Source: a virus
Virus record (IMG/VR): IMGVR_UViG_3300028197_001952
Coordinates: 1 to 64,000 of that record
Direction: 5' to 3' (one strand)
Length of the DNA stretch: 64,000 nucleotides
Part shown: one piece after another, positions 1 through 64,000 of the stretch
How the letters are laid out: each line of letters opens with the position of its first letter
How positions within the stretch are numbered: position 1 is the first letter of the stretch
The notes under the pieces: model-generated
What the model was told of the DNA's origin: nothing
Databases searched by the model: none
The model's input: the letters and a program-made list of their open reading frames with translations, nothing else
Position numbers and translations under genes: made by a program

Positions 1-956
1 AGATTATCAATTGATGTACCACTATCACCACCACGAACAGGAAGATAGAAATCTTCTGTTAGGTTTTGCATATTGTACTTTAAATTATAATCACCAGTAT
101 TTCTATCAACAAAAGGAACTTTCTTCATTTTGTTAATAATTCTTTGCATATAGTTATCAACTTCTGTTGGAGGGATATTACCAATATCAATTTTGAAAAC
201 TCTCTTTTCAGGTGCTCTCATGATTCTGTGAATCAACATTGCATCTTCCATAAGAGATAATTGTTTCCACAATCTTCTAGCATTTTCAATCATTGATTTT
301 CCATATGGTAACCAGTTTGTATCTGCTAATAATCTAAAATGTGCAATTTCAAAATTTTCATATTCTTCCTTACCATTTGGGTCTTCAGTTATTTTGAACT
401 TAACTGAGTTTGGGTTGGTTGGGTCTGTTCTTTCTAATCTTTCTGTGTTGTAAACTGAATGAGGTGTTACGTTAACAATACCTTTGCCTTCTCCTACTTC
501 TAAACCTAAGAAGAAATCACCATACTTACACATATTTCTTACCCATGGCCATAAGTTGAATTCAACATTAAGGATATCATAGAATAAGTTATTTAAAATA
601 TCTTGTACTTTTTCATTATCAGAGTGAACCATAAGAGTATCACCAAATTCATTCTTTAGTGTAGATTCATCTGCGTATATATCAAGAGCCGATGCTAATA
701 TTGGGTCGTTATCCATTGCATCGTAATCTCTGAAAACTTCTCTACGAACTTGTTGGTATGCCATTGATTGTGCACCACCTGCTTGTTCGAAGAAACTTTT
801 TTGTATCTTCGTGTATCTATCTCTTAACGAGGATAGATTTGTTTGTTGTCTTTCATCACCATCAAAAACTTTTCTTTTACCATCCTTATCAACCGTTACG
901 ATTGCCTTGGTACGAAAGAGTTTTGTTAAACGTCCGAAAAATGAAGTATCTGCCAT
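1..956 (-). CDS. Portal protein (T4 gp20-like), truncated by window start
   Basis: Not in the ORF track because it runs off the window. Manual translation from ATG at 956 gives MADTSFFGRL...YDAMDNDPILASALDIYADES...EDAMLIHRIMRAPEKRVFKIDIGNIPP...EDFYLPVRGG, matching gp20 portal motifs; lies close to the terminase. Confidence 0.93.
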   Translation of the reverse strand, partial: MADTSFFGRLTKLFRTKAIVTVDKDGKRKVFDGDERQQTNLSSLRDRYTKIQKSFFEQAGGAQSMAYQQVRREVFRDYDAMDNDPILASALDIYADESTLKNEFGDTLMVHSDNEKVQDILNNLFYDILNVEFNLWPWVRNMCKYGDFFLGLEVGEGKGIVNVTPHSVYNTERLERTDPTNPNSVKFKITEDPNGKEEYENFEIAHFRLLADTNWLPYGKSMIENARRLWKQLSLMEDAMLIHRIMRAPEKRVFKIDIGNIPPTEVDNYMQRIINKMKKVPFVDRNTGDYNLKYNMQNLTEDFYLPVRGGDSGTSIDN

Positions 957-989
957 TTGTATTTATTTTTTAATTTATAACCTTTATTA

Positions 990-1382
990 TTACCATTTTC
1001 TACAAGACCAATATCTTGCTTTATGTTTTGGTCCAGGTGAATCACAATTGTGTCTTGCTCTGAAAGCTTTTCTTGCATCTGGATTATTCTTTCTAATCGA
1101 CATTGTTTTTTCTCCTGATTTCTTTGCGGAGCTTCCACCATGTCCAAAGTTCACCTTTACTACATTTCCTTTGGGGTTATTAACATATACTTTAAACTTT
1201 TTAACATCACCTTGCATTGGTTTACCAAGTTTAACTGTCCTACCTTGATACTCAGCTTCGTTTATGTCAGATTTATATTCTTTCATAAATTCAGTAAATT
1301 CTTTTACATCTTGATAGTTCTCTACTGTGTATTCTTCACAGTATTCTTGACTTTCTACTAATAAATTATATAATGATATCAT
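990..1382 (-). CDS. Small basic phage protein with an acidic N-terminal propeptide-like region; possible internal head protein
   Basis: 130 aa; acidic N-terminus ending DINE|AEYQG, then a basic domain ending RKAFRARHNC...KARYWSCRKW; between terminase and portal, with its own upstream ATATTTATA motif. Confidence 0.7.
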   Translation of the reverse strand: MISLYNLLVESQEYCEEYTVENYQDVKEFTEFMKEYKSDINEAEYQGRTVKLGKPMQGDVKKFKVYVNNPKGNVVKVNFGHGGSSAKKSGEKTMSIRKNNPDARKAFRARHNCDSPGPKHKARYWSCRKW

Positions 1383-1400
1383 AGTTGTTTTGTTCTATAC

Positions 1401-1409
1401 TATAAATAT
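1401..1409 (-). promoter_or_regulatory. ATATTTATA motif (putative phage late promoter)
   Basis: 18 nt upstream of the 1382 start; the same 9-mer recurs before at least 10 gene starts. Confidence 0.6.
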
Positions 1410-1413
1410 AGAG

Positions 1414-3003
1414 TTATTTAATTAACCACGTTAGGTCTTCGTTTGTATCACCAACCCTCATTTTCCATGGGTTTTCATCCATAGAATCGTTACCTCCAAA
1501 TCCACTAGCCAATCCCTCGGTAGCTTGTCCTATCCCACCTAATGCCTGTTTGGTTAAATCCACTCCCTCTTGTCTTAATCGAAGTGCAGTATCTCTAACC
1601 CATAATCCAATTGATAATGACATTGTTAAATCATCATTATATCCTTTCATTCCTTCTGCTCGATTGCCATTCCATATAAAAGTAAATAATTCTTCTATCA
1701 ATCTAGAAGAACGTATCGTTACTGATTTTTCTCTGATATATTGTTCCAATTTAGAAATAATCAAAGGTCTAGTTTTAGCTGTTGTAGAAAAACCAGGCAC
1801 CATTCCACGTTCTTCTGCTCTGTATTTATTATGTAATTGATTTTCTACATCAACATATTTTAAATCTTTACTCATATAAAATAAGTTCTGATATGACCTA
1901 TCTATTACTTGTTGAATTACTGCCCAACCAATATTTGCGTTTTCTATTACTAACAATGCTTGATTATATTCAGTTGAAAGAGATACCAAGAAATTTCCAA
2001 AATCTTTTGTATCTAATTTTCCTTTATATTCTGCAACTTGTGTTGATTCTTCAATATCAATCACATGACATGCAGAATAATCTCCTCCATCTCCACGAGC
2101 AACATCCGCTACTACCATATAAGATTTTGTATAGTTTGGATATTCCCATTTCCATAGGTTTCCATCAAATCCAGTTTTTTCAATTGGTTCTTGTACATAT
2201 GTTTCTTTATAAAACATTAAAAGTTGAGGATCTATTACTGTATCACCAGAAGAAACAAAATCACAATCACATTCTTGTGCTGCTCCTTTTGGTCCTAATA
2301 AAACCTCCTGCTCATCTCTCCATGATTGGTCTCTTTCAGGATGAACACTCCAATGTAATCTAATTGTATTGAATGTATTTGTTTCATCTTCTGCACCTAC
2401 CCAAGTTTTGTGAAAGAAATTTCCTACACCATTTGGAGTTGATAAGATAATTGCGTTACCACCCGTTGATAATGTAGATTGGGATGATACCCATATATCT
2501 TCAATCTTATCAATAAAAGCTGCTTCATCAAATACCAAAAGGGATAGTGCTTCAGAACGACCAGCATCTCCTGCTGCAGAAGTTGCTTTTATCTGAGAAC
2601 CATTCGAGTATCTTAAGGATAGTTTGTTATCCTCTACTGTGTTTTGTTTTAACCACGATGGTAAGTACTGATTCATTACACGAACCTTCGTTACAAGGTT
2701 CTTAGCAACTTCTTGTTTGGTTGCAATTACTAATACGTTAAAATCTTGATTGAATAACATTTTCCAAAGTGAAAATCCAGCAGTTAAGGTAGAGATACCT
2801 GTTTGTCTGGATTTAAGGATGATGTTGTATCTATGTTCTGCGAATTGGTCTAAAGTTCTTTCTTGAAATTCATATAAATGAAATGGAATCTTACCACGAA
2901 CTGGATGTTGAATCATACAATACTTTTTCATAAAGTAGATTGGATCTCCAGCACATTTCTGATATTCAAGTTTTATTATATCCTTGAGTGATTGTTTAGC
3001 CAT
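1414..3003 (-). CDS. terL: Terminase large subunit (T4 gp17-like)
   Basis: Walker A-like KSRQTGIS, Walker B LLVFDEAAF, coupling motif STPNG, RNase H-fold nuclease motifs VADVARG and NDDL. Confidence 0.95.
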   Translation of the reverse strand: MAKQSLKDIIKLEYQKCAGDPIYFMKKYCMIQHPVRGKIPFHLYEFQERTLDQFAEHRYNIILKSRQTGISTLTAGFSLWKMLFNQDFNVLVIATKQEVAKNLVTKVRVMNQYLPSWLKQNTVEDNKLSLRYSNGSQIKATSAAGDAGRSEALSLLVFDEAAFIDKIEDIWVSSQSTLSTGGNAIILSTPNGVGNFFHKTWVGAEDETNTFNTIRLHWSVHPERDQSWRDEQEVLLGPKGAAQECDCDFVSSGDTVIDPQLLMFYKETYVQEPIEKTGFDGNLWKWEYPNYTKSYMVVADVARGDGGDYSACHVIDIEESTQVAEYKGKLDTKDFGNFLVSLSTEYNQALLVIENANIGWAVIQQVIDRSYQNLFYMSKDLKYVDVENQLHNKYRAEERGMVPGFSTTAKTRPLIISKLEQYIREKSVTIRSSRLIEELFTFIWNGNRAEGMKGYNDDLTMSLSIGLWVRDTALRLRQEGVDLTKQALGGIGQATEGLASGFGGNDSMDENPWKMRVGDTNEDLTWLIK

Positions 3004-3005
3004 TA

Positions 3006-3710
3006 TTATTTTTTCTTCTTAAATGAAATTTTCCAATACATAGAACCACCGATGTAAGGTTGTATAGTACTATTTACATTTAATGCACCAATATCCAATC
3101 CCCACATTTTATCTTGCTTATCTTTATATAAAAGGCCAAACTTTGCATTGTTTATAAAGTTAGTTTGGTCAAATCCAGCACCAACACCATAATAGAATAC
3201 TCGTTTAGGTAATTCCTTTACTACTTTTGTATTGTATATTGTAGGAACTTGAAAATTCCATATAACATCTCTACTTACTATTTGATTTTGAGATATAGTA
3301 TCAGTAAGAATACCAAATCCTAAAGTTGGGTTCGGTTTTGTTCCCATTGAATCAATTACAATTTCAGGAGCAAACTCATAAGTTAGTTTTAAAGTATCTT
3401 TAACTACATACTTTGAATAATAATCTTCTATTATTTTAAGAGAATCAACATCTGCTGGAATCTCTACTATTTTTTCAACTACTCTATCTACATACTTAGG
3501 TACATATTTTTTTACTTCTACAATTTTATTAATAAAAACAGTATCTATTTTTTGTTCTAATAGTTCATAGTCTTTTCCATCTACTTTTACTAAATTTTTT
3601 GCAGATTCTCCATCACCACTACATGCTCGCATCAATAGTATAACAACTATTAACCCTATTATTAGTATTTCCTTGAAATACTTTGATAAAATTTTAAAGA
3701 TAATGTTCAT
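3006..3710 (-). CDS. Membrane-anchored or exported protein (possible lipoprotein or spanin-like lysis protein)
   Basis: N-terminal hydrophobic helix ILIIGLIVVILLMRAC with a Cys; C-terminal amphipathic beta-strands ending YWKISFKKKK. Confidence 0.5.
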   Translation of the reverse strand: MNIIFKILSKYFKEILIIGLIVVILLMRACSGDGESAKNLVKVDGKDYELLEQKIDTVFINKIVEVKKYVPKYVDRVVEKIVEIPADVDSLKIIEDYYSKYVVKDTLKLTYEFAPEIVIDSMGTKPNPTLGFGILTDTISQNQIVSRDVIWNFQVPTIYNTKVVKELPKRVFYYGVGAGFDQTNFINNAKFGLLYKDKQDKMWGLDIGALNVNSTIQPYIGGSMYWKISFKKKK

Positions 3711-4350
3711 AATTTTTTTCCCTTAATTCTTCGAAGACGTTTTCTCTATTTGTTTCGAGTTCTTCTATTTCCTTATTACCAATATCAATCATTTCTTGTA
3801 TTTCAGCTTTTACTTCATCTACTGATTTTGGTAATTTCCATTTTTCAACAGTACCATCTTCATTAACATAATCATATTCTTCTTTAACTTCGGTAAGAGA
3901 GTGTTTTAGTTCTTCTAGTTTTTGTTTCCCATAAACAATCATCTTAGTCCAAATCTTATAATTCTGATAAGGAACAAATACTCCTTCTACTCTAAGAACA
4001 GTTTCTTTTTCAGCAGTACAAGTCATACAAAATCCTCCATTTTGGATAAATCTTATATCGTTATCTGTTTTCTTTACAGTTTTACACGTAGCGTTTTTAC
4101 AATTATTCTTTTCTTGAAGATATTTTCTTATTTTTTGGAATGCTTCGTGATTTTTACCTGTTTTTAATGTATATCCTTCCTTCTTTTCGAATTTATGATT
4201 TTCATCTTCCCACTTATCTCCTATATTACGAGATTCTTTTGCTTTAGTATATCCAACAGTAGTATTTTTATCATACTCACCTGTTTCAACCATATCAACC
4301 AACTTTCTTCTAGTTGGATGCATATATTTCTTTTTGAATTCTTTACTCAT
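3694..4350 (-). CDS. Hypothetical protein with Cys cluster and C-terminal coiled coil
   Basis: 218-aa ORF with CKNATC and CMTC; upstream ATATTTATA motif. Confidence 0.65.
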   Translation of the reverse strand: MSKEFKKKYMHPTRRKLVDMVETGEYDKNTTVGYTKAKESRNIGDKWEDENHKFEKKEGYTLKTGKNHEAFQKIRKYLQEKNNCKNATCKTVKKTDNDIRFIQNGGFCMTCTAEKETVLRVEGVFVPYQNYKIWTKMIVYGKQKLEELKHSLTEVKEEYDYVNEDGTVEKWKLPKSVDEVKAEIQEMIDIGNKEIEELETNRENVFEELREKNYEHYL

Positions 4351-4378
4351 TGTTACACATTAGGTTATACTTGTTATA

Positions 4379-4387
4379 TATAAATAT
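4379..4387 (-). promoter_or_regulatory. ATATTTATA motif (putative phage late promoter)
   Basis: 28 nt upstream of the 4350 start. Confidence 0.6.
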
Positions 4388-4411
4388 ATAAAAATGAAGA
4401 AACCGATAATT

Positions 4412-7400
4412 TTAGAAGAAAATACCGAGTATCTGATTTACAGATGCAAACGTTCCTGTTAACTTAAAGGTATTACCACCATAAACAAATACAATACCTT
4501 CATTTGGTACAATTTTCTTAGAACCACCAATAGATTGTAATCTACCAAGTTCTAATTTAAGTTTTTCTATCTTTTTTGGGTCACCTGATTTCTTAACATC
4601 TTTGATTGTCTTATCAATTCGTTTCTTTATATCACGAACTGCCTTATCAGGATTAACTGTTAGTGCAGATGAGGTAAACTCTAACACTTCTGCACCCAAA
4701 CCTAAGAATATTTGTTCAAACTTCATTAAGTTATTCTTACCAATCTTCTTTTGGTCATCTTTATCTGTTTTCTTAGCCCATTCTAATGTTTTTTCATCAG
4801 TAATGTTCTTTTTATCCAATCTAAACTTCTTATCAAAGAATGCCCATCTCTTAACTAACCCCATTTTGGTTTTATTATCAAGTGATGTGGGTGAATTCTT
4901 ATCAACCCATTGTGACCACCATGCTTGATGGTAATCAGCAACACCATCGGTATCCTTTAAACTAAATTCTTTCTGTAATTTAGATATCTGTGATGAGTAT
5001 TTGGATTTACTCTTACTTAAACTTTGTGATTTGGGTAAATTAACTACAGGTGGTCCTTGAATAGTGTAATTATCTTGTACATCTTTGTTTACTTGTTTAA
5101 TCATACCAGCTAATATTCTAGCTGCATCACCATTCTCTCCAATTGCGATTCCATCCATATTAAATTCCATAGTTCCATGAAATACCAATAATGCTTGTCC
5201 ATAAGGAATCACATTAACTGATGTTGGGTATATTACCTCAAGATTCATGAAACATGCACCTTGTTTGAATACTTTATCTCTTTGTTTTTCAGATAATGAT
5301 TTAATAGAATCTGAAAGGTCTTTCATTGCAAAGTTATATGCTTTTTCTAATTCACCTCTACCAGCAAATTTATCAGCAACTGCTTTAATATCTAAAGCAT
5401 TCTCACCTTTGTTCTTTAAGTGTCCTTTATTTCTTGCTGCTACTAATCTTCCATCTCTCCATGAAATAGCTAGTGCTTGGCCATCTGTTTTTTCTCTTGT
5501 GAACTCTAATGTACCTTCTAAAGCACGATTTACGATATCTTTAAGTTGTCCAAAGGTTAAATTGATATCAGTATCAAATGGATGAGACATATGCCCATAC
5601 GCACCACCTTCTTGAAGTAATTTAGATTCATTTATGTTTTCGTTGATTAGTTGTTGTGGTGTTTTAGTGTTTGGTATAAACATTTCAACTAACTTATTAT
5701 CAATATCACTTATTAACTGTTCTATTTCATTCATAAACTTTTCTTTTTCCTTATTTTTTATCCACACTCCCATTTCAGGTCCTTTAATATCAGATGGTAC
5801 ATCTTTTCCGCCAACAGATAATTTAAACTTTATGAATTTTTTCATATCCTTACCTATAATTTTACCAAACTTAATAATTTGTTCATCAGAAAGTGAAGTT
5901 TTATTTTGTAGTTTCTTAAATATTACAATTTCTTCTGATTTGAAGTGCTGTAGTGATACTAAAAATACAATATTATTTCTCTCATCATTGGTATAAGTTA
6001 ATTTGTTTAATTGTTTTCCTAATACAGATGGAGCATTCTTCTTAAGTAGTGATGAAATGAATAGAATATAATCATTATCCTTGATATAAGGTTTAGATAT
6101 CTTAAGATTTGGGAATATTAGTGAAGTAAATCCAATCTTATCATTCAACTCCATATACTTTTTAGTATCTTTAGCTGATTTAATTGATTTTATCACTTCA
6201 TCTCTCACTCTTTCATAACTAACTCCTTTTAGTGATGGATCCTTTTGTAATGCATCAAGTAATTCTTTATCTAAGTTTCCACCCAATCTTGCTTGGAATC
6301 TTAGAGCTCTTAATTTTCTCAATGGGTCTTCATCGAATCTCTCTGATGCCTTACCAACTGTTCTGATGTTTTTCTTTTTTAAATCTTTTATACCACCAAC
6401 TAAATCTACAATCTCTTTTCTATCTATATCATAAAACAAAGCATTGATAGTTAAATCTCTTCTTTTTACATCACCTTCAATATCTGTATAGTCAACAGCG
6501 GAAGGTCTTCTACCTTTACCAATATCTTTTCTAAATGTTGCAATCTCATGTCCACCAACTATTACAACTCCAAATGATTTTCCAACTTCAACGGTTTTCA
6601 TTCCTAAATCTTTTGCAATCTTTAACACCTCATCTGGTTTTGCATCTGTTGCTAAATCAAAATCCTTTGGTGATTTACCAAGTATCGCATCTCTTACTGC
6701 ACCACCCACCACATAAAGTTTCTTACCATTCTTTTTAAAAGCTTTTTGGATTTTAATAATATCAGATGGAACTTTAAGTTTCAATGTATTCTCACCCAAT
6801 CTTTGCAATCCTGCAGGTGGTGGTGTTAGTGGGTCATAACCAAAACATCTATTTCTATAATCTTGTTCTGATTCATTTGGTAATCTTTTACATTGTTCAT
6901 CTAAACCACTTCTATCGTGTTTAGAGAATTTACCTAATTTATCGAATGCTCTGAATGATTTTAGTTTATTTACTTTTTTAGGTGTCATTACAGATAGTTG
7001 TTTATATCTCATATGGTTTTTAACAATGTAAAATACATTTGCTGGATTACCACCAACGGATTCTATAAACTTTTTATACTTCTTTACTAAAGATGCAGAT
7101 ACTTTCTCATGTCCAAAGTGTGTAATGTGTCCTTTCTTTGGATGAATACCAGCAGTTTCATCTTTTCCTATATCATGGAACATTGCTGCAATTGCAATAT
7201 CAATATCATCTTCTTTGATTGAACGATTTACAACTACGATTGTGTGTTTAAGTACATTACCTTCAGGATGTTTATCTACTCTTTGACCGAAGTTCTTTAG
7301 ATTGTAAACTCTTTTTTGTAAATCCGAAGGCATCTTTTTGAATAAAGATTTGAAATCTGTGATTCCTAAATCTTTTAATCCTTCTTTGATTGGTTCATAT

Positions 7401-9973
7401 CCTCTTTTCTTAGTATCTTTTTCTTTGTTTTGATGTCCAGGTTTTTTACCATCATCATCAAAATCAATTGTATCTGGTTCAGCCATTGAACCTCTTTTTG
7501 CATATGATGAATATGTGTGATGTTTATTGAAATCTTTTTCAGCTTCTGATGATGGTTTACTAATCTTTACGCCTTTAAACTTATCTGTTACCTTAGTTGG
7601 TAAAGATTCTTTTAAGTTTGTTATCTTACTTGTTTTTTTCCAAGCCTTTTTATCAAATATAATATCATCCTGTACTAACAGTATCATTAATGCTCTACCA
7701 AACTTTAATTTATCTTTAATGTGAGTAAATTCTTTATTATCTTTTCTAGCCCACTTATACCATAATGCTGATAGAGTTAAAAACATCTTACCACCATTAT
7801 CTTTATTTTTTATAAGTTCTCTTTTGAACATACTTCTATTTTTGTATGCATATTTTTTAAAATCTAAATACACAAACTCATTAGGAGTATTCATAGGAAT
7901 GGGTCTACCTTCTTTTACAGTATTGTATTGATACTCTTTATTGGAATCTGCAGATTTTCTATAATCTTTATTTCTTTTATCGAACCTTTTCATATCTTCA
8001 GGTCCAGCATATCCTATCATTAGTTCATTGAATGTAGTTTTTTTAATTATCTTGCCTCTGATTGCCTCTTTGTGTACTTCCCTTTTCTGTTTAGTAGTAA
8101 GTTTATGATAATCAGGACCAAACATCTTATGTGCAATTACATCTAACATTTGAATCACTTTAACACCTCTAGTAACTTCCTTTTTACCTTGTGGATGTGC
8201 ATTTGTTGGTGAATCTTCATTCTTTTTTTCAAATTTTTCAACTTCCTTTGCACGTAATGCTGGTAAAAATCTAAATTTTGCTCTTTTTCTTACTCTACCT
8301 TTTTTTCTCACCACATTTTTATGAACTACTTGAGTTTGTGCAATAGATAAATCAGCTTTCTTAATACCAGGATATAATTCTTCGGAGAATTCAGCATAAA
8401 CTTGTCTGTATGCCATCTTGTAAGCAATCTTCTTAAGTTTAGAAAGAGGTTTTCTACGTTTCATTGTTCTTGCTCTTCTTCTAGCAATTTCCTTACCCTT
8501 CCCTGCCATTGCTGCTTTTCTTCTCAATCTATCAGCAGGTCGCATCTTTCCTCGTTCATCGAGTTCTTCATTCAAACCCATCTTCTCTCTCCACGAATCA
8601 AATGCATCATAATCATATTCTTGTTGTTGAGAATCCCATCCACATGAATGACATAAATACTTTTCACTATCATCAGATTCTATTTCCCATTGATGATTAC
8701 ACTTTTCACACTTTACTTCTGTTCCTGCAAGTTCAGCAATAAATCCTTCTTTTATCATTCTGAAGTTTACTACTTTTCTACCATTGATTGTTGGCATTCC
8801 ATGTTCATCTGTACCGATAGTTTTAATAACTGTTTTCTTATTCTTAAATCTACCAGTTAAAATAGTGTCTCCAACACTTACAGGTAATGTAATTGCTTCT
8901 TTTAATGAATTTTCAAATTCATCTTGTGATTTTTTATCACCTTTTTGAGAATCTAATGATTGTTCTTTTTCATCTTTATTAGTTTCCAATCCTTTTACTA
9001 TAGAATATCCTACTAACGATGCTTTTCTTGTTACGTGTTTGAACCATTTAGAATAAGCATCACTTGAATAGATATCTACTTGGTTAGTTGCAGTTTGTGT
9101 ACCAAGTACACCTGCTGGAAATGGAGTTACTGCTTTAACAGGACCATTTGGATATTCTGGATGTTCGTAATAATCTTCCAATTCCTTGGTAGTTATCATA
9201 TTTACAATTTCATATCCTATTTTTGCAGCTCGTTTTGCATTGATACGAGAAAATACTTCATAGTTTGGAAAAAATATATTTGGCCCATCATCTGATTGAC
9301 CGATTCCTACTGCAGAAGATTCATTTATCATCCATTCTTCAATTCTTTCTTTTGAAATGAAAATACCTTCGTTTAATTTATCAGTAATCATTTTAAAGAT
9401 ACCTGAATTAAACTTTCCATAAGCTCGTTTCTTAAAGAAATCTTTTTTATGATCATCAGAACCATTTGATAATCCATTTCTTACTTCAGTACCACTTACT
9501 GCACCACCAGACATTGGAGCTGCATAAACATAACCCCTATCTCTATATCCTTCCGATGGGTCTCCTTTGTATGTTTGAAAATATTTTCCACTATCAGGTC
9601 TTAATCTACTCTTATCTTTCTCACCAACAACAGTTACAAATGCAGTTGTTTCTTCATCGAACTTTTTAAGAATTTCTGTGGGTTTGTATGGGTCTCTAAC
9701 TTTATGTATTTTGGATTTTGGAATTCCAAACATAGTAGTCATAATTTTCACCTTCTCTTTGAAGTTAAAAGGTGATTTAGGTAATTGTACCTTATCAGAT
9801 GTACCAACATAAACGTTATCCTTACCGAACTTTTTTACAAGGTGTTGGTAAGTTCCATAGTGTCCTTTATGCATAGGTTGAAATCTACCTACATAAATAA
9901 CTACGGTCTTTTTAATAGGATTATCATCCTCAAGTAGTATTTGCTCTACTAAGTATTTTGAAAGTTCGCTCAT
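4412..9973 (-). CDS. Multidomain polyprotein: HIGH-family nucleotidyltransferase, Zn ribbon, basic region, HD hydrolase, CCA-adding/poly(A) polymerase-type NTase, RNA-ligase-like domain
   Basis: GRFQPMHKGH (HIGH); CEKC..CHSC; HPEGNVLKHT...FHDIGK (HD); LYVVGGAVRD..KDFDLA..RRDLTINA..EDPLR (class II tRNA nucleotidyltransferase); EKTDG..NLEVI..EGIVF..FKLTG (ATP-dependent ligase motifs). Confidence 0.85.
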   Translation of the reverse strand: MSELSKYLVEQILLEDDNPIKKTVVIYVGRFQPMHKGHYGTYQHLVKKFGKDNVYVGTSDKVQLPKSPFNFKEKVKIMTTMFGIPKSKIHKVRDPYKPTEILKKFDEETTAFVTVVGEKDKSRLRPDSGKYFQTYKGDPSEGYRDRGYVYAAPMSGGAVSGTEVRNGLSNGSDDHKKDFFKKRAYGKFNSGIFKMITDKLNEGIFISKERIEEWMINESSAVGIGQSDDGPNIFFPNYEVFSRINAKRAAKIGYEIVNMITTKELEDYYEHPEYPNGPVKAVTPFPAGVLGTQTATNQVDIYSSDAYSKWFKHVTRKASLVGYSIVKGLETNKDEKEQSLDSQKGDKKSQDEFENSLKEAITLPVSVGDTILTGRFKNKKTVIKTIGTDEHGMPTINGRKVVNFRMIKEGFIAELAGTEVKCEKCNHQWEIESDDSEKYLCHSCGWDSQQQEYDYDAFDSWREKMGLNEELDERGKMRPADRLRRKAAMAGKGKEIARRRARTMKRRKPLSKLKKIAYKMAYRQVYAEFSEELYPGIKKADLSIAQTQVVHKNVVRKKGRVRKRAKFRFLPALRAKEVEKFEKKNEDSPTNAHPQGKKEVTRGVKVIQMLDVIAHKMFGPDYHKLTTKQKREVHKEAIRGKIIKKTTFNELMIGYAGPEDMKRFDKRNKDYRKSADSNKEYQYNTVKEGRPIPMNTPNEFVYLDFKKYAYKNRSMFKRELIKNKDNGGKMFLTLSALWYKWARKDNKEFTHIKDKLKFGRALMILLVQDDIIFDKKAWKKTSKITNLKESLPTKVTDKFKGVKISKPSSEAEKDFNKHHTYSSYAKRGSMAEPDTIDFDDDGKKPGHQNKEKDTKKRGYEPIKEGLKDLGITDFKSLFKKMPSDLQKRVYNLKNFGQRVDKHPEGNVLKHTIVVVNRSIKEDDIDIAIAAMFHDIGKDETAGIHPKKGHITHFGHEKVSASLVKKYKKFIESVGGNPANVFYIVKNHMRYKQLSVMTPKKVNKLKSFRAFDKLGKFSKHDRSGLDEQCKRLPNESEQDYRNRCFGYDPLTPPPAGLQRLGENTLKLKVPSDIIKIQKAFKKNGKKLYVVGGAVRDAILGKSPKDFDLATDAKPDEVLKIAKDLGMKTVEVGKSFGVVIVGGHEIATFRKDIGKGRRPSAVDYTDIEGDVKRRDLTINALFYDIDRKEIVDLVGGIKDLKKKNIRTVGKASERFDEDPLRKLRALRFQARLGGNLDKELLDALQKDPSLKGVSYERVRDEVIKSIKSAKDTKKYMELNDKIGFTSLIFPNLKISKPYIKDNDYILFISSLLKKNAPSVLGKQLNKLTYTNDERNNIVFLVSLQHFKSEEIVIFKKLQNKTSLSDEQIIKFGKIIGKDMKKFIKFKLSVGGKDVPSDIKGPEMGVWIKNKEKEKFMNEIEQLISDIDNKLVEMFIPNTKTPQQLINENINESKLLQEGGAYGHMSHPFDTDINLTFGQLKDIVNRALEGTLEFTREKTDGQALAISWRDGRLVAARNKGHLKNKGENALDIKAVADKFAGRGELEKAYNFAMKDLSDSIKSLSEKQRDKVFKQGACFMNLEVIYPTSVNVIPYGQALLVFHGTMEFNMDGIAIGENGDAARILAGMIKQVNKDVQDNYTIQGPPVVNLPKSQSLSKSKSKYSSQISKLQKEFSLKDTDGVADYHQAWWSQWVDKNSPTSLDNKTKMGLVKRWAFFDKKFRLDKKNITDEKTLEWAKKTDKDDQKKIGKNNLMKFEQIFLGLGAEVLEFTSSALTVNPDKAVRDIKKRIDKTIKDVKKSGDPKKIEKLKLELGRLQSIGGSKKIVPNEGIVFVYGGNTFKLTGTFASVNQILGIFF

Positions 9974-9994
9974 ATGAATTATACAGTATCATTA

Positions 9995-10003
9995 TATAAA
10001 TAT
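9995..10003 (-). promoter_or_regulatory. ATATTTATA motif (putative phage late promoter)
   Basis: 21 nt upstream of the polyprotein start at 9973. Confidence 0.6.
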
Positions 10004-10017
10004 AAAGTATTGAATAA

Positions 10018-10134
10018 TTAGTGATTTTTATAGGTAAATGGATCTCTCTTGCGTAGTTCTTCTAACTTTTTTTTGTATATCTTATCTAATTTACGTTTCT
10101 TAAGATAAGTTTTAATAATTTTTACTATCTTCAT
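10018..10134 (-). CDS. Small basic hypothetical protein (38 aa)
   Basis: Manual translation MKIVKIIKTYLKKRKLDKIYKKKLEELRKRDPFTYKNH; fills the gap between two genes; below the ORF-track cutoff. Confidence 0.6.
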   Translation of the reverse strand: MKIVKIIKTYLKKRKLDKIYKKKLEELRKRDPFTYKNH

Positions 10135-10159
10135 AATTTTATATTTTTTGTATTATTAT

Positions 10160-10738
10160 CTATTTTGAAAGTATTGGATTTGTACAAGGCCATTGCATGT
10201 TAAATTTATTACTATTCCATTTTATTTTTTGTTGTTTATTTAAATCGTTAAATTCGCCATCATATGCGAGTTTACAATTTATGATACTTTCCTCTTTCAT
10301 TACATAATACCCACTTGCAAACATAGGGGGAATTAGTGCTTGAGTACCAGTTTCTGGTGAAAGTATAAAAGATTCGGATTTACCATATTGTGGATTATTA
10401 TTTATATTACCCCCTCTTAAATCTAATACTACTAAATGAATCGTACCATGAATACATGATAATAATTTCCAAGTTTTGTTATCATAATACATTCCTCGTA
10501 AAACTCCATCTTTTGATTTACTGTATGTATCGTGTTTAAATTTTAGACCCATGTTTCTATCAGCTGCTGGTAAAATTCTATCATAATAATCCGAATGATA
10601 TATTGTTGATTCTGAACCACCACGTTCATAATTAGTTGATGGTTGTATTATTTTTACCTGATTTAATATACTTCCATGATAAAAATGAAAATCATTCCAA
10701 TCTCTTTCTTTATAAAATATACTACGTCCTTGTGCCAT
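10160..10738 (-). CDS. rmlC: dTDP-4-dehydrorhamnose 3,5-epimerase family (cupin) protein
   Basis: SKSKDGVLRGM, KLLSCIHGTIHLVVLDLR, LIPPMFASG and the C-terminal WP..PILS motif. Start placed at MAQGR (10738) to avoid a long overlap. Confidence 0.8.
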   Translation of the reverse strand: MAQGRSIFYKERDWNDFHFYHGSILNQVKIIQPSTNYERGGSESTIYHSDYYDRILPAADRNMGLKFKHDTYSKSKDGVLRGMYYDNKTWKLLSCIHGTIHLVVLDLRGGNINNNPQYGKSESFILSPETGTQALIPPMFASGYYVMKEESIINCKLAYDGEFNDLNKQQKIKWNSNKFNMQWPCTNPILSK

Positions 10739-11435
10739 AACTTTGCTTTTGTTTTTTAATAAAGGAATCCCAATCTTCTTGTGTTCCCCAATCAATGAAA
10801 TCTCGTGTACTTCTGTTGAAAAATGTTTTTCCATTTAATAACATCTTAAAAATTACATGTGATATGTAGATTTCTCCTTCTTGTTTTATGGATTCATATG
10901 TATCTACAAATTCCATTGCATCTGAAAATGTGTATAACCCACAACAGAAATCCGATGAAATTACATTCTTCTCCACAATCGTTAAAACTTCACCGCTATC
11001 ATTCTTTTTTATATATGATTTATTTCCAGGTGTTATGTTTGTACAATTATTTAAAGAATATGTACAAACTTCGTTTTTACCAATCTTATCTATTTTAAAA
11101 TAATCATCGGCATCCTTAATAAATATAGAACCTGTTATATTCTTTTTCTCAATTGCCTGTGAAACTGTATCCGATGCACTATGTGTATCGTTTTCAAGTA
11201 GTAATAATTCGAAATTTAAAACATCCTTAAATTGTAAATTTACCAATTCAATAAGTTCACTTGTTAAATGTCTTTTTAATGCAACTATAATAATTCGGTC
11301 AAACGTACTTAATGGTAATCCCTGAATTGATTCGAATACCATTAAATTACCACTCGGGTGTTCAAGTAACCATTTTGGTAGTTCAGTAGTAAATCTACTA
11401 CTTTTACCTGCACATGGTATTATAAGATTTCGCAT
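10722..11435 (-). CDS. Sugar/phosphate nucleotidyltransferase (GT-A NTP-transferase)
   Basis: IIPCAGKSSRF..PKWLL, KDAD, EK..IS, DWGT. Confidence 0.85.
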   Translation of the reverse strand: MRNLIIPCAGKSSRFTTELPKWLLEHPSGNLMVFESIQGLPLSTFDRIIIVALKRHLTSELIELVNLQFKDVLNFELLLLENDTHSASDTVSQAIEKKNITGSIFIKDADDYFKIDKIGKNEVCTYSLNNCTNITPGNKSYIKKNDSGEVLTIVEKNVISSDFCCGLYTFSDAMEFVDTYESIKQEGEIYISHVIFKMLLNGKTFFNRSTRDFIDWGTQEDWDSFIKKQKQSYGTRT

Positions 11436-12169
11436 AACTTATTAATATTAGTTTGTAAATATTTTTTTATTTCAACATCATTCGTATATGGATAAATACG
11501 TTGTAAATTAATTATTTGTAACAATTCATATTTTTCTATTGGATAGTTTTCTACCAACCAATCATCAATATATGATAATCCAAGTTTTATTTTAGATAAA
11601 TCAGTTACACTACTTACCATATTTAAAGACCAGTACAGATGTGTATCTTGTCTTAATTTTACTAAGTCCATAGTTGGTGATTCAATATATGAATCTAAAA
11701 AATCTATTAGATATATTTCATCTGTAAATATCATGTTTGAAAGAGTCATATCTCCATGCGCCAATCCTACCTTTATTCGTATATCAATCTCATTATCTAG
11801 TAGTGGTAACAAAGTATCACCATTTGGTAATGATTTTAATTTATTCTTTAGTATCTGTATTGGTAACGTGGTTTCTCCAATAATACGCTCTTTGAAGTAT
11901 CCATCGAGTTTACGTATTAATCCATCTAAATCTCGTTTAGTTGCTAAAGTAAAGAATTGGGAAAATGATTCTCCTTGGATATATTCCATTAAGAAGGAAT
12001 CATTATTTATTTCAATTACGTTAGGTGATTTAAAGTAATTAGATTTAAATTCTTTTTGTTTTAGTGCAGACTTTACTAACCTAATATCACCAGTTGATGC
12101 AGATTTAGTTACTACGTTTTCATGTAGTTTTAAATTATAATTACTATGTCCTTTTACTTTAAAATCCAC
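11420..12169 (-). CDS. APH/choline kinase-like phosphotransferase
   Basis: MEYIQG, Brenner motif HGDMTLSNM, YLIDF. Confidence 0.8.
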   Translation of the reverse strand: MDFKVKGHSNYNLKLHENVVTKSASTGDIRLVKSALKQKEFKSNYFKSPNVIEINNDSFLMEYIQGESFSQFFTLATKRDLDGLIRKLDGYFKERIIGETTLPIQILKNKLKSLPNGDTLLPLLDNEIDIRIKVGLAHGDMTLSNMIFTDEIYLIDFLDSYIESPTMDLVKLRQDTHLYWSLNMVSSVTDLSKIKLGLSYIDDWLVENYPIEKYELLQIINLQRIYPYTNDVEIKKYLQTNINKLCEIL

Positions 12170-13140
12170 TTGTAATCCTTTAAACTATCTGTAATACACA
12201 ATCTTACCCATTCATCTCCTCTATCAGGTATTATACAATTCTTTCTAAATATAATATCCTCTGGTAATGGTGGTAAATCACTTTCTTTTATATGTAACCA
12301 ATTTGCTTGAGATGGAATTGATTTAATACCTCTATTATATAGTTCTATCATAAGTTTACCTCTCACAGATTTTACTGATTCAATATATTCATCAGCAAAC
12401 TCTTTATTTTTTATCAATGTTTCTACCCACTTATATGTTTGACCTGTTATTTCGTACATATCTCTAAATTGTACCATCTTTTCAATATTCTGTTTTTGAG
12501 AAAATACACATCCAAATCTAGTTCCTGCAGAACCATATGCTTTTGATAAAGTTCTTGTAACATATAAATTGGGATATTTATCAATCAAATCAATACAACT
12601 TTCTTCATCTGAAAATTCTATATATGCTTCATCAACTAAAGTTGGTTGTCCTATATCTAATATCTTAATCAAATCCTCTCTACAAATCACATCACCAATC
12701 GGTGAAGATGGATTTGATAATACTACAATAGAATTACTTGTAATTTTATCAAGGAATTCTAATATTGGAAATTTTATTACATGATATGGAACTTTTACTA
12801 TTTTTGTATCGTGCATTTGTCCATAAACATCGTACATTGGAAATGATGGCTCAGTAACTACTAATCGTTTTTTTCCCCAAAACCAATGTCGGTTTGAGTT
12901 TGCTTCAAAAAAGTATTTTATACATCTGTCAGAACCAAATCCCATAAGAAAATGTTCATATCCATAAAACTCAGTTAATGCTGGTTTTAATTTATTTACA
13001 TTAGGATAAAATTTAATATCTTCTTCTGTTAATGATTTTTTATAATCTTTAAATACCTTTCCCCAAGATGAATTTCTTTCTGCAGAATGTAATCTTAGTT
13101 TATCATGTGGTACTATAGGGTGAAATTTTCTTTTAATCAT
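12154..13140 (-). CDS. PLP-dependent class I/II aminotransferase or decarboxylase (HisC/CobD-like)
   Basis: GSD, NPSSPIG, DEAY, RTLSKAYGSAGTRFG (PLP lysine), SQANW. Confidence 0.88.
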   Translation of the reverse strand: MIKRKFHPIVPHDKLRLHSAERNSSWGKVFKDYKKSLTEEDIKFYPNVNKLKPALTEFYGYEHFLMGFGSDRCIKYFFEANSNRHWFWGKKRLVVTEPSFPMYDVYGQMHDTKIVKVPYHVIKFPILEFLDKITSNSIVVLSNPSSPIGDVICREDLIKILDIGQPTLVDEAYIEFSDEESCIDLIDKYPNLYVTRTLSKAYGSAGTRFGCVFSQKQNIEKMVQFRDMYEITGQTYKWVETLIKNKEFADEYIESVKSVRGKLMIELYNRGIKSIPSQANWLHIKESDLPPLPEDIIFRKNCIIPDRGDEWVRLCITDSLKDYKWILK

Positions 13141-13970
13141 TTGAATCTTCCTTTATAATAATCGTGATTATGTTCTTGTTCTTTATTGAATTTATTAAGT
13201 TCAATATACTGATTCTTCTGACTTAACATTGAGAATCTTTTTATTTCCGATAACATAGATGGTGTCATAGATACTTTTCCATCTCTAGTTTCATCTATTT
13301 CTAATATTGTAAAATGTCTTTCTAGTACATCTATACCTTGGAATATAGCTAATTTTGCAGTAAGTAAATTATCTTCATGTGGATTAGAATGGTCACTATA
13401 ACCAACCTTATCTAAACCAAAATAAAATCTATAAAAGTCTATATTTTGTAAGTTGGCTTTTTCTAAAGGAGTTGGGTAAACACACGTACATCCCAATAAA
13501 TAAAAGTCTATATCCATCTCTTTTAGGTTAGATACGGTTTTACTTATTTCATCTAAAGTTAAACTTGATGCAGAAAAGTATAATGTTTTGAACTTTATAT
13601 CTTTTAATAATTTACCATATCCAAACGCAGGTATTGAGTATCCAGATAGTTTCAAATTATCATAACCCAATGAATTAAAATATTCTGTGTGTCTTGGTGT
13701 GAATAATGTAGTCATAGATTCTACATCATGTTCCTTACATTTATCTATAAAGAATTTTTCATCTTCCCATGATAATTCAATACCCTTTAATCTTTGGTAC
13801 TCTTCCTTATATGGTCTAAACTCTTCATACTCTTCTCTCTTAGTAAACGTATCTGCTTTAATGGATTGTATTTTTAATATATCACTATCCACAGCTGCAA
13901 ACTCTATCATAGATTCTAAAATAGCTCTATCACCATTGTGATTTTGACATAACTCTGAAATTATTTTCAT
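13137..13970 (-). CDS. neuB: NeuB-family nonulosonic acid synthase, lacking the C-terminal SAF/antifreeze-like domain
   Basis: ISELCQNHNG, KIQ, CVYPT, GYSDH, LERHFT; only 277 aa. Confidence 0.85.
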   Translation of the reverse strand: MKIISELCQNHNGDRAILESMIEFAAVDSDILKIQSIKADTFTKREEYEEFRPYKEEYQRLKGIELSWEDEKFFIDKCKEHDVESMTTLFTPRHTEYFNSLGYDNLKLSGYSIPAFGYGKLLKDIKFKTLYFSASSLTLDEISKTVSNLKEMDIDFYLLGCTCVYPTPLEKANLQNIDFYRFYFGLDKVGYSDHSNPHEDNLLTAKLAIFQGIDVLERHFTILEIDETRDGKVSMTPSMLSEIKRFSMLSQKNQYIELNKFNKEQEHNHDYYKGRFK

Positions 13971-13972
13971 AA

Positions 13973-14797
13973 CTAATTCATTTTTTCGATTACTCTATTA
14001 TATGCTTTTTCTTGAGATTCCAATGCAGTACCCCCAACATGTGGTGTTATTATAATTTTATTATTTTTTATTGATAATAAAATAGAATTTTTAACACTAT
14101 GTTCATTTTGGATAACATCAGTTGCATATCCTTTTATTTTATCTTCATCTATTAGAGTTAAAATATCCAATTCATTGATAATCTCTCCTCTACTTGTATT
14201 TACTATATATATTTCTTTTTGGAATTTTGATATATATTTTGAATCTATCATACCAATATTTTCATCACGCAAATCTACATTTATACTTAAGAAATCAGTT
14301 TCATTAAAAAATTGACTATCTGTATAATTTATATCTGATGTGTATACATTTTTAAATATTGGTTTACAGATGTGTTCAATCATTTTTCCTAATCTACCAT
14401 ATCCAAGAATACCAAGAGTTTTTTCATGTAACTCTACAATATTTTTTGTATTTCTTGGTAGTGATAACATTAAATATAAATTGTGTTCGGCAGTTGACCA
14501 TATGTTTTCCAAAACCTTATCATTTTTAATTGAAATAACAGGTATTGATACATCTATATGATTTGTTCCAGTTGATGGGGATACTACCATAGATATTTTT
14601 GTATTTTTTATAAAATCATCTGTTATTTGAAACTTTTGGTAATTTGGTGCAGAAAACAAATAATCACTAGTTTGTATACTATACTTTTGTTCCAATTCTG
14701 TTAAGTCTGATAAATCTAAACACTTGTATTTAGATTCAACATTTTTTTTAAAATTTGGTAAGTGTTTGTATGGTGTTAAAAATGCAATTCGTTTCAT
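13973..14797 (-). CDS. D-isomer-specific 2-hydroxyacid dehydrogenase family
   Basis: STGTNHID, TAEH, GILGYGRLG, NTSRG, ATDV, ITPHVGG. Start placed at MKRIAF (ATGA overlap with the upstream stop). Confidence 0.87.
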   Translation of the reverse strand: MKRIAFLTPYKHLPNFKKNVESKYKCLDLSDLTELEQKYSIQTSDYLFSAPNYQKFQITDDFIKNTKISMVVSPSTGTNHIDVSIPVISIKNDKVLENIWSTAEHNLYLMLSLPRNTKNIVELHEKTLGILGYGRLGKMIEHICKPIFKNVYTSDINYTDSQFFNETDFLSINVDLRDENIGMIDSKYISKFQKEIYIVNTSRGEIINELDILTLIDEDKIKGYATDVIQNEHSVKNSILLSIKNNKIIITPHVGGTALESQEKAYNRVIEKMN

Positions 14798-16206
14798 GGT
14801 GTGTAAAATGATTTTGGTAAAATCCATTCTTTATAGTTTTTACCAGTTTTCCAATATTCATGCTCACAATTTATTATTGCAATTTTATTATCATCACTTC
14901 GTGTCATAGATACTTCAGAATTTATACAAAATAAAAATTCATGTATATCTCTATCATTTATTCCAATTACATGCGTTTCCATATACATACAAATTCCACT
15001 AAAATTATTTTTTGTTACCAACTCTTTCCAACTATCAACGGAAGGTCTAATAAAACATTCATCAAGTGGTGAGTAGTGAGGTTGAAAGATAAAAGTTTTA
15101 GAATTAGAAAATACTTCTTTCAGTAATTTTTTATTTTCATATAAAAAATTGTAATATTTTTGTACTAATTTATATTCATCGGAATTCCATTGATCAGTTT
15201 GATTAGAAATACCCAAATTATTTAAGTTCTGACCAGTGGAAATTATTTCATTATAACTATTATATAAATCTGATATATTTGATTTGTATTTTATGTGATT
15301 TGGATATCCTTTCTTGTGTTTATTATGGTTATAGTATAAATGTTGTTGGTTTATTTTATTTTTATTATCTAACAAGTGTACGTTACTCGTGTATATGTTA
15401 AATCTGTTATTTGATAATAATTTATAAAAGGAATTTATAGATTTTAGTGATTTAGATTTATATGAATCAGATGAATGGTGGCTACGATATACTCCTCCCA
15501 AAAAAGATTTACCTTTAATACTAAAACACTTTAGTATAGTAATATCAAATTCTTTGTGTTTTTTAAATCCCCTATCATAGTCAATACCCTCAATACTTGG
15601 TGTTGAGAAAGTGGCTACTATATTATTTTTATCTACATTAGAATTTGGTCTATAAACTTTAAGTAACTGCTCAATTGTTTCAATTTTTGTAATATAGTTA
15701 CTGACATTCATTTTGACATTATGTTCCTTCTTTACATAAATTAATACGTTTTTTAAATTGGTTCGTGTAAAAACACTACCTTGTGCTCTTGTTTGACCTG
15801 GATGAATTATAAATTCATAATTATCGATTGAATCATCATTAAGATTTATTATTGTATTGTAATGTGATTCATCATTTGGTTTAAAACTTACATGTAGTGG
15901 CAAATTTGTATCGAAATCACAATCAAGTAGTTCATTTACTATATTAATTCGTTGCCTTAATGTATATGGTGCATCACCACGTTCAAAATATTCATCTATA
16001 CGTTTGAATGCATTTGAGTAATCATCAAGTGATTTAAATAATCCTGTATTATCATACATCCAATTATTTCTTACATCGGTATTTGTTGAAGTTTGTGCTC
16101 CACAATCTTTAGCTGCAACTGCCCATGGTAATGATGTAACATGATATATATCTTGTTTTGATAAAATTTCATTTATCATAGATTTATCATACTCTGATAT
16201 AATCAT
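14794..16206 (-). CDS. Hypothetical protein in the glycan cluster
   Basis: 470-aa ORF in operon context; no motif recognised. Confidence 0.7.
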   Translation of the reverse strand: MIISEYDKSMINEILSKQDIYHVTSLPWAVAAKDCGAQTSTNTDVRNNWMYDNTGLFKSLDDYSNAFKRIDEYFERGDAPYTLRQRINIVNELLDCDFDTNLPLHVSFKPNDESHYNTIINLNDDSIDNYEFIIHPGQTRAQGSVFTRTNLKNVLIYVKKEHNVKMNVSNYITKIETIEQLLKVYRPNSNVDKNNIVATFSTPSIEGIDYDRGFKKHKEFDITILKCFSIKGKSFLGGVYRSHHSSDSYKSKSLKSINSFYKLLSNNRFNIYTSNVHLLDNKNKINQQHLYYNHNKHKKGYPNHIKYKSNISDLYNSYNEIISTGQNLNNLGISNQTDQWNSDEYKLVQKYYNFLYENKKLLKEVFSNSKTFIFQPHYSPLDECFIRPSVDSWKELVTKNNFSGICMYMETHVIGINDRDIHEFLFCINSEVSMTRSDDNKIAIINCEHEYWKTGKNYKEWILPKSFYTP

Positions 16207-16215
16207 AATTTATAT

Positions 16216-17142
16216 TTAGTTACTAGTTTTTATATTTTCTAACATTGGTACAAGTTCTTTATATGAACAATTTTTACAATGAGATGTTGGATTGTTTGTA
16301 TTACATCCATTTTGTACATTTTGAAAATCTTCTGAACTTCGTATATCATCTAAACTTTCTTCAAATAGATTTCCGAATGGTTCAGCTGCGGTATTTAAAC
16401 AACACATCTTTACATTACCCTCTACGGTTGTATATAATCCTTCATTAACCCAATAACAATCTTCATAATCCCATTTAGATTTTCCTTTTACATTATCACC
16501 CCAAGATTTTAAATACTGTAGTTGTTCATTGGTATATCCACCTGGCATACTCTTATCTTCACTCCAATCTTGTGCAATATTTAAACGAAGTTCTTCTAAA
16601 CCATATCCATCTACGATTTCATCACTTACTCTCTGTATATCACTTACGTTTTGAGGATTGACAACATAATTACAAGTTACCCTACATCCTCTTCTATCCA
16701 TTTCTTTAAAATCACCTAGAAATGATAATAATCTACTCCACTTTGCAGGAGAACGATCTCTTTCGTAACTTTTATCATACCCATCAATTGAAAAGTACAA
16801 TAAATCAATATATTGTAATGCATCTTGAAAGCGGTCTCTCAATGGCCTTCCTTCACCAATATTATATTGACAATTGGTTGCAACTATTAAGAAAGCATCT
16901 GGAAAATATTCTTTAAATATTTTACATACTTCATTAAATTTTGGATGTAACATTGGCTCACCCATACCCATTAGTTTAGCTTCAGTTATTGGATGATGTT
17001 TTATACTTTCCATTAATGTTCTAAACTTTTCGATAGGCATATGTTTCAATGCACCGATTACTTCATCTCTATTACAAAATGAACAAGCAAGATTACAATA
17101 GTTTGTAGTTTCTAAGTAAACATATGTGATTGGTTTATTCAT
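16216..17142 (-). CDS. Radical SAM protein with SPASM/twitch domain
   Basis: CNLACSFC, GMGEPMLHP, SIDG, C-terminal C..CC..GNL..CKNC. Confidence 0.9.
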   Translation of the reverse strand: MNKPITYVYLETTNYCNLACSFCNRDEVIGALKHMPIEKFRTLMESIKHHPITEAKLMGMGEPMLHPKFNEVCKIFKEYFPDAFLIVATNCQYNIGEGRPLRDRFQDALQYIDLLYFSIDGYDKSYERDRSPAKWSRLLSFLGDFKEMDRRGCRVTCNYVVNPQNVSDIQRVSDEIVDGYGLEELRLNIAQDWSEDKSMPGGYTNEQLQYLKSWGDNVKGKSKWDYEDCYWVNEGLYTTVEGNVKMCCLNTAAEPFGNLFEESLDDIRSSEDFQNVQNGCNTNNPTSHCKNCSYKELVPMLENIKTSN

Positions 17143-17797
17143 TATATATAAGTTTTGCTAATTTAAAATCCAATTCAGTATCTACATCAATCAGTTCATT
17201 TTCACTCCAATCTATTACAAGTGGAAATGGATTATCTTTTGTATTTGGAAACAATTCCCATTCAGATAACATATGACTTTTTTCATAAAATACTAAAGAG
17301 TGTGTGGCTGAATAAACCCAAGGTCCTGCAGTTGTAGATAATCTATCATTAGCTTTAAAATTTATTGGATTTTTTATTTTATCCCAAAAAAAGTTTCTTT
17401 CTTTCTGAACCGTTATTGCACTTTTGCAATCAGATTGTTTAAACCAATCTATTAATTTCTGCAACTCTTCTACTTTAACAAAAGGTTGACATGGATTATA
17501 ATTAATGATATAATCAGACTTCACTTTATTAAGATGATCATACATTATAGAATGGGGTGCATTTCCAGGTTTAACTGATTCATAACTTCTATGTAATATA
17601 TCAACACCATCTATGATGTGTTCTTTGAGTTCTTCATCATATGCTGCTAGATACTTTTCATCTACATTATTTAATTCAGATAAGTTTGATAATGCAATAT
17701 CAATTAAAGTATTACCATCTCCCAAATTACGTAAATGTTTATTAGGACAACGAGTACTATCTTTTCTAGCGTGTATTATAATTGCTATTGTTTTCAT
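17135..17797 (-). CDS. neuA: Acylneuraminate (CMP-nonulosonate) cytidylyltransferase
   Basis: IHARKDSTRCPNKHLR, PCQPF, IDVDTELDF; NeuB is encoded nearby. Confidence 0.82.
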   Translation of the reverse strand: MKTIAIIIHARKDSTRCPNKHLRNLGDGNTLIDIALSNLSELNNVDEKYLAAYDEELKEHIIDGVDILHRSYESVKPGNAPHSIMYDHLNKVKSDYIINYNPCQPFVKVEELQKLIDWFKQSDCKSAITVQKERNFFWDKIKNPINFKANDRLSTTAGPWVYSATHSLVFYEKSHMLSEWELFPNTKDNPFPLVIDWSENELIDVDTELDFKLAKLIYNE

Positions 17798-18661
17798 TTA
17801 ATATGTTTCTATTAATTTATTATTAATATAAAATTGTAATTTTTTATTCTGTTTATCTATAATCATTTTTGCGTTACCTTCACCAAAATAATTACCCAAT
17901 TTCATTTCCCATTGTTTGTTTGATAAATCATCAATAGTAATATAGTTACTGAATTTCTTATATGGGGATTGTACAAATATTGGAACTGCACTACCCAATG
18001 ATGATAAAAATAACATCCTATGAGTACCCCTATCTAACATAGAACTTGTACTATTATAACAAATTGGATATATTATTCCATTTTTTTTCATATTAACATA
18101 TTGCCTTTCATCCAAATCAATTCTCCATGCAAATTCTTCATACGTTCTAAAGAAGTTTGTTATTGAAATTTTAGTAGGATATTTTATATCAAAAAGTGCA
18201 GATACTTCATCTATCGATTCTTTACTTAAATCTGTTTTATCAATCTCTTTTATAAATTCCCTATATATTTCTATATTTGGATTTGAATGTACGGCTTTCT
18301 GATATTTATCAAAGAATATACTTGGAATTTCTAAATACATAAAAGAATCCCATGTTTTATTCAACCCAGTCATATCCATTGATACCACATCTGATTTAGT
18401 TACAGTTTCCGTATTATCATCATTTCGTATCCAATGACATTTAGGAGGATATCCCCACCAAAATCCACCATCATCCTTTTTATCAATATCGGAATTAAAT
18501 GGAACTGTATTAGTTCCATCATTTTCTTCTGATTCTAAATTATTTTGTATTCTAAGCTCTGTTTCATTATACAAATCAATAACCTTCTGATATGGTATAA
18601 TATCAAATGGTTCAAGGTGTTCAAATACATCAAATAAATATTTTACTTTACTTTTCTTCAT
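17798..18661 (-). CDS. Hypothetical protein
   Basis: 287-aa ORF in operon; GTHR segment weakly reminiscent of a ParB/Srx-type motif. Confidence 0.6.
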   Translation of the reverse strand: MKKSKVKYLFDVFEHLEPFDIIPYQKVIDLYNETELRIQNNLESEENDGTNTVPFNSDIDKKDDGGFWWGYPPKCHWIRNDDNTETVTKSDVVSMDMTGLNKTWDSFMYLEIPSIFFDKYQKAVHSNPNIEIYREFIKEIDKTDLSKESIDEVSALFDIKYPTKISITNFFRTYEEFAWRIDLDERQYVNMKKNGIIYPICYNSTSSMLDRGTHRMLFLSSLGSAVPIFVQSPYKKFSNYITIDDLSNKQWEMKLGNYFGEGNAKMIIDKQNKKLQFYINNKLIETY

Positions 18662-19448
18662 TTATATATCTATATAATTCGTTTGCAAATAATACATGCC
18701 CAGCTCTACTTGGATGTGCAGGTGTATTTTTATTTGATTTCCATTTATCTTTTTCAAATAATGATTTATCATTAAATTCATGTAAAAATGATGAAATATT
18801 TTTTAAATCAAATCCCCAATATTTAGTTTTATCTATTAAATCAATTTTATCATATTCTTTAGAATATACCATAGATTCAAATGCATCAACCATTATATAA
18901 TTTATATTATTATGTTCTAAATACTTTTGAAGTATCATTATAATATTTTGATTGTACATCGAATAATAATAATCATCATACATATCTGTTATGTAAAACT
19001 TTATATACCCATCCATGAAGGATTGTAGCTCAGTATTTTCTGGATGTTCTAATCCAGGTATTAAACTTTGTTTGATTTCGATTCTACTATCTGCGATACC
19101 GTTTATTCTATCTCTTTTCTTAAAATTAGAGGGAAAGAACGATGGAGTATCTCGTAACGAAGAAGTAAATGATATTAATACAAAATCATCAGAAGTTATT
19201 GATTCGCTGAATACCTTATTAAGTATATCAATATTAGAACAACCATTTTCTCCTAAATTTAGATAATCACAATTAAACTTATCTGCTAGTAATTTTGTGA
19301 AAGAATTACTTCTTCTAAATTTATTACAAATCTTTCTAGCCTCTGTCTTATCATCTCCAACAGAATTATCAAATATTTGTTGTTCGTATTCTCTATCAGT
19401 TCCCAATCCTACTGTAAAACTATCTCCAAATGATACTATTCGTTTCAT
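18648..19448 (-). CDS. SGNH/GDSL-fold protein (putative acyl esterase or acyltransferase)
   Basis: FGDSFTVG, NLGENGCSN, C-terminal HP..GH. Confidence 0.75.
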   Translation of the reverse strand: MKRIVSFGDSFTVGLGTDREYEQQIFDNSVGDDKTEARKICNKFRRSNSFTKLLADKFNCDYLNLGENGCSNIDILNKVFSESITSDDFVLISFTSSLRDTPSFFPSNFKKRDRINGIADSRIEIKQSLIPGLEHPENTELQSFMDGYIKFYITDMYDDYYYSMYNQNIIMILQKYLEHNNINYIMVDAFESMVYSKEYDKIDLIDKTKYWGFDLKNISSFLHEFNDKSLFEKDKWKSNKNTPAHPSRAGHVLFANELYRYINEEK

Positions 19449-20293
19449 ATTTCTAAATATTTTGCAAAATTATCAAAATCTAATAAATTATAATTAGACC
19501 AGTCAGCTGATTCGTATACTCCATCCAAGTCAGATAATTTAAACGCGTTCCAATCATCTACTAGTACTATAGGAAATAATTTAGCAAAATGCTCAGTAAC
19601 TACGTTTCTATGGCATATTGGAACTATTTTAAGATATAAACACTCCCACATCCTATGACAATCTATTCCGTTTCCTTCTGGACTTAAACAGAACTTATAT
19701 CTAGCTAAATCTTTAACGTACTCTTTAAACTTTAACCGTTTACTTTCATTTAAATTTAATCTAACTCCGGCTGCATAACATAACGGTCTCCAGTATTTTC
19801 TCTGTCCTCCTATAATTTCAAAGTTAAAATACACCAATTCTGTTTTAGGTATATCGTTACTAATTACTGAATTAAAGTAATCCAAATCTCCCCACTCCCA
19901 TCTACTATTAGCTAATCCTATAGGAATAGGAATTAATCTCTCATGAGTAGTATTTACATTTTGACTATATATTTTTTTAATATTGGGTATATCAAAAAGG
20001 ATTTTATGAGCTTCATCAAAAGAATCATCAGACTGATGTAGTATTAAATCAAAAGGGTTTTTGAATTTTTTAAGTTTATCAATGAACTCACTTTCAAGCA
20101 ATTTAGGTTTAAATCTATTCAAAAGAGAACTATTTGCGTATACTAAAGAAGGGTTATTATAATTCTCAAAATCAAATTCATCGATATCCAACCATAAACT
20201 ATCTGCATTACTACTTTCGAAAGTTGTATGTTCTTTTTTACTAATCCCTACATGACAAATATCTTGCCATTTTTCTCCTGATATTATATTCAT
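19445..20293 (-). CDS. Exostosin/GT47-like glycosyltransferase
   Basis: PIPIGL; KFCLSPEGNGIDCHRMWECLYLKIVPI. Confidence 0.75.
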   Translation of the reverse strand: MNIISGEKWQDICHVGISKKEHTTFESSNADSLWLDIDEFDFENYNNPSLVYANSSLLNRFKPKLLESEFIDKLKKFKNPFDLILHQSDDSFDEAHKILFDIPNIKKIYSQNVNTTHERLIPIPIGLANSRWEWGDLDYFNSVISNDIPKTELVYFNFEIIGGQRKYWRPLCYAAGVRLNLNESKRLKFKEYVKDLARYKFCLSPEGNGIDCHRMWECLYLKIVPICHRNVVTEHFAKLFPIVLVDDWNAFKLSDLDGVYESADWSNYNLLDFDNFAKYLEI

Positions 20294-21063
20294 TTTTGAA
20301 TTCTTTTATTTTCATCTATAATAAACTTAAAAATATTTAGATTCAGTTTTTCTTTTTCTACAAATGATGATAGGGCAGATACATCTTTTGGTAAACACGA
20401 ACCACCAAATCCCTTAAACTCTTTACTATAACCCAAATATTCATCTTCACCTACGTTTTCTAATAAAAATGCATTTAGTACTTGATTATAATCTACACCT
20501 AAATGGTTACTAAGTTCTCCATATGTAGTTGAAAAGATAGTTCTTAAAGCTTTATAAGAATTAGAATAATATTTAGCGAGTTCTGATTCTGATGGTTTTA
20601 CTTGTGTAACTGTTTTAGGATAATGTCCATGAGAATTAACTACATCTAAATATGCTGATTTATGAGTAGTTCCTACGATAAGTACATTGTGGTTTTTTGT
20701 AAAATCTTCATATCCACATCGTTCTCTTAAAAATTCAGGTACATGTGCTAGCTTTAAATCTTTATACTCTTCTTGTAGTTTTGTAGTAGTACCTGGTTGT
20801 GTTGTGGATTTAATGGCTACTGTTCCTTTATATTCATACTCTGATAATTTCCTTATTAGTTGTTCTACTATTGAAACATCACACGAACCATCTTTATTTT
20901 GTTTTGTAGGAACACATATATAAATTATATCACTATTTAGAGTACCCTCTAATGAAGATTCAGGTATTTTAATATCATAAACATATACCGAATGGTTTAG
21001 TTCCTTAAATGCTTTTGTAATTGCAGTACCAACCATTCCATAACCTATAACCCCTACATTCAT
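20290..21063 (-). CDS. ugd: UDP-glucose/GDP-mannose 6-dehydrogenase family (short form)
   Basis: GYGMVG, ICVPT, IKST..PGTT, PEFLRE, ELAKY, GFGGSCLPKD; 257 aa, without the C-terminal domain. Confidence 0.88.
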   Translation of the reverse strand: MNVGVIGYGMVGTAITKAFKELNHSVYVYDIKIPESSLEGTLNSDIIYICVPTKQNKDGSCDVSIVEQLIRKLSEYEYKGTVAIKSTTQPGTTTKLQEEYKDLKLAHVPEFLRERCGYEDFTKNHNVLIVGTTHKSAYLDVVNSHGHYPKTVTQVKPSESELAKYYSNSYKALRTIFSTTYGELSNHLGVDYNQVLNAFLLENVGEDEYLGYSKEFKGFGGSCLPKDVSALSSFVEKEKLNLNIFKFIIDENKRIQK

Positions 21064-22010
21064 ATAACCTTTTTTAAGTAATCAGATATTTTTTCATACG
21101 CATTAAATTCGTATGTTTTTCTTTTATATAAATATATATCTAAGATATTTTGGATATTTTTTAATGAGAGTTCATCACTAATATTATGAGAAATACCAAG
21201 TCCCATTTTTTCTATTAATTTTGCAGTTTCTATTATTTCAGATGAATCTGTTTTATCATAAACACAGATTGGAAATGTACCGTTTTCTATACAATGAGTT
21301 AACATTCCTATTCCAGGTCTGATTATGAATATAGAATCGTTATCACTATCACGTAAGTCATTGGAAATCAGATACTTATCTTTATATTTGTTAGAAATTT
21401 TGTTAAAAAAGTTTGTATAATTATCTAAGTACGATAAACTTGGCTTTACAATTACAATTTTTTTAAAATTTTTAGTTTCTTTTACTATCTTATATTCACA
21501 CCCCCACCCAAATTGTATTTTATTTGAATGTGTTTGTAATGTGCCAGTTTCTACATACTTGTTGGTAATTATTCTTGGTGTGGTTTCTTGAATTAAATTA
21601 GAATCAAATGTACTTAGTTCATTTATACCGAATTTATTTAAATACACATCATGCCATAAAAAAGAGCCCATTAAAATTATATCTTTTCTATGAAGTAAAA
21701 GTCCTGCTACATTATCACTCACAACAATATCATAATCAAACAAATGAGTTTTGTTTTCATTTATCCAATCCATGTATTGTTTAAAATAAATTTTATTATT
21801 TTCAAGTACTTTATCCCATCTTATATTTTCAATATTATAAAATTTAAAACTTATAGAAAGTTCAGATATTTCTTTATTAAATTTATCGTATTGGTATTTT
21901 TCACAGAATATAGTTACATGAAAGTCTTCTAATAAATTCTTAGAAACTTCTATAACTCTTTTTAAGTGACCATATCCATTTGAACATGTAAAAAATGCTA
22001 TTGTTTTCAT
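21060..22010 (-). CDS. GT-B fold glycosyltransferase (GT1/GT28-like)
   Basis: N-terminal NGYGHLKR, VVSD, RPG.G. Confidence 0.7.
   Translation of the reverse strand: MKTIAFFTCSNGYGHLKRVIEVSKNLLEDFHVTIFCEKYQYDKFNKEISELSISFKFYNIENIRWDKVLENNKIYFKQYMDWINENKTHLFDYDIVVSDNVAGLLLHRKDIILMGSFLWHDVYLNKFGINELSTFDSNLIQETTPRIITNKYVETGTLQTHSNKIQFGWGCEYKIVKETKNFKKIVIVKPSLSYLDNYTNFFNKISNKYKDKYLISNDLRDSDNDSIFIIRPGIGMLTHCIENGTFPICVYDKTDSSEIIETAKLIEKMGLGISHNISDELSLKNIQNILDIYLYKRKTYEFNAYEKISDYLKKVI
21127..21135 (-). promoter_or_regulatory. ATATTTATA motif, intragenic copy upstream of ugd
   Basis: Inside the 3' end of the GT-B gene, 63 nt upstream of the 21063 start. Confidence 0.35.
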
Positions 22011-22786
22011 TATAGTTTATCAATATTCCAAACCTTCATCATTTCGCCAACAATTGGCTCATAATAGTCAACATAGTTTTTAGAATGATATCTAGTCTTT
22101 ACTATTGTTTTGATAAGTTTATCAATCAAATTAGAATCAGATGAGTCTTTAAAATATTTATCTTTAAACTGAATCATTTTTTCTTTAGATTCAAATTCTT
22201 CATAATAAACATGTGTTAGTTGATATTCCTTTTGTATAGAGTGTATCATCTGTATTTCGTATGTAAAGATACGTAATATGGTGTTCATCCATTCGATTGA
22301 AGGAGATACTGCTATTGGTAAATGTGTTCCTAAATATATATGTTCTGCCTCTATCTTGTTCAACATCTTATCATGGAATATTTTCATGTTTTCAGGCGTT
22401 TGTGATTCTACATCTACAAACAATCCCTCGTTTATTAAATGTTGCCACAATGGAAGTGATAATAAAACATTTTCTTTATTTTTACGTTCTAACATTATGA
22501 TATTGTACTCTTCTTTTAATTTTTCAAACCGATTGGTAGAATATAAAAATGATATAACAACAGGATTGTTTAATAGAATGATATCATAAATTCCATCTTC
22601 ATGTAGCATCTGTGATTCAAATTGTTCTATTAAATTATTTTGTGTTTCATCAAAATTAATTTCTCCAATATAGTTATGTGGAAATTCATCACCAATTACA
22701 TTTAATATAATGCTTTTTAATTGTGTACCACCTGATCTATAATGTGATAGTATTATAGTTCCTTTTTTGTTTTTATCTATTATCAT
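22010..22786 (-). CDS. Sulfotransferase-like protein (Stf0/P-loop type)
   Basis: ILSHYRSGGTQL resembling the 5'-PSB loop; IIMLERKN; VYYEEF. Confidence 0.6.
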   Translation of the reverse strand: MIIDKNKKGTIILSHYRSGGTQLKSIILNVIGDEFPHNYIGEINFDETQNNLIEQFESQMLHEDGIYDIILLNNPVVISFLYSTNRFEKLKEEYNIIMLERKNKENVLLSLPLWQHLINEGLFVDVESQTPENMKIFHDKMLNKIEAEHIYLGTHLPIAVSPSIEWMNTILRIFTYEIQMIHSIQKEYQLTHVYYEEFESKEKMIQFKDKYFKDSSDSNLIDKLIKTIVKTRYHSKNYVDYYEPIVGEMMKVWNIDKL

Positions 22787-22789
22787 AAT

Positions 22790-23620
22790 TTAAATTAGTT
22801 TTGGTTCATACCATTCTCTAAAATATTTATTCATAGCTCTATGCCCCTTTGGGGTTAGCAAATCTAAATCAGTAGGACAGCCATCTTTTATTAGTGTTTC
22901 AAGAAAGTCAGTTCCAACAATGGGAGTTATACCATAAAGATTACAATATTCACCTATCAAAACACCTGGTCCCATTATTTGGTAATTTTTGTAATTTGGT
23001 ATTTTTTTATTTATTTTTTGTTGTCTATAAAAATATATGTTTATCATTAAATCCATAGTATATGAGTTTGATAAAAATACACAATCGTTTATATTAAACA
23101 TACCAAATTCATGAGGCATACTACTACCATGTGTTGTAAATAATTTATTATTTGAATATGTTTCTTTAAAATAATCAAGCTTTTCTAAATTATTTTTTTC
23201 TTCTTCTAGTGTAGGCCATGATGGTCCAAAGTGGGGATTAAAAATAACATCAGGTCTAGATTTAACAACTATATCATATTCAAAATTATTTTCTAGTTCA
23301 TATTCACGTTTTAATAATATAGATTGTGAAAATCCATAAAACAAAGAACTCCAATGGTCGTTATCATAAAAAAAATATTGTTTTTTAGAATCGAATATTG
23401 ATTTTTTAGGTTTGTAAGTTTGAATAAATCTATCATATTCTTCTTTATCTATATCTCTATTTACATAATCAGCGCTGATATGTGTTCTATCACCGCTATA
23501 ATTCCACGTGTGAGTGAAGTAATCTACTTGATGTCCACCATACAACCAATGGTTTATTTGATTGGAGTAGGCGAGTTCCCAGTTACGTAACTGGCCACTT
23601 AAACAAACTGCTATTCTCAT
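22790..23620 (-). CDS. Putative glycosyltransferase (AVCLSGQLR...RPD family)
   Basis: MRIAVCLSGQLR, FTHTW, YDIVVKSRPDV, ND; paralog of 24025..24909. Confidence 0.6.
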   Translation of the reverse strand: MRIAVCLSGQLRNWELAYSNQINHWLYGGHQVDYFTHTWNYSGDRTHISADYVNRDIDKEEYDRFIQTYKPKKSIFDSKKQYFFYDNDHWSSLFYGFSQSILLKREYELENNFEYDIVVKSRPDVIFNPHFGPSWPTLEEEKNNLEKLDYFKETYSNNKLFTTHGSSMPHEFGMFNINDCVFLSNSYTMDLMINIYFYRQQKINKKIPNYKNYQIMGPGVLIGEYCNLYGITPIVGTDFLETLIKDGCPTDLDLLTPKGHRAMNKYFREWYEPKLI

Positions 23621-24044
23621 TGTTAAAAGTTTTTAATTCAATTCTATGACCGATACAATCCCCATAGATGTTATTATTAGTTCTACTAGCATTTGCAACA
23701 ATCGCAAATACAAATGAATTACAATACATAATATCTTCATTAAGATAACATTTATTATTGTGACCACTGTGGTTTATTTCTTGAGTAAATAGTACATTGT
23801 AGGTTACATCAATATTATTAAAATATTTTGTGAATATCAACTCTTTTAAATTTTTAAACAATGGTATATTGTTTAATATTAAATGACCATTGTAGAATTC
23901 ATCATTATCTAATTCATATCTCTTAATTTTAGTATAACATTCTTCTATAGTACCAACATATAAATCAACATGTGGTGGAAATGAGTAATCTAGTTCCTCT
24001 GAAACTATTAATGTTATCTTTTGATTATAAAAATTGTTGTTCAT
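23583..24044 (-). CDS. Hypothetical protein
   Basis: 153-aa ORF overlapping both neighbours. Confidence 0.5.
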   Translation of the reverse strand: MNNNFYNQKITLIVSEELDYSFPPHVDLYVGTIEECYTKIKRYELDNDEFYNGHLILNNIPLFKNLKELIFTKYFNNIDVTYNVLFTQEINHSGHNNKCYLNEDIMYCNSFVFAIVANASRTNNNIYGDCIGHRIELKTFNNENSSLFKWPVT

Positions 24045-24909
24045 TTTTAGGTTTTATGTATTGTCCGTAACGATGTTTATCGTAGTTATTTGATAATTTG
24101 TGCATATCTGATTTGAATTTATCACTTAGTAATGTACCATGTTTTATATTATACATATTTTTTAATTTTCCGGTTTTGTGTAAATTAATAAAATAATCAA
24201 CATGAGAATATCTTATAATACTGATAAAGTAAGTAACTGGTCTACAATTTAATTTATTATTTATTATATGTTCAGCGGGTGTTATATGTACTCCCACGTT
24301 TGGTTGTATTTTTTTAACATACATATCATCATATATATTAGCGTGTATGTTTATAGCATTTTCATGACCGAATACGCACCAATCATTCATATAAAAATGA
24401 GGTTCATTTATATAACTCTTTGGTTTTGTGGTTAGTTTTTCAGTAATTCCATTTTGAGAATATATTGTATTTGGAGTAATTTGATCGGAGGTGGTATTAT
24501 TTATTATGATATTTACACGATGTAACATCTCCAAACTTAAAAATATATCAGGTCTGGTTGATATTACACAATCGTATTTTATATCATATTCATTTTGATA
24601 ATCATTTTTCAATTGATTAACTTTTTTTAATAAATAGGGATATTTTACATAATCTTCATCATGGTTTCCGATTATAGAAGTGCCAATTACCTCATATGCA
24701 TTAAGAAATGAAAAGTTAGATTCTATAACTTTTGTATTTGCATACGAATCATCCCACGTTGATAAGAAAAAATCATATTGCACATCTGGATGTATATCAT
24801 TATACATCTGGAATATTTTAGAAGTAATATCCCAATGACGTAATTGTCCTGCGAGTATTATGGCTATTTTTATTTTCTTTTGTGTAAATTCCCAATTACC
24901 CATTTCCAT
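24025..24909 (-). CDS. Putative glycosyltransferase (paralog of 22790..23620)
   Basis: IAIILAGQLR, FLSTW, YDCVISTRPDI, MND. Confidence 0.6.
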   Translation of the reverse strand: MEMGNWEFTQKKIKIAIILAGQLRHWDITSKIFQMYNDIHPDVQYDFFLSTWDDSYANTKVIESNFSFLNAYEVIGTSIIGNHDEDYVKYPYLLKKVNQLKNDYQNEYDIKYDCVISTRPDIFLSLEMLHRVNIIINNTTSDQITPNTIYSQNGITEKLTTKPKSYINEPHFYMNDWCVFGHENAINIHANIYDDMYVKKIQPNVGVHITPAEHIINNKLNCRPVTYFISIIRYSHVDYFINLHKTGKLKNMYNIKHGTLLSDKFKSDMHKLSNNYDKHRYGQYIKPKNEQQFL

Positions 24910-26179
24910 ATTTAAATATTTTTTTAATTAAATTATCATTTACACTATAATTATTAATTAAATCAGAATTGTGTTGTAATACCTCCTTCATATCTACAAT
25001 CATATCAAACACCGTTTCAATACTCATCTTTGAAATACTATCTGATATATCCATTATCATTTTTAATCTACGCGTGCCATCAATTTCATCATCGTAAGAT
25101 TCATCCCACCATTTTGAAAATGTTTTAAACCCATTTTTTTTCATTTCTTTTAAATGTTGATATGGTCCAAATTGAATTACAGGATGTCCACAAAACATTG
25201 GATTATATGTAGAACTATGTAAATGACATGCATTTTCTTGAAATGGAAATGCACACATTACCAAACTTATAAGAGAGTTCTTATAATGTATTGGGTCAAA
25301 CGGCAAATCTGCATTAAACGTACCGACTTTATGACCAGGTACACCAACGTTTGTTTCATCCGTAACATCTATGTGAAATGGCATCTTTGATTTTAATGAG
25401 TTTATATTATCGGTTGTTGTTAAATTCTGAAAAGAGTTTCCATAATGCATATCCTGGAATTGTGGGAAACTTACTAAACTATTTTCTAATATATTGTTTT
25501 TATTCATATGTAACATAAATACATTACGCTCCCATCTATCAGTTCTGTTAACTTTTAGGAAATGTTTTATATTATGTAAGTTATCCTTCTTGTATTTTAA
25601 TTCATCTTCTATAACTATACTATCAGGTAAACATGGTATTTTTTTTAACCTTTGAATATCGTGAACATTATACATAAATGAAAATAGGTTTATATATTTT
25701 CTAATATTATTACTACTCTTCCATTTTTCATGAGTTGATTCTGCTAATAAATTATTAGTTATAAAATATAACTTATCTGCTGGTAGATTTAAATCATCAA
25801 TTGATTTATATATTATATTTAAAAACTCAGTATACGGTGCACCTTCCATTGTATCATCGAATACTAATTTACCATTTCCATTACGAACATTATTTAATAT
25901 AATTTCTGGAATTTTATTTATATGCTTAGCCCATAAATTTGTATTATGATGAACACATACACAATATAAAAATGGCTCTTTAAAATCAAATTCCTTCACA
26001 TGTACTGCATCTGTACCTAATGTATATGGTAAACTTGAATGAGAAAATAAAGGTCTGTTTATCAAAATTCCCCTATTATCAAGTTCTTTAATTTCACTTA
26101 CATCATCATATAGTTTTAAAATAGAATCAGAAGCATCATGCATACTACATTGATTAAATGTATCAATTAAGTGTTTCAT
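24896..26179 (-). CDS. Hypothetical protein, possibly a GT-B glycosyltransferase
   Basis: 427 aa; FLKVNR and C-terminal HP..G..HLK..GFKTFSKWWDESYD segment; glycan cluster context. Confidence 0.5.
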   Translation of the reverse strand: MKHLIDTFNQCSMHDASDSILKLYDDVSEIKELDNRGILINRPLFSHSSLPYTLGTDAVHVKEFDFKEPFLYCVCVHHNTNLWAKHINKIPEIILNNVRNGNGKLVFDDTMEGAPYTEFLNIIYKSIDDLNLPADKLYFITNNLLAESTHEKWKSSNNIRKYINLFSFMYNVHDIQRLKKIPCLPDSIVIEDELKYKKDNLHNIKHFLKVNRTDRWERNVFMLHMNKNNILENSLVSFPQFQDMHYGNSFQNLTTTDNINSLKSKMPFHIDVTDETNVGVPGHKVGTFNADLPFDPIHYKNSLISLVMCAFPFQENACHLHSSTYNPMFCGHPVIQFGPYQHLKEMKKNGFKTFSKWWDESYDDEIDGTRRLKMIMDISDSISKMSIETVFDMIVDMKEVLQHNSDLINNYSVNDNLIKKIFKYGNG

Positions 26180-26936
26180 CTGATTTTATTTTTTTATTAA
26201 TTACCTTTGCTATATCTATACATTGTTTAATATCTGGATGACCTGTATAATCCCTATATTGTATTTTATAATTTATAACTTTACTAAAATCTATTTTATT
26301 ATATAGAGGTAATAGTTTTTTATTATCTATTATGATGCCTTTTTCCATACTAGTTAACATTGAGTCCCACTCTACAAATCTATACTCAAACCCTTGTTCT
26401 TTTAAGTAAGATTGTAGTAAAACTATGTTAGTAAGATATTTTGTAACTAAATCTAATTCTAAATTTAAATCTAAGTCAACTAATGCTTTGTAGTAGTTAG
26501 AAAAATGCTCTAATACCAAATAGTGCTTATCTGTATCTTTAATAAAACTTTCATAGGAAACATCGAGGATTTCTTTATCATCCATACTTAAGGGAGATTT
26601 ACCCCTTCTCCATGTACTAAATTTAGGTTTAAAATATTCTCCTCTTTCTCCTATATCTCCTGGAGTTATATTAACTGTACTTCTATTAATTAAAAAACCA
26701 AATCGTTCTTTCCAAGTCAACCCAATTACCACTAAAGTATTACTTGAGTCTAGTTCAGTAAGGTTTACTACTGAGTTCAGTATTATAGATTCCATAGACT
26801 GTCCATTTGCAGCCATGTTTATATGTTCGATATTTAATAGTTTAGAAAGGTGCACAGTCCACCTTTCTTCATCTTTAAGCTTGTCTCCTGCGGTAAAACT
26901 ACATCCATTTGTATATAAATTTTTATATTTATTCAT
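26163..26936 (-). CDS. SGNH-fold protein
   Basis: NGCSFTAG, NMAANGQS, IGLT..R, GHP. Confidence 0.7.
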   Translation of the reverse strand: MNKYKNLYTNGCSFTAGDKLKDEERWTVHLSKLLNIEHINMAANGQSMESIILNSVVNLTELDSSNTLVVIGLTWKERFGFLINRSTVNITPGDIGERGEYFKPKFSTWRRGKSPLSMDDKEILDVSYESFIKDTDKHYLVLEHFSNYYKALVDLDLNLELDLVTKYLTNIVLLQSYLKEQGFEYRFVEWDSMLTSMEKGIIIDNKKLLPLYNKIDFSKVINYKIQYRDYTGHPDIKQCIDIAKVINKKIKSDETLN

Positions 26937-27759
26937 TTAAATGTTCTTTTAAATAAGTTGCCCACTTCTGATGTGATAGTTCGGTTGGGTGATGATTATC
27001 AAATAAATCATCTTGTTTATTTTCATTTAGTGTTGTAAGTATAAATTCTTTAAATGTTATATCTAGGAAATTGCTTTTACGTAATTTTATGTATTGTTTT
27101 TTTATTTGAAGATTTTCCGATGAGAATGGTATTCTTTTAATTGCTTTTATTAAATTAACACTATCTAATATACCATGCTTTTGTGGGTCGTTTGTTGCTT
27201 CAAATGTTTCATAAAATGCATCAAAAAATATATGTTTTATATTATGTGAATTTAAGTAAGTATGTATATTGATATTTTGAATTAAGTATCTCATAATATA
27301 CTCTTCTTGATTCCAAAAATAAGTAGTATATAATTTGGTAAATTCTTCAAATCCATTAGATGGTGTATGGATAGCAGGTGATGCTGGATATATAGTTTCC
27401 CACCTACCTGAATCAGATTCATTCATTATATCTTTATAATAGAAATCCTTTCTTTCAGGAGAAGTCCATCCTACTATTACAAAAATTTCATCTGCATTAT
27501 ATTTTTCTAATAAATTTCCAACTTGTGATATTACTCTTTTTTCTATACCATCATTAGATGAACCTGCATGTGAAGTATTACGTACCTCAATATTAGTTAG
27601 TTTTGATAACTTATCCGGCCATACTTTTGGTAATCGGTATGCATCATTATCTCTGTGGTCAATATTTGTGATACCACGTGCTTCTAATTTAGGATCTAAA
27701 ATATCACCTGCTGTCCAACTATCTCCCTCTGTTAGTATTATTTTTATATTATTAGTCAT
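26929..27759 (-). CDS. SGNH-fold protein
   Basis: EGDSWTAG, AGSSN, VGWTSPER, HHPT..H. Start placed at MTNNIK. Confidence 0.72.
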   Translation of the reverse strand: MTNNIKIILTEGDSWTAGDILDPKLEARGITNIDHRDNDAYRLPKVWPDKLSKLTNIEVRNTSHAGSSNDGIEKRVISQVGNLLEKYNADEIFVIVGWTSPERKDFYYKDIMNESDSGRWETIYPASPAIHTPSNGFEEFTKLYTTYFWNQEEYIMRYLIQNINIHTYLNSHNIKHIFFDAFYETFEATNDPQKHGILDSVNLIKAIKRIPFSSENLQIKKQYIKLRKSNFLDITFKEFILTTLNENKQDDLFDNHHPTELSHQKWATYLKEHLNE

Positions 27760-28519
27760 TCCCAACCCATTCGTTTTTGAATAAAACAGGATGATTTCCA
27801 TTACCAGACATATCCATTAACTTATAATAGGTTCGTTTTGAAAAATCACTACAAAATACATTTCTTAAACTAGTCATATATCCCTGTGCTTTTTCTAACC
27901 AAGAATTATAATCAGTAAAGAATTCATTCCAACTCAGCTCATCTGCCTCACTACGTTGAATACTTATTTTTGAAATATCTCCATGAAATATTGATCTGTG
28001 GGTTTCTGCTATTAATGTTGCACAACCTATCCATGTGTAAGAATTTGAATAATCAATTATATTATCATAGTTCATTTTTACAGAATTCTCAGAGGTAGTT
28101 TCTATTAATGTAAATTCTTTTTTATTCACGTTGTGATTTAAAACAACATCATAATATCTGTCTAGTTCATCACCATTAGTACCGAAATCCCAATTTAAAT
28201 CGAACTCCATGCGTTTTTCTACATCCGTTCCTGTTTCGATATCGTGTGACCAAAAAACCCATCCTATTTTTTTGTGTACATTACCTCCTTCTCCCTTATA
28301 TCCGTTATGAAATATTCCAGCATGTTTACCATTCTTTGCAATTATTGCTCCATTGTATACACCTGTTTCTTCTATAATTTTATTTATTTTTTTTACATCT
28401 GGTTTAAATCTACAATATATAGAAAAATCTCCCTTAAGCAAATCTTGCATTTCATGGTTAACTAAATTATACTTATCTCCGTTTGTAAAGAAAAATATTT
28501 TGTTTTCATCTATTATCAT
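27752..28519 (-). CDS. LamG/concanavalin A-like domain protein
   Basis: FSIYCRFK, WIG..FHGDISKI, DMSGNGNH, resembling the LamG inserts in the neighbouring GT7 genes. Confidence 0.55.
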   Translation of the reverse strand: MIIDENKIFFFTNGDKYNLVNHEMQDLLKGDFSIYCRFKPDVKKINKIIEETGVYNGAIIAKNGKHAGIFHNGYKGEGGNVHKKIGWVFWSHDIETGTDVEKRMEFDLNWDFGTNGDELDRYYDVVLNHNVNKKEFTLIETTSENSVKMNYDNIIDYSNSYTWIGCATLIAETHRSIFHGDISKISIQRSEADELSWNEFFTDYNSWLEKAQGYMTSLRNVFCSDFSKRTYYKLMDMSGNGNHPVLFKNEWVGND

Positions 28520-29949
28520 AATTTTATAGTTTGTGTTTGTTCGTAAAAATCTGCCAGTTCTGGATAAACTTCTTTAAAATTAGTTTCTCTACGTCTATCA
28601 TGTTCTTTAAAAAACACTCCAAAATCACGTCTTTGTTTTAATAACTCTTCTTCATTTCTATCGGTAAGCATCCAATCATATGTTCTTTTTACTTTTTGTA
28701 TCTCAACATCAGAATATCCAACGTGTTGATGTTCAAATTTTGGAATACCGAGATAATTCATATGACTTGCTGCATCTTTTATTTTTATAGCCCATTCTTC
28801 TGGTAAAATCTTTACAGTTTGGTGTTTAGGATATCGTAAATAAGATGTATCTAAAAATACTGCAGAGTTCCAATATCTATCACTTGAAGTGTATTTCATC
28901 TTTAAACCATAAATATAATCTATTAATTCTTTATAACTTGGTACTGATAGTGCATTAAAAGTTGACATTACTGTGATACTAATTCGTTTACAACTTGAAA
29001 GAATTTTATTTACATTTTTATCAAACTGTTCCCAATTTAATCCGTTTCTAATGTACTCTGCTTGTTCTCCATACCCATCAACTGATGTGAATATAATAAA
29101 TTCTTCTACAAGTTCCTTTTCTTCAATTGCTTGAATCTTTTCTATTAATCTATCAACTAATTTATCAGGAATTCCTAAATTAGAATTTATTGCTAATCTT
29201 AATTTTTTATTTGGGTTAGGTTCGTTTATAATATAATCTAAAACTCCCCAAGTATCTTTACTCATAAGTGGTTCTCCACCTGTGATTCTAAAAGTATGTA
29301 AATCTCTATATAAATCTGGCCACCATCTCCAAAATGCTTCTACATAAGGATTTTCTTCTGTATGTAATATAGGAACTTTACCCTCTCCAATCAAACCTTC
29401 CAAATCATTAAATTTATCAAGTGTTGGATATGCTCCTTCTGCTTTTATTTCTTGCATCCATGCTGATGAAAACGAAGGTCCACAATATGAACATTTAAAG
29501 TTACAAGCATTTGAGAAAGCAACTTCTACATATTTTGGATTATAATCTCCTCTCCAGCCCAAATCTTTAATTTCTTGCATATGAGGAAGTGACCAAGATT
29601 CTGCTGATTTAAATACTCTATCTGAAAACTGAGGTGATGCATCTTCAACATCCCAACAATAATGACACTCTTCAGGCCTTCCACCTTCTAACATTTCTTT
29701 ACGAATACGTTTTTTAAAACGTGTGTTGTGTAGTGCAGAAGGATTTCGTTTTATCTCACTTTCATTTATCTTATGTGTTGTTGGGTGATGACAAGAATGA
29801 GTATGTCCCATTTGTAAGTGAATTGTAACTTGTGTCCATTTAGCTAAACAGAATCCACATCCTTGTGCATCAAGTTCTTTTTTGGTATTCACATATATTG
29901 GATTGTTAGCAAAAGCTAAAGAAGGATCTAATTTTGGAGTTTCACTCAT
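28516..29949 (-). CDS. Radical SAM protein with N-terminal twitch-like Cys cluster
   Basis: CLAKW..HSCHH..CHYCW; CNFKCSYC; ITGGEPL; SVDG..AEYIRNG. Confidence 0.9.
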   Translation of the reverse strand: MSETPKLDPSLAFANNPIYVNTKKELDAQGCGFCLAKWTQVTIHLQMGHTHSCHHPTTHKINESEIKRNPSALHNTRFKKRIRKEMLEGGRPEECHYCWDVEDASPQFSDRVFKSAESWSLPHMQEIKDLGWRGDYNPKYVEVAFSNACNFKCSYCGPSFSSAWMQEIKAEGAYPTLDKFNDLEGLIGEGKVPILHTEENPYVEAFWRWWPDLYRDLHTFRITGGEPLMSKDTWGVLDYIINEPNPNKKLRLAINSNLGIPDKLVDRLIEKIQAIEEKELVEEFIIFTSVDGYGEQAEYIRNGLNWEQFDKNVNKILSSCKRISITVMSTFNALSVPSYKELIDYIYGLKMKYTSSDRYWNSAVFLDTSYLRYPKHQTVKILPEEWAIKIKDAASHMNYLGIPKFEHQHVGYSDVEIQKVKRTYDWMLTDRNEEELLKQRRDFGVFFKEHDRRRETNFKEVYPELADFYEQTQTIKL

Positions 29950-31421
29950 AATTTTACGTTTATTAATTTTGCTTTTGTTGATATTTCTTCAATATCTAAT
30001 AACTCATATTTCAATTGTTTGATACCATCTGATTTATAATCCCATGTTCCTTGTTGCATCTCGTGGATGTATCTTTTCTCGTTTCGAGCAGTAGTTTCTC
30101 CCTTTGCCCATACATCGTTTCCACTTGAATCTTTAATCATTCCTTCATCTTGATGTGGTAAACAATTCATTTTACCATCTTTACGATGAGGTATAATAGT
30201 ATGTGGAATTTTAATTTTTTCTTTATTAAACATTCCTCTTGTTATTTTACCATTTATACCATTACCACTTAAATCAATGGCCATTCTCGTTGAATTAACT
30301 TGTTCTTTGTTGTTAAAATCATAATGTAACACGAGTTTATCAGTTGAGATTTCCTTATGTAATTTTGAAATTTCATTAGAATCTAAACATCGATTCCACA
30401 TCATTACTTTAGCTATATCACCCTTAAACCATTTGTTTGGTTCTGTTCTAGCAGTTGAGGTTGTTGTTCCTAAATAATAATCATCTAATCCATATGATTT
30501 TAATCTATCTTCATATTTAAGTGGTGATTGTGTGCCATGACCATGTCTTGCATCTGATTCTTTTCCATTTAAATAGAAATGTATATTTTGTTTAGATGTA
30601 TCAACACTTAGTGTAATCCATGCCCATTGGTTTTCATATCTTTTTATCCATTGATATAAATGATTCTGAGTACTATCCCATAATTGAGCAGTATATGCTC
30701 TTGAATTATTATAACTCAATCCATAATCATATCCTGGTCTTCTTAGAATTGGATATTCACAAAATCTTCTATCTTCATCACCTATTAACCAAATTGGAAC
30801 TTTTTCTTCTTGTTGATTTGCTCTTACTAAAACGGAAATTGTATGTGAACGAGATGTTAATGATTTTAATTTTTTATGTTTTGGTATTTTTACAAAACTG
30901 TTTTTACCATTAAATGATAAGTAGTTATTTAATGTACCTGAGTAATCAAGATAAGTATTATTTGCATATCCCTCTAAATTACATCTCCAAAATAAATCAT
31001 CATCTTCCATTCCCCAATCCCAATAATCATTTGAATAACCATTAGTTTTTTCTACTTGTTCTTTTGAAAATAAAACTGCTCCTCCAAAGTATTCTTCATA
31101 CTTTAGATTATAATCCATTTGAGATATTGAAGTTGCAATATGTATTGGAGTTGTTTTAGGAAACGAATAATCAGCACCTCCCCCGTCTTCAGGTATCATA
31201 TCGATATCATGCCAAACAATATAATCACACCCATCTTCAAACGCATGTTTAGCAGCAACATTTTTCATAGCTCCCCTATTAAAAAGTTTATCATCACATT
31301 GATGACCAAAGTACATACAATACTCTATTCCTTTAGAGTCCAAATATGCTCCTACTTTTGGTACAAACTCTTTTAAATGAGCTTCTCTGTTTCTATAAGG
31401 AACACAAACTCCTAGTTTCAT
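29946..31421 (-). CDS. GT7 (beta-1,4-galactosyltransferase-like) glycosyltransferase with inserted LamG domain
   Basis: VPYRNR, FNRG, HDID, FGGA, NGYSN.YWDWGMEDDDL; then LamG motifs (FNGKNS, FYLNG, FKGDIAKVMMWNR, DLSGNG); then the GT7 C-terminal segment. Confidence 0.85.
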   Translation of the reverse strand: MKLGVCVPYRNREAHLKEFVPKVGAYLDSKGIEYCMYFGHQCDDKLFNRGAMKNVAAKHAFEDGCDYIVWHDIDMIPEDGGGADYSFPKTTPIHIATSISQMDYNLKYEEYFGGAVLFSKEQVEKTNGYSNDYWDWGMEDDDLFWRCNLEGYANNTYLDYSGTLNNYLSFNGKNSFVKIPKHKKLKSLTSRSHTISVLVRANQQEEKVPIWLIGDEDRRFCEYPILRRPGYDYGLSYNNSRAYTAQLWDSTQNHLYQWIKRYENQWAWITLSVDTSKQNIHFYLNGKESDARHGHGTQSPLKYEDRLKSYGLDDYYLGTTTSTARTEPNKWFKGDIAKVMMWNRCLDSNEISKLHKEISTDKLVLHYDFNNKEQVNSTRMAIDLSGNGINGKITRGMFNKEKIKIPHTIIPHRKDGKMNCLPHQDEGMIKDSSGNDVWAKGETTARNEKRYIHEMQQGTWDYKSDGIKQLKYELLDIEEISTKAKLINVKL

Positions 31422-31831
31422 ATTGTATCTGATATTAGCTTTTTAAACTTGGTTGTACTCCAACCATGTGAACGGTCTATCCAATGAATAAGTATACCCA
31501 AATCTTTTCCTGTATATGGATTATCTATATAATCCTCTCCTAAAAATCTTACATCAGGATTAATTGATTTTAATAAAAAATATAACTCTTCTTCGGTATC
31601 ATAAGTTAAGAAAGTAGGATTGGTAAAAAAATATTTTAACATACTCTTACGTTCTTCTGTATTTAAGATTGGTTTTAATTTTTCAGGTCTTTGTATTTGT
31701 GGATTATCATGTAACAAAATATATTGGTTCGTACATTTATTATTCATCTCTTCAAATAGCTGGATATAACCTGGATGTATCACATCAAAGTTTCCACAAA
31801 TTACTCCTATTTCTAATTTACTTACTTCCAT
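31418..31831 (-). CDS. TagD-like cytidylyltransferase (HIGH family)
   Basis: GNFDVIHPGY, KPI...ER, LGEDY, RSHGWSTT. Confidence 0.82.
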   Translation of the reverse strand: MEVSKLEIGVICGNFDVIHPGYIQLFEEMNNKCTNQYILLHDNPQIQRPEKLKPILNTEERKSMLKYFFTNPTFLTYDTEEELYFLLKSINPDVRFLGEDYIDNPYTGKDLGILIHWIDRSHGWSTTKFKKLISDTI

Positions 31832-33261
31832 AGTTCTACTGATATAAAATAATAATTATCCATTTTTGTATCTGATAATAATTTAAATCTAACATTATCA
31901 ATTCCATCTCGTTTATAATCAGATTTTCCGTTTAATACTTTGTTATAAAAATGTAATTGATTTTTTCTTGTATCTGTCCAAGTCCATTTGTTTTCATAGA
32001 ATCCATTTTCTTTATGATATAACAATTCAAAGGTAGAATCTCTTCTCCATGGTATTGGTATTGACATAAAATCATTAACTTGTTGAATTGGTACTTTACC
32101 ACAATCCATAACTTCGGCAGTTCTACCTTTTCGGTTTCCACTTAAGTCAGGAATACTAGAATAAGTTGCAGTTTTCATATCATAACATACTTCAAGAGTA
32201 TGTGGTACAATATAATCACCAAATGCTTCTGTAAGACCCATTGATTTGTTTGTAGATATTTCCTTAATTTGAGCTTCCTCTAGTGAATGATTAAACATTG
32301 CGAAATAATCAACTGTTCCACCGAAAGGTCTTCTATTATTAAATTCCAATGAAGGAGAATCACCCAAGTACATCTTCTTTTCAGAAGCATAGTTTAATAA
32401 CTTACCAGGAAATTCAATTAAATCTATTAGTTCACCATCTTGATAAAATTTAATAACATTATCATCTTGATTTACAGTAACACATAATGTAGTTTGCTTT
32501 GGAGGAGATATGTTTGATTTTAAACTTATACACTCTTTATCGGTATTAAATACTTCAAATTTATATCTTTTATATGAATTATAAGAAAAACTTAAATCAT
32601 ATCCAGGAATACAGAAAAGATTATACTCATCTGATGGGAATCCTTCGTTACATTGAATTTCATTTGGTTCAAAAGAACATAATATAGTGTAGTTTTTTAA
32701 CCTAAAAGGTTTAGGCATAGTAACCTTACTAGTATATCCATTGAGTTCTAATGCAGCTGAAGAGTGTGAATTTAATGGTAGTTCTTTTGTGTTAAAATCA
32801 GTAAAGTTTTCCTTACATCTCCAAAGTAAATCATCATCCTCATAACCCCATCCCCAATATTTGTTAGAATACCCATTTATATGATAATAATCATTTATTG
32901 GAAACATAGTAACACCACCAAAATATTCATCAAAAACAATACGTTTCTGCTTTTTGTAGTGGTTTGATGTGAAATCAGTTGCAAGATGTGTAGGTCTATC
33001 TACTATCGAATAATCGACCTCTGAACTTGGTATCATGTCAACATCATGTAGTACTACATAGTTACACCCAAGTTCCTTAGCTTTATTCACACCTATGTTT
33101 AATAGAGAACCTCGATTGAACGGAAGTTCATCGGATTGTTCTACTATAATCAATTCATAATCTATCTTAGATTTATTGAAATGATTTTTTATAGATGTTG
33201 TAAAGTGATTTAGGTGCGTTCTACGATTCCTATATGGTACAATGATACCAAGTTTATTCAT
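31822..33261 (-). CDS. GT7 glycosyltransferase with inserted LamG domain (paralog)
   Basis: VPYRNR, FNRG, HDVD, FGGV, NGYSNKYWGWGYEDDDL; LamG motifs (FYQDG, FGGTVDYFAMFN, DLSGN). Confidence 0.85.
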   Translation of the reverse strand: MNKLGIIVPYRNRRTHLNHFTTSIKNHFNKSKIDYELIIVEQSDELPFNRGSLLNIGVNKAKELGCNYVVLHDVDMIPSSEVDYSIVDRPTHLATDFTSNHYKKQKRIVFDEYFGGVTMFPINDYYHINGYSNKYWGWGYEDDDLLWRCKENFTDFNTKELPLNSHSSAALELNGYTSKVTMPKPFRLKNYTILCSFEPNEIQCNEGFPSDEYNLFCIPGYDLSFSYNSYKRYKFEVFNTDKECISLKSNISPPKQTTLCVTVNQDDNVIKFYQDGELIDLIEFPGKLLNYASEKKMYLGDSPSLEFNNRRPFGGTVDYFAMFNHSLEEAQIKEISTNKSMGLTEAFGDYIVPHTLEVCYDMKTATYSSIPDLSGNRKGRTAEVMDCGKVPIQQVNDFMSIPIPWRRDSTFELLYHKENGFYENKWTWTDTRKNQLHFYNKVLNGKSDYKRDGIDNVRFKLLSDTKMDNYYFISVELWK

Positions 33262-33271
33262 CGATACTTAT

Positions 33272-33457
33272 TTATTTTTTTAGAGGTTTGATTGTACTCT
33301 CATACCACTCAGACATGTACCACTCTAATCTGGGACCCCATGCTTCTTTATCAATCTCTTCTACCCACAATGTAAGTGCATCTAAGGAATTACCGATTTT
33401 TTCAAGTGCTTTTACTTTTCTTTCTTCTAAAATTTGTGAAGTTTCATCTTTTGCCAT
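33272..33457 (-). CDS. Small hypothetical protein
   Basis: 61-aa ORF with its own upstream ATATTTATA motif. Confidence 0.6.
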   Translation of the reverse strand: MAKDETSQILEERKVKALEKIGNSLDALTLWVEEIDKEAWGPRLEWYMSEWYESTIKPLKK

Positions 33458-33497
33458 AACGTAAATTAATTAATTGTTTTTGTTTTTGTTTGTTGTA

Positions 33498-33506
33498 TAT
33501 AAATAT
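33498..33506 (-). promoter_or_regulatory. ATATTTATA motif (putative phage late promoter)
   Basis: 40 nt upstream of the 33457 start; heads the GT7 operon. Confidence 0.6.
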
Positions 33507-33514
33507 ATAAATTA

Positions 33515-34363
33515 CTAAATTTTAATAATTTTTCTTGCTAATCTATTCCACTTTGAGTAATCGAAATGAAAATTACTTTCCATTTTTTCTAGCATAAATT
33601 CAGGATTGTTAATATCAATTTTCCAATCGTTAATCTGAATAGCCTTGTACATCTTTTTATACTCTTCCCAAAAGGAATATTTTTCTTCAGTTTCAGAAAC
33701 TTCTTTTAATCGTTCTAAAACGGTTGAATCCCACTTAAAGTGATGAACTTGTATAAATCCTTCACCTCTACCAATTGGGTATCTGAGAGGATGTTTAAAT
33801 CCCTTCTTACCCCATACATGAGATTTGTTTATGATTGCATAATGTTGACCAGGTGTTACATCCACCGAACCTTTCATTATACAAACTTTATTTGGACAAG
33901 CACCACTCATTGGATATCTAAAAAATCCAGCGAGTGGAAACTCACTCCATATATTAGTTTCTTTTGTCACCAAAGGAAACTCTCCGTTCTCTCCTATCCT
34001 ATCGAGAAAACCTCCTGTAATGAATTCCCATCCACCCTTTTCACAATCAGAAATCATTTCTCTGATTGGTTTGGGGTAAATATGGAATTCATCATCATCC
34101 GAAACCACCCACCATTCAAGGGGCTTGGTTCGTTTAATTTCGTTATATAATTGAGTTACTCTTTCCCAATTAAATTTTTCTTCTGTTACTACTTTATGTG
34201 GGGTTATTCCGAGGGATTTTATTTCATCTAAAATGCCATCGTTTTCATGTTGTCTATAAACAACAACATAAATTTCATCAACAATGTTTTTGTAGTGTTC
34301 CAACATATGTGGAAGCATTGTGATGTTATGACCAACAACTGTTACAAGATTTATCCTTTGCAT
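33515..34363 (-). CDS. GT-A fold (GT2-like) glycosyltransferase
   Basis: LPHMLEHY, WWVVSDDDEF (DxD), PGQH, VHHFKW. Confidence 0.72.
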   Translation of the reverse strand: MQRINLVTVVGHNITMLPHMLEHYKNIVDEIYVVVYRQHENDGILDEIKSLGITPHKVVTEEKFNWERVTQLYNEIKRTKPLEWWVVSDDDEFHIYPKPIREMISDCEKGGWEFITGGFLDRIGENGEFPLVTKETNIWSEFPLAGFFRYPMSGACPNKVCIMKGSVDVTPGQHYAIINKSHVWGKKGFKHPLRYPIGRGEGFIQVHHFKWDSTVLERLKEVSETEEKYSFWEEYKKMYKAIQINDWKIDINNPEFMLEKMESNFHFDYSKWNRLARKIIKI

Positions 34364-35130
34364 TTCTGAATAAATGTTATTCCAGTTGATGATGGTCTAT
34401 TTCTAAGTATACCATTATTAAAAAAGTTGAAAATTTCCCACTCTTTACTTTCTTTTAATTCGGTTATAAGTTTAGAAGGTCCGTTTGAATACTCTTGGTG
34501 AAAATCATCAAGAATATCATCTGAAATAATATGTTCTTTTTCATATGATGAGTCGGTATCGTGAATTGTTATTATACCATGTGGTGAAAGTAGTGTTGAA
34601 TATAAGTCAAAATCATTCTTTACATCTTCATAAGTATGACCTGCATCAATATGTAAAAAATCTATTTTAATATCTTCTTTTACAAAAAAGTTATAGTATG
34701 CATTTTCTGTTGTATCTAATATAAATCTACAGGGAAACTTTTTTCTAAAATATGAATTTTTATCAATCCAATCTGTAAATCCACCAACTCCATTGGATGC
34801 ATCTACTAATATAGTTGTTCCACTATCACCCCATTCCATTGATTTATTACCATCAAATATTTCTTGCTCATGTAAATCAATTCTAGCTTGGGATATAATT
34901 CTTGGAATAAATCCCCCACCACTTCCTAAACATACACAAGTTTTTGCTCTCATATATTGTATGGCAGTATATATTAACATACCATCTCCTAGATGTTTAT
35001 CAGTAGCTCCATGAGTCCATCGATATTTAACAGGAGTTAATTCATCATATATCTTACCATTAACATCAATAGATTCTATTCTATTATTGGTAAAGTATTC
35101 TTTTATAAGATTGTAGTTGATTATACTCAT
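34351..35130 (-). CDS. Class I SAM-dependent methyltransferase (Methyltransf_24-like)
   Basis: VCLGSGGG, IDFLHIDAGHTYE, GIITIHD. Confidence 0.85.
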   Translation of the reverse strand: MSIINYNLIKEYFTNNRIESIDVNGKIYDELTPVKYRWTHGATDKHLGDGMLIYTAIQYMRAKTCVCLGSGGGFIPRIISQARIDLHEQEIFDGNKSMEWGDSGTTILVDASNGVGGFTDWIDKNSYFRKKFPCRFILDTTENAYYNFFVKEDIKIDFLHIDAGHTYEDVKNDFDLYSTLLSPHGIITIHDTDSSYEKEHIISDDILDDFHQEYSNGPSKLITELKESKEWEIFNFFNNGILRNRPSSTGITFIQKCKG

Positions 35131-35144
35131 TATATATAAGTATA

Positions 35145-35153
35145 TATAAATAT
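35145..35153 (-). promoter_or_regulatory. ATATTTATA motif (putative phage late promoter)
   Basis: 14 nt upstream of the methyltransferase start at 35130. Confidence 0.6.
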
Positions 35154-35170
35154 ATTAAACAATAAATTAA

Positions 35171-36364
35171 TTACGAAATATATGAATTAATATTTTTTAT
35201 CCAAGTTTCTCTATTATCAAAAGTAAGCATATACGTTTTTAGTTTAGCAAACTCGGTATATCTTTGTTGGTGTGTATCTTTACGTATCTGTTTAATACAA
35301 ATATCAAATTCATTTTTTGTTGATGCTCTATATTTGTAATCAACATCCTTTGCCCAATCTGTGTGAATGATTGGTAACTTACCATAATCTATTGCTTGAA
35401 ATATTGAATAACCAAATGGTTCTTTGAAGTATGCCCCATGGAAGATACCAAAATCCTTTCTCATGAAAGAATCAAGAATTTGTGGAGACCATTGATAAAA
35501 TTTAATATTAGGAAACGTATAACTAGTAGTATCTCTTAAATTAACAAAATCATATTTACCAGATAAAATAAATCCACCATGTCCATGCATCCAATGCATA
35601 CATTTTCTTGTTTCAGCTCTAGAAGCAAATCCTATGTTTTTAAAATTTAGATTTTCGTTAAATGAAATATTGTGTTTAAATTCATAAAAATTAGGAACGG
35701 AATAGGTGTAATTTGGAAAATCATCTGTAAGTTGTGTTGGGTTATTTCCTACCCAAATTCTTTTGTCAAATGATTGTACAAATTCTTTATAGAAAGCAGA
35801 ATCAACTTTTGTATTAAATTGTAATCTTTTTAATTCTGGCATATGTGTTAGAACTTCTTCCATTTCACTTGGATATGCATGAACAAATAATAATTTAAAT
35901 TTGTTTTCATATTTCCAAATGTGTTCTCTTTTATGATAATGTGAATGCAAATAATATATCTCTGAACATTCTTCTAACAAATCAGTTGTTATTTCATGGT
36001 CATCTCCATGAAAATGCCAATCCAAATCCTCTGGTAAAGATGATGGGTCAAAGTCAACAGGTCTTTTTGAATCAATTAATAATTTCCAATGTTTTCTCCA
36101 TTTAATTCCTTTCCAAATATTTTTTATAAAATGATTTGTCCAAATATCAGCACCACCTTCTATAGTATTACCACAACCAGTAGTAATCATTAGTTTCTTA
36201 CCCATTTTTTTACCATCGGTTGGATTTCTTAATCTTTCTTCAAATGGAAGTTCATTATTAATTTTTGAAACCAACACATCAGTATCTATAAATTCATCTG
36301 AGTTTATTAGGTAATTTACTAACGAAGATGTTAGTTCTTTTTTTTCTTTTTTATATAACTTCAT
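35171..36364 (-). CDS. GT-B (GT4-like) glycosyltransferase
   Basis: GGADIW, GFASRAETRK, EPFGYSIFQAIDYGKLPI. Start placed at MKLYKK. Confidence 0.72.
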   Translation of the reverse strand: MKLYKKEKKELTSSLVNYLINSDEFIDTDVLVSKINNELPFEERLRNPTDGKKMGKKLMITTGCGNTIEGGADIWTNHFIKNIWKGIKWRKHWKLLIDSKRPVDFDPSSLPEDLDWHFHGDDHEITTDLLEECSEIYYLHSHYHKREHIWKYENKFKLLFVHAYPSEMEEVLTHMPELKRLQFNTKVDSAFYKEFVQSFDKRIWVGNNPTQLTDDFPNYTYSVPNFYEFKHNISFNENLNFKNIGFASRAETRKCMHWMHGHGGFILSGKYDFVNLRDTTSYTFPNIKFYQWSPQILDSFMRKDFGIFHGAYFKEPFGYSIFQAIDYGKLPIIHTDWAKDVDYKYRASTKNEFDICIKQIRKDTHQQRYTEFAKLKTYMLTFDNRETWIKNINSYIS

Positions 36365-36375
36365 TAATTTTGTTT

Positions 36376-39300
36376 TTAACCACAATATAGAAAACCATAT
36401 ACTCCTTCTGATTTTCCTTCTGAATCAAATGTTACATCTTCCATTGCTTTTGCAACAGTATAAGAACATTGTGATTGTCTTTCTTCGTACTGAGGATTAT
36501 TATCTCCATCAAATGAAGTAATTACAAATTCTGATGGTTGTTTCATTAAATATCCTTCAGTATCAGAAGAACATAATAAATCACCTCTTGAAACATTCCC
36601 ACCTTGGTTACATACTTTAAATCCTTCTAAATCTTTAGAGTAACTATCCCCAATCGATGCAACTTTCCAAATTGTTTTTGTATCTCTCTCATTTTCTGGT
36701 AAAGTATTACCAAATGAATCCTTATATTCATCGATAGAACCACTTTCAGTTGTTTTCCATAAAATACCAAGAACATCAGTATCTTTTAAACTTGTTGTTT
36801 TTATTATTTGATTATTAGAATCGAATTTAACTAAATCACCTACTGATATACTTACACTATTTAATTTTAAATACTGGTGACCTCCTGTAAATTGTTGTAT
36901 TAAACCAATGTCAGTTGCGTTGGATGCAACTGCTGTTCTAGTTGTAGCAATCGAGTCTGAACCAAATCTAGTTGATTCTTTAAATTTCGCGCCATTTCCA
37001 TCAATTTCAAAAATAGTACTAAATGCACTACTACGTGTACCATCATAAAATTTAATACTAGATTTTATCCTCAAACCATCAGTTGCATCAGGGGAGAATA
37101 CATCACTAAAAGGTGAACCACCAACTTTAGCAGTAGTACCAAATGATGCAACACCTGAAGAACTTATATTAAAATCTGGTGCTGATATGAATCCACCATT
37201 ATTAATTGTCATACCAGTAGTTGTATTAGCTCCATCACTCCCACCATCTAGATTGGAGGTCGATAATGCACTTGCACTAAGTGTCCATCCACCAATTGTT
37301 CCTCCGGTTGATGTTATATTACCAGTAGAAGCAACTTTGAATACAGGCGTTTGTCCACCGAACTCTATTGTACCATTAGATAAATCAATTCTACCAAGTG
37401 CAACACCTTTATCATCAACATTAGCACTACTAATAGTTCCTGTTGTTATTGCACTACCATTGATTGCAGTTGTATTAAAAGAACCACTTGCTCCATCACT
37501 CAGAGTAGAACCGCTGAACGTTACTAATCCGCTAAATCCTATTGCTTGAGTAGCTGAACCAAATGAAACACTTGCTACTCCACTTCCAGCTGAAGTTTCA
37601 GTTGCGGTATAATCAGCGTACCAATATACATTAGAATTACCCGCTTCATATAATGGTGTTGCTGTACTCCAATTACTTGTAAGTCCTGTAAAGGTATTTG
37701 GAAATGTCATTGATGTTGCACTTACAATACCTGGACTAGTAGCCGAAGAAAGGGTGTAATTAACTCTACCTGTTGCGGTTCTTAATCCATTATCACCAGG
37801 ATCACCATCATCACCAGGATCTCCATCATCTCCTTTTGCTCCATCTTCTGCAAAGTTAGCAAATAACGCAGGTGTTGAGAAATTTCCAAACGTTCCATTT
37901 ACAGAAGTTCTTTGACTAACCCATACATATTTTTGAGTAGCTGAAGTTGTACCCGGAGTAGCAGCCCAACTATCTGTTCCGATTGCAGTTGGTGTATTTG
38001 GAGCTGATGCTGAATTATTAAGTAAGTATGCAAATTGAATACCACCACCTTCTTCACCAGCTTTTGATTTACTTAATGTTTGTGTTTTAGTGAAACTGAA
38101 ACTAGTTCCATTTAAAGTCTTACCACTAATAGTATATGTGATGGTTACAGAATCAGTTCCATCTACCATTGCTGAATGATTTGCAACAAGTGCATTATTT
38201 GATGAATCTGTTATACCACCAATTGTAATTGTTGTAGATGGAGATTGTGCCGCTGAAACTGTAAAATGACCAGCAGTTGTACCACTTGCATCATAATCCA
38301 ATGCAGTAGCTCCTTCGAATACACTTATTGTAGTTCCACTACCACCATAATCAGAAACAACACCTGCATCAGAAGCAGGTAATACATGAGCTTCGTTGGA
38401 TACTATTGCTGCTACATTTCCACTTCCTACATCTAATTGTTTTAAAGTAAAACTATCTGCAACACTACCATCAACCGAAGCTGCGGTATAAGTTACAACC
38501 ATTCCATCTACAAAGTTTGCACTTGTAACAGTTGCAGAACCACCACTTGAACTAACTGTTTCATCTGTTAGTGTTCCAGCTGTTTCGGTGAACGCACCAT
38601 TTGCCGTTAAGTTTTGTCCATTTGCGGTTAATACAATTGATGATGGAGTTAGTGTACCATCTTGTGCTTTTGTAAATATATTAGATGTTCCACTAAGTAC
38701 TACTGTTTTAGCATTATCTCCAGCAACTCCTTCTACTCCTTCTTTTGCTTTACTTATTGCTTGTGTTTTAGTGAAACTGAAACTAGTTCCATTTAAAGTC
38801 TTACCACTAATAGTATATGTTAATACAACATTAGCTACAGAATTTGACATTGCTGAGTGGTCACCTACAACAGCGAAATCTGTATCTTGTGTTATAGTTC
38901 CAATTGTTAATGTTGAACTTGGAGATTGTGTAACAGAAACATCCCAATGACCGGCAGTTGTTCCTGCTTCATCATAATCTAAAGCAGTTGCTCCCTCGAA
39001 TACACTTATTGTAGTCCCACTACCTGCGTAGGAAGAAACAACACCTGCTGCATTTGCTGGAAGTACATGAGCTTCATTCGCTAATATTGCGGTTACATTT
39101 CCACTACCTTCATCTAATTGGTTTAATGTTACAGTATCTGCAATTGAGCTATCATCAGAATGTGCAGTATATGTTACAGTCATTCCATCTACGAAGTTTG
39201 CACTTGTTACAGTTGCAGAACCACCAGAAGTGTTTTCTGTTTTATTTGTAAGTGTTACTGAAGGTGAAGTGGTAAATGAACCTTTTTTAGTTAAGTTTTG

Positions 39301-42300
39301 ACCATTTGCAGTTATTACGATTGATGTTGGACTTAAAACACCAGCTCTATTTTTTCTAAATATTGGTGATGCTGAAGTTAAGGTTATTGTTTTGGCATTT
39401 GTACCAACTACTCCTTCCCTTGCTTTTGAAAAACTTTGAGTTGTTGTACGTGTGAACGCTTCCCCTCCAAGTCTTTTTCCTGATATTGTATAAGTTAAAA
39501 CAACAGAATCAACACTCATTGCTGATGGAGCTGATATTGTTGCAAGTGTTGTTCCGTTACCGCTAATCGTTCCTTCTGTTAGTCCCCCAACATCTTCTAT
39601 AGTAATACTAAACTCTCCGTTTGTAGGTGTTCCTGTTGTAAACGTGAGAATATTACCTCCTTCATACACTTCTATTAGAGTTCCCCCTCCAGTAAAAGAA
39701 CTTATGGCTCCAGTTGCAGTTGCAGGATATGTGTGAGATGAATTAGAATTAGTTATTTGTATTGCATCTTGTCCTGCTCTACCCTTGGTAATACTTTGTT
39801 GAAATGAACCACTAAATAATTCTCCATTTAGTTTTTTACCTGCATATGGATATGAAATATTAACTGCATCAGTATCAAGTGCCATTGCCGTATGGTCTGC
39901 AACTACTGCGTGTTGTCCACCATCAGTTATAGTACCAACTGTTACCTTACCAGTAGGAGTAACTACGGTTGTTAATAAATCCCACTCACCATCTCCGGTT
40001 CCTGATGGTACATATGAAAGTAATTGTGCTCCTTCAAATATACTTAAATCTGCTCCACTATTAGAAAAATCTGTAACTGAACCGGATGCATCTGCTGGAA
40101 ACATATGTGATTGGTTTGTATTTAAAACAGTCAAACCATCTGTTCCTGTATCTACCCTAACGATTGATACATCATCTTGAAATGTAGTACCATTTTCAGA
40201 ACCACTTACACTAATTACGGTTTGAACCGTATCTGACATTTCTGAAGATGCTATGGTTCGTGTTGCACCACTTCCACCTAATGTAATACCATTTGTTGCA
40301 TGAAACGATAATGATCCTGAAATATTATCTTTAGCTGCAGTAATGGTTATACTAGATGGAGTAATATTACCATCTTTTCCTTTTATAAAAACTTGTCCTG
40401 ATGATTGTAGTGAAACCGTTTTTGCACTAACCCCATCTTCTCCATCAGAAATAATATACCAAGTTTCGTTAATTGTATTTTTTTGTTGAGTTCCTGGGTC
40501 TGTAAATACTGCAGTTACATTTATATCTTTGGATGCATAAGCATTTCCAAATGGTATATTTGTTGAATCACCATCTGCCGCTGTCATTACTATATGACCA
40601 TTTCCACTTTGTCCAGCAGCAGGACTTGCAATTGTTAAGTTATCTAAAGGGTCATTAAAACTAGGTGTAATTGTTGTGGATAATCTATACTCACTACCAG
40701 TTGTATCAAAAAATATTGCGGTTGCGGTTAAGGATGCTGGATCATATGATGAACTTCCTACCAATCTTCTTGTAACTTTACCATTAGATGCTACAAACGA
40801 ACCTCCACCAAGACCATCGGTAACATCTACCAATGCTATAGTATCAAGCAATGTTCCATCATCTTTTCGTAAATGATATGTTGCTTGTCCATTTATTGCA
40901 CTACTATTAAGAACTGGATTATAAGTTACTCCATTTCCACCATCACTTGTTCCTAATAATGAAGTAGTAAGAAGAGTACTTCCACTATAAATTTGAGCAT
41001 CTCCTTGAGAAGAACCACTCACATCAAATGAACCAGTTCCATCAATACCTTGTACTTGTAATTCTAAAGTAGCCGTAGGTATATGTGATCCCAACGAAGG
41101 TTTATTACTTCTTCCTGCATTTTTTATTTGTGTACCTCTTAATGGTCTAATAAAAAATGTTGGTTTTACATCTTCTCCAGGTTTTACAAATATAATACTT
41201 TCAGTATCCGATGCTATTTCTGTTGTATTATCAAGTGCCTCAGAAACACCAACCCTAAATGAAAGTGGTGTACTTATAAAATTAGCTGGTGGTGTAAATG
41301 TTGTAGTTTTACTATTAGCAGTAGTTCCATCAGAAAATGATGTTTCATCGGTAAAATGTGATCCTCCACCTGTAAATTTAAAATGTGCATTTCTAAAATT
41401 AGTAGAACTTGCAGATATAGTTACAGAAGATGGTGATGGGTTTGTTCCATTTGCATCATACATAATAGAATTATCACTAAATGATAAACCTACTTTTTTT
41501 GATGGTGAACCCTCTGAAGCAACCCCAACTAAAAAATTAATTGTTTTTCCTGTAAACTCAGTTCCTTCTGAATTTGTTAGAGATAATGTGATAACTCCAC
41601 TTACTGCAGTTCCAGATGTTGGTGTATTTGGAGTAATTGTTCCATTATTATTATTTGTTCCATTTGTTACACCAGTAATTTTAAATTTATTAGCAGTGAC
41701 TGTTCCTGTTGTGTGTGTGAAATCTGTAGAACCTTGGTTTACACTAACACTTACATTCGATGGTGTAGTAAATGTAAGAAAATCGTACTCAGAACTTACA
41801 TTTTGAGTTTGTGGATTTGCTATTATTGTTGTAATAGGTTTTGCTTCTCTAATACGAGATATACTTGCAACAATATTTTTAGTACCAGATGTTCCCTCAC
41901 CATCTGTAAAGTTTACTGGAATAGTAATGGTTTCTGTATCAGATAACATATCATCCGCAGTATCACTAAATGTAATAGTATTTGATGATACCGTTCCACT
42001 CAATCCTCCACTAAAAGTAGGAGTTGAAATTGAAGTAAATCTATTAGTTCCACCCTCTGTTGCTTTTACTTCAATAGTTTTAGGTGATTCAGAACCACTT
42101 CCTACTGAATTTGCATTTATTCCTTGTGATTGTAAGTTTACACTTACCTCTACATTTGGAACTGCTTTTTTAGATTTTGTATAAGATACAATTTTTTGAA
42201 ATGATTGGGATGTTGCATTATCACCTGCAAGATATTCTATGTTTAAACTTAATGAACCACTATCGTGTTGATTTGGAAATGCAGATATACCATACTCTGA

Positions 42301-44853
42301 TGTTGTTGGTGATGTCGATATTGCAGTTACATTTGTTTCTGTTATCGAAGTAATATCAAATGTGTTTTTATTTCTTCCTCCACTAATATCATCGTGTGTT
42401 ATTTGAGTACCACCGATAAACATTTGTACATTTCCTTTACTTGAACCGAAACCACCAGGTACATCTCCTGTTGATTTTGCTGGAAATGAAGTTGATTCAT
42501 TTGAAAGAACAAGTGAAACTGCATCAAAGTTTATAACAGGTGATATTGTTATCTCATCTGAAAATGGTAAATCAAATTGATCAGAACCAGTAAATGAATA
42601 TGTTGTTTCTGGAAATGATGAACCAGCGAATGATGAAGAATATGCTAAAGCTGATATTGTGTATGTATCAATACCTGTTCCATTATCAGTTACAGGTCCA
42701 ACTAATGGTGGAGCTCCACTTCCTGAGTTTACTTCAATTGGAGTTGATAATGAAAATAAGTTTTTACGTTGAGCTCTTATAGTTGCACTCTGTCCACCTG
42801 GTTTTGGTGAAAGAGTTGTTGGTTCATATATAAATTGATTTACATTTGATGTTACAATAAGTTGTGGTGCATTATCACCATCTTCTAATCTATATACGGT
42901 TTCAAATTCCGTCTGTTCTTCTAACGATGCAGTATAAACAATAGAACCTACTGTAATAGAATCATCACTACCACTAAAATCTGCAATTTTTATGATTGCA
43001 CCAGCTGGTGTTACATTTGTAAGAGTTCCAGGATAAGTACCGGTATATGATGATGGAATTATGTATGCACCATTTTCATCAAAGGCAGCTGATGCGTAAG
43101 TTACAGAACCTGTTAAGTTATTTCCACGAGTTTTAAATTGTATTTGTTGAAATGGTGGATTACCTATCGAACCACTTGTAAACCTAAATGCATTTCTATC
43201 AGATTCAAAAGTAAGTAGTTTATCACTTCCTGGGAAATCGTTACCACCTGTAAATGCTTTTGTTGTAGTTACATCAACAGGTATATAATTGTTATTTATA
43301 TCATAAAACTCAAATTTGAAATCAAATGTTTCTATTGCGAGTTTTCTTGGAATATCTTGTATTAGAGTAAATTCATCTGGTGAGAATGAAGTATCTTGTG
43401 CGTTCTTAAGAGATACATTAGAAATGTACCAATCACCACCATTTATATCAAATTTTAAAAAAGTATCTGCTGTAGTATCAGTTGCTAGTATATTTTGAGA
43501 TACGGTTTGTCTTGTATTGTATATATCAGAACCTTCTATTGTTAAAAAATTCTGTTCATAATTAGAACCACTAAAATATGCACGTATTGATGGAGTTCCC
43601 ACCGAACCACTTTTTAAAGTTCTGAAATTAAGAGTATATTCAACTCCACTTGATATTTCAAAACTACCACTTGTAGATAATGTTTGAATACCACCTTCAG
43701 ATTCATCATAATCTATTTTAACAGATGCATTTAATATATCCGAATTAATTGTAACAGGATGGTCATCAGATGAGGTTACCCAATAGTTACTTAAATTGGT
43801 TTCATCAAATCTACCATATGATAATTCAGTATCAGATGTTGTTGTTATATCTTTTAATAGTTCTGATGATTCTAGTTTGGATTCTTGTACAAATTGAAAA
43901 TCTCCAATTGTGTTTCTTGATTTTCTAAATACTTTTACTCTGGCAACATCACCAACAAATGTTTTTAGGTTATTGAAGTTTATTTTTGCAAAAGAACCTG
44001 TTAATGCAGAATCTGTTATTGTTTGTCCTTCTACGAATTCAAAGGTTGTTGTGTATGGATTTGGAAAGAAATCACTAACCGAACCATCACTTGAAGTAAA
44101 TGGAGTATCAACCATCACTTCCTTATTACTTAATACTTCAATTACATTTGAAGAGTAATTTAAAGAAGGAACTGAAATTGTATTATCATCTACCGAAGAT
44201 GTCCAATTAGTAATTCCATCCTCTATTTTTAATTTATAATTTACACCAGCTCTCCAATTAGATAAATCAGTTCCACTTGGTGGATTTTGTGATATACCTG
44301 ATAAACTACCTGTTTGTGTAATTTGGGGGATATTTTTTGTAAATATGGGTTTTACTAGTTCATCTACTTTTACTGTTGGTCTTCTGTAAAATCTAACAAT
44401 AGTTTCATTAGAAACGTTTTTATTTATCTGTATAGATTTTTCCCACTTTACATTATAAACACCTGCCCACTCATTTGGTATATTAACTATTTCACCAATA
44501 TCACTTAGATAGGTTTTTAATTCACCAAGAATGGTAATTTTACCAATACCAATAGATACATCATCATAAACATGTATTGCTATTAATTTAGAATTCCCTT
44601 CATAATATTCAGGAACTCCATCACCAGGCTCAAAATATATTGGATTACCATCCACATCAAGAATTTCTATCTTGATTTCAGTAGATTCCTTTAAGTGCTC
44701 AGAACCTTCAATTAAGAATCCATTCTTACCACCTGTTAAGGTTTCATTTAATTCTGTAATTCTAAAGTACTCTGAATTTGGTGACTCATCATCCTCAAAT
44801 ACTTGAAAATTTGATAAGTTCAGAAAAGGAGCGTATGATTTAATTATTGCCAT
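36376..44853 (-). CDS. Giant tail fibre or receptor-binding structural protein (~2,825 aa) with internal repeats and a C-terminal chaperone-like domain
   Basis: S/T/G-rich beta modules, repeated NE(A/S)H..PA...G motifs, a short collagen-like stretch, and C-terminus GDLLCSS...YTVAKA...YCG. Start placed at MAIIKS, 18 nt downstream of the ATATTTATA motif. Confidence 0.75.
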   Translation of the reverse strand: MAIIKSYAPFLNLSNFQVFEDDESPNSEYFRITELNETLTGGKNGFLIEGSEHLKESTEIKIEILDVDGNPIYFEPGDGVPEYYEGNSKLIAIHVYDDVSIGIGKITILGELKTYLSDIGEIVNIPNEWAGVYNVKWEKSIQINKNVSNETIVRFYRRPTVKVDELVKPIFTKNIPQITQTGSLSGISQNPPSGTDLSNWRAGVNYKLKIEDGITNWTSSVDDNTISVPSLNYSSNVIEVLSNKEVMVDTPFTSSDGSVSDFFPNPYTTTFEFVEGQTITDSALTGSFAKINFNNLKTFVGDVARVKVFRKSRNTIGDFQFVQESKLESSELLKDITTTSDTELSYGRFDETNLSNYWVTSSDDHPVTINSDILNASVKIDYDESEGGIQTLSTSGSFEISSGVEYTLNFRTLKSGSVGTPSIRAYFSGSNYEQNFLTIEGSDIYNTRQTVSQNILATDTTADTFLKFDINGGDWYISNVSLKNAQDTSFSPDEFTLIQDIPRKLAIETFDFKFEFYDINNNYIPVDVTTTKAFTGGNDFPGSDKLLTFESDRNAFRFTSGSIGNPPFQQIQFKTRGNNLTGSVTYASAAFDENGAYIIPSSYTGTYPGTLTNVTPAGAIIKIADFSGSDDSITVGSIVYTASLEEQTEFETVYRLEDGDNAPQLIVTSNVNQFIYEPTTLSPKPGGQSATIRAQRKNLFSLSTPIEVNSGSGAPPLVGPVTDNGTGIDTYTISALAYSSSFAGSSFPETTYSFTGSDQFDLPFSDEITISPVINFDAVSLVLSNESTSFPAKSTGDVPGGFGSSKGNVQMFIGGTQITHDDISGGRNKNTFDITSITETNVTAISTSPTTSEYGISAFPNQHDSGSLSLNIEYLAGDNATSQSFQKIVSYTKSKKAVPNVEVSVNLQSQGINANSVGSGSESPKTIEVKATEGGTNRFTSISTPTFSGGLSGTVSSNTITFSDTADDMLSDTETITIPVNFTDGEGTSGTKNIVASISRIREAKPITTIIANPQTQNVSSEYDFLTFTTPSNVSVSVNQGSTDFTHTTGTVTANKFKITGVTNGTNNNNGTITPNTPTSGTAVSGVITLSLTNSEGTEFTGKTINFLVGVASEGSPSKKVGLSFSDNSIMYDANGTNPSPSSVTISASSTNFRNAHFKFTGGGSHFTDETSFSDGTTANSKTTTFTPPANFISTPLSFRVGVSEALDNTTEIASDTESIIFVKPGEDVKPTFFIRPLRGTQIKNAGRSNKPSLGSHIPTATLELQVQGIDGTGSFDVSGSSQGDAQIYSGSTLLTTSLLGTSDGGNGVTYNPVLNSSAINGQATYHLRKDDGTLLDTIALVDVTDGLGGGSFVASNGKVTRRLVGSSSYDPASLTATAIFFDTTGSEYRLSTTITPSFNDPLDNLTIASPAAGQSGNGHIVMTAADGDSTNIPFGNAYASKDINVTAVFTDPGTQQKNTINETWYIISDGEDGVSAKTVSLQSSGQVFIKGKDGNITPSSITITAAKDNISGSLSFHATNGITLGGSGATRTIASSEMSDTVQTVISVSGSENGTTFQDDVSIVRVDTGTDGLTVLNTNQSHMFPADASGSVTDFSNSGADLSIFEGAQLLSYVPSGTGDGEWDLLTTVVTPTGKVTVGTITDGGQHAVVADHTAMALDTDAVNISYPYAGKKLNGELFSGSFQQSITKGRAGQDAIQITNSNSSHTYPATATGAISSFTGGGTLIEVYEGGNILTFTTGTPTNGEFSITIEDVGGLTEGTISGNGTTLATISAPSAMSVDSVVLTYTISGKRLGGEAFTRTTTQSFSKAREGVVGTNAKTITLTSASPIFRKNRAGVLSPTSIVITANGQNLTKKGSFTTSPSVTLTNKTENTSGGSATVTSANFVDGMTVTYTAHSDDSSIADTVTLNQLDEGSGNVTAILANEAHVLPANAAGVVSSYAGSGTTISVFEGATALDYDEAGTTAGHWDVSVTQSPSSTLTIGTITQDTDFAVVGDHSAMSNSVANVVLTYTISGKTLNGTSFSFTKTQAISKAKEGVEGVAGDNAKTVVLSGTSNIFTKAQDGTLTPSSIVLTANGQNLTANGAFTETAGTLTDETVSSSGGSATVTSANFVDGMVVTYTAASVDGSVADSFTLKQLDVGSGNVAAIVSNEAHVLPASDAGVVSDYGGSGTTISVFEGATALDYDASGTTAGHFTVSAAQSPSTTITIGGITDSSNNALVANHSAMVDGTDSVTITYTISGKTLNGTSFSFTKTQTLSKSKAGEEGGGIQFAYLLNNSASAPNTPTAIGTDSWAATPGTTSATQKYVWVSQRTSVNGTFGNFSTPALFANFAEDGAKGDDGDPGDDGDPGDNGLRTATGRVNYTLSSATSPGIVSATSMTFPNTFTGLTSNWSTATPLYEAGNSNVYWYADYTATETSAGSGVASVSFGSATQAIGFSGLVTFSGSTLSDGASGSFNTTAINGSAITTGTISSANVDDKGVALGRIDLSNGTIEFGGQTPVFKVASTGNITSTGGTIGGWTLSASALSTSNLDGGSDGANTTTGMTINNGGFISAPDFNISSSGVASFGTTAKVGGSPFSDVFSPDATDGLRIKSSIKFYDGTRSSAFSTIFEIDGNGAKFKESTRFGSDSIATTRTAVASNATDIGLIQQFTGGHQYLKLNSVSISVGDLVKFDSNNQIIKTTSLKDTDVLGILWKTTESGSIDEYKDSFGNTLPENERDTKTIWKVASIGDSYSKDLEGFKVCNQGGNVSRGDLLCSSDTEGYLMKQPSEFVITSFDGDNNPQYEERQSQCSYTVAKAMEDVTFDSEGKSEGVYGFLYCG
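37787..37843 (-). repeat. Collagen-like Gly-X-Y stretch with an 18-bp tandem repeat
   Basis: Encodes GAKGDDGDPGDDGDPGDNG. Confidence 0.8.
38060..39421 (-). repeat. Tandem intragenic duplication, unit 681 bp (227 aa)
   Basis: Identical 60-mer at 38080-38139 and 38761-38820; near-identical segments at ~38500-38545 and 39181-39226; both pairs offset by 681 bp. Confidence 0.85.
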
Positions 44854-44871
44854 AGAAATATATCTTTCCAA

Positions 44872-44880
44872 TATAAATAT
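44872..44880 (-). promoter_or_regulatory. ATATTTATA motif (putative phage late promoter)
   Basis: 18 nt upstream of the giant fibre gene start at 44853. Confidence 0.6.
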
Positions 44881-44904
44881 TTAGAAAAAATATTTACTCA
44901 TATA

Positions 44905-44926
44905 TATCTATAGAAATCTATAGATA
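44905..44926. promoter_or_regulatory. Palindromic operator-like site: two TCTATAGA palindromes 10 bp apart
   Basis: TATCTATAGA-AA-TCTATAGATA directly abuts the ATG of the RHH gene. Confidence 0.6.
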
Positions 44927-45088
44927 ATGGGAAAATATACTACAATACAAATAAAGAAAGAGCTGTACTCTGAACTGAAAACTTATTGTTCTGAGAATGG
45001 TTATACTAAAAGTGGGCTAATTGAACAATTAATAAGACAAAAAATTGGCCAACCTAAGTTGACCAATATATTAAGAGTATCTAATTAA
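44927..45088 (+). CDS. Ribbon-helix-helix (CopG/Arc/MetJ-like) DNA-binding protein, 53 aa
   Basis: Manual translation MGKYTTIQIKKELYSELKTYCSENGYTKSGLIEQLIRQKIGQPKLTNILRVSN shows a beta strand (TTIQI), helix, G turn and helix; fills the intergenic gap. Confidence 0.75.
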   Translation: MGKYTTIQIKKELYSELKTYCSENGYTKSGLIEQLIRQKIGQPKLTNILRVSN

Positions 45089-45100
45089 TTACGTATATAT

Positions 45101-48100
45101 CTAATATTTTACGTTAGAGAATCCTTTTTCTTTTTTGATTGTCATCAAGTCATCTACTACATCTCTCATAGAATCTATGTGTGAGATAATCATTACGAAA
45201 TCAAATTGAGTTTTAAGGTATGTGAACAACATAAATAAAGATTGTAAGTTCTCACTATCTAAAGTACCAAATCCTTCATCTATAACGAGGAAATTAGGTC
45301 TAGGAAGGTTACATACATTTATAAGTGCAACTCGAATTGCCAATCCACTAATGAATCTTTCCATTCCACTACACATTTCTAAACTCCATCTCTGATCTGA
45401 GTATACCAAATAGGCATTAATATTCTTACCATCAATTTCTAATTGCATTCCGAAATCAACTATTTGACCTAGTATATTGTTTACTTCACCTTCAATCATT
45501 GGAAGTGCTTTTTCAATAAGTTCATACGAAACTCCATCTCTACCAAGAGCATTTAAATAATAATCAAATAATTTAGATTGAGATTCTAATTCTTTAACCT
45601 CAGTTACTCTATCTTCAATTGTTTCTTTTTGGTTTTGTAATGCTGATATTTTACCATTTAATGAAAGAATTTCTGAATTAGAGTTTTTAATCTGTTGTTT
45701 GATTTTTTCCCAATCATGTCTAACATCTACAATCTCATCTCTGTATTCTCTATTCTTGTTAATTTGAGTTTCGTTCTTATAATATTCTTCAATAAGTTGC
45801 TCTTGTTGAGTCAATTGAGTAGAATTACGTAATTCTTCGGTTTCAATTGTTGATAACTTGTTAATAAGTCCTGATATTTCTCTATCAATTTTATCTTCTT
45901 TAGATTTTGCTTCTTGAAAATTAGCCCATTCTTTTTCATATGGAACTAAAGAATCAATTGATAATGTTACTTCAAGGTGTTGTTGGTTAAATTCATGTAA
46001 CTGAGATTCACCCTCTTTTATGTTAGAATCCACCTTTGCCTTCTGTTCTCTAATTGTTTGAGAGTTATCCATACAAACATCACATTCTTCATCATATTTG
46101 TGTGAATCTAAATGCTCTTTCCTTTCATACAAAGAATCTAATTTAATCTTAGTTTTTTCAACATCTGATTTTAAAGTCCTTTGTTTAACTCTAGATTCCT
46201 TTAATTTAGTAATTCCTTCTTCCAAATCATCCTCATCAAATTTATCTAAAATTTCATCAAGAGTAATTTGCAACTCTTCTCTATGTGTGATTCTATCTTG
46301 AATAGAGTTTTTGGATACTTTTAAATCGTTCTGTTTACTTGAAAGTAGTTTTTTTCTTTTTTCTAATTCTTCAATAGAAACACCACTATCTGCATTTAAC
46401 TTGACAATTTTTTCATTTAATTTAATTATTTCTTTGTTAAGTTTTTCCTCTTCTACTTTTGCAGAATCTTGTTGAATATCTAAGAGTTTATATTCTGATT
46501 TCTTTTCTTTTAATTCAATTGCAATATCTGCTAATTTCTGAGTGAAATCATCTTGCTTGAATTTTCTAATTAATGAAGCATTATCTCTATTTTCATCACC
46601 TGCTTGTTGATATAGTTTATCAAAAATATCTACACCAATAAATTGTGATAGAACTTCTTTTCGTTCACTTTGAGATTTATCAATAAATAATGCATTGTTT
46701 CCTTGTAAAGAAAGTGTAGTTAAAACAAAATCTTCAAACTTACCTAAATACCTTTCTATCTCTTTATTTGTATCTTTTCGTTGCTCTCCGTTTAGTGATT
46801 GAATAACCCCACCATCTTCTTTCCAAAAGTTTACATCCACTTTAACAGATGTACCTCTTCTAACATATTTTGCAACTCTTTCAATATAATAATCAACACC
46901 ATCTATCTCAAAGTTAAACTTACAATAAAACTTATCCTTTCGGTTGTTTAAGATGTTCTTAGAAACGTTTGTACGTGAAGTCTTATCATATATACAAAAT
47001 GATAATGCATCGAACAGAGAGGATTTACCAGAGGCATTAGGAGCGAAAATACCAACGATACCTTGGGCTCTATCAAATCTAATTAAATTATCTTCTCCAT
47101 ATGAAAACATATTAGAAAACTGAAAATCCTTTGGTGTCCATAGAATATTCTCCGCTATCTTAGAATCATCTATTAAACCGTTCATTTGTTTGTTTATATC
47201 TGTTATCTGATTTAATTCATCATCACCTAACAAATATCTTCTTTCTAAATAATCTCGTATTAATTGGTTCTGAAATGTTTCTTCTTTAACATTACCAACT
47301 ATGTTTTTATTTAGTTTACTATTCTGTTTAAGTTGACCCATTGTATCAGTTCGTGTAACTGTTACTTCTGCAACTTTAAATATTTTCTTTAATTCTGTAA
47401 TACGAAGTTTCATTTCTGCTCCTCCTGTATTTGTAAATCTCAATCTTAATCTTGGATTCTTTGGAAGTTTAGTACCAACCTCATCATACACCCATTGTGG
47501 TATTTTTCCATCAACTACATCAACGGTAAGGAATCCATAATCATTGTGTATATGGTGTTCGGTAAATGTTCTTGTGGGAATATCCCAAAGTAGATAACCA
47601 TGATTCTCCAACATCTCCCCATGATTCTGCTGAACCATAGAACCTGCATATGCGATGTGTTCATATCCCTTACCAAAAGTTTGTCTTTTGTGAATATCAC
47701 CCAACATAGCCATATCGAATCCATCAAACATATCTACTTGGAATGAGTTAGAAGAAACTACATATCCTATATCAGTTTGTGCTTTATTTACTGGTCCATG
47801 AAAAAGACAGATTGTATTTTCTTCTTTAATATCCTTACCCTTTGGCCAATTCTCCTTATCATCCAATATGGAATAGACAACAAAATTAAGATTGTAAATA
47901 GGATATACACCAGTATCACGAAGATAGTGGATACGAGGGTTGTTAAGATTTTGGACAATTGGTGTGAGTACATCAAGTCTGTGTGAATTATTTAAGTTAC
48001 AATCGTGGTTACCTGTAATTAATACAGTTTCTCTTAACTTCGCACACTCGGTGAGAAACCAAGATATTTCGTGTATAAGTTCAGGTGACATCTCAGTTTT

Positions 48101-48259
48101 AGCATGAGCAATATCACCAGCAATATAAATGAGGGAATCCTCAATTTTATCTTCTTTAACTTTTTTTAGGAATTTTTTGAATACCAATCTGTATTCTTTG
48201 TGCCTTTGTAGATTTCTAATGTGTAAATCCGCAAGGTGGTAAACCTTATTTATTATCAT
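45101..48259 (-). CDS. Fused Mre11/SbcD nuclease - Rad50/SbcC ATPase (gp47-gp46-like)
   Basis: Phosphoesterase motifs DLH, GD, GNHD, GDIH; Walker A PNASGKSS; coiled coils with CDVC hook; signature CSGME; Walker B/D-loop IDEGFGTLD; H-loop ISH. Confidence 0.93.
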   Translation of the reverse strand: MIINKVYHLADLHIRNLQRHKEYRLVFKKFLKKVKEDKIEDSLIYIAGDIAHAKTEMSPELIHEISWFLTECAKLRETVLITGNHDCNLNNSHRLDVLTPIVQNLNNPRIHYLRDTGVYPIYNLNFVVYSILDDKENWPKGKDIKEENTICLFHGPVNKAQTDIGYVVSSNSFQVDMFDGFDMAMLGDIHKRQTFGKGYEHIAYAGSMVQQNHGEMLENHGYLLWDIPTRTFTEHHIHNDYGFLTVDVVDGKIPQWVYDEVGTKLPKNPRLRLRFTNTGGAEMKLRITELKKIFKVAEVTVTRTDTMGQLKQNSKLNKNIVGNVKEETFQNQLIRDYLERRYLLGDDELNQITDINKQMNGLIDDSKIAENILWTPKDFQFSNMFSYGEDNLIRFDRAQGIVGIFAPNASGKSSLFDALSFCIYDKTSRTNVSKNILNNRKDKFYCKFNFEIDGVDYYIERVAKYVRRGTSVKVDVNFWKEDGGVIQSLNGEQRKDTNKEIERYLGKFEDFVLTTLSLQGNNALFIDKSQSERKEVLSQFIGVDIFDKLYQQAGDENRDNASLIRKFKQDDFTQKLADIAIELKEKKSEYKLLDIQQDSAKVEEEKLNKEIIKLNEKIVKLNADSGVSIEELEKRKKLLSSKQNDLKVSKNSIQDRITHREELQITLDEILDKFDEDDLEEGITKLKESRVKQRTLKSDVEKTKIKLDSLYERKEHLDSHKYDEECDVCMDNSQTIREQKAKVDSNIKEGESQLHEFNQQHLEVTLSIDSLVPYEKEWANFQEAKSKEDKIDREISGLINKLSTIETEELRNSTQLTQQEQLIEEYYKNETQINKNREYRDEIVDVRHDWEKIKQQIKNSNSEILSLNGKISALQNQKETIEDRVTEVKELESQSKLFDYYLNALGRDGVSYELIEKALPMIEGEVNNILGQIVDFGMQLEIDGKNINAYLVYSDQRWSLEMCSGMERFISGLAIRVALINVCNLPRPNFLVIDEGFGTLDSENLQSLFMLFTYLKTQFDFVMIISHIDSMRDVVDDLMTIKKEKGFSNVKY

Positions 48260-49197
48260 AAACCTTTTAATTTTTGTGATATTATATCACTAAATCCTGT
48301 TTGTTTGGATTCTTTTAATTTATTATTAACTTCTGAGAATCCCATATCAGATGCATCTTTACCGATTGGGATAATGTTTTTTGTATTAATACCTTGATTT
48401 GCAAATTGCATTGTATAGTGCAATGCTTGTCCTTGAGCATCTTCATCTAAAAATATATTTATAGATTTTACTCCTTTTTTATATATTTTTTCGTTTAGTT
48501 TTTTTGGTATGAATTTACCAAGTATAGGAATTGCATTTCGTTTAACTGCCATAGCATCAAATACTCCTTCTACTAAAGTTATAGGTTCATCCCAATTAAT
48601 TTGATTTTCAAACATTATAACATTTTTAGAAACAGGTGGATTTTTGTATTTAAACGATTCATCAGGAAATACTGAACGTGCGATGAAGTAATTAATTCTG
48701 TTATCAGAATCATAAGATGGAATGATAATACGACCAGCGTAGTGTCCTCCATCACAATAACCAATGTTATATCTTCTAATATCTTGAGTGGTAAGGTTAC
48801 GTTGTTTTGCATATTCAACTACCTTCTTGAACGTGGGATTAAACCCATTTGGTACTTTTAACAATGATTTAAATTCACTTGGTAAACGTAGTTCTACCTT
48901 TTCATCTTCGGTTTCTTTAGAATAAATTACATAATCATCTCCATAAATTTCATATATTTTTTTTAACTTATGTGTATTTACATTCAGTCGTTTTAATAAT
49001 CTTTGTATTCGTTTTCCTTTTGCATCACATACCCAACAATGCCATTGTTGTGTCTTTAAGTTAATTTGTAACTTTTTCTTATGATGATGACAAAAAGGAC
49101 AATAGTGGGCTTGTTCATCATTTTTCATAGATGTACCAATCCCCAAAGTATCATTTAATATATTAATAACCTCTTGTCTTTCGTGATGGGAAAGCAT
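48256..49197 (-). CDS. DNA primase (Zn finger plus TOPRIM; DnaG/gp61-like)
   Basis: CPFC..HCWVC, RIIIP, KYKNP, LVEGVFDA, LDED, KDASD. Confidence 0.9.
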   Translation of the reverse strand: MLSHHERQEVINILNDTLGIGTSMKNDEQAHYCPFCHHHKKKLQINLKTQQWHCWVCDAKGKRIQRLLKRLNVNTHKLKKIYEIYGDDYVIYSKETEDEKVELRLPSEFKSLLKVPNGFNPTFKKVVEYAKQRNLTTQDIRRYNIGYCDGGHYAGRIIIPSYDSDNRINYFIARSVFPDESFKYKNPPVSKNVIMFENQINWDEPITLVEGVFDAMAVKRNAIPILGKFIPKKLNEKIYKKGVKSINIFLDEDAQGQALHYTMQFANQGINTKNIIPIGKDASDMGFSEVNNKLKESKQTGFSDIISQKLKGL

Positions 49198-49215
49198 ATT
49201 TTATCTTTTAATAGT

Positions 49216-49342
49216 GTAAATATACGAAATTAAATCCACATATCCTAATTTTATTAATAATTTTTCGTCAATGGTCTTAAGACATGTTAAAATGTTTTTA
49301 CCCATATGATGTAATATACGAAATTATTCTGATATATCCAAG
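49216..49342 (-). promoter_or_regulatory. Two tandem Bacteroidota sigma-A-like promoters upstream of the primase operon
   Basis: Sense-strand TTAGGATAT-N7-TAATTTCGTATATTTAC (49216-49248) and CTTGGATAT-N7-TAATTTCGTATATTAC (49311-49342); resemble the -33 TTG / -7 TAnnTTTG consensus with a ~20-nt spacer. Confidence 0.55.
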
Positions 49343-49788
49343 TCTTTTCTGAAAAACTTTCCTAAAAGGTTATCGTTTAATGATAACTCATCAGCTAATA
49401 CGTTACTTGAAAACTGTTCTTGTAGTTCATAGTAAGTTAATGATTTCTTATTTGAACAAAATTTAAGTATTTTTAATTCAAGTCTATCATTAGAAGGTGG
49501 ATTTGCTCTTCCATCTTTATCAAACCAACCACTAACGATTTTGTTTGAAGAACGATAATCTACCCAATTGGATTCTTTGGTAACCATTTCATATCGTTTC
49601 ATTCTCTTATCTGTTAATTTAGCAATCTCTTTTTTACCAAACTTTCTCTTACGAGTAGATTGTACTTGTTTTTTACCGATGTAATATTCACCAGTTAATC
49701 CATTTGTTATTTTGTATATAAACCCATGTGTGCCTTCTGGCATATCATGTAGTTCGTTTATTACTTTACCTTGGTAGGTCCATGTCAT
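49324..49788 (-). CDS. GIY-YIG endonuclease (T4 endonuclease II/DenA-like)
   Basis: GFIYKITN..YIGKK, ESNW..Y.SS, LTYYE, LNDN. Start placed at MTWTY. Confidence 0.82.
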   Translation of the reverse strand: MTWTYQGKVINELHDMPEGTHGFIYKITNGLTGEYYIGKKQVQSTRKRKFGKKEIAKLTDKRMKRYEMVTKESNWVDYRSSNKIVSGWFDKDGRANPPSNDRLELKILKFCSNKKSLTYYELQEQFSSNVLADELSLNDNLLGKFFRKDLDISE

Positions 49789-50344
49789 AGTTAAATATTT
49801 TGAAATCATCTTTGTACCTTTCTTTGACCCAATCTATCATCCATTCTTCTGTAAAGAAGTTTCTATAATAATTTTCTTGATTTAAAGTAGGATGTGTATC
49901 GTAAATTGGATTACGGTTAAGATGCGGAATAGTTGAAGTACAATTTAATTTATTTAGTATATGTGCTACATCTTTCCCATAATTTTCATAATGAGCCACA
50001 TATGTTATTTTTCTGTGTTTTGTCTTTCCCGCATTAATGTAGTAACTTTGGGGGAGAATCCATTGATGAAATGGATTAGATTTTTCTAAAAACTCACCAA
50101 ATGAATAGTTGTGTGTTTTTTTTCTAAGTTCATGATTATACGCTGAGGCAATTCGTGTGTACGGATTTCTTACTATTGTAAAAATGTAATAATCCGGTGA
50201 ATCATCTACCCATCTAATTGAATCATGACCTGTTATTTGATTCGTACCACCTATGTTTCGTATGATGGAAGATAATGATGTTCCACCAGTTTTAGGTATA
50301 TGAATAAATGCCCATTTTTCAGAACTATTTATCAGTAAACTCAA
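49766..50344 (-). CDS. Sulfotransferase family 2 protein
   Basis: FIHIPKTGGTS (5'-PSB), VRNPYTRIASAY (3'-PB), PQ, YKDDFKIFNY. Confidence 0.85.
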   Translation of the reverse strand: MSLLINSSEKWAFIHIPKTGGTSLSSIIRNIGGTNQITGHDSIRWVDDSPDYYIFTIVRNPYTRIASAYNHELRKKTHNYSFGEFLEKSNPFHQWILPQSYYINAGKTKHRKITYVAHYENYGKDVAHILNKLNCTSTIPHLNRNPIYDTHPTLNQENYYRNFFTEEWMIDWVKERYKDDFKIFNYDMDLPR

Positions 50345-50353
50345 ATTATTGGC

Positions 50354-50536
50354 TTATCGTTCTACTGAGTCAGAATATTTTGCTTGGTTTAGTTTACCAC
50401 CACGAGCTGTTGCTAAAGCTTTATCGTCTTTATGTAGTTTATTAACCATATCAGCTGAAGTTGGTGTCTTATCCGCATTCGAACCATTTAACTTTGCAAA
50501 TTCTGATTTGCTATACATGTCTTGTATTGATCCCAT
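50354..50536 (-). CDS. Small hypothetical protein
   Basis: 60-aa ORF with upstream ATATTTATA motif. Confidence 0.6.
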   Translation of the reverse strand: MGSIQDMYSKSEFAKLNGSNADKTPTSADMVNKLHKDDKALATARGGKLNQAKYSDSVER

Positions 50537-50581
50537 AATATTGTTTTATTTTTATTTGTAAGATATATTAAAACCTTCTCA

Positions 50582-50590
50582 TATAAATAT
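50582..50590 (-). promoter_or_regulatory. ATATTTATA motif (putative phage late promoter)
   Basis: 45 nt upstream of the 50536 start. Confidence 0.55.
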
Positions 50591-50624
50591 GGTAAATTTA
50601 ATTAAACCGATTTATGAATTACCT

Positions 50625-51779
50625 TTATGTATCTAAACGAACAAGGAAATTCAAATCATAATCTGGTAGGTTCTTAATTGGTTGTGGTAATTTAGCTATT
50701 GCAATCATATCACCATCTTCATCATAAATTCCTATTGTTGATATAAATGGAGTTAAATACGAACCAGTTGGGTCGTATGATGCAGATGCATCATAATCAT
50801 CCCATGAACCACTTACTGATGGATTTACAGAACCACTAATATATTCAACTTGTTCTATTCTATCAATTACTGTTATTTTCTGTGATCCTGAAATTATTCC
50901 TGTATCTGCAGTTATTTCAGTTTCATATGAACCACTAATATCCATTACTACCGCAGATGGAGATTGTGAAAAATTAAACTCTCCTGATTTAGCAGTTAGT
51001 AATATTTCTAGTTCACTAATAGTTTTAGTTGATTTAAAATCCATTGTATAACTACTAAATTGTGTTGCAGCATCATTAAGTATAACTAATCCTTCAGAGT
51101 ATATCACATTACCAAATCGTATTTGATCAATATCTTGTCCATCAAAATCAAGAGCTAATTCAAACTGAATACTACCTTCTTCCAAATCTATACTCATTAA
51201 ATATATAGTATCAGTATCATTACCGAAGGTCATCTTTACGAGTCCAGATTCTAAATCAAGTGCAGCTGCATCATTTAAAGAGAATAATGTTCCTGTAAAT
51301 GTTTCACCCTCCGAGTCTACTATAATAATTTCACCAGTTTCTAAATTAATTGATGATATTACATATTTTGCAAATCTAGAAGTTATATTTCCATTTCCAT
51401 CATCAGAATATTCAGTTTCATTTGTTAAATCTTTTATAGTAAGAGAGTTTGGTTGTATACCTTCTCCATATTTTTTCTGAGGTATTATTATCACATATCC
51501 TGTTGTGCCAATTATTCTTTCCTGTTTTTCACCAATGTTTTCCATCCTACCATGTAGTAAAAATGGATTAGATATCTCAGTATAATATTTAGATTTTATT
51601 GATTGGAATAAAGGATATGTATATAATCCTTCTTGTTGAGTTGCAGTTTCTTTATCAAAGTTAGCTGATTTGATTAATGAACCTGATATTATAGGATATT
51701 CTGCGCTTGAAACTGTCCAAGCTTTATTAACTTGAAATGCCCTTTTGGAAATACTTGATTTTGGTATTGTCTTTAACAT
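50625..51779 (-). CDS. Virion structural protein (baseplate or tail-collar-like C-terminus)
   Basis: C-terminal GEFNFSQSP..TIGIYDEDGDMIAIAKLPQPI..LD shared with 51866..53089. Confidence 0.6.
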   Translation of the reverse strand: MLKTIPKSSISKRAFQVNKAWTVSSAEYPIISGSLIKSANFDKETATQQEGLYTYPLFQSIKSKYYTEISNPFLLHGRMENIGEKQERIIGTTGYVIIIPQKKYGEGIQPNSLTIKDLTNETEYSDDGNGNITSRFAKYVISSINLETGEIIIVDSEGETFTGTLFSLNDAAALDLESGLVKMTFGNDTDTIYLMSIDLEEGSIQFELALDFDGQDIDQIRFGNVIYSEGLVILNDAATQFSSYTMDFKSTKTISELEILLTAKSGEFNFSQSPSAVVMDISGSYETEITADTGIISGSQKITVIDRIEQVEYISGSVNPSVSGSWDDYDASASYDPTGSYLTPFISTIGIYDEDGDMIAIAKLPQPIKNLPDYDLNFLVRLDT

Positions 51780-51797
51780 ATAGATTTAACTCCTCTA

Positions 51798-51806
51798 TAT
51801 AAATAT
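51798..51806 (-). promoter_or_regulatory. ATATTTATA motif (putative phage late promoter)
   Basis: Immediately downstream of the terminator, 18 nt upstream of the 51779 start. Confidence 0.62.
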
Positions 51807-51809
51807 ACT

Positions 51810-51840
51810 AAAACAAAAAACCCCACTTTATAGGTGAGGT
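51810..51840 (-). terminator. Rho-independent terminator
   Basis: Sense strand ACCTCAC-CTATAAA-GTGGGGT followed by TTTTTGTTTT, 25 nt after the stop of 51866..53089. Confidence 0.75.
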
Positions 51841-51865
51841 CTTTATTGATTAAGGGGTATTATTT

Positions 51866-53089
51866 TTAAAAATCTAATTTAACTTTTATTAGTACTTCTT
51901 TATCGTATGATTTAGGAATCGGTTGTGATGTTTTAGCCACCGCAATAATTTCATTAGCATCATTCATCAATCCAATTGTTGTAATAAATGTTCTTGGGTC
52001 TTTTTCAAATGTTGATTCAACAAATGAATTATCAGAACCAGTTACAAATGTAGGATTGTTTGAGAAGTTAAACTCTCTGTTTGTAGCTCTTACAAAGAAA
52101 TGAGAAGTAGAAACATTTTCTGTTCTTCTTGCTTGGAAATCACCACCACCTTTAAGTGCGTTATGTAGAAGGTAATGATTTTGCCCTTCATATGCAGTTC
52201 CTGCATATAGAGATGCTCCTCTATTTGAACCACTGTCTATTGATGTTCCGATTAAAGAATGAACAGCAACAGGATTAAGTACAACCAACCCTTGGTCTGG
52301 ATAAAATCTACCTAAACCAGCTCCGTTTGAAGCAGTTATAGAGTTAATTGTTGCTTCGTTTTCAGTTCCTAAGTTTAATGAACCACTTGCTACATTAAAT
52401 ACTCTACCTGATTTTCCTACATCATCTGAGAATTTCTTTCCACTATCATCAATTAGAGTGTGTGTTCCTGTAGAACCACTTAAAATCATTGACCAGTTTC
52501 CAGCATCCATTTTTTCCTTATAACGAGCACGAGAAACATTTACAACATAAATATCATTTGCATTAGTTTCTGCACCAAGGTTATCTGTGAATGTGAAAAA
52601 CTCTTCACCAGCATCTAATAATATAGATTTGTATTGTGCGTAAGTTGCTTTACTTGCTAACGTTGATGAATCAGATGTTGTTAAATCAACAGAACCACTT
52701 GCAAATTTATGTCCATATGCAACTGCATATTGTACAGCTGCTGAACTTATAGTAGCAGGGTCTTTATCATATACATTAACATAGTAGTTTTTACTAGCAG
52801 CGGTTTGTGCTGATGATGTGTTGAAAGTACTTAAACTTCCAGTATCACCACTCCAAAGACCTGTTGTTACAACTTCTATCTTTCCGTTTACTTGATCAAA
52901 TTCACCAAATCTTTTATAGATACCATTAGAGATAGAACCTCCAGTTGCACCTAATTTATCTCCACCTGATAGGTATTGATTGGTGATTTTCATTATTTGC
53001 TCAGAGGTCAAATTACCTTGATTAGCATCTAGATAGTTTGCTAATTCCTGTGATAAATTTGTTCCAGCTTGTCCGTTTATTTGTGCCAT
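51866..53089 (-). CDS. Virion structural protein (paralog of 50625..51779)
   Basis: EFNFSNNPTF..TTIGLMNDANEIIAVAKTSQPI..KLDF; followed by a terminator. Confidence 0.62.
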   Translation of the reverse strand: MAQINGQAGTNLSQELANYLDANQGNLTSEQIMKITNQYLSGGDKLGATGGSISNGIYKRFGEFDQVNGKIEVVTTGLWSGDTGSLSTFNTSSAQTAASKNYYVNVYDKDPATISSAAVQYAVAYGHKFASGSVDLTTSDSSTLASKATYAQYKSILLDAGEEFFTFTDNLGAETNANDIYVVNVSRARYKEKMDAGNWSMILSGSTGTHTLIDDSGKKFSDDVGKSGRVFNVASGSLNLGTENEATINSITASNGAGLGRFYPDQGLVVLNPVAVHSLIGTSIDSGSNRGASLYAGTAYEGQNHYLLHNALKGGGDFQARRTENVSTSHFFVRATNREFNFSNNPTFVTGSDNSFVESTFEKDPRTFITTIGLMNDANEIIAVAKTSQPIPKSYDKEVLIKVKLDF

Positions 53090-53134
53090 GTTTCTTTTTT
53101 CTCTCTATTAGTTTATTTTATTACCATCTAAAAA

Positions 53135-53782
53135 TTATAATCTTCTATCCCTTACAAAAGGTTGTTTTAGAATTACTTCTACCGGTATAGTTTGTGAACC
53201 ACCAGTTTCGTTTCCGTAAACGGTAATAGTTGTTTTGATACTTTGTGTTAAATTTGGGTTTGGAATAAAAACAAAATTTAATCCAGTTTCAATAGCCGCA
53301 GTTGCAGTTAATTCATCACCTAAAAATGTTGGTGTTGTTCCTGCTCCAGCTGCTAATCCTTGTCCAACTATAGAACCTGCGTTCTTGTTAGCTAATATCA
53401 TAGTATATCCACTTTGTGTGTTACCACTAGGTGAAGTTGTTGGGGAAAGTGCTACTTTACCAGATTCAGGTCCTACCTTTAAACTTGGAATACCAAATTC
53501 TACTTTAGGAATCTTAACAGTTCCTTTTGGTAAAGTTACCAATTTATATTTTAATACTTGTGTTTCATCTGGAGAAGCTTCCGTAATTGGAATTGCTTTG
53601 ATTGCTGCATCATAAAATGCACTACCCTTTGGGTGTGCTGGTTCATATAATGTGTAATCTACCTCATCATCACCTAATGCGAATTTTGAGATACTAAGTC
53701 CTTCACCTGCTGCTAGCTTTTCTCTACCCTTTTTGGTAAGAATAGCATCAACTGTTATTTCTGCGTTATTTAAATAAGCCAT
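53135..53782 (-). CDS. Virion structural protein (tail-collar-like N-terminus)
   Basis: DAILTKKGREKLA..ISKFALGDDEVDY resembles the N-terminus of P2 gpH-type tail-collar domains. Confidence 0.58.
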   Translation of the reverse strand: MAYLNNAEITVDAILTKKGREKLAAGEGLSISKFALGDDEVDYTLYEPAHPKGSAFYDAAIKAIPITEASPDETQVLKYKLVTLPKGTVKIPKVEFGIPSLKVGPESGKVALSPTTSPSGNTQSGYTMILANKNAGSIVGQGLAAGAGTTPTFLGDELTATAAIETGLNFVFIPNPNLTQSIKTTITVYGNETGGSQTIPVEVILKQPFVRDRRL

Positions 53783-53810
53783 AATGTAATTTTCCCTTTG
53801 TTATTCAATA

Positions 53811-53819
53811 TATAAATAT
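53811..53819 (-). promoter_or_regulatory. ATATTTATA motif (putative phage late promoter)
   Basis: 28 nt upstream of the 53782 start. Confidence 0.6.
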
Positions 53820-53863
53820 AAGGATTTAATAAAATCATTTAATTTATAAATTATTTTTTGTTA

Positions 53864-56800
53864 TTAATCTACTTCTAAGATAGGTTCACCACTTCCTCTA
53901 CCACTATCAGATACTCTTAATGTATTCGGATTAGTTGTAAATGTTTGTACAGGAGAACCACCATCTAAAGTAGTTTTACTTGTTTGTTTAGAACCATTTG
54001 AGAATGAATTTTCCAATCCACTTGTTAAATCGCCAACGTTTCTATAATGATATGGTACATAACCATCTAATGGTACAACACTAACAATATTATTACCTGT
54101 TATTGAACCAGAATCTGCAAAATTTCTAAAACTTATTTTTTTTCTTTCGAATGTTTGTGTTACAAAATGTCTTCCCATCGATGAATCTGATGAATTTATG
54201 TTTTCTGGAACATCTACCGTATAACTTTCTGTTATAACGTCAACTCTCTTTCTTACTTTGTAGAAATTATTATCTTTATCTAGTTTAGTAATAATAGCAT
54301 GTCCGTTTTCACCATATAAACCAAAACCAGCTACTGTTAGTGAATCGGGATCCATACCCACTTGATTAAAAATAGTTCCATCAAACTCACCTTGAATAGA
54401 ACCAGTAATAGATGCATCTATATTAAATGATATTCCTGCCATATCAGAACCACTATTTCTTGTAATAAACCCTTGTTCTTTTGTTAAGTTATTTATATCC
54501 AATGTTGCATTAATAGTTTGATATGAACCTACTAAGTTAGTTGAAGTTGTTGAATCTACCAATCCATTAAAGTCATTTTTATTACCTTTTAACTTAGTAT
54601 CATCTTGTGCAGATAATTTACCCGATACAACATTATCTGTAGATTTAATGGTGTGCTCTACCTTTACTACTCCTGCATGGTTATGAGGTGATGCCGTTGT
54701 AGGTCTTTGTTCTATCTTACTTCTTTCAAGAATGTGAGGAGATATTAGTATACCAGTTGCTACTTTTGCTCTTGCTGGTACAAGTGATTCTAATACATCG
54801 AATAAAGATTTATCTATATATCTAACTAATTGAATATATTCTCCAATATTTAAATTAAATCTTTTAAAGTAATAATTTCTTAATTTAGATAGTTCACCAT
54901 ATTCTGTTTTAAATGCATCACCAGGATCTCCAATGTAATTATCTATTTCAAAACCACCAAGTGATTTCATAATATCTAAATTAATTTCTTTGGTAGGTGA
55001 GAAAAACAATCCTAATTTATCAGAATCAAGTGGTGCTTGGTCTAATGATTTTTTAGTAGCTCTACTTCTGTATGATAAATCTGTTATTTTAGTTTGGGTT
55101 TCAAATCTTACTTTATTACCAGGTGCAAATCCACTAGATGGTACTTGTGCAGTTACACTTCTATCATACACAACATATTGATGTGGATAATCGGTAATTG
55201 ATGTAAAGTTAGAAGCAGTTACAAATGAACTATATGTTGTATCTATTGAAACATTCTTAATAGATGTATCTCCCGCTGAACTTCTATCCTTTGGATATTC
55301 AAAATCTAATCTAAGTAATAAATCTTCAGTAGATGATGATATGTGATTTCCATTAATAGCTTCTGGCATTAATGTATGGTCTTTAATTACAGATTCACTC
55401 AAAGGAGCAGACCATAATCTAAATTCATCGATAGAACCAGTTAACGTAGAACCACCAAGTGTTAATACATTTCCAGATTCCCATCCACTACTTCCACTTG
55501 GAGTTGATATCGCAGTAAAAGCAGTATTTCGTATTCTTCCATCTACTCCCTCCTTCAAATAAACATTAAATGTATCTTCTGTACTTCCTGTAATTCTATT
55601 TACATTAATCTGTGCGTACTCATCATTAAATACTACAACTTGTTCTGTTGAAGATGATACATAAGTAGCTCCATTTAATATGTTAAATGTTAATTTAGCA
55701 AGTGAACCAGAATCAAGATAATCAAGATCTAAACTCCATCCATTTGCACTTATTAATCTTTGGTCTTTTTTCTGATTTGTATTTAATCTAAATTCTACTG
55801 AGTTTGGATAATATTCTTTATGAGATTTCCATGGTACTACTATAGAATTACTTCCACTAATATTAATTGAAGATGTTCTATCGTCATATGTAAATGTACT
55901 AGTTCCATTCCCAGGTTGAGGTCCTCCAAATTCCATTACAGTCAACATTGACTGTGGGATTCCATAACAACTTAATGCAGCTGATATAGCTCTTCGTGTA
56001 CCTTTATTTTTTTGTAGATATGGTAAGTTATTAAGCAATCTTCTCCATATTTCATTTTGCCTATCCTTACCACTCATTGTGGTTGCAGTAGAACCATCTG
56101 AATTCTTACCAAATGCATATTCCCAAAGTGTTTGAGATTGTGCACCCATATCAGCATCCCATCCTAGGGATTCTAACATGTGATAAATTAACTTATCATT
56201 AATTCCGTTTTCAAACTTATGTTCTAATTGTTTTGTTTGAGATATTCCCTTTATATGTAACCACAACACATCAAAGTGTTGTCCTACCATATCAAAGAAT
56301 AATGGGAAAGTAGATCCTTCTGGATCATTTTTTATATGTAGTGGTAAGTTATTAACTAACCTAGAACTATTATCTGCATCGAAATTAGAAGCACTTACAA
56401 TCGTATTTTCATACCAGTTTAATGATGCTTGATGTGTTGATGCTGATAATGCATTCTGTCCTGCTCCTGGATATGTAATATTACTTATAGATGAACTTGT
56501 GAATAAGAATTTTTCAAAAGAATCAAATCCTTTTTTTACTTCACTTATCTTACCAAGTGTTCTTTGTGCTTCATTTGTTACTGCAACTGAACTTGATGCG
56601 GCTCCTGTGATATTACTTGATACTCCACCAAATTCAATAGAACTTCCGGATACCAATCCACCATATCGTTCTTCATATGATTGAATTAGTTTAACCTTAT
56701 AAACAAAGTTTTCAACTCTCTCTACAGCAGATGAATATTTTACAAAATTACCAAAATCGATTGACCTACTAGGGTGTTCTAAGGAATATGTTCCTGTTGA

Positions 56801-59260
56801 ACCTTCCCCTTCTACTAACTTTAAATCAGATGTAACAAAATTTATGTTTAAATGGTCTAATGCGAAATCTGAAGATGATACAAATTGGTTAACAACATCG
56901 GTTGATGATTGAGAACCACTTGAAATTAAATCATCTAAAATTTGATAACCAATTACATCATTTGTTTCTAATGCAAAATTAGGAGTTAATGGTATACAAT
57001 TTTTTGAAATATCATCAACTATTGTGATTTGGTCAATTATAGGTATTGCCTGTAATTTTGATATCCAAAGAGAATCATTTAAATTAACACTAGCAGGAAG
57101 TGGTTCATATAGTTTTAAAACAAGTGATTTCTCTATATTAGTATATTCTACATCATTTGTTTCAGGATTGGTAACTTTATCTGAGAAAGTTGTTTCATCA
57201 ATTCCCCATGTTGCGATTAACTTATTATTACCTTCTCCTAAATGTAGATAGTGAGTTAAGAATGGAGAAATTGAATCTTGAAATATTGAGGAATCAAAAC
57301 GATTTACAAATGCATTTCTAATATCTGCAACAACATCTCCTCTTCTAAGATTTAAATCTCCAGCTTCGAATGAAATACTTATTTTTTCAGTTTTACCTGC
57401 AGTTAATGAATCTCCTTCTGAGTTATATGGTATTAATACTAAATCAAATTGTATTACTCCTTTAACTTCAACAGGTTTTATTTTTAAAGAGTTTAATTTT
57501 TGTAAAACATCTTTTACATTAAATGATGATACACCTGATTCTGAAAACCGTCCTAGTGATGATGTATTACTTTCACGTCCGGCATAAATCTTAATATAGT
57601 TAGTATTAATAGATTGCCAACTAATTTGAAATGGAACATTATTTCCCTTAAAATCTGCTCCTATAATGTTTTGTGGGTATTCTATGTTTGTAATATCAGG
57701 ACCAGGTATAAAAGCTCTACTTTCAACCGTTACTGATACTTTTGCGTTCTGGCTACTACCTCCTTTGTTAGAAAGTGCTTGTAAGTAAATAGTGTAATTA
57801 CCTACTCCATTATAGAAATCAGCATTACTTAGTACTAAACTACCATTTGTTTCAATTTCTCTTCTTGTTTTACCAAGAGTATAAATTACTTTATCTGCAT
57901 TAACACTTCTATATGGTATTTTGACCGTTTCTTTATCAGCTAAATTTAGTTTAACTCTACTGATATCAACCGCTATACTTGGTTCGAGTGGAGATTCTTC
58001 TACTGCAACTTTTGTAGCATTAACTACAATGTTAGTTTGTCCTGCAACTAAATCAAGAGTAAGTTCTTTAGTTCTATTAGTTTGATTTTGTCTATTACTA
58101 GGTGTATTGTATTTAAAAGATACCGTATGTGTAAAATCAGAAATACCAACAGAAGAAAATGTTATAGATGGAATTTTTTTAGCTCCTGCTATTGGGGTGT
58201 GTTCTAAATCAATTTCCCCATCAGATAATAAAAATCCACCCTGTCCCCATGATGTTTTATATTGTATTATATTATCAGAAGAAACGAAGCTTTCTATATT
58301 TACTTCAATTGGAGTATTAACAATAGGATCTTCTTTCGGGTCTTCATTTATAATTACCTTTGTTAAATCAAATGGTAGATTAGCAAACTGAGATTTGTTA
58401 ATTGTATCTGTTATTGTATTTATTTGATTTAATAGAGGAACTTCCTTTCCATTCTTTTCTAATCTAAATTCATAGTAATCAAATTCTACTGTACTAACTG
58501 GTCTTGGTGCTTTAGGAATTCTATCTTTAGTAGGTGCAGAGTAACCTAAACTTCCTTGAGCAGAACTAAATCCACCTGTGCCTCTTCCTATATTATCGTT
58601 AAATTCAATACCTCTACCTCTAGTTTGAAGACCAAAATCATCAAAATCATTATTTCCAATAGGTATTAAATTTGGATTTACATTATCATCAAATCCCGGA
58701 CCTCTAACATTTATATCAAGTTGGTTATCAAATAAATCAAATAAATCAACTACAGGAGCTACTGTTTTAGTGAATTTTTTCTTTGTAGAATATAGTTTGT
58801 ATTCATCTTCTGAAGTAAAACCTGCTTTTACTATCTTGAAATACTGTGGTGTTAGTAGTTGTTTTCCAGTATAGTTGTATACCTTAGCTGGTGTTGATAA
58901 TGTATCCTTACCATTTAACATGATACTACCACCATTAGTAGAAGTAACATTAACTTGTATAGTTCTACTTTCTGATAATACTGTTGGTGGTTTTGATGGA
59001 TATTTACAAGTACCATTATTAACAGTAGCTGCTTGGTTATAGTTTGTTGCATTTCTATCAGTACATCCACTTATGACAGATACAGTTCTTCCACCTCCGC
59101 CTCCACCAGAACCACGTCCTCCTCCACCAAGGTTTTGGACAAAATCTATACCTTCACCACCACCATTGAGGTTACTTCCATCTCCGAATCCGTCTCTTGA
59201 TCCTAGATTTTCGTTTCGGTTGTTACTACCTCCATCTAAATATTGATTTCCTCTAGCCAT
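53864..59260 (-). CDS. Large baseplate or structural protein with wedge-like segment, LamG domain and a GCTD repeat
   Basis: LLNNLPYLQKNKGTRRAISAALSCYG (wedge/P2 gpI-like KGT motif); GSIDEFRLWS (LamG); N-terminal Gly-rich region and GCTDRNATNYNQAATVNNGTC. Confidence 0.68.
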   Translation of the reverse strand: MARGNQYLDGGSNNRNENLGSRDGFGDGSNLNGGGEGIDFVQNLGGGGRGSGGGGGGRTVSVISGCTDRNATNYNQAATVNNGTCKYPSKPPTVLSESRTIQVNVTSTNGGSIMLNGKDTLSTPAKVYNYTGKQLLTPQYFKIVKAGFTSEDEYKLYSTKKKFTKTVAPVVDLFDLFDNQLDINVRGPGFDDNVNPNLIPIGNNDFDDFGLQTRGRGIEFNDNIGRGTGGFSSAQGSLGYSAPTKDRIPKAPRPVSTVEFDYYEFRLEKNGKEVPLLNQINTITDTINKSQFANLPFDLTKVIINEDPKEDPIVNTPIEVNIESFVSSDNIIQYKTSWGQGGFLLSDGEIDLEHTPIAGAKKIPSITFSSVGISDFTHTVSFKYNTPSNRQNQTNRTKELTLDLVAGQTNIVVNATKVAVEESPLEPSIAVDISRVKLNLADKETVKIPYRSVNADKVIYTLGKTRREIETNGSLVLSNADFYNGVGNYTIYLQALSNKGGSSQNAKVSVTVESRAFIPGPDITNIEYPQNIIGADFKGNNVPFQISWQSINTNYIKIYAGRESNTSSLGRFSESGVSSFNVKDVLQKLNSLKIKPVEVKGVIQFDLVLIPYNSEGDSLTAGKTEKISISFEAGDLNLRRGDVVADIRNAFVNRFDSSIFQDSISPFLTHYLHLGEGNNKLIATWGIDETTFSDKVTNPETNDVEYTNIEKSLVLKLYEPLPASVNLNDSLWISKLQAIPIIDQITIVDDISKNCIPLTPNFALETNDVIGYQILDDLISSGSQSSTDVVNQFVSSSDFALDHLNINFVTSDLKLVEGEGSTGTYSLEHPSRSIDFGNFVKYSSAVERVENFVYKVKLIQSYEERYGGLVSGSSIEFGGVSSNITGAASSSVAVTNEAQRTLGKISEVKKGFDSFEKFLFTSSSISNITYPGAGQNALSASTHQASLNWYENTIVSASNFDADNSSRLVNNLPLHIKNDPEGSTFPLFFDMVGQHFDVLWLHIKGISQTKQLEHKFENGINDKLIYHMLESLGWDADMGAQSQTLWEYAFGKNSDGSTATTMSGKDRQNEIWRRLLNNLPYLQKNKGTRRAISAALSCYGIPQSMLTVMEFGGPQPGNGTSTFTYDDRTSSINISGSNSIVVPWKSHKEYYPNSVEFRLNTNQKKDQRLISANGWSLDLDYLDSGSLAKLTFNILNGATYVSSSTEQVVVFNDEYAQINVNRITGSTEDTFNVYLKEGVDGRIRNTAFTAISTPSGSSGWESGNVLTLGGSTLTGSIDEFRLWSAPLSESVIKDHTLMPEAINGNHISSSTEDLLLRLDFEYPKDRSSAGDTSIKNVSIDTTYSSFVTASNFTSITDYPHQYVVYDRSVTAQVPSSGFAPGNKVRFETQTKITDLSYRSRATKKSLDQAPLDSDKLGLFFSPTKEINLDIMKSLGGFEIDNYIGDPGDAFKTEYGELSKLRNYYFKRFNLNIGEYIQLVRYIDKSLFDVLESLVPARAKVATGILISPHILERSKIEQRPTTASPHNHAGVVKVEHTIKSTDNVVSGKLSAQDDTKLKGNKNDFNGLVDSTTSTNLVGSYQTINATLDINNLTKEQGFITRNSGSDMAGISFNIDASITGSIQGEFDGTIFNQVGMDPDSLTVAGFGLYGENGHAIITKLDKDNNFYKVRKRVDVITESYTVDVPENINSSDSSMGRHFVTQTFERKKISFRNFADSGSITGNNIVSVVPLDGYVPYHYRNVGDLTSGLENSFSNGSKQTSKTTLDGGSPVQTFTTNPNTLRVSDSGRGSGEPILEVD

Positions 59261-59263
59261 GTA

Positions 59264-59272
59264 TATAAATAT
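59264..59272 (-). promoter_or_regulatory. ATATTTATA motif (putative phage late promoter)
   Basis: Only 3 nt upstream of the 59260 ATG. Confidence 0.55.
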
Positions 59273-59287
59273 CTTTATTTAACATTG

Positions 59288-61324
59288 TTATAACTCTCTT
59301 GGGGTTCGTGGTCTTTTCAAAACAACTTCATCTCCTCTACCACGAGAAAGATCTAAATTTTCTTCAAGATTAAATTCAAAATTATCTGCATATCCTGTTC
59401 CTGTTCCTCTTCCTCCAGTTTGTGTACCTGTTCCAATAACTATTGGTGTTGATATAGGAGTTGTTGGTGGTTTCACTACCGGTTTTGGTTGTGGTGGCAA
59501 AGGTGGTGGATTTGGATTAGGTTTTGGTGATGGAGGTGGTGTTGGTTTTATAACAACAACTGGCGGTGTTGGTTTAGGTTGTTGTGTAACACAAGGTCCT
59601 AACTCAATACATACAATACCAGGTCCTTTTGATATAGAACCTTTTTGAGCACATATAGTTGTTGTATCACCAGGTAGTAAATTACTCGATGTTTTGGTAT
59701 TACCCACTGCATCTTTATATGTTACTGATAATGGAACTGTTACTACACCACGTCCAGGTTTTTGGAAAAATCTATTTCTTTCAAAACCACCCATTCCACG
59801 ATTACCTTTGTTTTGGTTCATTGAACGATTATCAGCTCCAGGTCCATAATTATTCATATAATCTTCATTTATTCCACCCGCAGGAGATAGTAGATTTGGG
59901 AAGTTGTTACTATTTCTAACACTATACATACGAGTTGATACTGTTTTAACTGGTTTAGGCGTTTCCCTAACATCTCCACTAAACTTAATAGTGGCTTTAT
60001 CATATGTGATGTTAAATGAATCATACTCAACTCCGTTAACAATCTTTGAATTTCCATTTTGCTTATATTTGATAGTTCCGGTTGCTGACCATACATAATA
60101 GTTTTTAGTAATTGTATCAACTCTACCTTTATATTTACACGTACCATCATCCTTAGTAGCATTTCTATTATAATTAAGTGCAGCTGGATCGGTACATCCT
60201 TTGATTGCTGGTTCTTCTTCTTCAACTTCTTCAACTTCTTCAACTACTTTATACCTACAACTACCATCATTATCTTGTGCCAATGAATTGTAATTTTCAG
60301 CTTTGGGGTCAGTACATCCCCTTACTCGTGCATTAACTTTATCTGGAACAGTTGAAGTAAATGATGAATTAGCTGTAACAGATTTCAATATCTGTGAAAC
60401 TTTGTCAAATGTTATTTGTTCTTCTTTACTTAAAATACTATCTCTTTGTATATCTCTTTTTGGTAAATAAAAATCAATAATATTAATTAAAGATTGTTGT
60501 GCATCTCTTTCTAGTTGTGGTATTGATAAATCAATACAATCCGATTTGTCTCCCAATGCATTACCATAATTTACATCATTAATACTCCAATTTCTATTTG
60601 AAGCATAATAATTCATTGATTCAATAAATTTTGTTTTGATTCTGTTTATTAATATTTCAAAACTAGGTATATTGAATTCTGTTTTAATTGTATTTATATA
60701 TTCAACTCCATCACTTTCTGTTCCTTTTGACATTAAGAAATCTTGAAGTATTTTTTCTAAATCTAAATTTTCAATAAAAACGTTAATATAATAAATTACA
60801 TCATCTCTAAATGTTGTATTATCAAGAAATACATTTAATCTTTTTTCTAAATCTTTGTTTGCTCCCTTTGCTCTATTCGGTAAAATTCTAATCTCAGTTC
60901 TTGATGCGGATATCTCATGTACCCATAAATTATTTTCATCAGGAACATCTGTACCCAATCTTCTATTTAAAAGAGTTACTTGAGTTTTGAATATTCCATT
61001 AGAATATCCCGCTTCTCTAATTAATTTTTCAATATCTACTATAAATTCAGGAGTTCCGTTTGATTTTTTAGTAAATTCATTATCTGAAATTATAAAGTAA
61101 TCGTTAATATTTACATCATCAATATAAATGTATCTTACTAACTTACCATCATCTCCTTGTGGTAGTTGGTTTTCACTTGAATCAAATAATATAAATTCGA
61201 TCATATCAGAACAACCTAACCCAAAGTTAGATTTAGATATTTCTTTTTCAAATACCTTTCTATCTTCAGAGTCAACCTTGTACCCTTTTCTATCAATAAT
61301 CTCTTTAAATCCCTCTATCGCCAT
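59288..61324 (-). CDS. Structural-region protein with two GCTDP repeats and a Pro-rich tail
   Basis: EISASRTEIR; GCTDPKAENYNSLAQDNDGSC and GCTDPAALNYNRNATKDDGTC; PKPTPP tract. Confidence 0.65.
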   Translation of the reverse strand: MAIEGFKEIIDRKGYKVDSEDRKVFEKEISKSNFGLGCSDMIEFILFDSSENQLPQGDDGKLVRYIYIDDVNINDYFIISDNEFTKKSNGTPEFIVDIEKLIREAGYSNGIFKTQVTLLNRRLGTDVPDENNLWVHEISASRTEIRILPNRAKGANKDLEKRLNVFLDNTTFRDDVIYYINVFIENLDLEKILQDFLMSKGTESDGVEYINTIKTEFNIPSFEILINRIKTKFIESMNYYASNRNWSINDVNYGNALGDKSDCIDLSIPQLERDAQQSLINIIDFYLPKRDIQRDSILSKEEQITFDKVSQILKSVTANSSFTSTVPDKVNARVRGCTDPKAENYNSLAQDNDGSCRYKVVEEVEEVEEEEPAIKGCTDPAALNYNRNATKDDGTCKYKGRVDTITKNYYVWSATGTIKYKQNGNSKIVNGVEYDSFNITYDKATIKFSGDVRETPKPVKTVSTRMYSVRNSNNFPNLLSPAGGINEDYMNNYGPGADNRSMNQNKGNRGMGGFERNRFFQKPGRGVVTVPLSVTYKDAVGNTKTSSNLLPGDTTTICAQKGSISKGPGIVCIELGPCVTQQPKPTPPVVVIKPTPPPSPKPNPNPPPLPPQPKPVVKPPTTPISTPIVIGTGTQTGGRGTGTGYADNFEFNLEENLDLSRGRGDEVVLKRPRTPREL

Positions 61325-62664
61325 TATCCTTTTTTATTTTTTCTAACCTTCCAAGTAAGGTCTTCTATTTTTACATTACCAGTACCATCTTCAAATTCAA
61401 TTTCTATTTTAAATTTACCACTATAATCTCTCGCTTTGTTAGTCCATGATTTTGGTTTTGGTTTATTCTTTCCACCAATTGATTTTCTAAAGTAAAATGG
61501 TTCTGAATATTCTTGTCCTTGTTCAATATTTACATTTACTGATTGTTTCATTCCACTACTATCATTACCAAGACCTATTACTTTTCCTTCAATACCTCCA
61601 CCAGATGTTTGTATTAATTTAATCTTAGTTATTTTCTTCCCATCATCTCTAAGATTCTTTACCTTTATTACACCAGCTTTACCACTAGATTTTGCTTTTT
61701 TCCTTGCAGTTGTCCATTTTGCACCGTTTTCTTCACCAGGATCCTGGTCACTTACAACGGCAAAATAAACTTCATTACCAGCAGTTGGTGTTAATCCACT
61801 TGCTGCCGCCGCACTTTCTGCAGCTGCTCCTGATACTTGACTTTCCAGTTGTGATACAATACCTTTTTGTACTTCAAGGAGTTCTTTTAAGGTAGCTTTT
61901 TGTGCTTGTAATCCTCGAACTTGTGCAGTAAGAGAAACTCTCTCTATACCTTCCTTAGTACCTTTAATAAGAGACTGTTGGAAATCTGATAATAGTTTTG
62001 TAAACCTATCATTTGCAACTTCGGTCTCATCTTCAGCAGCTGCTCTTTGTAGTAATGCAGAATCTTCTGAGATTTCTAGTTGTGCTACAATGCTTCTTAA
62101 TTCTTCACTAATTGCTATTTGTTCATTTAACTCTACTACCTTTTCTTGTAATTCTCCTACTTTGGAATCAAACCTTGCTTGAAGTTTATCATATTTTTCC
62201 TTAAGTATAAAAGGACCTTTTTTAGGTTTTTGTTTTTTTATTAACTCATCAACCTTAACATCTAAAGATTTTTGTAGTTCCTGTTCGTTATATTTTGGCT
62301 TTTCAATGTATCCAGATGTTTCTCCACTAAATCTTTCTTGTTCTTCTTGTATAGTATCAAATTCATCGGTATCTATCCAATCTGATTTATATTTTACAGA
62401 ATTTGGATTTTTTGTATCTCGTATTGGTTTCATACCATACTTAACAAATGGTCTTTTCTCTTTTAACCAACTAACAGATTTACCTCTTTTTTTGAACTTA
62501 ACAAATTGTTTTGCATCTTCTTTAGATAATTTATTTGGGACATTTCTCCCATCCATTTTGCGCACCATGATAGAACCAGTTTTTTTATCTCTAGTTTTAT
62601 CTATTTCTTTAGAACCTTTTTTTAAAAGTTCACTAACTCTATAATCTTCAGGTTTAGCTGCCAT
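61324..62664 (-). CDS. Coiled-coil hypothetical protein
   Basis: Long heptad-rich central region; basic N- and C-terminal domains. Confidence 0.65.
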   Translation of the reverse strand: MAAKPEDYRVSELLKKGSKEIDKTRDKKTGSIMVRKMDGRNVPNKLSKEDAKQFVKFKKRGKSVSWLKEKRPFVKYGMKPIRDTKNPNSVKYKSDWIDTDEFDTIQEEQERFSGETSGYIEKPKYNEQELQKSLDVKVDELIKKQKPKKGPFILKEKYDKLQARFDSKVGELQEKVVELNEQIAISEELRSIVAQLEISEDSALLQRAAAEDETEVANDRFTKLLSDFQQSLIKGTKEGIERVSLTAQVRGLQAQKATLKELLEVQKGIVSQLESQVSGAAAESAAAASGLTPTAGNEVYFAVVSDQDPGEENGAKWTTARKKAKSSGKAGVIKVKNLRDDGKKITKIKLIQTSGGGIEGKVIGLGNDSSGMKQSVNVNIEQGQEYSEPFYFRKSIGGKNKPKPKSWTNKARDYSGKFKIEIEFEDGTGNVKIEDLTWKVRKNKKG

Positions 62665-62665
62665 T

Positions 62666-63727
62666 TTACAATTCTACGGTGAATGTCAAATCTTTATCTT
62701 CAAAGTATTCTATTACACCATTTCTATTTATCTTTGTTTCAATATAATAATCTCTATTAATTTCCCAATTTGTTAAATTTAATTTAAAGAAGTGTCCGTT
62801 TGCATCACAACTAACTTTAGTATAGGTATCATCAAATGGAACAACTACTTCACCAGTTACTATATCTTTAATTTGATAATAAACGGTTGATGGTAAGTAT
62901 TTAACATCTTTATAAGAATATGTGTTGGCGTAAGTCTTAAGAGGATATTTTTCTCTTGCAAAAACTCTTATTGTTGGTTTACTTCCTCTCTTATATGTAG
63001 TTTTTAATCTTTTGAATGTTACATGTATATCATCTGATGTAAGTTCTGTGAGAGAACCAGTATTATACGTAGAATCATCCCAACCAATTCTTAATTTAGG
63101 TTGGTAAATAGTATTTGTTTCTTTTGAAAAGAATTTTAACTGTCCATAATCTTCAGTATCATTTTCTAATGCAGAATCATGCATTAGGATTAATCCATTA
63201 TTTGGGAATGTACCTGCCACCCACTTATTAATTGGTTCTAATATGTTCATTGCCATATCAGCTGATTGATATTCAAATGATTGAGATACTGCAGAACCAG
63301 TTAGCCACATTCCTCCCTTACCATTATGTGAACCTGAACTCTCTAATGAAGCTGAACCGATTAACCAATTAGAAGAAGATGTTCTCTTGTTCCAAGTACA
63401 ACCATCGGTTGATATTTTATCAAATCTAGTACCAATACCACCATCCCATGATTGAGAAATTGCATATCCGTATATTGTGTAATCTGTTGGAATCTCTACA
63501 GATTCACATTCTCTAAGTACTAAATCTGCGGATGATGCCGTGATTTCTCCACTTGCGATTGAAGAAGATATTTCATTTGTATTAAATTGAATTAATGTAT
63601 GTGCAATATCTTTTAAATTACCATAATATGTTTTAGATATTTCCAATATCTCATCTCTACCAGTATTTTGAGATGGTTGTTGTAAATAAATTGTTGAATC
63701 TTTTGATGCTGTTACGAAATAATACAT
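62666..63727 (-). CDS. DNRLRE/CBM96-like virion protein
   Basis: ASKDSTIY..NTG..EILEI, LIQF, NNGLIL, FFSKET..PKLRIGWDD. Confidence 0.55.
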   Translation of the reverse strand: MYYFVTASKDSTIYLQQPSQNTGRDEILEISKTYYGNLKDIAHTLIQFNTNEISSSIASGEITASSADLVLRECESVEIPTDYTIYGYAISQSWDGGIGTRFDKISTDGCTWNKRTSSSNWLIGSASLESSGSHNGKGGMWLTGSAVSQSFEYQSADMAMNILEPINKWVAGTFPNNGLILMHDSALENDTEDYGQLKFFSKETNTIYQPKLRIGWDDSTYNTGSLTELTSDDIHVTFKRLKTTYKRGSKPTIRVFAREKYPLKTYANTYSYKDVKYLPSTVYYQIKDIVTGEVVVPFDDTYTKVSCDANGHFFKLNLTNWEINRDYYIETKINRNGVIEYFEDKDLTFTVEL

Positions 63728-64000
63728 TATACCACCCTCCCTTTTAAATCTTTGTTAGGAAACTTAACTTCAAATACTGATGGGTCTAAAGATGGGTAAA
63801 CCATTTTACCTTTAGTTGCATCTGATATATTATATGAATGAGATGAGTAACTTCCTAAACATTTATTTACTATCTCACACTTTGGTACGGATTGAACTCC
63901 CTCAACACCTGCGATTAATAACTCTATTTCAGAGATATTAATAGCCATGTTAAATGTCCAATTATCTATATTAAAGTAATTTGCTAAGGATTGTTGAACC
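63727..64000 (-). CDS. C-terminus of a baseplate wedge (gp6/baseplate J-like) protein, truncated by window end
   Basis: The frame stays open to 64000: ..YFNIDNWTFNMAINISEIELLIAGVEGVQSV..YPSLDPSVFEVKFP. Confidence 0.65.
   Translation of the reverse strand, partial: VQQSLANYFNIDNWTFNMAINISEIELLIAGVEGVQSVPKCEIVNKCLGSYSSHSYNISDATKGKMVYPSLDPSVFEVKFPNKDLKGRVV

Follow-up and report, generated by a model that had tools for sequence, protein, structure and literature searches.

The locus analysed here raises the question of why a phage would encode, among its packaging genes, a single chain in which enzymes typical of RNA-end repair follow one another. The open reading frame concerned (positions 4412..9973 of the window, that is, of the whole 64,000-nt stretch analysed; like all features described below, it lies on the (-) strand) specifies 1,853 aa, with a mass of 211 kDa and a pI of 9.6. 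It is, as the initial annotation had stated, a single ORF; it is uninterrupted, with no internal stops, and the domain coordinates of the initial annotation agree with ours to within a few codons. Because relatives of similar or identical architecture (1,735-1,930 aa) occur on independent contigs, the reading frame is not an assembly accident; it is a genuine late gene, encoding a modular polyprotein, and belongs to a jumbo phage, uncultured and distantly related to T4. Near-identical DNA was not found among GenBank phages, nor were close relatives found among 185,579 prokaryote genomes with a single-protein query, which detects close relatives only. Our answer to the above question is that the polyprotein possibly serves as a set of RNA-repair enzymes that travels inside the capsid.

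From the N- to the C-terminus, the chain consists of a short leader, an NMNAT-like domain, a middle region, a beta module, a Zn ribbon, a basic block, two unassigned modules, an HD domain, a class II CCA-type nucleotidyltransferase (NTase) and a ligase-fold domain. The middle region (aa 203-359; 8897..9367) is acidic and kept in many family members, and its fold is predicted with low confidence. It is followed by a small, SH3-like beta module of about 50 aa (8747..8896), whose location within the protein varies among relatives. The acidic Zn-ribbon module (8555..8746), which had been claimed before, does display the expected cysteine pairs, one beginning at aa 422 (CEKC) and the other at aa 441 (CHSC), with weak HMM matches (HypA, 0.0027; Zn_ribbon_8, 0.12). 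The Arg/Lys-rich block, likewise reported earlier, spans aa 474-688 (7910..8554) and is indeed highly basic, with a pI of 10.5 and a net charge of +38. The two short modules behind it (aa 689-864; 7382..7909) matched nothing in family-profile searches.

The two domains that follow were both recognized in the initial annotation, and both pass their Pfam thresholds. First, the HD phosphohydrolase (aa 865-1061; 6791..7381) matches PF01966 at aa 917-992 with 30.5-34.6 bits against a cut-off of 22, and its metal-ligand motifs (H...HD...H...D) are readable as HPEGN..H, HDIGK and HFGHE. By HMMs it is of the type found in bacterial multifunctional CCA enzymes, its best NCBIfam matches being to positions 251-346 of TIGR02692 and 216-334 of PRK10885, which are the HD parts of the Cca models. 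Second, the class II CCA-adding/poly(A) polymerase-type NTase (aa 1062-1455, core 1068-1413; 5609..6790) comprises a head, a neck and a short body; the head matches PF01743 at aa 1086-1204 (E 4e-30), motifs A-E can be read (GGAVRD...DFD, RRDLTINA, EDPLRKLRALRF), and CCA enzymes of the PDB are matched at 5e-32. The CCA model PRK13299 (1.3e-50) and PcnB (3.4e-50) give nearly equal scores, neither of which reaches its curated cut-off, so that the profiles do not separate a CCA-adding specificity from that of a poly(A) polymerase.

The C-terminal domain (aa 1456-1853; 4415..5608) is the part of the chain that profiles do not recognize: the last 417 aa of the protein (aa 1437-1853) matched nothing in Pfam (E up to 1), NCBIfam (up to 0.5) or PHROG, and the profiles for Rnl1 (PF09511) and Rnl2/Rnl5 (PF09414) were unmatched as well. 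The ligase motifs that had been read in it, EKTDG (aa 1494-1498, with Lys1495), LEVI (1578-1581), EGIVF (1825-1829) and KLTG (1837-1840), are nevertheless present, and family alignments show their key residues to be invariant or nearly so. Across 20 stand-alone homologues K59/D61/G62, R78, E143, H163, E389/G390 and K401 (domain numbering) do not vary, while motif I of the 36-37 long members always has the D and the G, with the K kept in at least 90% of them. All six motifs (I, Ia, III, IIIa, IV, V) follow one another in order, and the residues of the last five fall on strands 73-77, 138-145, 159-168, 390-395 and 398-402 of the predicted model (pLDDT 87.5). A GHMxHPFD segment is conserved as well and may, together with Lys1495, line the nucleotide pocket. 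A search of 48,161 chains with this model returned RNA ligases in all of the top 8 places (Z 7.3-8.2, rmsd 4.1-4.8, 185-206 residues aligned), the nearest structures being Rnl5, Rnl1, REL1, Rnl2 and Trl1 at Z 7.6-8.6; in a second comparison, RNA ligases (Z 8.6-6.5) came ahead of DNA ligases (6.8-5.0), with capping enzymes at about 5.3, and all 50 rows listed were ligases or capping enzymes. The similarity is middling (Z about 8; best Foldseek E 6.5e-3). Between motifs IIIa and IV lies a family-specific helical insert of about 180 aa, for which we know of no counterpart. Weak matches of the domain profile to eS6 in the PDB (1e-4) fall in this Lys-rich insert and are probably compositional. After motif V only about 15 residues remain, with no OB domain among them, and neither the C-terminal helical domain of Rnl1/Trl1, nor the C-domain of Rnl2, nor the N-terminal OB domain of Rnl5 was found in the C-terminal domain. 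The expectation of a ligase fold is therefore borne out by the structural neighbors, but that of an Rnl2-like one specifically is not, given that no RNA-ligase HMM matches; membership in the Rnl5 type was also rejected, as hhalign against the Rnl5-type ligase of one complete relative (G003) gave a probability of 1.4% and aligned motifs IV-V alone. Altogether, model and alignments support a domain that resembles ATP-dependent RNA ligases both in its predicted fold and in its catalytic motifs.

The family to which this domain belongs has no name and comprises 1,761 representatives at 50% identity, found in 3 of 50,697 GenBank phage records. Literature searches returned no earlier description of it; one may be contained in Burroughs and Aravind 2016, on RNA repair systems. 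Two candidate links to other phages led no further. In BFVD, cyanophage S-PM2 has a structurally matching protein of 591 aa, labelled 'cytidyltransferase-like' (E 5.7e-5, TM 0.42), which was set aside, its gene being absent from the first 100 kb of the record, which hold baseplate, tail-fibre and head genes, and a 287-aa cytidylyltransferase in the virion proteome of S-CREM2 gave no sign of membership. Searches for a virion proteome of any phage that carries the polyprotein gene returned none. The ligase-like domain is joined to a CCA domain in 7 of 151 family members and to an HD domain in 4, in the orders HD-CCA-LIG, CCA-HD-LIG, CCA-NTase-LIG and NTase-CCA-LIG, which therefore represent fusions of independent origin; P-loop kinases and 2H phosphoesterases are fused to it in relatives as well. 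Such a varied pattern of partners argues for a function in RNA-end repair.

We propose that an RNA-repair polyprotein composed of the above modules is delivered via the capsid, and we give this explanation as a whole a probability of roughly one half. A leader resembling the capsid-targeting sequence of T4 would bring the chain into the prohead, where a T4-type prohead protease would cleave it at hydrophobic-x-Glu seams, and the cleaved modules would then exit the capsid together with the DNA. Repair enzymes ejected in this manner would be in place ahead of any phage gene expression. There, the HD module would take 2',3'-cyclic or 3' phosphates off damaged tRNA ends, the CCA module would rebuild the acceptor end, and the ligase module, having adenylylated itself on Lys1495, would seal 5'-phosphate/3'-OH breaks. 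Since the polyprotein contains neither a Walker A motif nor a polynucleotide 5' kinase, it could not seal a 5'-OH end alone, and the 5' kinase step would have to come from a different protein. Of the "complete heal, ligate and re-tail kit" proposed originally, the HD, CCA-type and ligase-fold domains thus stand, but the completeness does not.

The principal alternative holds that the gene product is a late multi-enzyme that stays unpackaged in the cytoplasm, like T4 Pnkp and Rnl1, that its leader is simply a helix and that the hydrophobic-x-Glu triplets reflect linker composition. We regard it as possible but doubtful. It draws on the established fact that known phage RNA-repair enzymes work in the cytoplasm, and on the argument that a site upstream of TerL may be a matter of mere conserved gene order. 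The order polyprotein gene-p218-(p234)-TerL-p130-portal, which equally counts in favor of packaging, is found in 75 of 80 related loci, and a polyprotein homologue also precedes TerL in Microcystis phage Mel-JY01, the only cultured carrier, where it has 639 aa (WWT39297), and in LR756508. In the window, the gene directly downstream encodes p218 (3694..4350), a Zn ribbon plus coiled coil kept in 78 of the 80 loci and also in Mel-JY01 and LR756508, possibly a partner of the polyprotein or a small terminase; then come the large terminase TerL (1414..3003), p130 (990..1382) and the portal protein (3..956), the latter cut by the contig end. The polyprotein gene has a promoter-like motif, ATATTTATAT, located 22 nt 5' of its ATG (9994..10003); further genes of the window, among them those for p218 and the giant fibre, are preceded by it too. 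All of its 10 matches in the window lie on the coding strand, against 2.3 +/- 1.7 expected, and 10 or more were reached in 0 of 100 shuffles.

The leader speaks against the cytoplasmic alternative. In the capsid-targeting sequence of T4 IPIII, the residues that matter are the hydrophobic ones at positions 4, 7 and 8 and the Glu at position 10; the T4 rule is a leader of about 10 aa, hydrophobic at 4 and 7, whose protease site occupies positions 8-10 (PMC9026906). The 10-aa leader of the polyprotein, MSELSKYLVE (9944..9973), fits this pattern at all four of the IPIII positions. A second triplet, LLE, ends at aa 15, and the pattern is conserved in homologues. Among the 465 Met starts of the contig it occurs solely in the polyprotein ORF and in p130 (MISLYNLLVE), which is encoded between TerL and portal. 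The p130 family carries the same leader, as do the stand-alone ligase proteins in 34 of 56 cases (MIRLKNILNE, followed by VLLKE and GGAxGH), so that one 10+5-aa leader heads three unrelated domains (NTase, ligase and p130), which speaks against a mere helix. On the other side, the leader is absent from some family members, and the hydrophobic-x-Glu triplet ahead of GGAxGH, instead of being a cut site, could belong to the ligase domain.

The seams argue in the same direction. The total number of [LIVM]xE triplets in the polyprotein is at chance level (27 vs 25.7 +/- 4.3), a point for the cytoplasmic alternative. Their positions, however, are strongly biased, for 17 of the 27 fall in border zones, drawn after the domains had been seen, which together cover one tenth (10%) of the protein (P 4e-11), whereas the controls [LIVM]xD (2 of 31) and [LIVM]xK (4 of 77) show nothing of the kind. 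Moreover, the seam sites are conserved even though module content varies, the extra modules of relatives being inserted exactly there. A weaker point against the cytoplasmic alternative is the charge of the basic block, the one respect in which this block is like internal head proteins. As for the enzyme that would do the cutting, Peptidase_S77 (PF03420), the T4-type prohead protease, is encoded in 4 of 4 complete relatives; it is unseen on the window's own contig because the latter, 41% complete, stops inside the portal gene. Packaging in the virion, which the initial annotation had derived from gene position alone, thus finds agreement in the leader, the seams, the shared promoter-like motif and the protease of relatives, all of them read from sequence, and we consider it a plausible prediction.

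The gene content of complete relatives can be read in favor of either view. They carry 4-28 tRNA genes (the 64-kb window has none), whose need for CCA maturation would suit a cytoplasmic enzyme, and the class II module could do no more than mature phage tRNAs. In G001 and G004 the sole CCA domain is the one inside the polyprotein, and a PF09414 ligase is absent; G002 and G003 have a canonical Rnl gene besides the NTase-ligase protein, in G003 within a separate phosphoesterase-kinase-Rnl5-CCA cluster adjoining the tRNA array. Consequently, in the latter two the NTase-ligase protein is not simply "the" tRNA repair system. A strict complementarity, in which CCA and Rnl genes are lost where they have been fused into the polyprotein, fits G001 and G004 but was rejected, as G005 has neither.

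An alternative that shifts the emphasis starts from the N-terminal HIGH domain (aa 11-202; 9368..9943). That this is a HIGH nucleotidyltransferase, as claimed previously, is confirmed by PF01467, which passes the Pfam threshold at aa 26-113 (E 4.8e-5, 24 bits vs a cut-off of 21; 27.1 bits when the segment is searched alone), and by the motifs GRFQPMHKGH and SGTEVR read from the sequence. Profile search against the PDB finds NadM (2qjt, 1.5e-5) and MJ0541 (2.3e-5), and the Foldseek rows listed at ranks 1-19 are without exception adenylyltransferases for NMN or NaMN (E 1.5e-5 and prob 1.0 at best), so that by profile and fold we predict an NMNAT/NaMNAT-like adenylyltransferase, one that misses the family orthology cut-offs (PRK01153, 26.6 vs 127 bits; TIGR01527, 22.3 vs 181). 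The NMNAT-like domain is also the commonest ligase partner, occurring in 104 of 151 family members. One could accordingly imagine an NAD+-centred core, either an NAD+-using ligase that regenerates its own NAD+ or a device against NAD+ depletion, with RNA repair secondary; the nearness to NadM, archaeal NMNAT and NadD in sequence and fold would be in keeping with it, as would the single Lys of motif V (KLTG) and the fact that the sole match around motif I, non-significant at E about 3 and hence rejected as a candidate, was to LigA. We deem this unlikely, given that the NMNAT model score is so far under its cut-off, that a LigA-type domain Ia is absent and no LigA match is significant, that relatives lack Tpt1/KptA altogether, and that Nampt, found only in G002, has a small NTase of its own adjoining it there; an NAD+ link via Tpt1 or Nampt was rejected on these last two grounds. 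Within the packaged RNA-repair model, the NMNAT-like module could provide a local supply of NAD+ or adenylate, or serve some other adenylyl transfer.

Finally, that the ligase-fold domain acts on DNA, sealing nicks for replication or in preparation for packaging, would account for the position of the gene next to the terminase genes, within the packaging cluster at every related locus, and would suit both the lack of a detectable ATP- or NAD-dependent DNA ligase in complete relatives G001, G002 and G004 and the DNA ligases among the structural neighbors (Z 5.0-6.8), but it appears very improbable, considering that RNA ligases consistently rank above DNA ligases, that an OB domain is missing after motif V, as in RNA ligases, that the partners are RNA-end enzymes (CCA, Cca-type HD, 2H, kinase), and that many T4-like phages depend on the host ligase.

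If the capsid-borne RNA-repair model is true, no earlier case of RNA repair packaged in advance would exist, and the RNA ligase superfamily would gain a new branch. To our knowledge, phage counter-defence against tRNA-cutting systems has so far consisted of enzymes made after infection; bringing the repair enzymes in along with the DNA would be a counter-defence tactic of a new sort. More broadly, we suggest, at somewhat less than an even chance, that a widespread lineage of aquatic T4-like jumbo phages loads, dices and ejects an RNA-repair chain, including a new RNA ligase family, so that tRNA damage inflicted by host defences would be mended before the phage expresses any gene. The portable leader and the conserved seams would then amount to a readable code for spotting capsid cargo in uncultured T4-like phages. 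The ligase-like family itself, with its unusual topology and puzzling NMNAT-like partner, offers biochemistry a candidate for a new RNA ligase, which could also find use as a tool.

How, then, does the polyprotein compare with known systems? T4 Pnkp and RNA ligase 1, and Trl1 of fungi and plants, repair anticodon-nuclease-cut tRNA by healing and sealing. The polyprotein shares with them the covalent-lysine nucleotidyltransferase fold with motifs I-V, the association with end-healing enzymes (in relatives even a P-loop kinase and a 2H phosphoesterase, as in Trl1), and an accessory module of helices that accompanies the catalytic fold. It differs in that its ligase domain is matched by no Rnl HMM, that the helical module lies between motifs IIIa and IV instead of after motif V, that healing would be carried out by an HD domain and not by HAD, calcineurin-type or 2H domains, and in having no kinase and uniting everything, CCA and NMNAT-like enzymes included, in one chain. 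With E. coli Cca it has in common a class II head, motifs A-E included, as well as an HD domain that best matches the HD parts of the Cca models; unlike in Cca, the order is permuted, with HD ahead of the head (relatives also have CCA-HD), the modules may be separate cleavage products, and the scores are under the equivalog cut-offs.

With respect to delivery, the closest parallel is offered by IPI-III and Alt of T4, which bear a capsid-targeting sequence, are processed by gp21 and are ejected with the DNA. The 10-residue leader, hydrophobic at 4, 7 and 8 and ending in Glu, the basic module, the genes adjoining head genes and the S77 protease of complete relatives are all alike. The cargo, however, would be one chain of 211 kDa with some ten modules, and it would consist of RNA-repair-type enzymes in place of restriction inhibitors and an ADP-ribosyltransferase. 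The polyprotein also recalls the polyvalent proteins of phages and conjugative elements, which are multi-domain and predicted to be processed and delivered with the DNA (Iyer et al. 2017, PMC5512222), since many unrelated enzymatic domains are likewise combined in one chain encoded beside virion genes. It departs from them in that domain HMM searches found no MuF, zincin or other hallmark domains in it, and in that its theme is RNA repair, whereas Iyer et al. (2017, PMC5512222) state that they never observed the 2H domains of polyvalent proteins together with RNA ligases.

The single open frame of 1,853 codons at 4412-9973 on the minus strand has a securely established domain composition. HMM searches place a CTP_transf_like domain at aa 26-113, an HD domain at aa 917-992 and the head of a PolyA_pol domain at aa 1086-1204 (E 4e-30), beside which the RNA-binding neck of the same family gives a weak match; these are the places in which the initial annotation had put a HIGH nucleotidyltransferase, an HD domain and a class II CCA/poly(A) polymerase. 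In PHROGs the N-terminus is a 'cytidyltransferase' and the CCA part a 'tRNA nucleotidyltransferase', the latter matched at ~1e-50 by both the CCA and the PcnB models of NCBIfam. The Zn ribbon (CEKC/CHSC) and the Arg/Lys-rich block (aa 474-688; pI 10.5, net +38) are readable in the protein sequence, and the ligase motifs EKTDG, LEVI, EGIVF and KLTG are present in the C-terminal 417 aa. What had been observed is confirmed, and its interpretation is supported in part. The polyprotein had been called a complete heal, ligate and re-tail kit, which is unsupported because a sequence check finds no Walker A motif in it, so that the 5' kinase step of the classical heal-and-seal pathway is missing.

No Pfam, NCBIfam or PHROG model matches the C-terminal 417 aa. 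HMMER, run in full against 1.84 billion representatives, retrieves 1,761 relatives, 549 of them at E<1e-30; the best 150 nearly all have the domain as their C-terminal part, preceded by anything from 0 to ~1,500 other residues. None of the listed relatives with a source name has an informative one, most being 'hypothetical protein', and only three of 50,697 GenBank phage records carry the domain (Microcystis phage Mel-JY01 and two uncultured huge phages). Twenty aligned stand-alone forms share the invariant residues K59, D61, G62, R78, N79, R103, D116, E143, H163, Q197, R273, E389, G390 and K401, and the AlphaFold model built from this alignment (pLDDT 87.5, pTM 0.82) puts the conserved residues on those strands where motifs I, Ia, III, IIIa, IV and V would be expected to lie. 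Foldseek E-values against the PDB are weak (best 6.5e-3), with ligases making up most rows and every best-ranked one. A Foldseek-independent search of 48,161 chains is led by eight RNA ligases, each aligned over 185-206 residues and spanning the whole model (Z values include NgrRnl 8.2, TbREL1 8.0, T4 Rnl1 8.0, T4 Rnl2 7.9 and Trl1 7.7), and a second comparison puts RNA ligases first (8.6-6.5), ahead of both DNA ligases (6.8-5.0) and capping enzymes (about 5.3). We assign the domain to the covalent nucleotidyltransferase superfamily, with RNA ligases as its closest members. We place it in none of the named Rnl families, since it has no profile match, hhalign against an Rnl5-type ligase gives a probability of 1.4%, and the topology of its accessory domains differs: the model has a helical insert between motifs IIIa and IV (domain residues 181-385) and no OB domain, as motif V ends the domain with nothing after it.

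Two further similarities were observed in passing. At alignment positions 156-301 of the ligase domain (window ~4760-5200) the family profile matches eukaryotic ribosomal protein eS6, in its C-terminal part, at E about 1e-4, probably owing to the Lys-rich composition of the helical insert. In BFVD the ligase model has a distant structural match to A0A0M6VVW4, a 591-aa 'cytidyltransferase-like' protein of the cultured T4-like Synechococcus phage S-PM2 (E 5.7e-5, TM 0.42). The first 100 kb of the S-PM2 record, with its baseplate, tail-fibre and head genes, lacks the gene for this protein.

There is secure evidence for a large, hitherto unmodelled family of RNA-ligase fold that occurs in fusion with RNA-end enzymes. 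Among 151 members the partners include the HIGH NTase (104), CCA (7) and HD (4) domains, in orders such as HD-CCA-LIG, CCA-HD-LIG, CCA-NTase-LIG and NTase-CCA-LIG, LIG being the ligase domain. In 36 long members Pfam detects further partners, namely AAA_33/Zeta_toxin-type P-loop kinases (4), a 2H phosphoesterase (1), DUF5661 (7) and an intein (1). The homologue in huge phage LR756508 (L003:5608-8355, 915 aa) has a ParB/Srx-like N-terminal segment ahead of its NTase and ligase domains, which is a further variable module of the family. The independent recurrence of fusions to RNA-end enzymes is what chiefly speaks for RNA, and specifically tRNA, as the probable substrate. That the domain instead seals DNA is a minor rival, kept alive by the lack of a recognisable DNA ligase in three of the four complete relatives.

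In the PDB, the profile of the HIGH-domain family hits NadM at 1.5e-5 and archaeal NMNAT at 2.3e-5; the good predicted model of aa 1-200 (pLDDT 80-94) has NaMN/NMN adenylyltransferases and then PPAT as its Foldseek neighbours, and from cultured phages BLAST retrieves NadM-type NMNAT/Nudix proteins. Because scores fall far under the NCBIfam cut-offs, we name the domain NMNAT-like rather than NMNAT. For a local supply of NAD+ or adenylate by this domain, supporting context was sought and not found; Tpt1 was not found in the relatives, Nampt occurs in one of them only, and LigA-like features were not found.

The window covers the first 64 kb of an IMG/VR contig that is 77.6 kb long and has an estimated completeness of 41%. 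The genes of the window are all on the minus strand, and its G+C is about 30%. Its large terminase (TerL) is 56% identical to that of Mel-JY01, 55% to that of Flavobacterium phage immuto, 47% to that of LR756508 and about 31% to those of RM378 and T4-like cyanophages; the phage belongs to a distant T4-like lineage, and complete relatives, reached via related loci, are 173-289 kb long with 4-28 tRNA genes. Downstream of the polyprotein gene lie p218 (3694-4350), p234 (3006-3710), TerL, p130 (130 aa; 990-1382) and a portal gene cut by the contig end, all on the minus strand. This order, with p234 optional, recurs in 80 related IMG/VR loci (TerL in 75, p218 in 78, p234 in only 43); in Mel-JY01 and LR756508 the p218 homologue follows that of the polyprotein, which is 2.6-3.3 kb upstream of TerL. 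In those 78 loci p218, a Cys4 Zn ribbon with a C-terminal coiled coil and no family match, is directly 3' of the ligase gene; as it abuts TerL in some loci, it may be a small terminase rather than a ligase partner. The p234 product has a hydrophobic transmembrane- or signal-like start. Upstream runs a series of sugar-nucleotide/glycosyltransferase-like genes (10160-34363, minus strand), including a dTDP-4-dehydrorhamnose epimerase-like match (10160-10834) and a second CTP_transf_like gene (31481-31801), both on the minus strand.

The polyprotein begins MSELSKYLVE, a leader in which positions 4, 7 and 8 are hydrophobic and position 10 is Glu. The T4 protein IPIII is directed to the capsid by as little as its first 10 residues, of which 4 and 7 are important to targeting, 8 and 10 to cleavage (PMC9026906). 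The leader is kept in NTase-first homologues and is absent altogether from some members, and so does not belong to the NTase fold. Thirty-four of 56 stand-alone ligase proteins begin with the same leader (MIRLKNILNE-VLLKE-GGAxGH), and p130 (phrog_7595), between TerL and portal, starts MISLYNLLVE, its homologues in related loci retaining MIS(L/M)xxLLxE; on the whole contig only the polyprotein and p130 show the pattern among 465 Met starts. Shared by three unrelated mature proteins, the leader behaves as a portable signal, and p130 may be a small protein of the head interior.

The 27 [LIVM]xE sites of the polyprotein are no excess over chance (25.7 +/- 4.3), and 17 of them fall in eight border zones between modules covering 10% of its length (P 4e-11, an optimistic value, the zones having been drawn knowing the domains), as against 2/31 [LIVM]xD and 4/77 [LIVM]xK control sites. 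The 345-aa CCA core has none. Independently of these counts, sites 10, 202, 359, 409 and 1455 are conserved across homologues, two of which, L029 and L016, carry extra modules whose points of insertion fall exactly behind sites 409 and 469. All four complete relatives encode a Peptidase_S77 prohead protease, whose gene in one of them (G001) is ~8 kb downstream of that for the polyprotein; none was found on the window's own contig, which ends within the portal gene.

The promoter-like motif ATATTTATAT occurs 10 times in the window, always on the coding (minus) strand (expected 2.3 +/- 1.7; 0/100 shuffles reach 10), examples being 4378-4387, 9994-10003, 44871-44880 and 59263-59272 (minus strand). 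Seven of the 10 sites are followed by a start codon within 30 nt. The genes it precedes, which include the polyprotein ORF, p218, a giant fibre gene and a 1,798-aa gene, we infer to be 'late' genes. Read on the opposite strand, the motif resembles the T4 late promoter TATAAATA.

Taken together, gene order, promoter-like motif, leader, seams and protease favour loading of the polyprotein into the capsid and its processing there as the most likely reading, to which, judging from sequence, we give a probability of roughly 55-60%. The leader would direct capsid loading and the prohead protease would dice the protein at its seams; such targeting with proteolytic dicing is probable.

Action of the polyprotein in RNA (tRNA) end repair is likewise probable. 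In one complete relative, G003, a classical RNA-repair cluster (L092, G003:C1:172500-177500) adjoins a 25-tRNA array and comprises a calcineurin-like phosphoesterase, an AAA_33 kinase, an Rnl5-type ligase with an N-terminal OB domain and a 245-aa CCA enzyme; the same genome also encodes an NTase-ligase protein. In G001 and G004 the sole CCA domain is inside the polyprotein and a PF09414 ligase was not found, and in G005 neither was found. These gene contents argue that the family does not simply replace the known repair kit, and it may have a specialised role. The HD domain of E. coli Cca has an established 2',3'-cyclic phosphodiesterase/phosphatase role, and this role fits the HD domain of the polyprotein, which among NCBIfam models is matched best by the HD parts of those for CCA enzymes.

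Follow-up and report, generated by a model that had tools for sequence, protein, structure and literature searches.

Large sets of sugar genes are already known from cyanomyoviruses and giant viruses. Megavirinae carry clade-specific glycan clusters that provide a precedent for the decoration of fibrils, with 9–12 genes in Mimivirus and 21 in Cotonvirus, the latter including sulfate metabolism, and capsid glycosylation in chloroviruses is a related giant-virus case (PMC9614988). Virion O-glycosylation has been described for mycobacteriophages (Freeman et al. 2023, as cited in PMC12619734 and PMC12801897), with the glycans at the C-termini of capsid and tail-tube subunits, as cited in PMC12619734. 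The cyanomyoviruses S-SCSM2R, S-SCSM1 and P-SSM2 possess 'cell wall synthesis and modification' sets with 13 glycosyltransferases, TagD, KdsA/B, RmlC and epimerases (PMC12801897). Sugar hypermodification of phage DNA is known as arabinosyl-5hoC in RB69 and DLP3 and from the AGT and BGT enzymes of T4 (PMC13326640).

Here, a 64,000-nucleotide stretch of DNA (the window) from an uncultured, abundant and widespread marine T4-like jumbo phage was analyzed. The genome of this phage is ~41% complete (contig of 77.6 kb), and four complete relatives have genomes of 245–289 kb and TerL identities of 69–91%. Approximately 26 kb of the window (10160-36385) is devoted to sugar-making, -transferring and -decorating enzymes, and a giant fibre-like gene adjoins it. 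All 29 listed ORFs lie on the minus strand; since a 61-aa ORF is also kept in 76 of 80 related loci, the gene total is 30. Overlaps occur at 21 of the 29 gene junctions, in agreement with the ~30 co-oriented, often overlapping genes reported in a preliminary description of this DNA. The cluster is of lower GC content and is followed downstream by a gene for an 1853-aa enzyme polyprotein and then by TerL and a T4-type portal. RNA libraries from two marine studies contain the cluster sequence at 99–100% identity, in contigs that may be DNA carry-over. The stretch is not one unit but three (a conserved core, a variable island and a NeuB-type module), with a conserved RmlC-like gene at the end. 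We tentatively favor the view that a phage-encoded assembly line of soluble enzymes builds a glycan in the cytoplasm, directly on Ser/Thr-rich fibre or tail proteins of the phage itself.

The core (27752-36385) is conserved and syntenic in ~60–80 of 80 related IMG/VR loci, always directly downstream of the giant Ser/Thr/Gly-rich fibre-like gene. The kept order is fibre-like, GT4-like, methyltransferase, GT2, 61-aa ORF, GT7-LamG (two to three copies), radical SAM and, beyond a variable part, RmlC, at identities of 58–92%. In relatives, the RmlC-like gene lies ~3 kb past the radical SAM gene. The core and this terminal gene comprise:

35171-36385, minus strand: GT4-like GT-B glycosyltransferase, 404 aa, adjoining the fibre gene (63 of 80 loci)
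34351-35130, minus strand: SAM methyltransferase, Methyltransf_24 by Pfam (73 of 80 loci)
33515-34363, minus strand: GT2-like glycosyltransferase, Glyco_tranf_2_4 barely at the cut-off (27.8 against 27.5 bits; 74 of 80 loci)
33272-33457, minus strand: conserved 61-aa protein (tblastn matches, 76 of 80 loci)
31822-33261, minus strand: GT7-LamG copy 1, beta-1,4-galactosyltransferase-like with a LamG/ConA-like lectin domain (Pfam E: 7N 7e-19, 7C 4e-16, Laminin_G_3 8e-9)
31418-31831, minus strand: TagD-like cytidylyltransferase (Pfam CTP_transf_like, 3.5e-9; 24 of 80 loci)
29946-31421, minus strand: GT7-LamG glycosyltransferase, copy 2 (Pfam 7N, 7C and LamG)
28516-29949, minus strand: twitch-domain radical SAM enzyme (NF033640, 354.8 bits against a cut-off of 170; 77 of 80 loci)
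27752-28519, minus strand: 255-aa protein, weakly conserved
10160-10834, minus strand: RmlC-like cupin, dTDP-4-dehydrorhamnose 3,5-epimerase family (Pfam 4e-23; 47 of 80 loci)

The 404-aa protein likely starts at the ATG at 36364 and has an EX7E-like motif, KEPFGYSIFQAVDYGKLPII; the true start of the RmlC-like cupin is probably near residue 32. Copy 2 of GT7-LamG is the best-conserved marker of the lineage (204 IMG/VR stretches, 1617 metagenome protein clusters), and no GT7-LamG homologue was found among 50,697 cultured or deposited phage records. Its catalytic GT-A and lectin domain architecture recalls, by analogy only, polypeptide GalNAc-transferases.

Between the core and the RmlC-like gene lie the two less widely kept units, and a further gene, linked to a cluster gene, is found outside the cluster:

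17798-27801, minus strand: variable island, complete only in a 92%-identical contig (L001/L087)
24896-26179, minus strand: 427-aa GT-B glycosyltransferase, of a family that recurs among relatives
22010-22786, minus strand: sulfotransferase lead (ESM Atlas 0.95 to Stf0/Sulfotransfer_3 clusters; HYRSGGT loop)
20290-21063, minus strand: Ugd-like dehydrogenase, 257 aa, N-terminal and central domains only
10722-17797, minus strand: NeuB-type ulosonic-acid module, its central part syntenic in ~50 other phage contigs
17135, minus strand: CMP-transferase, CMP-ulosonate-type cytidylyltransferase (Pfam/NCBIfam)
16216, minus strand: radical SAM-SPASM enzyme (Pfam/NCBIfam)
14794, minus strand: 470-aa protein of the NeuB-type module
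13973, minus strand: D-2-hydroxyacid dehydrogenase (Pfam/NCBIfam)
13137, minus strand: NeuB without SAF domain (Pfam/NCBIfam)
12154, minus strand: HisC/CobD-like PLP enzyme (Pfam/NCBIfam)
11420, minus strand: small APH/Bud32-like kinase-like protein (weak Pfam/NCBIfam match)
10722, minus strand: NTP-transferase-like protein (weak Pfam/NCBIfam match)
49766-50344, minus strand: Sulfotransfer_2 gene outside the cluster, adjoining tail genes (Pfam-supported)

The island also holds three SGNH/DUF6071-like genes (18648, 26163 and 26929), all with GDS-type N-termini, a paralogous pair of 276 and 294 aa (22790 and 24025; E 6e-8) and proteins of 153, 316, 282 and 287 aa. Two observations tie the Sulfotransfer_2 gene to cluster gene 17798-18661: the pair occurs as a natural fusion (P0194) and is adjacent in L117. 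Most enzyme assignments of the preliminary description were recovered: both GT7 proteins match Pfam GT7N and GT7C with LamG attached, and matching families were found for RmlC, NeuA, NeuB, the TagD-like enzyme, the methyltransferase, two radical SAM enzymes, the PLP enzyme and the dehydrogenase. Five of its 8–9 glycosyltransferases are supported; the remainder, including the 316- and 282-aa 'GT-B types', are not, and the 'RPD-type' pair at 22790 and 24025 matched no family profile. A 'free LamG' reading of the 255-aa core protein likewise found no support. Other assignments held in part: the Ugd-like protein is missing its C-terminal domain, the NTP-transferase and kinase matches are weak, one of three SGNH matches is solid and two are weak, and the cluster sulfotransferase stands as a lead.

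As predicted from sequence, these genes are consistent with a glycan that is complex, acidic and decorated. Among them are a NeuB-type synthase with its CMP-transferase, a TagD-like enzyme, two sulfotransferases (one probable, one Pfam-supported), the methyltransferase and the SGNH-like enzymes; a carbamoyltransferase is encoded on the same contig outside the cluster. The three modules might have separate acceptors, for example virion proteins for the core and host or soluble molecules for the NeuB module, or the pathway might yield an oligosaccharide, free or secreted, or a glycosylated small molecule. Module distributions are indeed independent, as ~50 contigs have the NeuB module and the four complete core-bearing relatives lack it, and several members have no assigned function (the 470-aa and 287-aa proteins and the 276/294-aa pair). 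Here, however, all modules lie in one co-oriented, terminator-free stretch between the core and the conserved RmlC gene, so the simplest reading is one pathway with variable outer parts, and we consider such mixed or other targets distinctly improbable.

The arrangement at the fibre gene and its upstream signals bears on the target of a single pathway:

45067-45044, minus strand: intrinsic terminator preceding the fibre unit
44872-44880, minus strand: ATATTTATA motif after this terminator, heading the fibre gene
36376-44871, minus strand: 2831-aa Ser/Thr/Gly-rich protein, upstream neighbor of the cluster and a putative fibre
35145-35153, minus strand: ATATTTATA motif heading the methyltransferase-GT2 unit
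33498-33506, minus strand: ATATTTATA motif heading the unit of the small 61-aa ORF and GT7

The motif (A)TATTTATA precedes the units of the fibre, the cluster, the terminase and the portal, and in 20 of 69 loci TATTTATA is also found ahead of the methyltransferase-GT2 unit orthologue. The 12 matches to ATATTTATA are within chance as a raw count for AT-rich DNA, the informative part being their bias in strand (11 coding-strand) and position (10 intergenic). Downstream of them are the fibre gene, two units of the cluster, the gene for the 1853-aa protein, the terminase unit and the portal unit, confirming that cluster operons and structural genes share a motif, and this placement is kept among relatives. 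No minus-strand terminators were found from the fibre promoter to the cluster end. ATATTTATA is a candidate promoter common to the cluster, packaging and fibre genes.

The fibre-like protein, which likely starts at the Met at residue 7, is 26% Ser plus Thr and contains internal repeats of ~230 aa and a collagen-like GDDGDPGDDGDPG stretch; its N-terminal ~545 aa are kept among relatives and the remainder is variable. It had no match in Pfam or PHROG. It is a candidate acceptor of the glycan, and the kept synteny and close coupling with this Ser/Thr-rich gene are circumstantial evidence that makes the virion a plausible target. The enrichment of [S/T]-[G/A]-S in tail proteins does not count as evidence for an acceptor sequon, since the orthologues of Flavobacterium phage immuto are equally enriched in this motif, yet immuto has no core glycosyltransferases.

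Among the 30 cluster proteins no membrane segments were predicted (maximum Kyte-Doolittle value 1.26 in 19-residue windows), and the 77.6-kb contig encodes no multi-pass membrane proteins. As all cluster enzymes are soluble, the pathway is expected to be cytoplasmic. With the phage's own genome ~41% complete, export genes were sought genome-wide in the relatives, which themselves lack the variable modules. No gene for a priming phosphoglycosyl transferase, a flippase, Wzy or an ABC-2 permease was found in the four complete relatives, which have no matches to the Bac_transf, Glycos_transf_4, Polysacc_synt (Wzx), Wzy_C and ABC2_membrane profiles (positive controls matched in 10–14 of 14 genomes). 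The absence of flippase, polymerase, exporter and membrane proteins from the cluster, noted before, was thereby upheld; soluble enzymes and gene content likewise agree with the cytoplasmic pathway and acidic, decorated glycan proposed earlier, with the virion as a plausible candidate target.

Soluble glycosyltransferases commonly use lipid-linked acceptors from the host, and many that act on LPS or capsule are soluble or peripheral. The phage enzymes could instead synthesize unusual nucleotide sugars and act on lipid-linked precursors of the host (LPS, capsule or a general O-glycan of Bacteroidota-type hosts), extending or decorating them, after which a priming enzyme, flippase and ligase belonging to the host would carry out export; the altered cell surface might, for example, block superinfection or prevent adsorption of progeny to debris. 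The variable island resembles a serotype-type hypervariable region, the lower GC content is consistent with acquired genes, and the sets of S-SCSM2R, S-SCSM1 and P-SSM2 were interpreted as host-surface modification (PMC12801897). However, the core is kept at 58–92% identity across phages that presumably have different hosts, its position is tied to a phage structural gene and not to host-specific functions, and neither the contig nor the four complete relatives have a membrane component (Gtr-type, priming glycosyltransferase or flippase). Co-transcription with fibre and packaging genes also suggests late expression, which would leave little time for surface turnover. Although it merits serious consideration, we regard remodeling of the host envelope as unlikely.

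Late timing is compatible with DNA modification, which can also be late (PMC13326640). Some or all of the transferases might glycosylate hydroxylated or hydroxymethylated pyrimidines shortly before packaging, and the resulting complex glycan on the DNA would protect it from host nucleases. Multi-sugar phage DNA glycosylation with dedicated nucleotide-sugar genes is established, and late (PMC13326640; bioRxiv 10.1101/2023.12.21.572611). Packaging genes lie near the cluster, and both the contig and 4 of 4 relatives encode a ThyA homologue; two of these relatives have a second, weak ThyA-like ORF. Both modelled GT-B proteins, the 404-aa protein (AF2; GT4-like GT-B fold, pLDDT 86) and the 427-aa protein (GT-B fold, pLDDT 71, VIA Z ~10), have the T4 alpha- and beta-glucosyltransferases among their fold matches; Foldseek matches of the former are PimA, MshA, BshA, WaaG, T4 AGT and Gtf3 (E 3e-9 and weaker). 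However, these matches are generic, the T4 DNA glucosyltransferases appearing as members of the GT-B fold alongside protein- and lipid-acting enzymes. The ThyA homologue looks canonical (PFNIASY, GDTHLYSNH; full-length copies 300–316 bits), two relatives keep the core without the second ThyA-like ORF, and a search run without a positive control gave no Tet_JBP match. We know of no case in which GT7-LamG, NeuB, sulfotransferases, SGNH-like enzymes or a carbamoyltransferase take part in DNA modification. DNA hypermodification is therefore considered very unlikely.

If the glycan is instead built on the phage's own proteins, the conserved core (GT4-like glycosyltransferase, O-methyltransferase, GT2, two or three lectin-bearing GT7 enzymes, TagD-like enzyme, twitch radical SAM enzyme, GT-B and RmlC-like cupin) would make a core glycan common to the lineage. 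Two swappable modules, the NeuB/CMP-transferase ulosonic-acid pathway and the island with its GT-B, sulfotransferase, SGNH-like and dehydrogenase genes, would supply its outer parts, namely outer sugars differing by strain and anionic or ester decorations. The cluster would be co-transcribed with the fibre gene from the phage-specific motif common to packaging genes, and the glycan made in the cytoplasm on Ser/Thr-rich fibre or tail proteins, ahead of assembly. We infer this order of steps, as well as the late timing, the acceptor and the sugar identities.

In animal GT27 enzymes, a lectin-joined design directs dense O-glycosylation on Ser/Thr-rich proteins. The phage enzymes resemble animal GT27 and GT7 in joining a GT-A domain (Pfam Glyco_transf_7N and 7C matches here) to a lectin-type domain, although their lectin is LamG/ConA-like instead of ricin-B and they are cytoplasmic, without a signal anchor. 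DNA hypermodification systems likewise combine soluble phage glycosyltransferases, nucleotide-sugar genes, late action and a ThyA homologue in the genome, but ThyA here is canonical-looking and GT7-LamG, NeuB and sulfotransferase are unlike known DNA-modifying sets. Mycobacteriophage glycosyltransferases act in the cytoplasm on structural proteins of the phage that encodes them, as is proposed for the present phage; those systems have few glycosyltransferase genes each, against ~30 genes here. With Megavirinae and chloroviruses, this locus shares clustered, virus-encoded nucleotide-sugar pathways, several soluble glycosyltransferases and methyltransferases, lineage-specific content around a common theme, bacterial-type sugars and acidic products, and the decoration of virion fibrils or capsid with the host secretory route bypassed, the sugars, products and decoration being predictions for the present phage. 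It differs in belonging to a tailed bacteriophage, in its overlapping operon-like units and in a core that uses GT7-LamG and twitch radical SAM enzymes. The cyanomyoviruses are likewise large marine T4-like phages with many glycosyltransferases (13), TagD, RmlC, a CMP-ulosonate (Kdo) pathway and epimerases, and their gene sets were interpreted as host-surface or DNA modification (PMC12801897). In contrast, the GT7-LamG enzymes have no homologue in the 50,697 cultured or deposited records, and the kept linkage to the fibre gene is specific to the present lineage.

The 77.6-kb contig, whose first 64 kb form the window, is linear and without a terminal repeat, and its completeness was estimated by CheckV at about 41%. 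All genes lie on the minus strand, and the GC content is ~29%. TerL (1414-3003) shares 55% identity with the TerL proteins of Microcystis phage Mel-JY01 and Flavobacterium phage immuto, and a portal is also encoded:

Window 3-956, minus strand, T4-type portal (Pfam Portal_T4)

Four complete relatives from IMG/VR (G001-G004) measure 245-289 kb, with terminal repeats in two of the four, and encode TerL proteins 69-91% identical to that of the window. Taken together, the size and completeness of the contig, its TerL and T4-type portal, and these complete relatives indicate that the contig is part of the genome of an uncultured T4-like jumbo phage. Marine metagenomes from at least 11 studies contain near-identical DNA (0.94-0.98 of sampled words), and the marker glycosyltransferase, a GT7 joined to a LamG domain (GT7-LamG), accounts for 1617 protein clusters. 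RNA-library contigs from two marine studies span parts of the glycan cluster at 99-100% identity, which indicates presence only and carries no information on strand, level or start; DNA carry-over is possible.

Between 10160 and 36385 we observed 29 ORFs and a conserved 61-aa ORF, all co-oriented and with overlaps at 21 of 29 junctions, in agreement with a preliminary description of ~30 co-oriented, often overlapping genes. Most of the enzyme classes proposed there were recovered with Pfam and NCBIfam; the kinase and NTP-transferase gave weak matches, and 'Ugd' is incomplete (257 aa, N-terminal and central domains only). The supported classes comprise an RmlC-like cupin, a HisC/CobD-like PLP enzyme, a NeuB without SAF domain, a D-2-hydroxyacid dehydrogenase, a radical SAM-SPASM protein, CMP-ulosonate-type and TagD-like cytidylyltransferases, and Methyltransf_24; of the DUF6071/SGNH-like proteins, one match is solid and two are weak. 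A twitch radical SAM protein (NF033640) matches strongly (355 bits). A homologue of this protein (gene 28516-29949), 39% identical, is encoded by Ralstonia jumbo phage RsoM2USA and is the sole match over most of its length among phage records; two Vibrio phages cover 64% of it at ~22% identity.

Five glycosyltransferases are supported. Both GT7-LamG genes score above the Pfam gathering scores for Glyco_transf_7N (55-68 bits) and Glyco_transf_7C (59-68 bits), and their products are thus predicted members of CAZy family GT7 (beta-1,4-galactosyltransferase-like). The GT2-like protein scores at the cut-off. For the 404-aa core protein encoded beside the fibre-like gene, structure prediction (pLDDT 86) returned a GT4-like GT-B fold (Foldseek E 3e-9), and a GT-B fold was likewise predicted for a 427-aa protein (pLDDT 71), with a VIA Z of about 10 against many GT-B enzymes. 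The gene at 22010-22786 probably encodes a sulfotransferase, as suggested by an ESM Atlas lead and a P-loop-like motif. The searches run gave no family assignment for the paralogous 276/294-aa 'RPD' pair or the 316-, 282-, 287-, 153-, 255- and 470-aa proteins. PDB phmmer and profile searches and Pfam scans of family members returned nothing usable for the unmatched proteins of the cluster; hhalign of the 316- and 282-aa proteins against the two GT-B families was negative, and ESM Atlas was uninformative on the 470-aa protein. A tentative reading of the 255-aa product of 27752-28519 as a free LamG has no more behind it than a BLASTP E of 0.12 against the LamG part of GT7.

To assess conservation, we compared every protein of the window by local tblastn with 80 of the 204 stretches (on contigs of up to 289 kb) retrieved by a GT7-LamG search of IMG/VR. 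A conserved syntenic order emerged: the fibre-like gene, GT4-like, methyltransferase, GT2, the 61-aa ORF and GT7-LamG (two to three copies, sometimes with TagD), followed by the twitch radical SAM, the 255-aa protein, a GT-B of the 427-aa type and the RmlC-like cupin. The core (27752-36385) is present in 63-80 of the 80 loci, and the variable island (17798-27801) was found only in a 92%-identical contig. The distance from radical SAM to RmlC is ~3 kb in most relatives and ~18 kb in the window, and the intervening insert, 10722-27801, is common as a whole only to that 92%-identical contig (L001/L087). By these distributions, the stretch is made up of three modules and is not one block, with clade-specific content around a shared core, as in giant-virus-type systems. 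Across window 10000-28000, which holds the variable modules, GC drops to 25-28%, compared with 30-37% in the flanking DNA, as would fit a separate acquisition. The 61-aa ORF (33272-33457) is helical, lies between GT2 and GT7 directly after a promoter-like motif, and is kept in 76 of 80 related loci.

Additional tailoring genes are found outside the cluster:

Window 49766-50344, minus strand, Sulfotransfer_2 gene, outside the cluster and beside tail genes
Contig 70572-72275 (6572-8275 of contig piece L086), minus strand, NodU-type carbamoyltransferase, adjoining the glycan cluster in the relative L046
Contig 75459-76424 (L086 11459-12424), minus strand, short SAM synthetase, elsewhere on the contig

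The carbamoyltransferase and SAM synthetase are probably auxiliary to the tailoring and the radical SAM/methyl chemistry of the cluster. The outlying sulfotransferase is tied to the cluster by P0194, a natural fusion protein of 490 aa in which a Sulfotransfer_2 domain is joined to the 287-aa family of 17798-18661 (marked by an invariant G-x-H-R), and by an IMG/VR stretch, L117, in which genes of the two families are neighbours. A SegE-like GIY-YIG homing endonuclease gene (49324-49809) lies between the Sulfotransfer_2 and primase genes.

A NeuB-type module (10722-17797) is expected to supply an activated ulosonic acid. Part of the insert forms a recurrent module with the order NeuA-like, radical SAM-SPASM, PLP enzyme, 470-aa protein, 2-hydroxyacid dehydrogenase, NeuB and SGNH-like. 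The PEP-condensing synthase matches Pfam NeuB at 110 bits (cut-off 22), falls under the NCBIfam equivalog cut-offs for NeuB and PseI, and is without a SAF domain; the CMP-activating cytidylyltransferase matches CTP_transf_3 at 42.8 bits (cut-off 22.6), and its nearest NCBIfam models, KdsB and PseF, are both below cut-off. No Pfam or NCBIfam match to the canonical precursor enzymes (NeuC, PseB/PseC, or a LegB/LegC-type dehydratase, aminotransferase or epimerase) was found among the cluster ORFs, and in their place stand the 2-hydroxyacid dehydrogenase, the HisC/CobD-like PLP enzyme, the radical SAM-SPASM and the 470-aa protein. The predicted pathway is non-canonical. About 50 other phage contigs carry the recurrent module in synteny, near their terminase genes, whereas it is absent from all four complete core-bearing relatives.

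Upstream of the cluster, 36376-44871 encodes a 2831-aa protein with 26% Ser+Thr, ~230-aa repeats and a collagen-like stretch; in relatives its N-terminal ~545 aa are conserved and the remainder is variable. No family match was found for it, and it shows no homology to the immuto tail fibre; for this reason 'fibre-like' is a name that we infer. A PHROGs search of the large flanking proteins and the tail proteins was also negative. The downstream neighbour (4412-9973) is not a tail fibre but a 1853-aa polyprotein of joined enzyme domains (cytidylyltransferase-like, HD, and CCA/poly(A)-polymerase), which is succeeded by TerL and the portal. Several NeuB-bearing relatives (L126, L128 and L131) encode the modules of this polyprotein as individual genes whose order is shuffled.

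The motif ATATTTATA occurs 12 times, 11 times on the coding strand and 10 times in intergenic positions; in DNA this rich in AT the number by itself does not exceed chance, and the signal lies in the strand and position bias. Copies stand directly ahead of the fibre gene and the polyprotein, of the TerL and portal units, and of two cluster units (methyltransferase-GT2 and GT7), which upholds the earlier proposal that the cluster operons are headed by the same motif as the structural genes. Among the relatives, TATTTATA precedes the methyltransferase orthologue in 20 of 69 loci, and in 20 of 80 it precedes the first GT7; the background is 0.15 per kb. A good minus-strand terminator (45067-45044) lies ahead of the fibre unit, and none was found between 44880 and 10160. 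The shared motif and this terminator arrangement suggest that the cluster is likely co-expressed with the fibre and packaging genes, presumably late. The primase unit has another upstream motif: TTTCGTATATTA-like sequences occur at window 49198-49323 (primase/SbcC unit) and at contig 73944-74020 (another unit), and may represent promoters of another class than ATATTTATA, active earlier.

A candidate glycosylation sequon, [S/T]-[G/A]-S, exceeds compositional expectation (z 3-6) in five proteins, namely the fibre and the 1798-, 407-, 384- and 353-aa proteins. The latter four were compared with shuffled sequences:

Window 50625-53089, 53864-59260 and 62666-63727, minus strand, genes for the 384-, 407-, 353- and 1798-aa proteins enriched in [S/T]-[G/A]-S

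Three tail-module proteins, of 384, 407 and 353 aa, show a 4- to 9-fold excess over shuffles, and the 1798-aa protein one of ~3-fold. Orthologues of the former three in G001-G004 show the same enrichment, and those in the cultured phage immuto are equally enriched and sit between the baseplate wedge and tail fibre genes, which identifies all three as tail proteins. No homologue of the GT7-LamG, GT2 or GT4-like gene was found in immuto. Since a phage without the core glycosyltransferases exhibits equal enrichment, the motif was rejected as a sequon of this system and is not evidence for it.

As in giant-virus-type systems, virus-encoded nucleotide-sugar enzymes and several soluble glycosyltransferases are clustered here. 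No hydrophobic 19-mer above Kyte-Doolittle 1.26 was found in the cluster proteins, and no multi-pass membrane protein on the whole 77.6-kb contig. Matches to the priming transferases Bac_transf (PF02397) and Glycos_transf_4 (PF00953) are absent from G001-G004 (the positive controls were detected in 10 and 12 of 14 genomes), as are matches to Polysacc_synt (PF01943), Wzy_C (PF04932) and ABC2_membrane (PF01061), again with positive controls. The suggestion that export machinery is lacking thus holds for the contig and for four complete relatives, which are without the variable modules, the window's own genome being ~41% complete. A Wzx/Wzy- or ABC-transporter-dependent surface polysaccharide locus was rejected, as priming, flippase, polymerase/ligase and permease genes are all absent from these relatives. 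The enzymes could instead work on lipid-linked acceptors of the host envelope, and a host-surface role has been proposed for cyanomyovirus sugar genes (PMC12801897); we rate this reading as unlikely. A phage-encoded acceptor is favoured because divergent phages share the core, because its place beside the Ser/Thr-rich fibre gene is fixed, and because one motif is common to core, structural and packaging genes. We give a glycan on virion proteins a little under an even chance.

DNA could also be the acceptor. A ThyA homologue is present (contig 77078-77599, contig piece L085, truncated at the contig end), modification of this kind takes place late (PMC13326640), and the T4 glucosyltransferases AGT and BGT are among the fold matches, which are generic GT-B. 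However, the ThyA homologue carries canonical motifs and looks canonical, and the cluster glycosyltransferases have no sequence-level relation to AGT or BGT. We give DNA glycosylation a low probability. G002 and G003, two of the four relatives, encode another ThyA-like ORF with a weak score (20-27 bits), a possible pyrimidine hydroxymethylase; a Tet_JBP search, run without a positive control, gave no match. Mixed or other targets seem improbable.

The observation itself is robust, and the virion is a plausible target. A joint reading, somewhat doubtful as a whole, would be that an abundant marine jumbo-phage lineage practises lectin-guided (GT7-LamG) protein glycosylation, placing a conserved core glycan on its giant tail fibre and tail proteins. 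Swappable ulosonic acid, sulfate, ester and carbamate modules, the first made by a non-canonical radical-SAM-dependent pathway, would then give each strain its own 'virion serotype', a phage glycocalyx akin to the mimivirus fibril coat. If the glycan is on the virion, a sugar coat of their own making would take up ~10% of a 250-kb genome in open-ocean tailed phages, with bearing on adsorption, grazing, aggregation, marine-gel stickiness and escape from host receptors and nucleases. As the lineage is common, this chemistry would matter for marine virus ecology. Several enzymes are also without studied relatives, including the GT7 joined to LamG, the NF033640 twitch radical SAM, the SAF-less NeuB with its unusual partners, and several families without a Pfam model.

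Neither tblastn of GT7-LamG and GT2 nor megablast of the cluster DNA gave a match in 50,697 deposited phage records, and no paper on this core was found. In logic, the cluster comes closest to the glycan clusters of Megavirinae and to the glycosylation machinery of chloroviruses, and next to virion glycosylation in mycobacteriophages, which was reportedly described by Freeman in 2023 (as cited in PMC12619734). The Megavirinae clusters are clade-specific, and the chlorovirus machinery acts on the capsid (PMC9614988). Moraphages, aquatic jumbo phages of 200-307 kb described in 2025, possess four core glycosyltransferase orthogroups whose role was left open (PMC12619734). They were placed outside the T4 group (PMC12619734), whereas the phage studied here has a T4-type portal and TerL, a comparison made without shared sequence identifiers; DnaK is found in 8 of 25 moraphages and in none of G001-G004. 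Large cyanomyoviruses carry 22-gene sugar sets with a target likewise left open (PMC12801897), and in gene content these sets are the nearest to the cluster.

What the first reader, a model, noticed from the sequence alone, without database searches (positions are those of the whole stretch)
36376..63727. (S/T)-G-S motif recurs in structural proteins but not enzymes: candidate phage glycosylation sequon
Seen (manual counts of SGS/TGS): 6 in the 384-aa protein (ISGSL, ISGSY, ISGSQ, ISGSV, VSGSW, PTGSY), 6 in the 407-aa, 3 in the 353-aa, about 10 in the C-terminal part of the 1,798-aa and about 23 in the giant fibre, plus many SAS/TAS/SSS variants. I found none in terminase, the SbcCD fusion or the 1,853-aa polyprotein, and only one in the glycan enzymes I checked. 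The motif is scattered through unrelated proteins rather than forming a tandem repeat. Inference: a convergently accumulated acceptor sequon for the adjacent GT cluster, i.e. a phage-encoded protein O-glycosylation system covering the tail and baseplate. Together with the cluster, this is the best candidate for an undescribed system here.
Basis: partly seen in the sequence, partly recalled or inferred. Interest (0 to 1): 0.9.

Follow-up and report, generated by a model that had tools for sequence, protein, structure and literature searches.

The report
Ser/Thr-Gly-Ser motif on phage tail proteins
The outer baseplate and fibre proteins of this uncultured marine jumbo T4-like phage carry the tripeptide Ser/Thr-Gly-Ser four to five times too often; it is an old, conserved motif that may be a sugar-attachment tag or a purely structural turn, and it is not tied to the neighbouring sugar-gene island.

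Summary
SGS is the most over-represented tripeptide in the five proteins: 34 observed against 7-9 expected, z about 9-10. This holds under local shuffles. It is a protein-level signal, not a DNA word.

The motif is strict: [S/T]-G-S with an obligate Ser at position 3. SGT, TGT, SAS and SSS are not enriched.

It is not convergent accumulation in unrelated proteins. The excess sits in positionally conserved columns. p384 and p407 share a domain. In relatives' fibres SGS is the core of 15/19-residue tandem repeats.

The same excess occurs in Flavobacterium phage immuto and Microcystis phage Mel-JY01. Their sugar clusters share no homolog with the window's island, and that island is mosaic even within the clade. 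T4, Syn9 and P-TIM40 show no excess.

The glycosylation genes that track the motif are a soluble GT4-GT4-GT2 core. It lies about 130 kb away in complete genomes and is absent from this contig.

My reading: an acceptor tag for that core (about 0.42) against a purely structural turn or repeat (about 0.40). No chemistry exists. Immuto and Mel-JY01 are cultured, so the question is testable. The scan has flagged this motif in about 41 other windows, with similar verdicts.

The parts
36376..44871 (-). Giant tail fibre (2,831 aa): 17 SGS + 6 TGS against 9.45 [ST]GS expected.
   Evidence: The G001 ortholog is 55% identical over 1,083 aa. Pfam gives only a weak collagen hit.
50625..51779 (-). 384-aa outer baseplate protein, ortholog of immuto gp105: 5 SGS + 1 TGS. 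Five of them lie in residues 282-340, spaced 8-18 residues apart (mostly 15).
   Evidence: The C-terminal domain is shared with p407. The family holds 2.68 SGS per protein vs 0.27 expected.
51866..53089 (-). 407-aa outer baseplate protein, ortholog of immuto gp106: 4 SGS + 2 TGS at positionally conserved sites (residues 83, 131, 204, 235, 286, 350).
   Evidence: AF2 places the sites at strand ends and hairpin turns. No known fold was found.
53864..59260 (-). 1,798-aa baseplate protein, ortholog of immuto gp109 and in the gp7 position by synteny: 7 SGS + 3 TGS in residues 781-1717, with a weak LamG-like segment at 1156-1292.
   Evidence: The family holds 6.71 SGS per protein vs 1.32 expected.
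62666..63727 (-). 353-aa baseplate protein, ortholog of immuto gp111: marginal member (1 SGS + 2 TGS, p=0.007).
53135..53782 (-). 215-aa protein (ortholog of immuto gp107) inside the module, without the motif. Internal negative control.
   Evidence: The family has 0 observed vs 10.0 expected over 81 homologs.
59288..61324 (-). 678-aa protein (paralogous to the N-terminus of the 1,798-aa protein), without the motif. Internal negative control.
   Evidence: The family has 3 observed vs 18.8 expected over 75 homologs.
10160..36385 (-). Adjacent sugar island (context, not shown to act on the motif). It holds an RmlC-like enzyme, aminotransferase, NeuB, CMP-sugar cytidylyltransferase, two radical SAM enzymes, Ugd-like enzyme, two GT7+LamG fusions (29946-31421, 31822-33261), GT2 (33515-34363), methyltransferase (34351-35130) and a 404-aa unknown.
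   Evidence: Pfam. Only the fibre-proximal part is shared with clade genome G001. There are no homologs in the immuto or Mel-JY01 clusters. No membrane segments in the enzymes checked.
49766..50344 (-). Sulfotransferase (Sulfotransfer_2) between the structural module and the replication genes. Conserved in 75 of 81 related loci.

Best explanation
[S/T]-G-S, usually flanked by hydrophobic residues (phi-phi-[S/T]-G-S-x-x-phi), is a selected beta-strand/turn motif of the distal tail proteins of a deep 'Far-T4'-type phage lineage. Those proteins are the outer baseplate proteins, the gp7-position protein and the fibres. I think it most likely doubles as a linear acceptor tag: the invariant third-position Ser would be O-glycosylated in the cytoplasm during tail assembly. 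The enzymes would be a conserved, soluble, phage-specific core of two GT4 enzymes plus a GT2. This core lies about 130 kb from the structural module in complete genomes and is not on this contig. The mosaic sugar island next to the fibre gene would at most supply or elaborate variable sugars on that primer. What is shown: the enrichment, its specificity, its conservation, its lineage distribution, and the existence and distribution of the GT core. What is inferred: any sugar attachment, the acceptor residue, and the division of labour between core and island.
For: Specificity beyond a generic turn. Pooled over four phages, SGS is 194/34, TGS 96/27 and DGS 29/16, while SGT is 26/27, TGT 21/22, and NGS, AGS, SGN and SGA are about 1. 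Ser3 is conserved like a glycine and far more than other serines: 0.86 vs 0.63, 0.60 vs 0.41 and 0.65 vs 0.45, with p from 4e-7 to 4e-3. The motif occurs in proteins with no detectable mutual similarity (fibre, 1,798-aa, p407/p384) and is absent from neighbouring virion proteins. It is not a general myovirus trait: T4 baseplate and fibres have 5/5.0, and the giant fibres of Syn9 and P-TIM40 have 1/1.2, 1/1.0 and 5/1.4. The three lineages with strong excess are the window clade (114/38 genome-wide in G001), immuto (33/7.5) and Mel-JY01 (29/3.8). All three carry the syntenic PD-(D/E)XK nuclease, GT4, GT4, GT2 block at 38-51% identity. T4, Syn9 and P-TIM40 lack it. LR756508 and RM378 have only a diverged GT4, and they show little excess beyond the p407 homolog. 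The core is kept across hosts of three phyla, which argues for a phage-intrinsic substrate. Digested immuto DNA shows only dA, dC, dT and fdPreQ1 (PMC10516641), so DNA is an unlikely substrate. Both GT4s keep the E-x7-E motif and have no membrane segment. Their nearest solved relative is the chlorovirus NY-2A GT B736L: E 9e-12 by sequence for the first GT4 and top Foldseek hit for the second.
Against: No chemistry exists. In fibres the motif sits inside periodic repeats with conserved flanks, and in p407 it lies at strand ends and hairpin turns. That is what a purely structural element looks like. The excess is inherited at conserved columns, and recent gains are not in excess. There is no clear proteome-wide avoidance: the other 259 ORFs of G001 have 16 vs 22 expected. 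The GT-core co-distribution follows the phylogeny, so it counts as roughly one to two independent events. RM378 and LR756508 keep one to three of the p407 sites although their GT partner is absent or barely recognisable. The substrate of the GT core is unknown.
Confidence: 0.42

Rival explanations
1. Purely structural or assembly motif. phi-phi-[S/T]-G-S-x-x-phi would be a lineage-specific beta-hairpin or ST-turn unit. It began as a fibre repeat and was reused in outer baseplate domains. Small Ser and Gly residues would be needed for tight packing, for instance on trimer axes. Nothing is attached to it.
For: Tandem 15/19-residue units (P-x-G-V-V-SGS-x-Q-V-T type) and roughly 6-residue units occur in the fibres of clade genome G001. 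One such fibre has a Peptidase_S74 chaperone typical of trimeric fibres, and one protein weakly resembles left-handed beta-helix. AF2 puts the p407 sites at strand ends and hairpin turns. Three p407 sites are conserved at 25-35% identity, each with its own conserved flanks. The excess lies in conserved columns, not in recent gains. There is no strong avoidance elsewhere in the proteome. p384 and p407 share a domain, and the p407 domain has 4-5 paralogs in Mel-JY01.
Against: Generic two-residue turns accept G-S, G-T, G-N and G-D, yet only G-S preceded by S or T is enriched, with SGT, SGN and NGS at expectation. T4, Syn9 and P-TIM40 tail proteins of comparable architecture show nothing. The motif recurs with different flanks in proteins with no detectable similarity.
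Confidence: 0.4
2. Tag for some other trans-acting factor or modification. Candidates are a tail-fibre assembly chaperone, a kinase, the conserved sulfotransferase, or another Ser-directed enzyme, in place of glycosylation.
For: The same strict linear specificity and Ser3 conservation apply. A Sulfotransfer_2 gene sits inside the structural module and is conserved in 75 of 81 loci. Radical SAM enzymes and a kinase-like protein occur in the island.
Against: No specific candidate co-distributes with the motif across immuto and Mel-JY01. Sulfotransfer_2 is a carbohydrate sulfotransferase family (my own knowledge of the Pfam family). The window's island genes have no homologs in the immuto or Mel-JY01 regions searched.
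Confidence: 0.1
3. The motif accumulated convergently as the sequon of the adjacent 26-kb GT island, for example the GT7-LamG enzymes or the GT2, which directly glycosylate it.
For: The island lies beside the fibre gene. Its fibre-proximal part (404-aa unknown, methyltransferase, GT2, two GT7-LamG, radical SAM) is conserved in clade genome G001. The enzymes are soluble. LamG domains could bind protein or glycan.
Against: Immuto and Mel-JY01 have the same enrichment at homologous sites but no homolog of any island protein. Much of the island (about 13 kb, including the NeuB, cytidylyltransferase, aminotransferase and Ugd block) is absent from G001 although its SGS sites are the same. The sites are inherited, not convergent.
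Confidence: 0.06
4. Artefact of S/G/T composition, local low complexity, or a DNA-level word.
For: The five proteins are S/G/T-rich. At SGS the codons are skewed, with AGTGGTTC in 19 of 34 sites.
Against: z stays at 9-10 even with 10-residue local shuffles. The DNA word occurs on the coding strand only in frame (19 of 19). The AGY-before-Gly skew is a genome-wide codon-pair bias: 64-67% at all Ser-Gly dipeptides in all genes.
Confidence: 0.01

Closest known systems
Virion glycosylation of mycobacteriophages by phage-encoded glycosyltransferases (Freeman et al. 2023, as described in PMC12619734; the original paper was not held)
   Same: Phage-encoded soluble GTs are proposed to act on the phage's own structural proteins in the cytoplasm.
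   Different: There, glycans sit on C-termini of the capsid and tail-tube subunits (PMC12619734). Here the candidate sites are internal tripeptides in baseplate and fibre proteins of a T4-like myovirus. A defined tripeptide is implied, and nothing has been shown chemically.
Chlorovirus virus-encoded glycosyltransferases (solved example: NY-2A B736L, PDB 3oy2)
   Same: This is the nearest solved relative of both conserved GT4 proteins: E 9e-12 by sequence and top Foldseek hit with TM 0.63-0.68. It is a virus-encoded, soluble GT4 fold with E-x7-E.
   Different: Identity is only about 13%. From my own knowledge, chloroviruses glycosylate the major capsid protein through atypical N-linkages. No function is established for B736L or for the phage pair.
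Autotransporter heptosyltransferases acting on beta-helix repeats (Aah/AIDA-I, TibC/TibA)
   Same: By analogy only: cytoplasmic O-glycosylation of Ser in strand-turn-strand units of a repetitive (19-residue) beta-structure adhesin. This resembles the 15/19-residue SGS repeats in the clade's fibres.
   Different: The enzyme family is different and was not searched for here. No fixed tripeptide is known for BAHTs (my own knowledge).
GtfA/GtfB glycosylation of serine-rich-repeat adhesins
   Same: An adjacent pair of GT-B proteins is proposed to act on Ser of fibrous adhesins.
   Different: The second protein keeps the E-x7-E motif. GtfA and GtfB are not among the listed sequence or fold hits. SxS repeats such as SAS and SSS are not enriched in the window.
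Short beta-structure repeats of phage and viral fibres (for example triple beta-spiral or beta-helix repeats with Gly at the turn)
   Same: Periodic 15/19-residue units carry conserved Gly-containing turns and alternating hydrophobic residues. The fibre has a C-terminal Peptidase_S74 chaperone.
   Different: The same strict tripeptide also recurs outside repeats in non-fibrous baseplate proteins. It is absent from T4 and cyanophage fibres.

Membership tests
T4-like ('Far-T4'-type) jumbo myovirus | T4-type portal (gp20), T4-type large terminase, gp46/47-like SbcCD, and a baseplate module syntenic with RM378-related phages | tested here: met
   Portal_T4 E 5e-41, Terminase_6N, and Metallophos+AAA_23. 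Orthologs of immuto gp105-gp113 appear in the same order. The only cultured relatives of p407 are immuto, Mel-JY01, RM378 and LR756508. Complete clade genomes are 276-289 kb.
Sequon-directed protein O-glycosylation system | A short linear motif over-represented in target proteins beyond composition | tested here: met
   SGS 34 vs 7.4-9.0. Pooled SGS 194/34 and TGS 96/27, with neighbouring tripeptides at expectation.
Sequon-directed protein O-glycosylation system | A dedicated glycosyltransferase that co-occurs with the motif across lineages | tested here: inconclusive
   The GT4-GT4-GT2 core is present in all three strongly enriched lineages and absent from T4, Syn9 and P-TIM40. The pattern follows the phylogeny, however. 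An attempt to reach independent lineages returned only the same clade.
Sequon-directed protein O-glycosylation system | Glycan covalently attached to the motif's Ser/Thr | not testable with these tools
   This needs glycoproteomics or glycostaining of virions. None is reported in the papers found.
Sequon-directed protein O-glycosylation system | Motif on solvent-exposed loops or turns | tested here: inconclusive
   The AF2 model of p407 (pLDDT 58, core 60-88) puts the sites at strand ends and hairpin turns. No coordinates or exposure values were available, and no trimer model of the fibre repeats was made.
Mycobacteriophage-type virion glycosylation | Glycans on C-terminal extensions of the capsid and tail-tube subunits | tested here: not met
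   Here the motif is internal and confined to baseplate and fibre proteins. The other proteins on the contig have none. The feature is taken from PMC12619734.
GtfA/GtfB serine-rich-repeat glycosylation | A catalytic GT4 paired with a non-catalytic GT-B co-activator, and SxS dipeptide-repeat substrates | tested here: inconclusive
   The partner keeps E-x7-E. The listed sequence and fold hits are B736L and generic GT4 enzymes, not GtfA/B. SAS and SSS are not enriched in the window.
Proteoglycan-type (GAG) attachment site | Ser-Gly with acidic flanking residues | tested here: not met
   The flanks are hydrophobic: positions -2, -1 and +1 are 50-59% hydrophobic against a 35% background, and acidic residues are not prominent. 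The consensus is taken from my own knowledge.
Bacteroidota general O-glycosylation | The sequon D-(S/T)-(A/I/L/V/M/T), from my own knowledge | tested here: not met
   The enriched motif is [S/T]-G-S. Asp at -1 occurs in only 4 of 34 sites.
Structural fibre or beta-turn repeat | Periodic recurrence with conserved flanks, positional conservation, and location at turns | tested here: met
   15/19- and roughly 6-residue periodicity in clade fibres. Conserved columns. Strand-end and hairpin positions in the p407 model. Meeting this does not exclude a modification at the same sites.

The most novel reading that the evidence does not exclude
An abundant lineage of marine and freshwater T4-like phages would coat the distal tail (outer baseplate and fibres) with sugars through a cytoplasmic, sequon-directed O-glycosylation system. 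The sequon would be [S/T]-G-S with Ser3 as acceptor. It would be primed by a conserved chlorovirus-like GT4 pair plus a GT2, and diversified by a mosaic sugar island with nonulosonate, GT7-LamG and sulfotransferase chemistry next to the fibre gene. This would be the first defined sequon for phage virion glycosylation.
Probability: 0.35. Interest if true: 0.85.

Novelty: new variant of a known kind. Interest (0 to 1): 0.55.

Why it matters
If the serines carry sugars, this would be a phage-encoded protein glycosylation system with a defined sequon. It would sit on the host-recognition apparatus of one of the most abundant uncultured phage groups in the sea: more than 4,000 p407 homologs and more than 8,000 homologs of each GT in public data. 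That would bear on host range, on particle stability, and on how phages mask their tails. If the motif is structural, it defines a new fibre and baseplate building block specific to this lineage. Either way the question can now be tested directly, because two cultured phages, Flavobacterium phage immuto and Microcystis phage Mel-JY01, carry both the motif and the GT core.

Tried and rejected
- Composition and local low complexity as the cause: rejected.
- DNA-level motif or codon artefact: rejected. The word occurs in frame only, and the AGY-before-Gly skew is genome-wide.
- General property of myovirus tail proteins: rejected by T4, Syn9 and P-TIM40.
- Proteome-wide avoidance of SGS in non-target proteins, which would have favoured a trans-read tag: not found. 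The other 259 ORFs of G001 have 16 vs 22.3, although TGS is 9 vs 20.2.
- Excess of recent or rare SGS gains: not found in the p407 and 1,798-aa families, and only slight in p384.
- Homology between the window's island and the immuto or Mel-JY01 sugar clusters: none at E<1e-3.
- GtfA/GtfB-like pairing: no support.
- Identity of the p407 fold: no answer. No Pfam or PHROG hit, no PDB sequence hit, no Foldseek hit at E<=0.001, VIA-align best Z 3.3, and the protein atlas shows only unnamed viral clusters.
- Reaching phylogenetically independent carriers of the GT pair with an alignment query: all 80 loci returned belong to the same clade.
- Freeman et al. 2023 (PMC10527164): not held.
- General literature searches for phage tail O-glycosylation sequons: nothing relevant.
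Full report
**What the window is.**
All long ORFs lie on the minus strand and GC is about 30%. Pfam finds a T4-type portal, a T4-type large terminase, an SbcCD fusion, a DnaG-like primase and a SegE-type GIY-YIG endonuclease. It also finds a long run of sugar-metabolism genes at 10160-35130: an RmlC-like enzyme, aminotransferase, NeuB, cytidylyltransferases, two radical SAM enzymes, a Ugd-like enzyme, two GT7+LamG fusions, a GT2 and a methyltransferase. A Sulfotransfer_2 gene lies at 49766-50344.

The window is 64 kb of a 77.6-kb contig. Complete genomes of the same clade are 276-289 kb, one with terminal repeats, so this is a fragment of a jumbo T4-like phage. The only cultured phages with homologs of the 407-aa protein are Flavobacterium phage immuto, Microcystis phage Mel-JY01, Rhodothermus phage RM378 and the uncultured 484-kb LR756508. 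This is the 'Far-T4' neighbourhood (PMC4360716).

By BLAST and synteny with immuto:
- the 353-aa protein corresponds to immuto gp111;
- the 1,798-aa protein to gp109 (the gp7 position);
- the 215-aa protein to gp107;
- the 407-aa protein to gp106;
- the 384-aa protein to gp105.

**The observation.**
Composition-preserving shuffles give p<0.001 for four proteins and p=0.007 for the 353-aa protein.

Ranking all tripeptides in the five proteins puts SGS first by far: 34 observed vs 7.4 expected, z 9.9. The next best tripeptide has z 5.4. Shuffling only within 40-, 20- or 10-residue windows leaves 34 vs 8.0-9.0, z 8.9-9.5.

In the window TGS is weak (14 vs 7.0). No other gene on the contig has an SGS.

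**Protein level, not DNA level.**
Codons at SGS are skewed, with AGTGGTTC in 19 of 34 sites. Two checks dispose of a DNA-level cause:
- On the coding strand that word occurs only in frame, 19 of 19.
- The use of AGY for Ser before Gly is a genome-wide codon-pair bias. It is 64-67% at all Ser-Gly dipeptides, in the five proteins and in all other genes alike, against 24-30% for Ser overall.

**The motif is lineage-wide and specific.**
I fetched 81 related IMG/VR loci. In them the same families carry the excess:

| Family | SGS observed | SGS expected |
|---|---|---|
| 1,798-aa | 523 | 103 |
| fibre | 181 | 22 |
| p407 | 316 | 48 |
| p384 | 212 | 21 |
| 678-aa | 3 | 18.8 |
| 215-aa | 0 | 10.0 |
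| SbcCD | 0 | 7.2 |

The homologous modules of immuto and Mel-JY01 show the same thing. Immuto has SGS 33/7.5 and TGS 28/6.4. Mel-JY01 has SGS 29/3.8 and TGS 16/2.6.

Pooled over the window, G001, immuto and Mel-JY01, the spectrum is sharp:
- SGS 194/34, TGS 96/27, DGS 29/16;
- every other xGS about 1;
- SGT 26/27 and TGT 21/22.

The motif is therefore [S/T]-G-S with an obligate Ser at position 3, usually between hydrophobic residues. Ser3 is conserved as strongly as glycine and far more than other serines in all three family alignments.

T4 baseplate and fibre proteins show no excess (SGS 5/5.0). Neither do the giant fibres of cyanophages Syn9 and P-TIM40. RM378 is weak (5/1.6). LR756508 has the motif only in its p407 homolog (3/0.2; the rest 5/3.9).

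**Inherited, not convergent.**
- In 82 aligned p407 sequences (the window's protein plus 81 homologs), the six sites are kept in 55-80 sequences, against a mean residue conservation of 0.74.
- Sites 131, 235 and 350 persist at 25-35% identity in immuto and the Mel-JY01 paralogs. Site 235 persists even in RM378, each site with its own flanks.
- Counting distinct alignment columns shows that the excess comes from columns held by at least 50% of sequences: 4+2 in p407, 3+1 in p384 and 5+3 in the 1,798-aa family, plus subclade-level columns. Rare columns are no more frequent than for control tripeptides.
- p384 and p407 share a C-terminal domain, and the p407 domain has 4-5 paralogs in Mel-JY01.
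- In complete genome G001, SGS totals 114 vs 38 expected, concentrated in 13 ORFs. These include a second fibre cluster.
- In those fibres SGS is the core of tandem 15- or 19-residue units of the P-x-G-V-V-SGS-x-Q-V-T type. In a 342-aa protein it recurs at roughly six-residue spacing.
- One such fibre ends in a Peptidase_S74 chaperone like the phage T5 fibre. The 342-aa protein weakly resembles left-handed beta-helix.
- The AF2 model of p407 (pLDDT 58, core 60-88) places the sites at strand ends and hairpin turns. Its fold matched nothing solved.

**The link to the adjacent island fails.**
Both immuto and Mel-JY01 have sugar clusters. None of the 30 sugar-island and sulfotransferase proteins of the window that were queried has a BLAST hit in them at E<1e-3.

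Inside the window's own clade, G001 keeps only the fibre-proximal part of the island: the 404-aa unknown, methyltransferase, GT2, both GT7-LamG, one radical SAM and the RmlC-like enzyme. It lacks the NeuB, cytidylyltransferase, aminotransferase, Ugd and unknown-gene block. Yet G001 carries the same motif.

**What does track the motif.**
Immuto and Mel-JY01 share a syntenic block: a PD-(D/E)XK nuclease, a roughly 460-480-aa GT4 (480 aa in immuto), a roughly 420-436-aa protein, and a GT2. Complete genomes of the window's clade carry it too, at 44-51% identity, about 130 kb from the structural module. It is not on this contig.

Features of these enzymes:
- The 420-aa protein has no Pfam hit. It folds confidently (pLDDT 82) as a GT-B/GT4 enzyme and keeps E-x7-E.
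- For both proteins the best solved relative is the chlorovirus NY-2A glycosyltransferase B736L.
- None has a membrane segment.
- T4, Syn9 and P-TIM40 lack the block.
- RM378 and LR756508 have only a diverged GT4. RM378 also has a barely recognisable neighbour.
- Digested immuto DNA contains only dA, dC, dT and fdPreQ1 (PMC10516641), so a DNA substrate is unlikely there.

This distribution fits a tag read by the GT core. It also follows the phylogeny, and my attempt to reach independent lineages returned only the same clade.

**Weighing.**
- For a trans-read tag: the strict tripeptide, the glycine-like conservation of Ser3, recurrence in proteins with no detectable similarity, restriction to distal tail proteins, absence from other myoviruses, and a conserved soluble GT core of unknown substrate.
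- For a purely structural element: periodic repeats with conserved flanks, turn positions, inheritance at fixed columns, no excess of recent gains, no clear avoidance elsewhere (16 vs 22 in the other 259 ORFs of G001), and retention of some p407 sites where the GT partner is absent or diverged.

I put the glycosylation tag read by the conserved core at about 0.42 and the purely structural reading at about 0.40.

**Relation to earlier scan notes.**
I had found the GT pair before consulting the scan's notes. The notes show that the same motif was flagged in about 41 other windows. Follow-up agents there reached 'partly supported' and also named a conserved GT pair. These notes are unchecked, and I did not count them as evidence.

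**Limits.**
`complex prediction` was unavailable. The primary paper on mycobacteriophage virion glycosylation was not held. Structure tools return no coordinates, so exposure of Ser3 could not be measured.

Noticed in passing
G001 (clade genome) L099:6957-12915; immuto NC_055915 48008-53029; Mel-JY01 PP395634 81375-86972: A syntenic block is conserved at 38-51% identity across phages of Bacteroidota and Cyanobacteria and the window's own clade. It runs PD-(D/E)XK nuclease, GT4 (463 aa), GT4-fold protein without a Pfam hit (420 aa), two small unknowns, then GT2 (210 aa). Each GT4 has more than 8,000 homologs in public data. The substrate is unknown.
   Followed up: partly
window 10160-36385 versus G001 105.9-117 kb: The sugar island next to the fibre gene is mosaic within the clade. 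The fibre-proximal genes are shared at 41-74% identity. The nonulosonate, aminotransferase and Ugd genes and about ten unknown genes of roughly 270 aa are missing from G001.
   Followed up: partly
window 29946-31421 and 31822-33261: Two paralogous soluble enzymes combine GT7 (beta-1,4-galactosyltransferase-like) N- and C-terminal regions with a Laminin_G_3 domain. Both are conserved in G001 (74% and 41%).
   Followed up: no
window 49766-50344: A Sulfotransfer_2 (carbohydrate sulfotransferase family) gene sits between the baseplate genes and a SegE-like endonuclease. It is present in 75 of 81 related loci and in G001 (47% identity).
   Followed up: no
window 4412-9973: A 1,853-aa ORF combines cytidylyltransferase-like, HD and poly(A)/CCA-polymerase head domains. 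Only its last ~400 aa align to G001 as a single HSP (77% identity).
   Followed up: no
whole contig, all genes: There is a strong codon-pair bias. Ser immediately before Gly is encoded by AGY in 64-67% of cases, against 24-30% for Ser overall.
   Followed up: yes
G001 about 182.3-183.3 kb (L110:2300-3328): A 342-aa protein carries 8 SGS and 4 TGS in a roughly hexapeptide rhythm and weakly resembles left-handed beta-helix acyltransferase folds. It lies far from both fibre clusters.
   Followed up: partly
G001, the 259 ORFs with fewer than 2 SGS: TGS is under-represented (9 observed vs 20.2 expected) while SGS is near expectation (16 vs 22.3). This is unexplained.
   Followed up: no
Mel-JY01 PP395634 172.5-181.4 kb (L083:14904-23850): The p407-type domain occurs four to five times, as two stand-alone proteins and as the C-terminal domain of three larger tail proteins. 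Extra lineage-specific SGS sites appear in the paralogs.
   Followed up: partly
RM378 NC_004735 112985-114136: A UDP-galactopyranose-mutase-like gene lies four genes downstream of the RM378 p407 homolog, inside the structural region.
   Followed up: no
window 59288-61324 and 53864-59260: Residues 334-527 of the 678-aa protein resemble residues 62-218 of the 1,798-aa protein (28% identity). The 678- and 446-aa proteins have no counterpart among the immuto baseplate and fibre proteins (gp101-gp113) compared.
   Followed up: no
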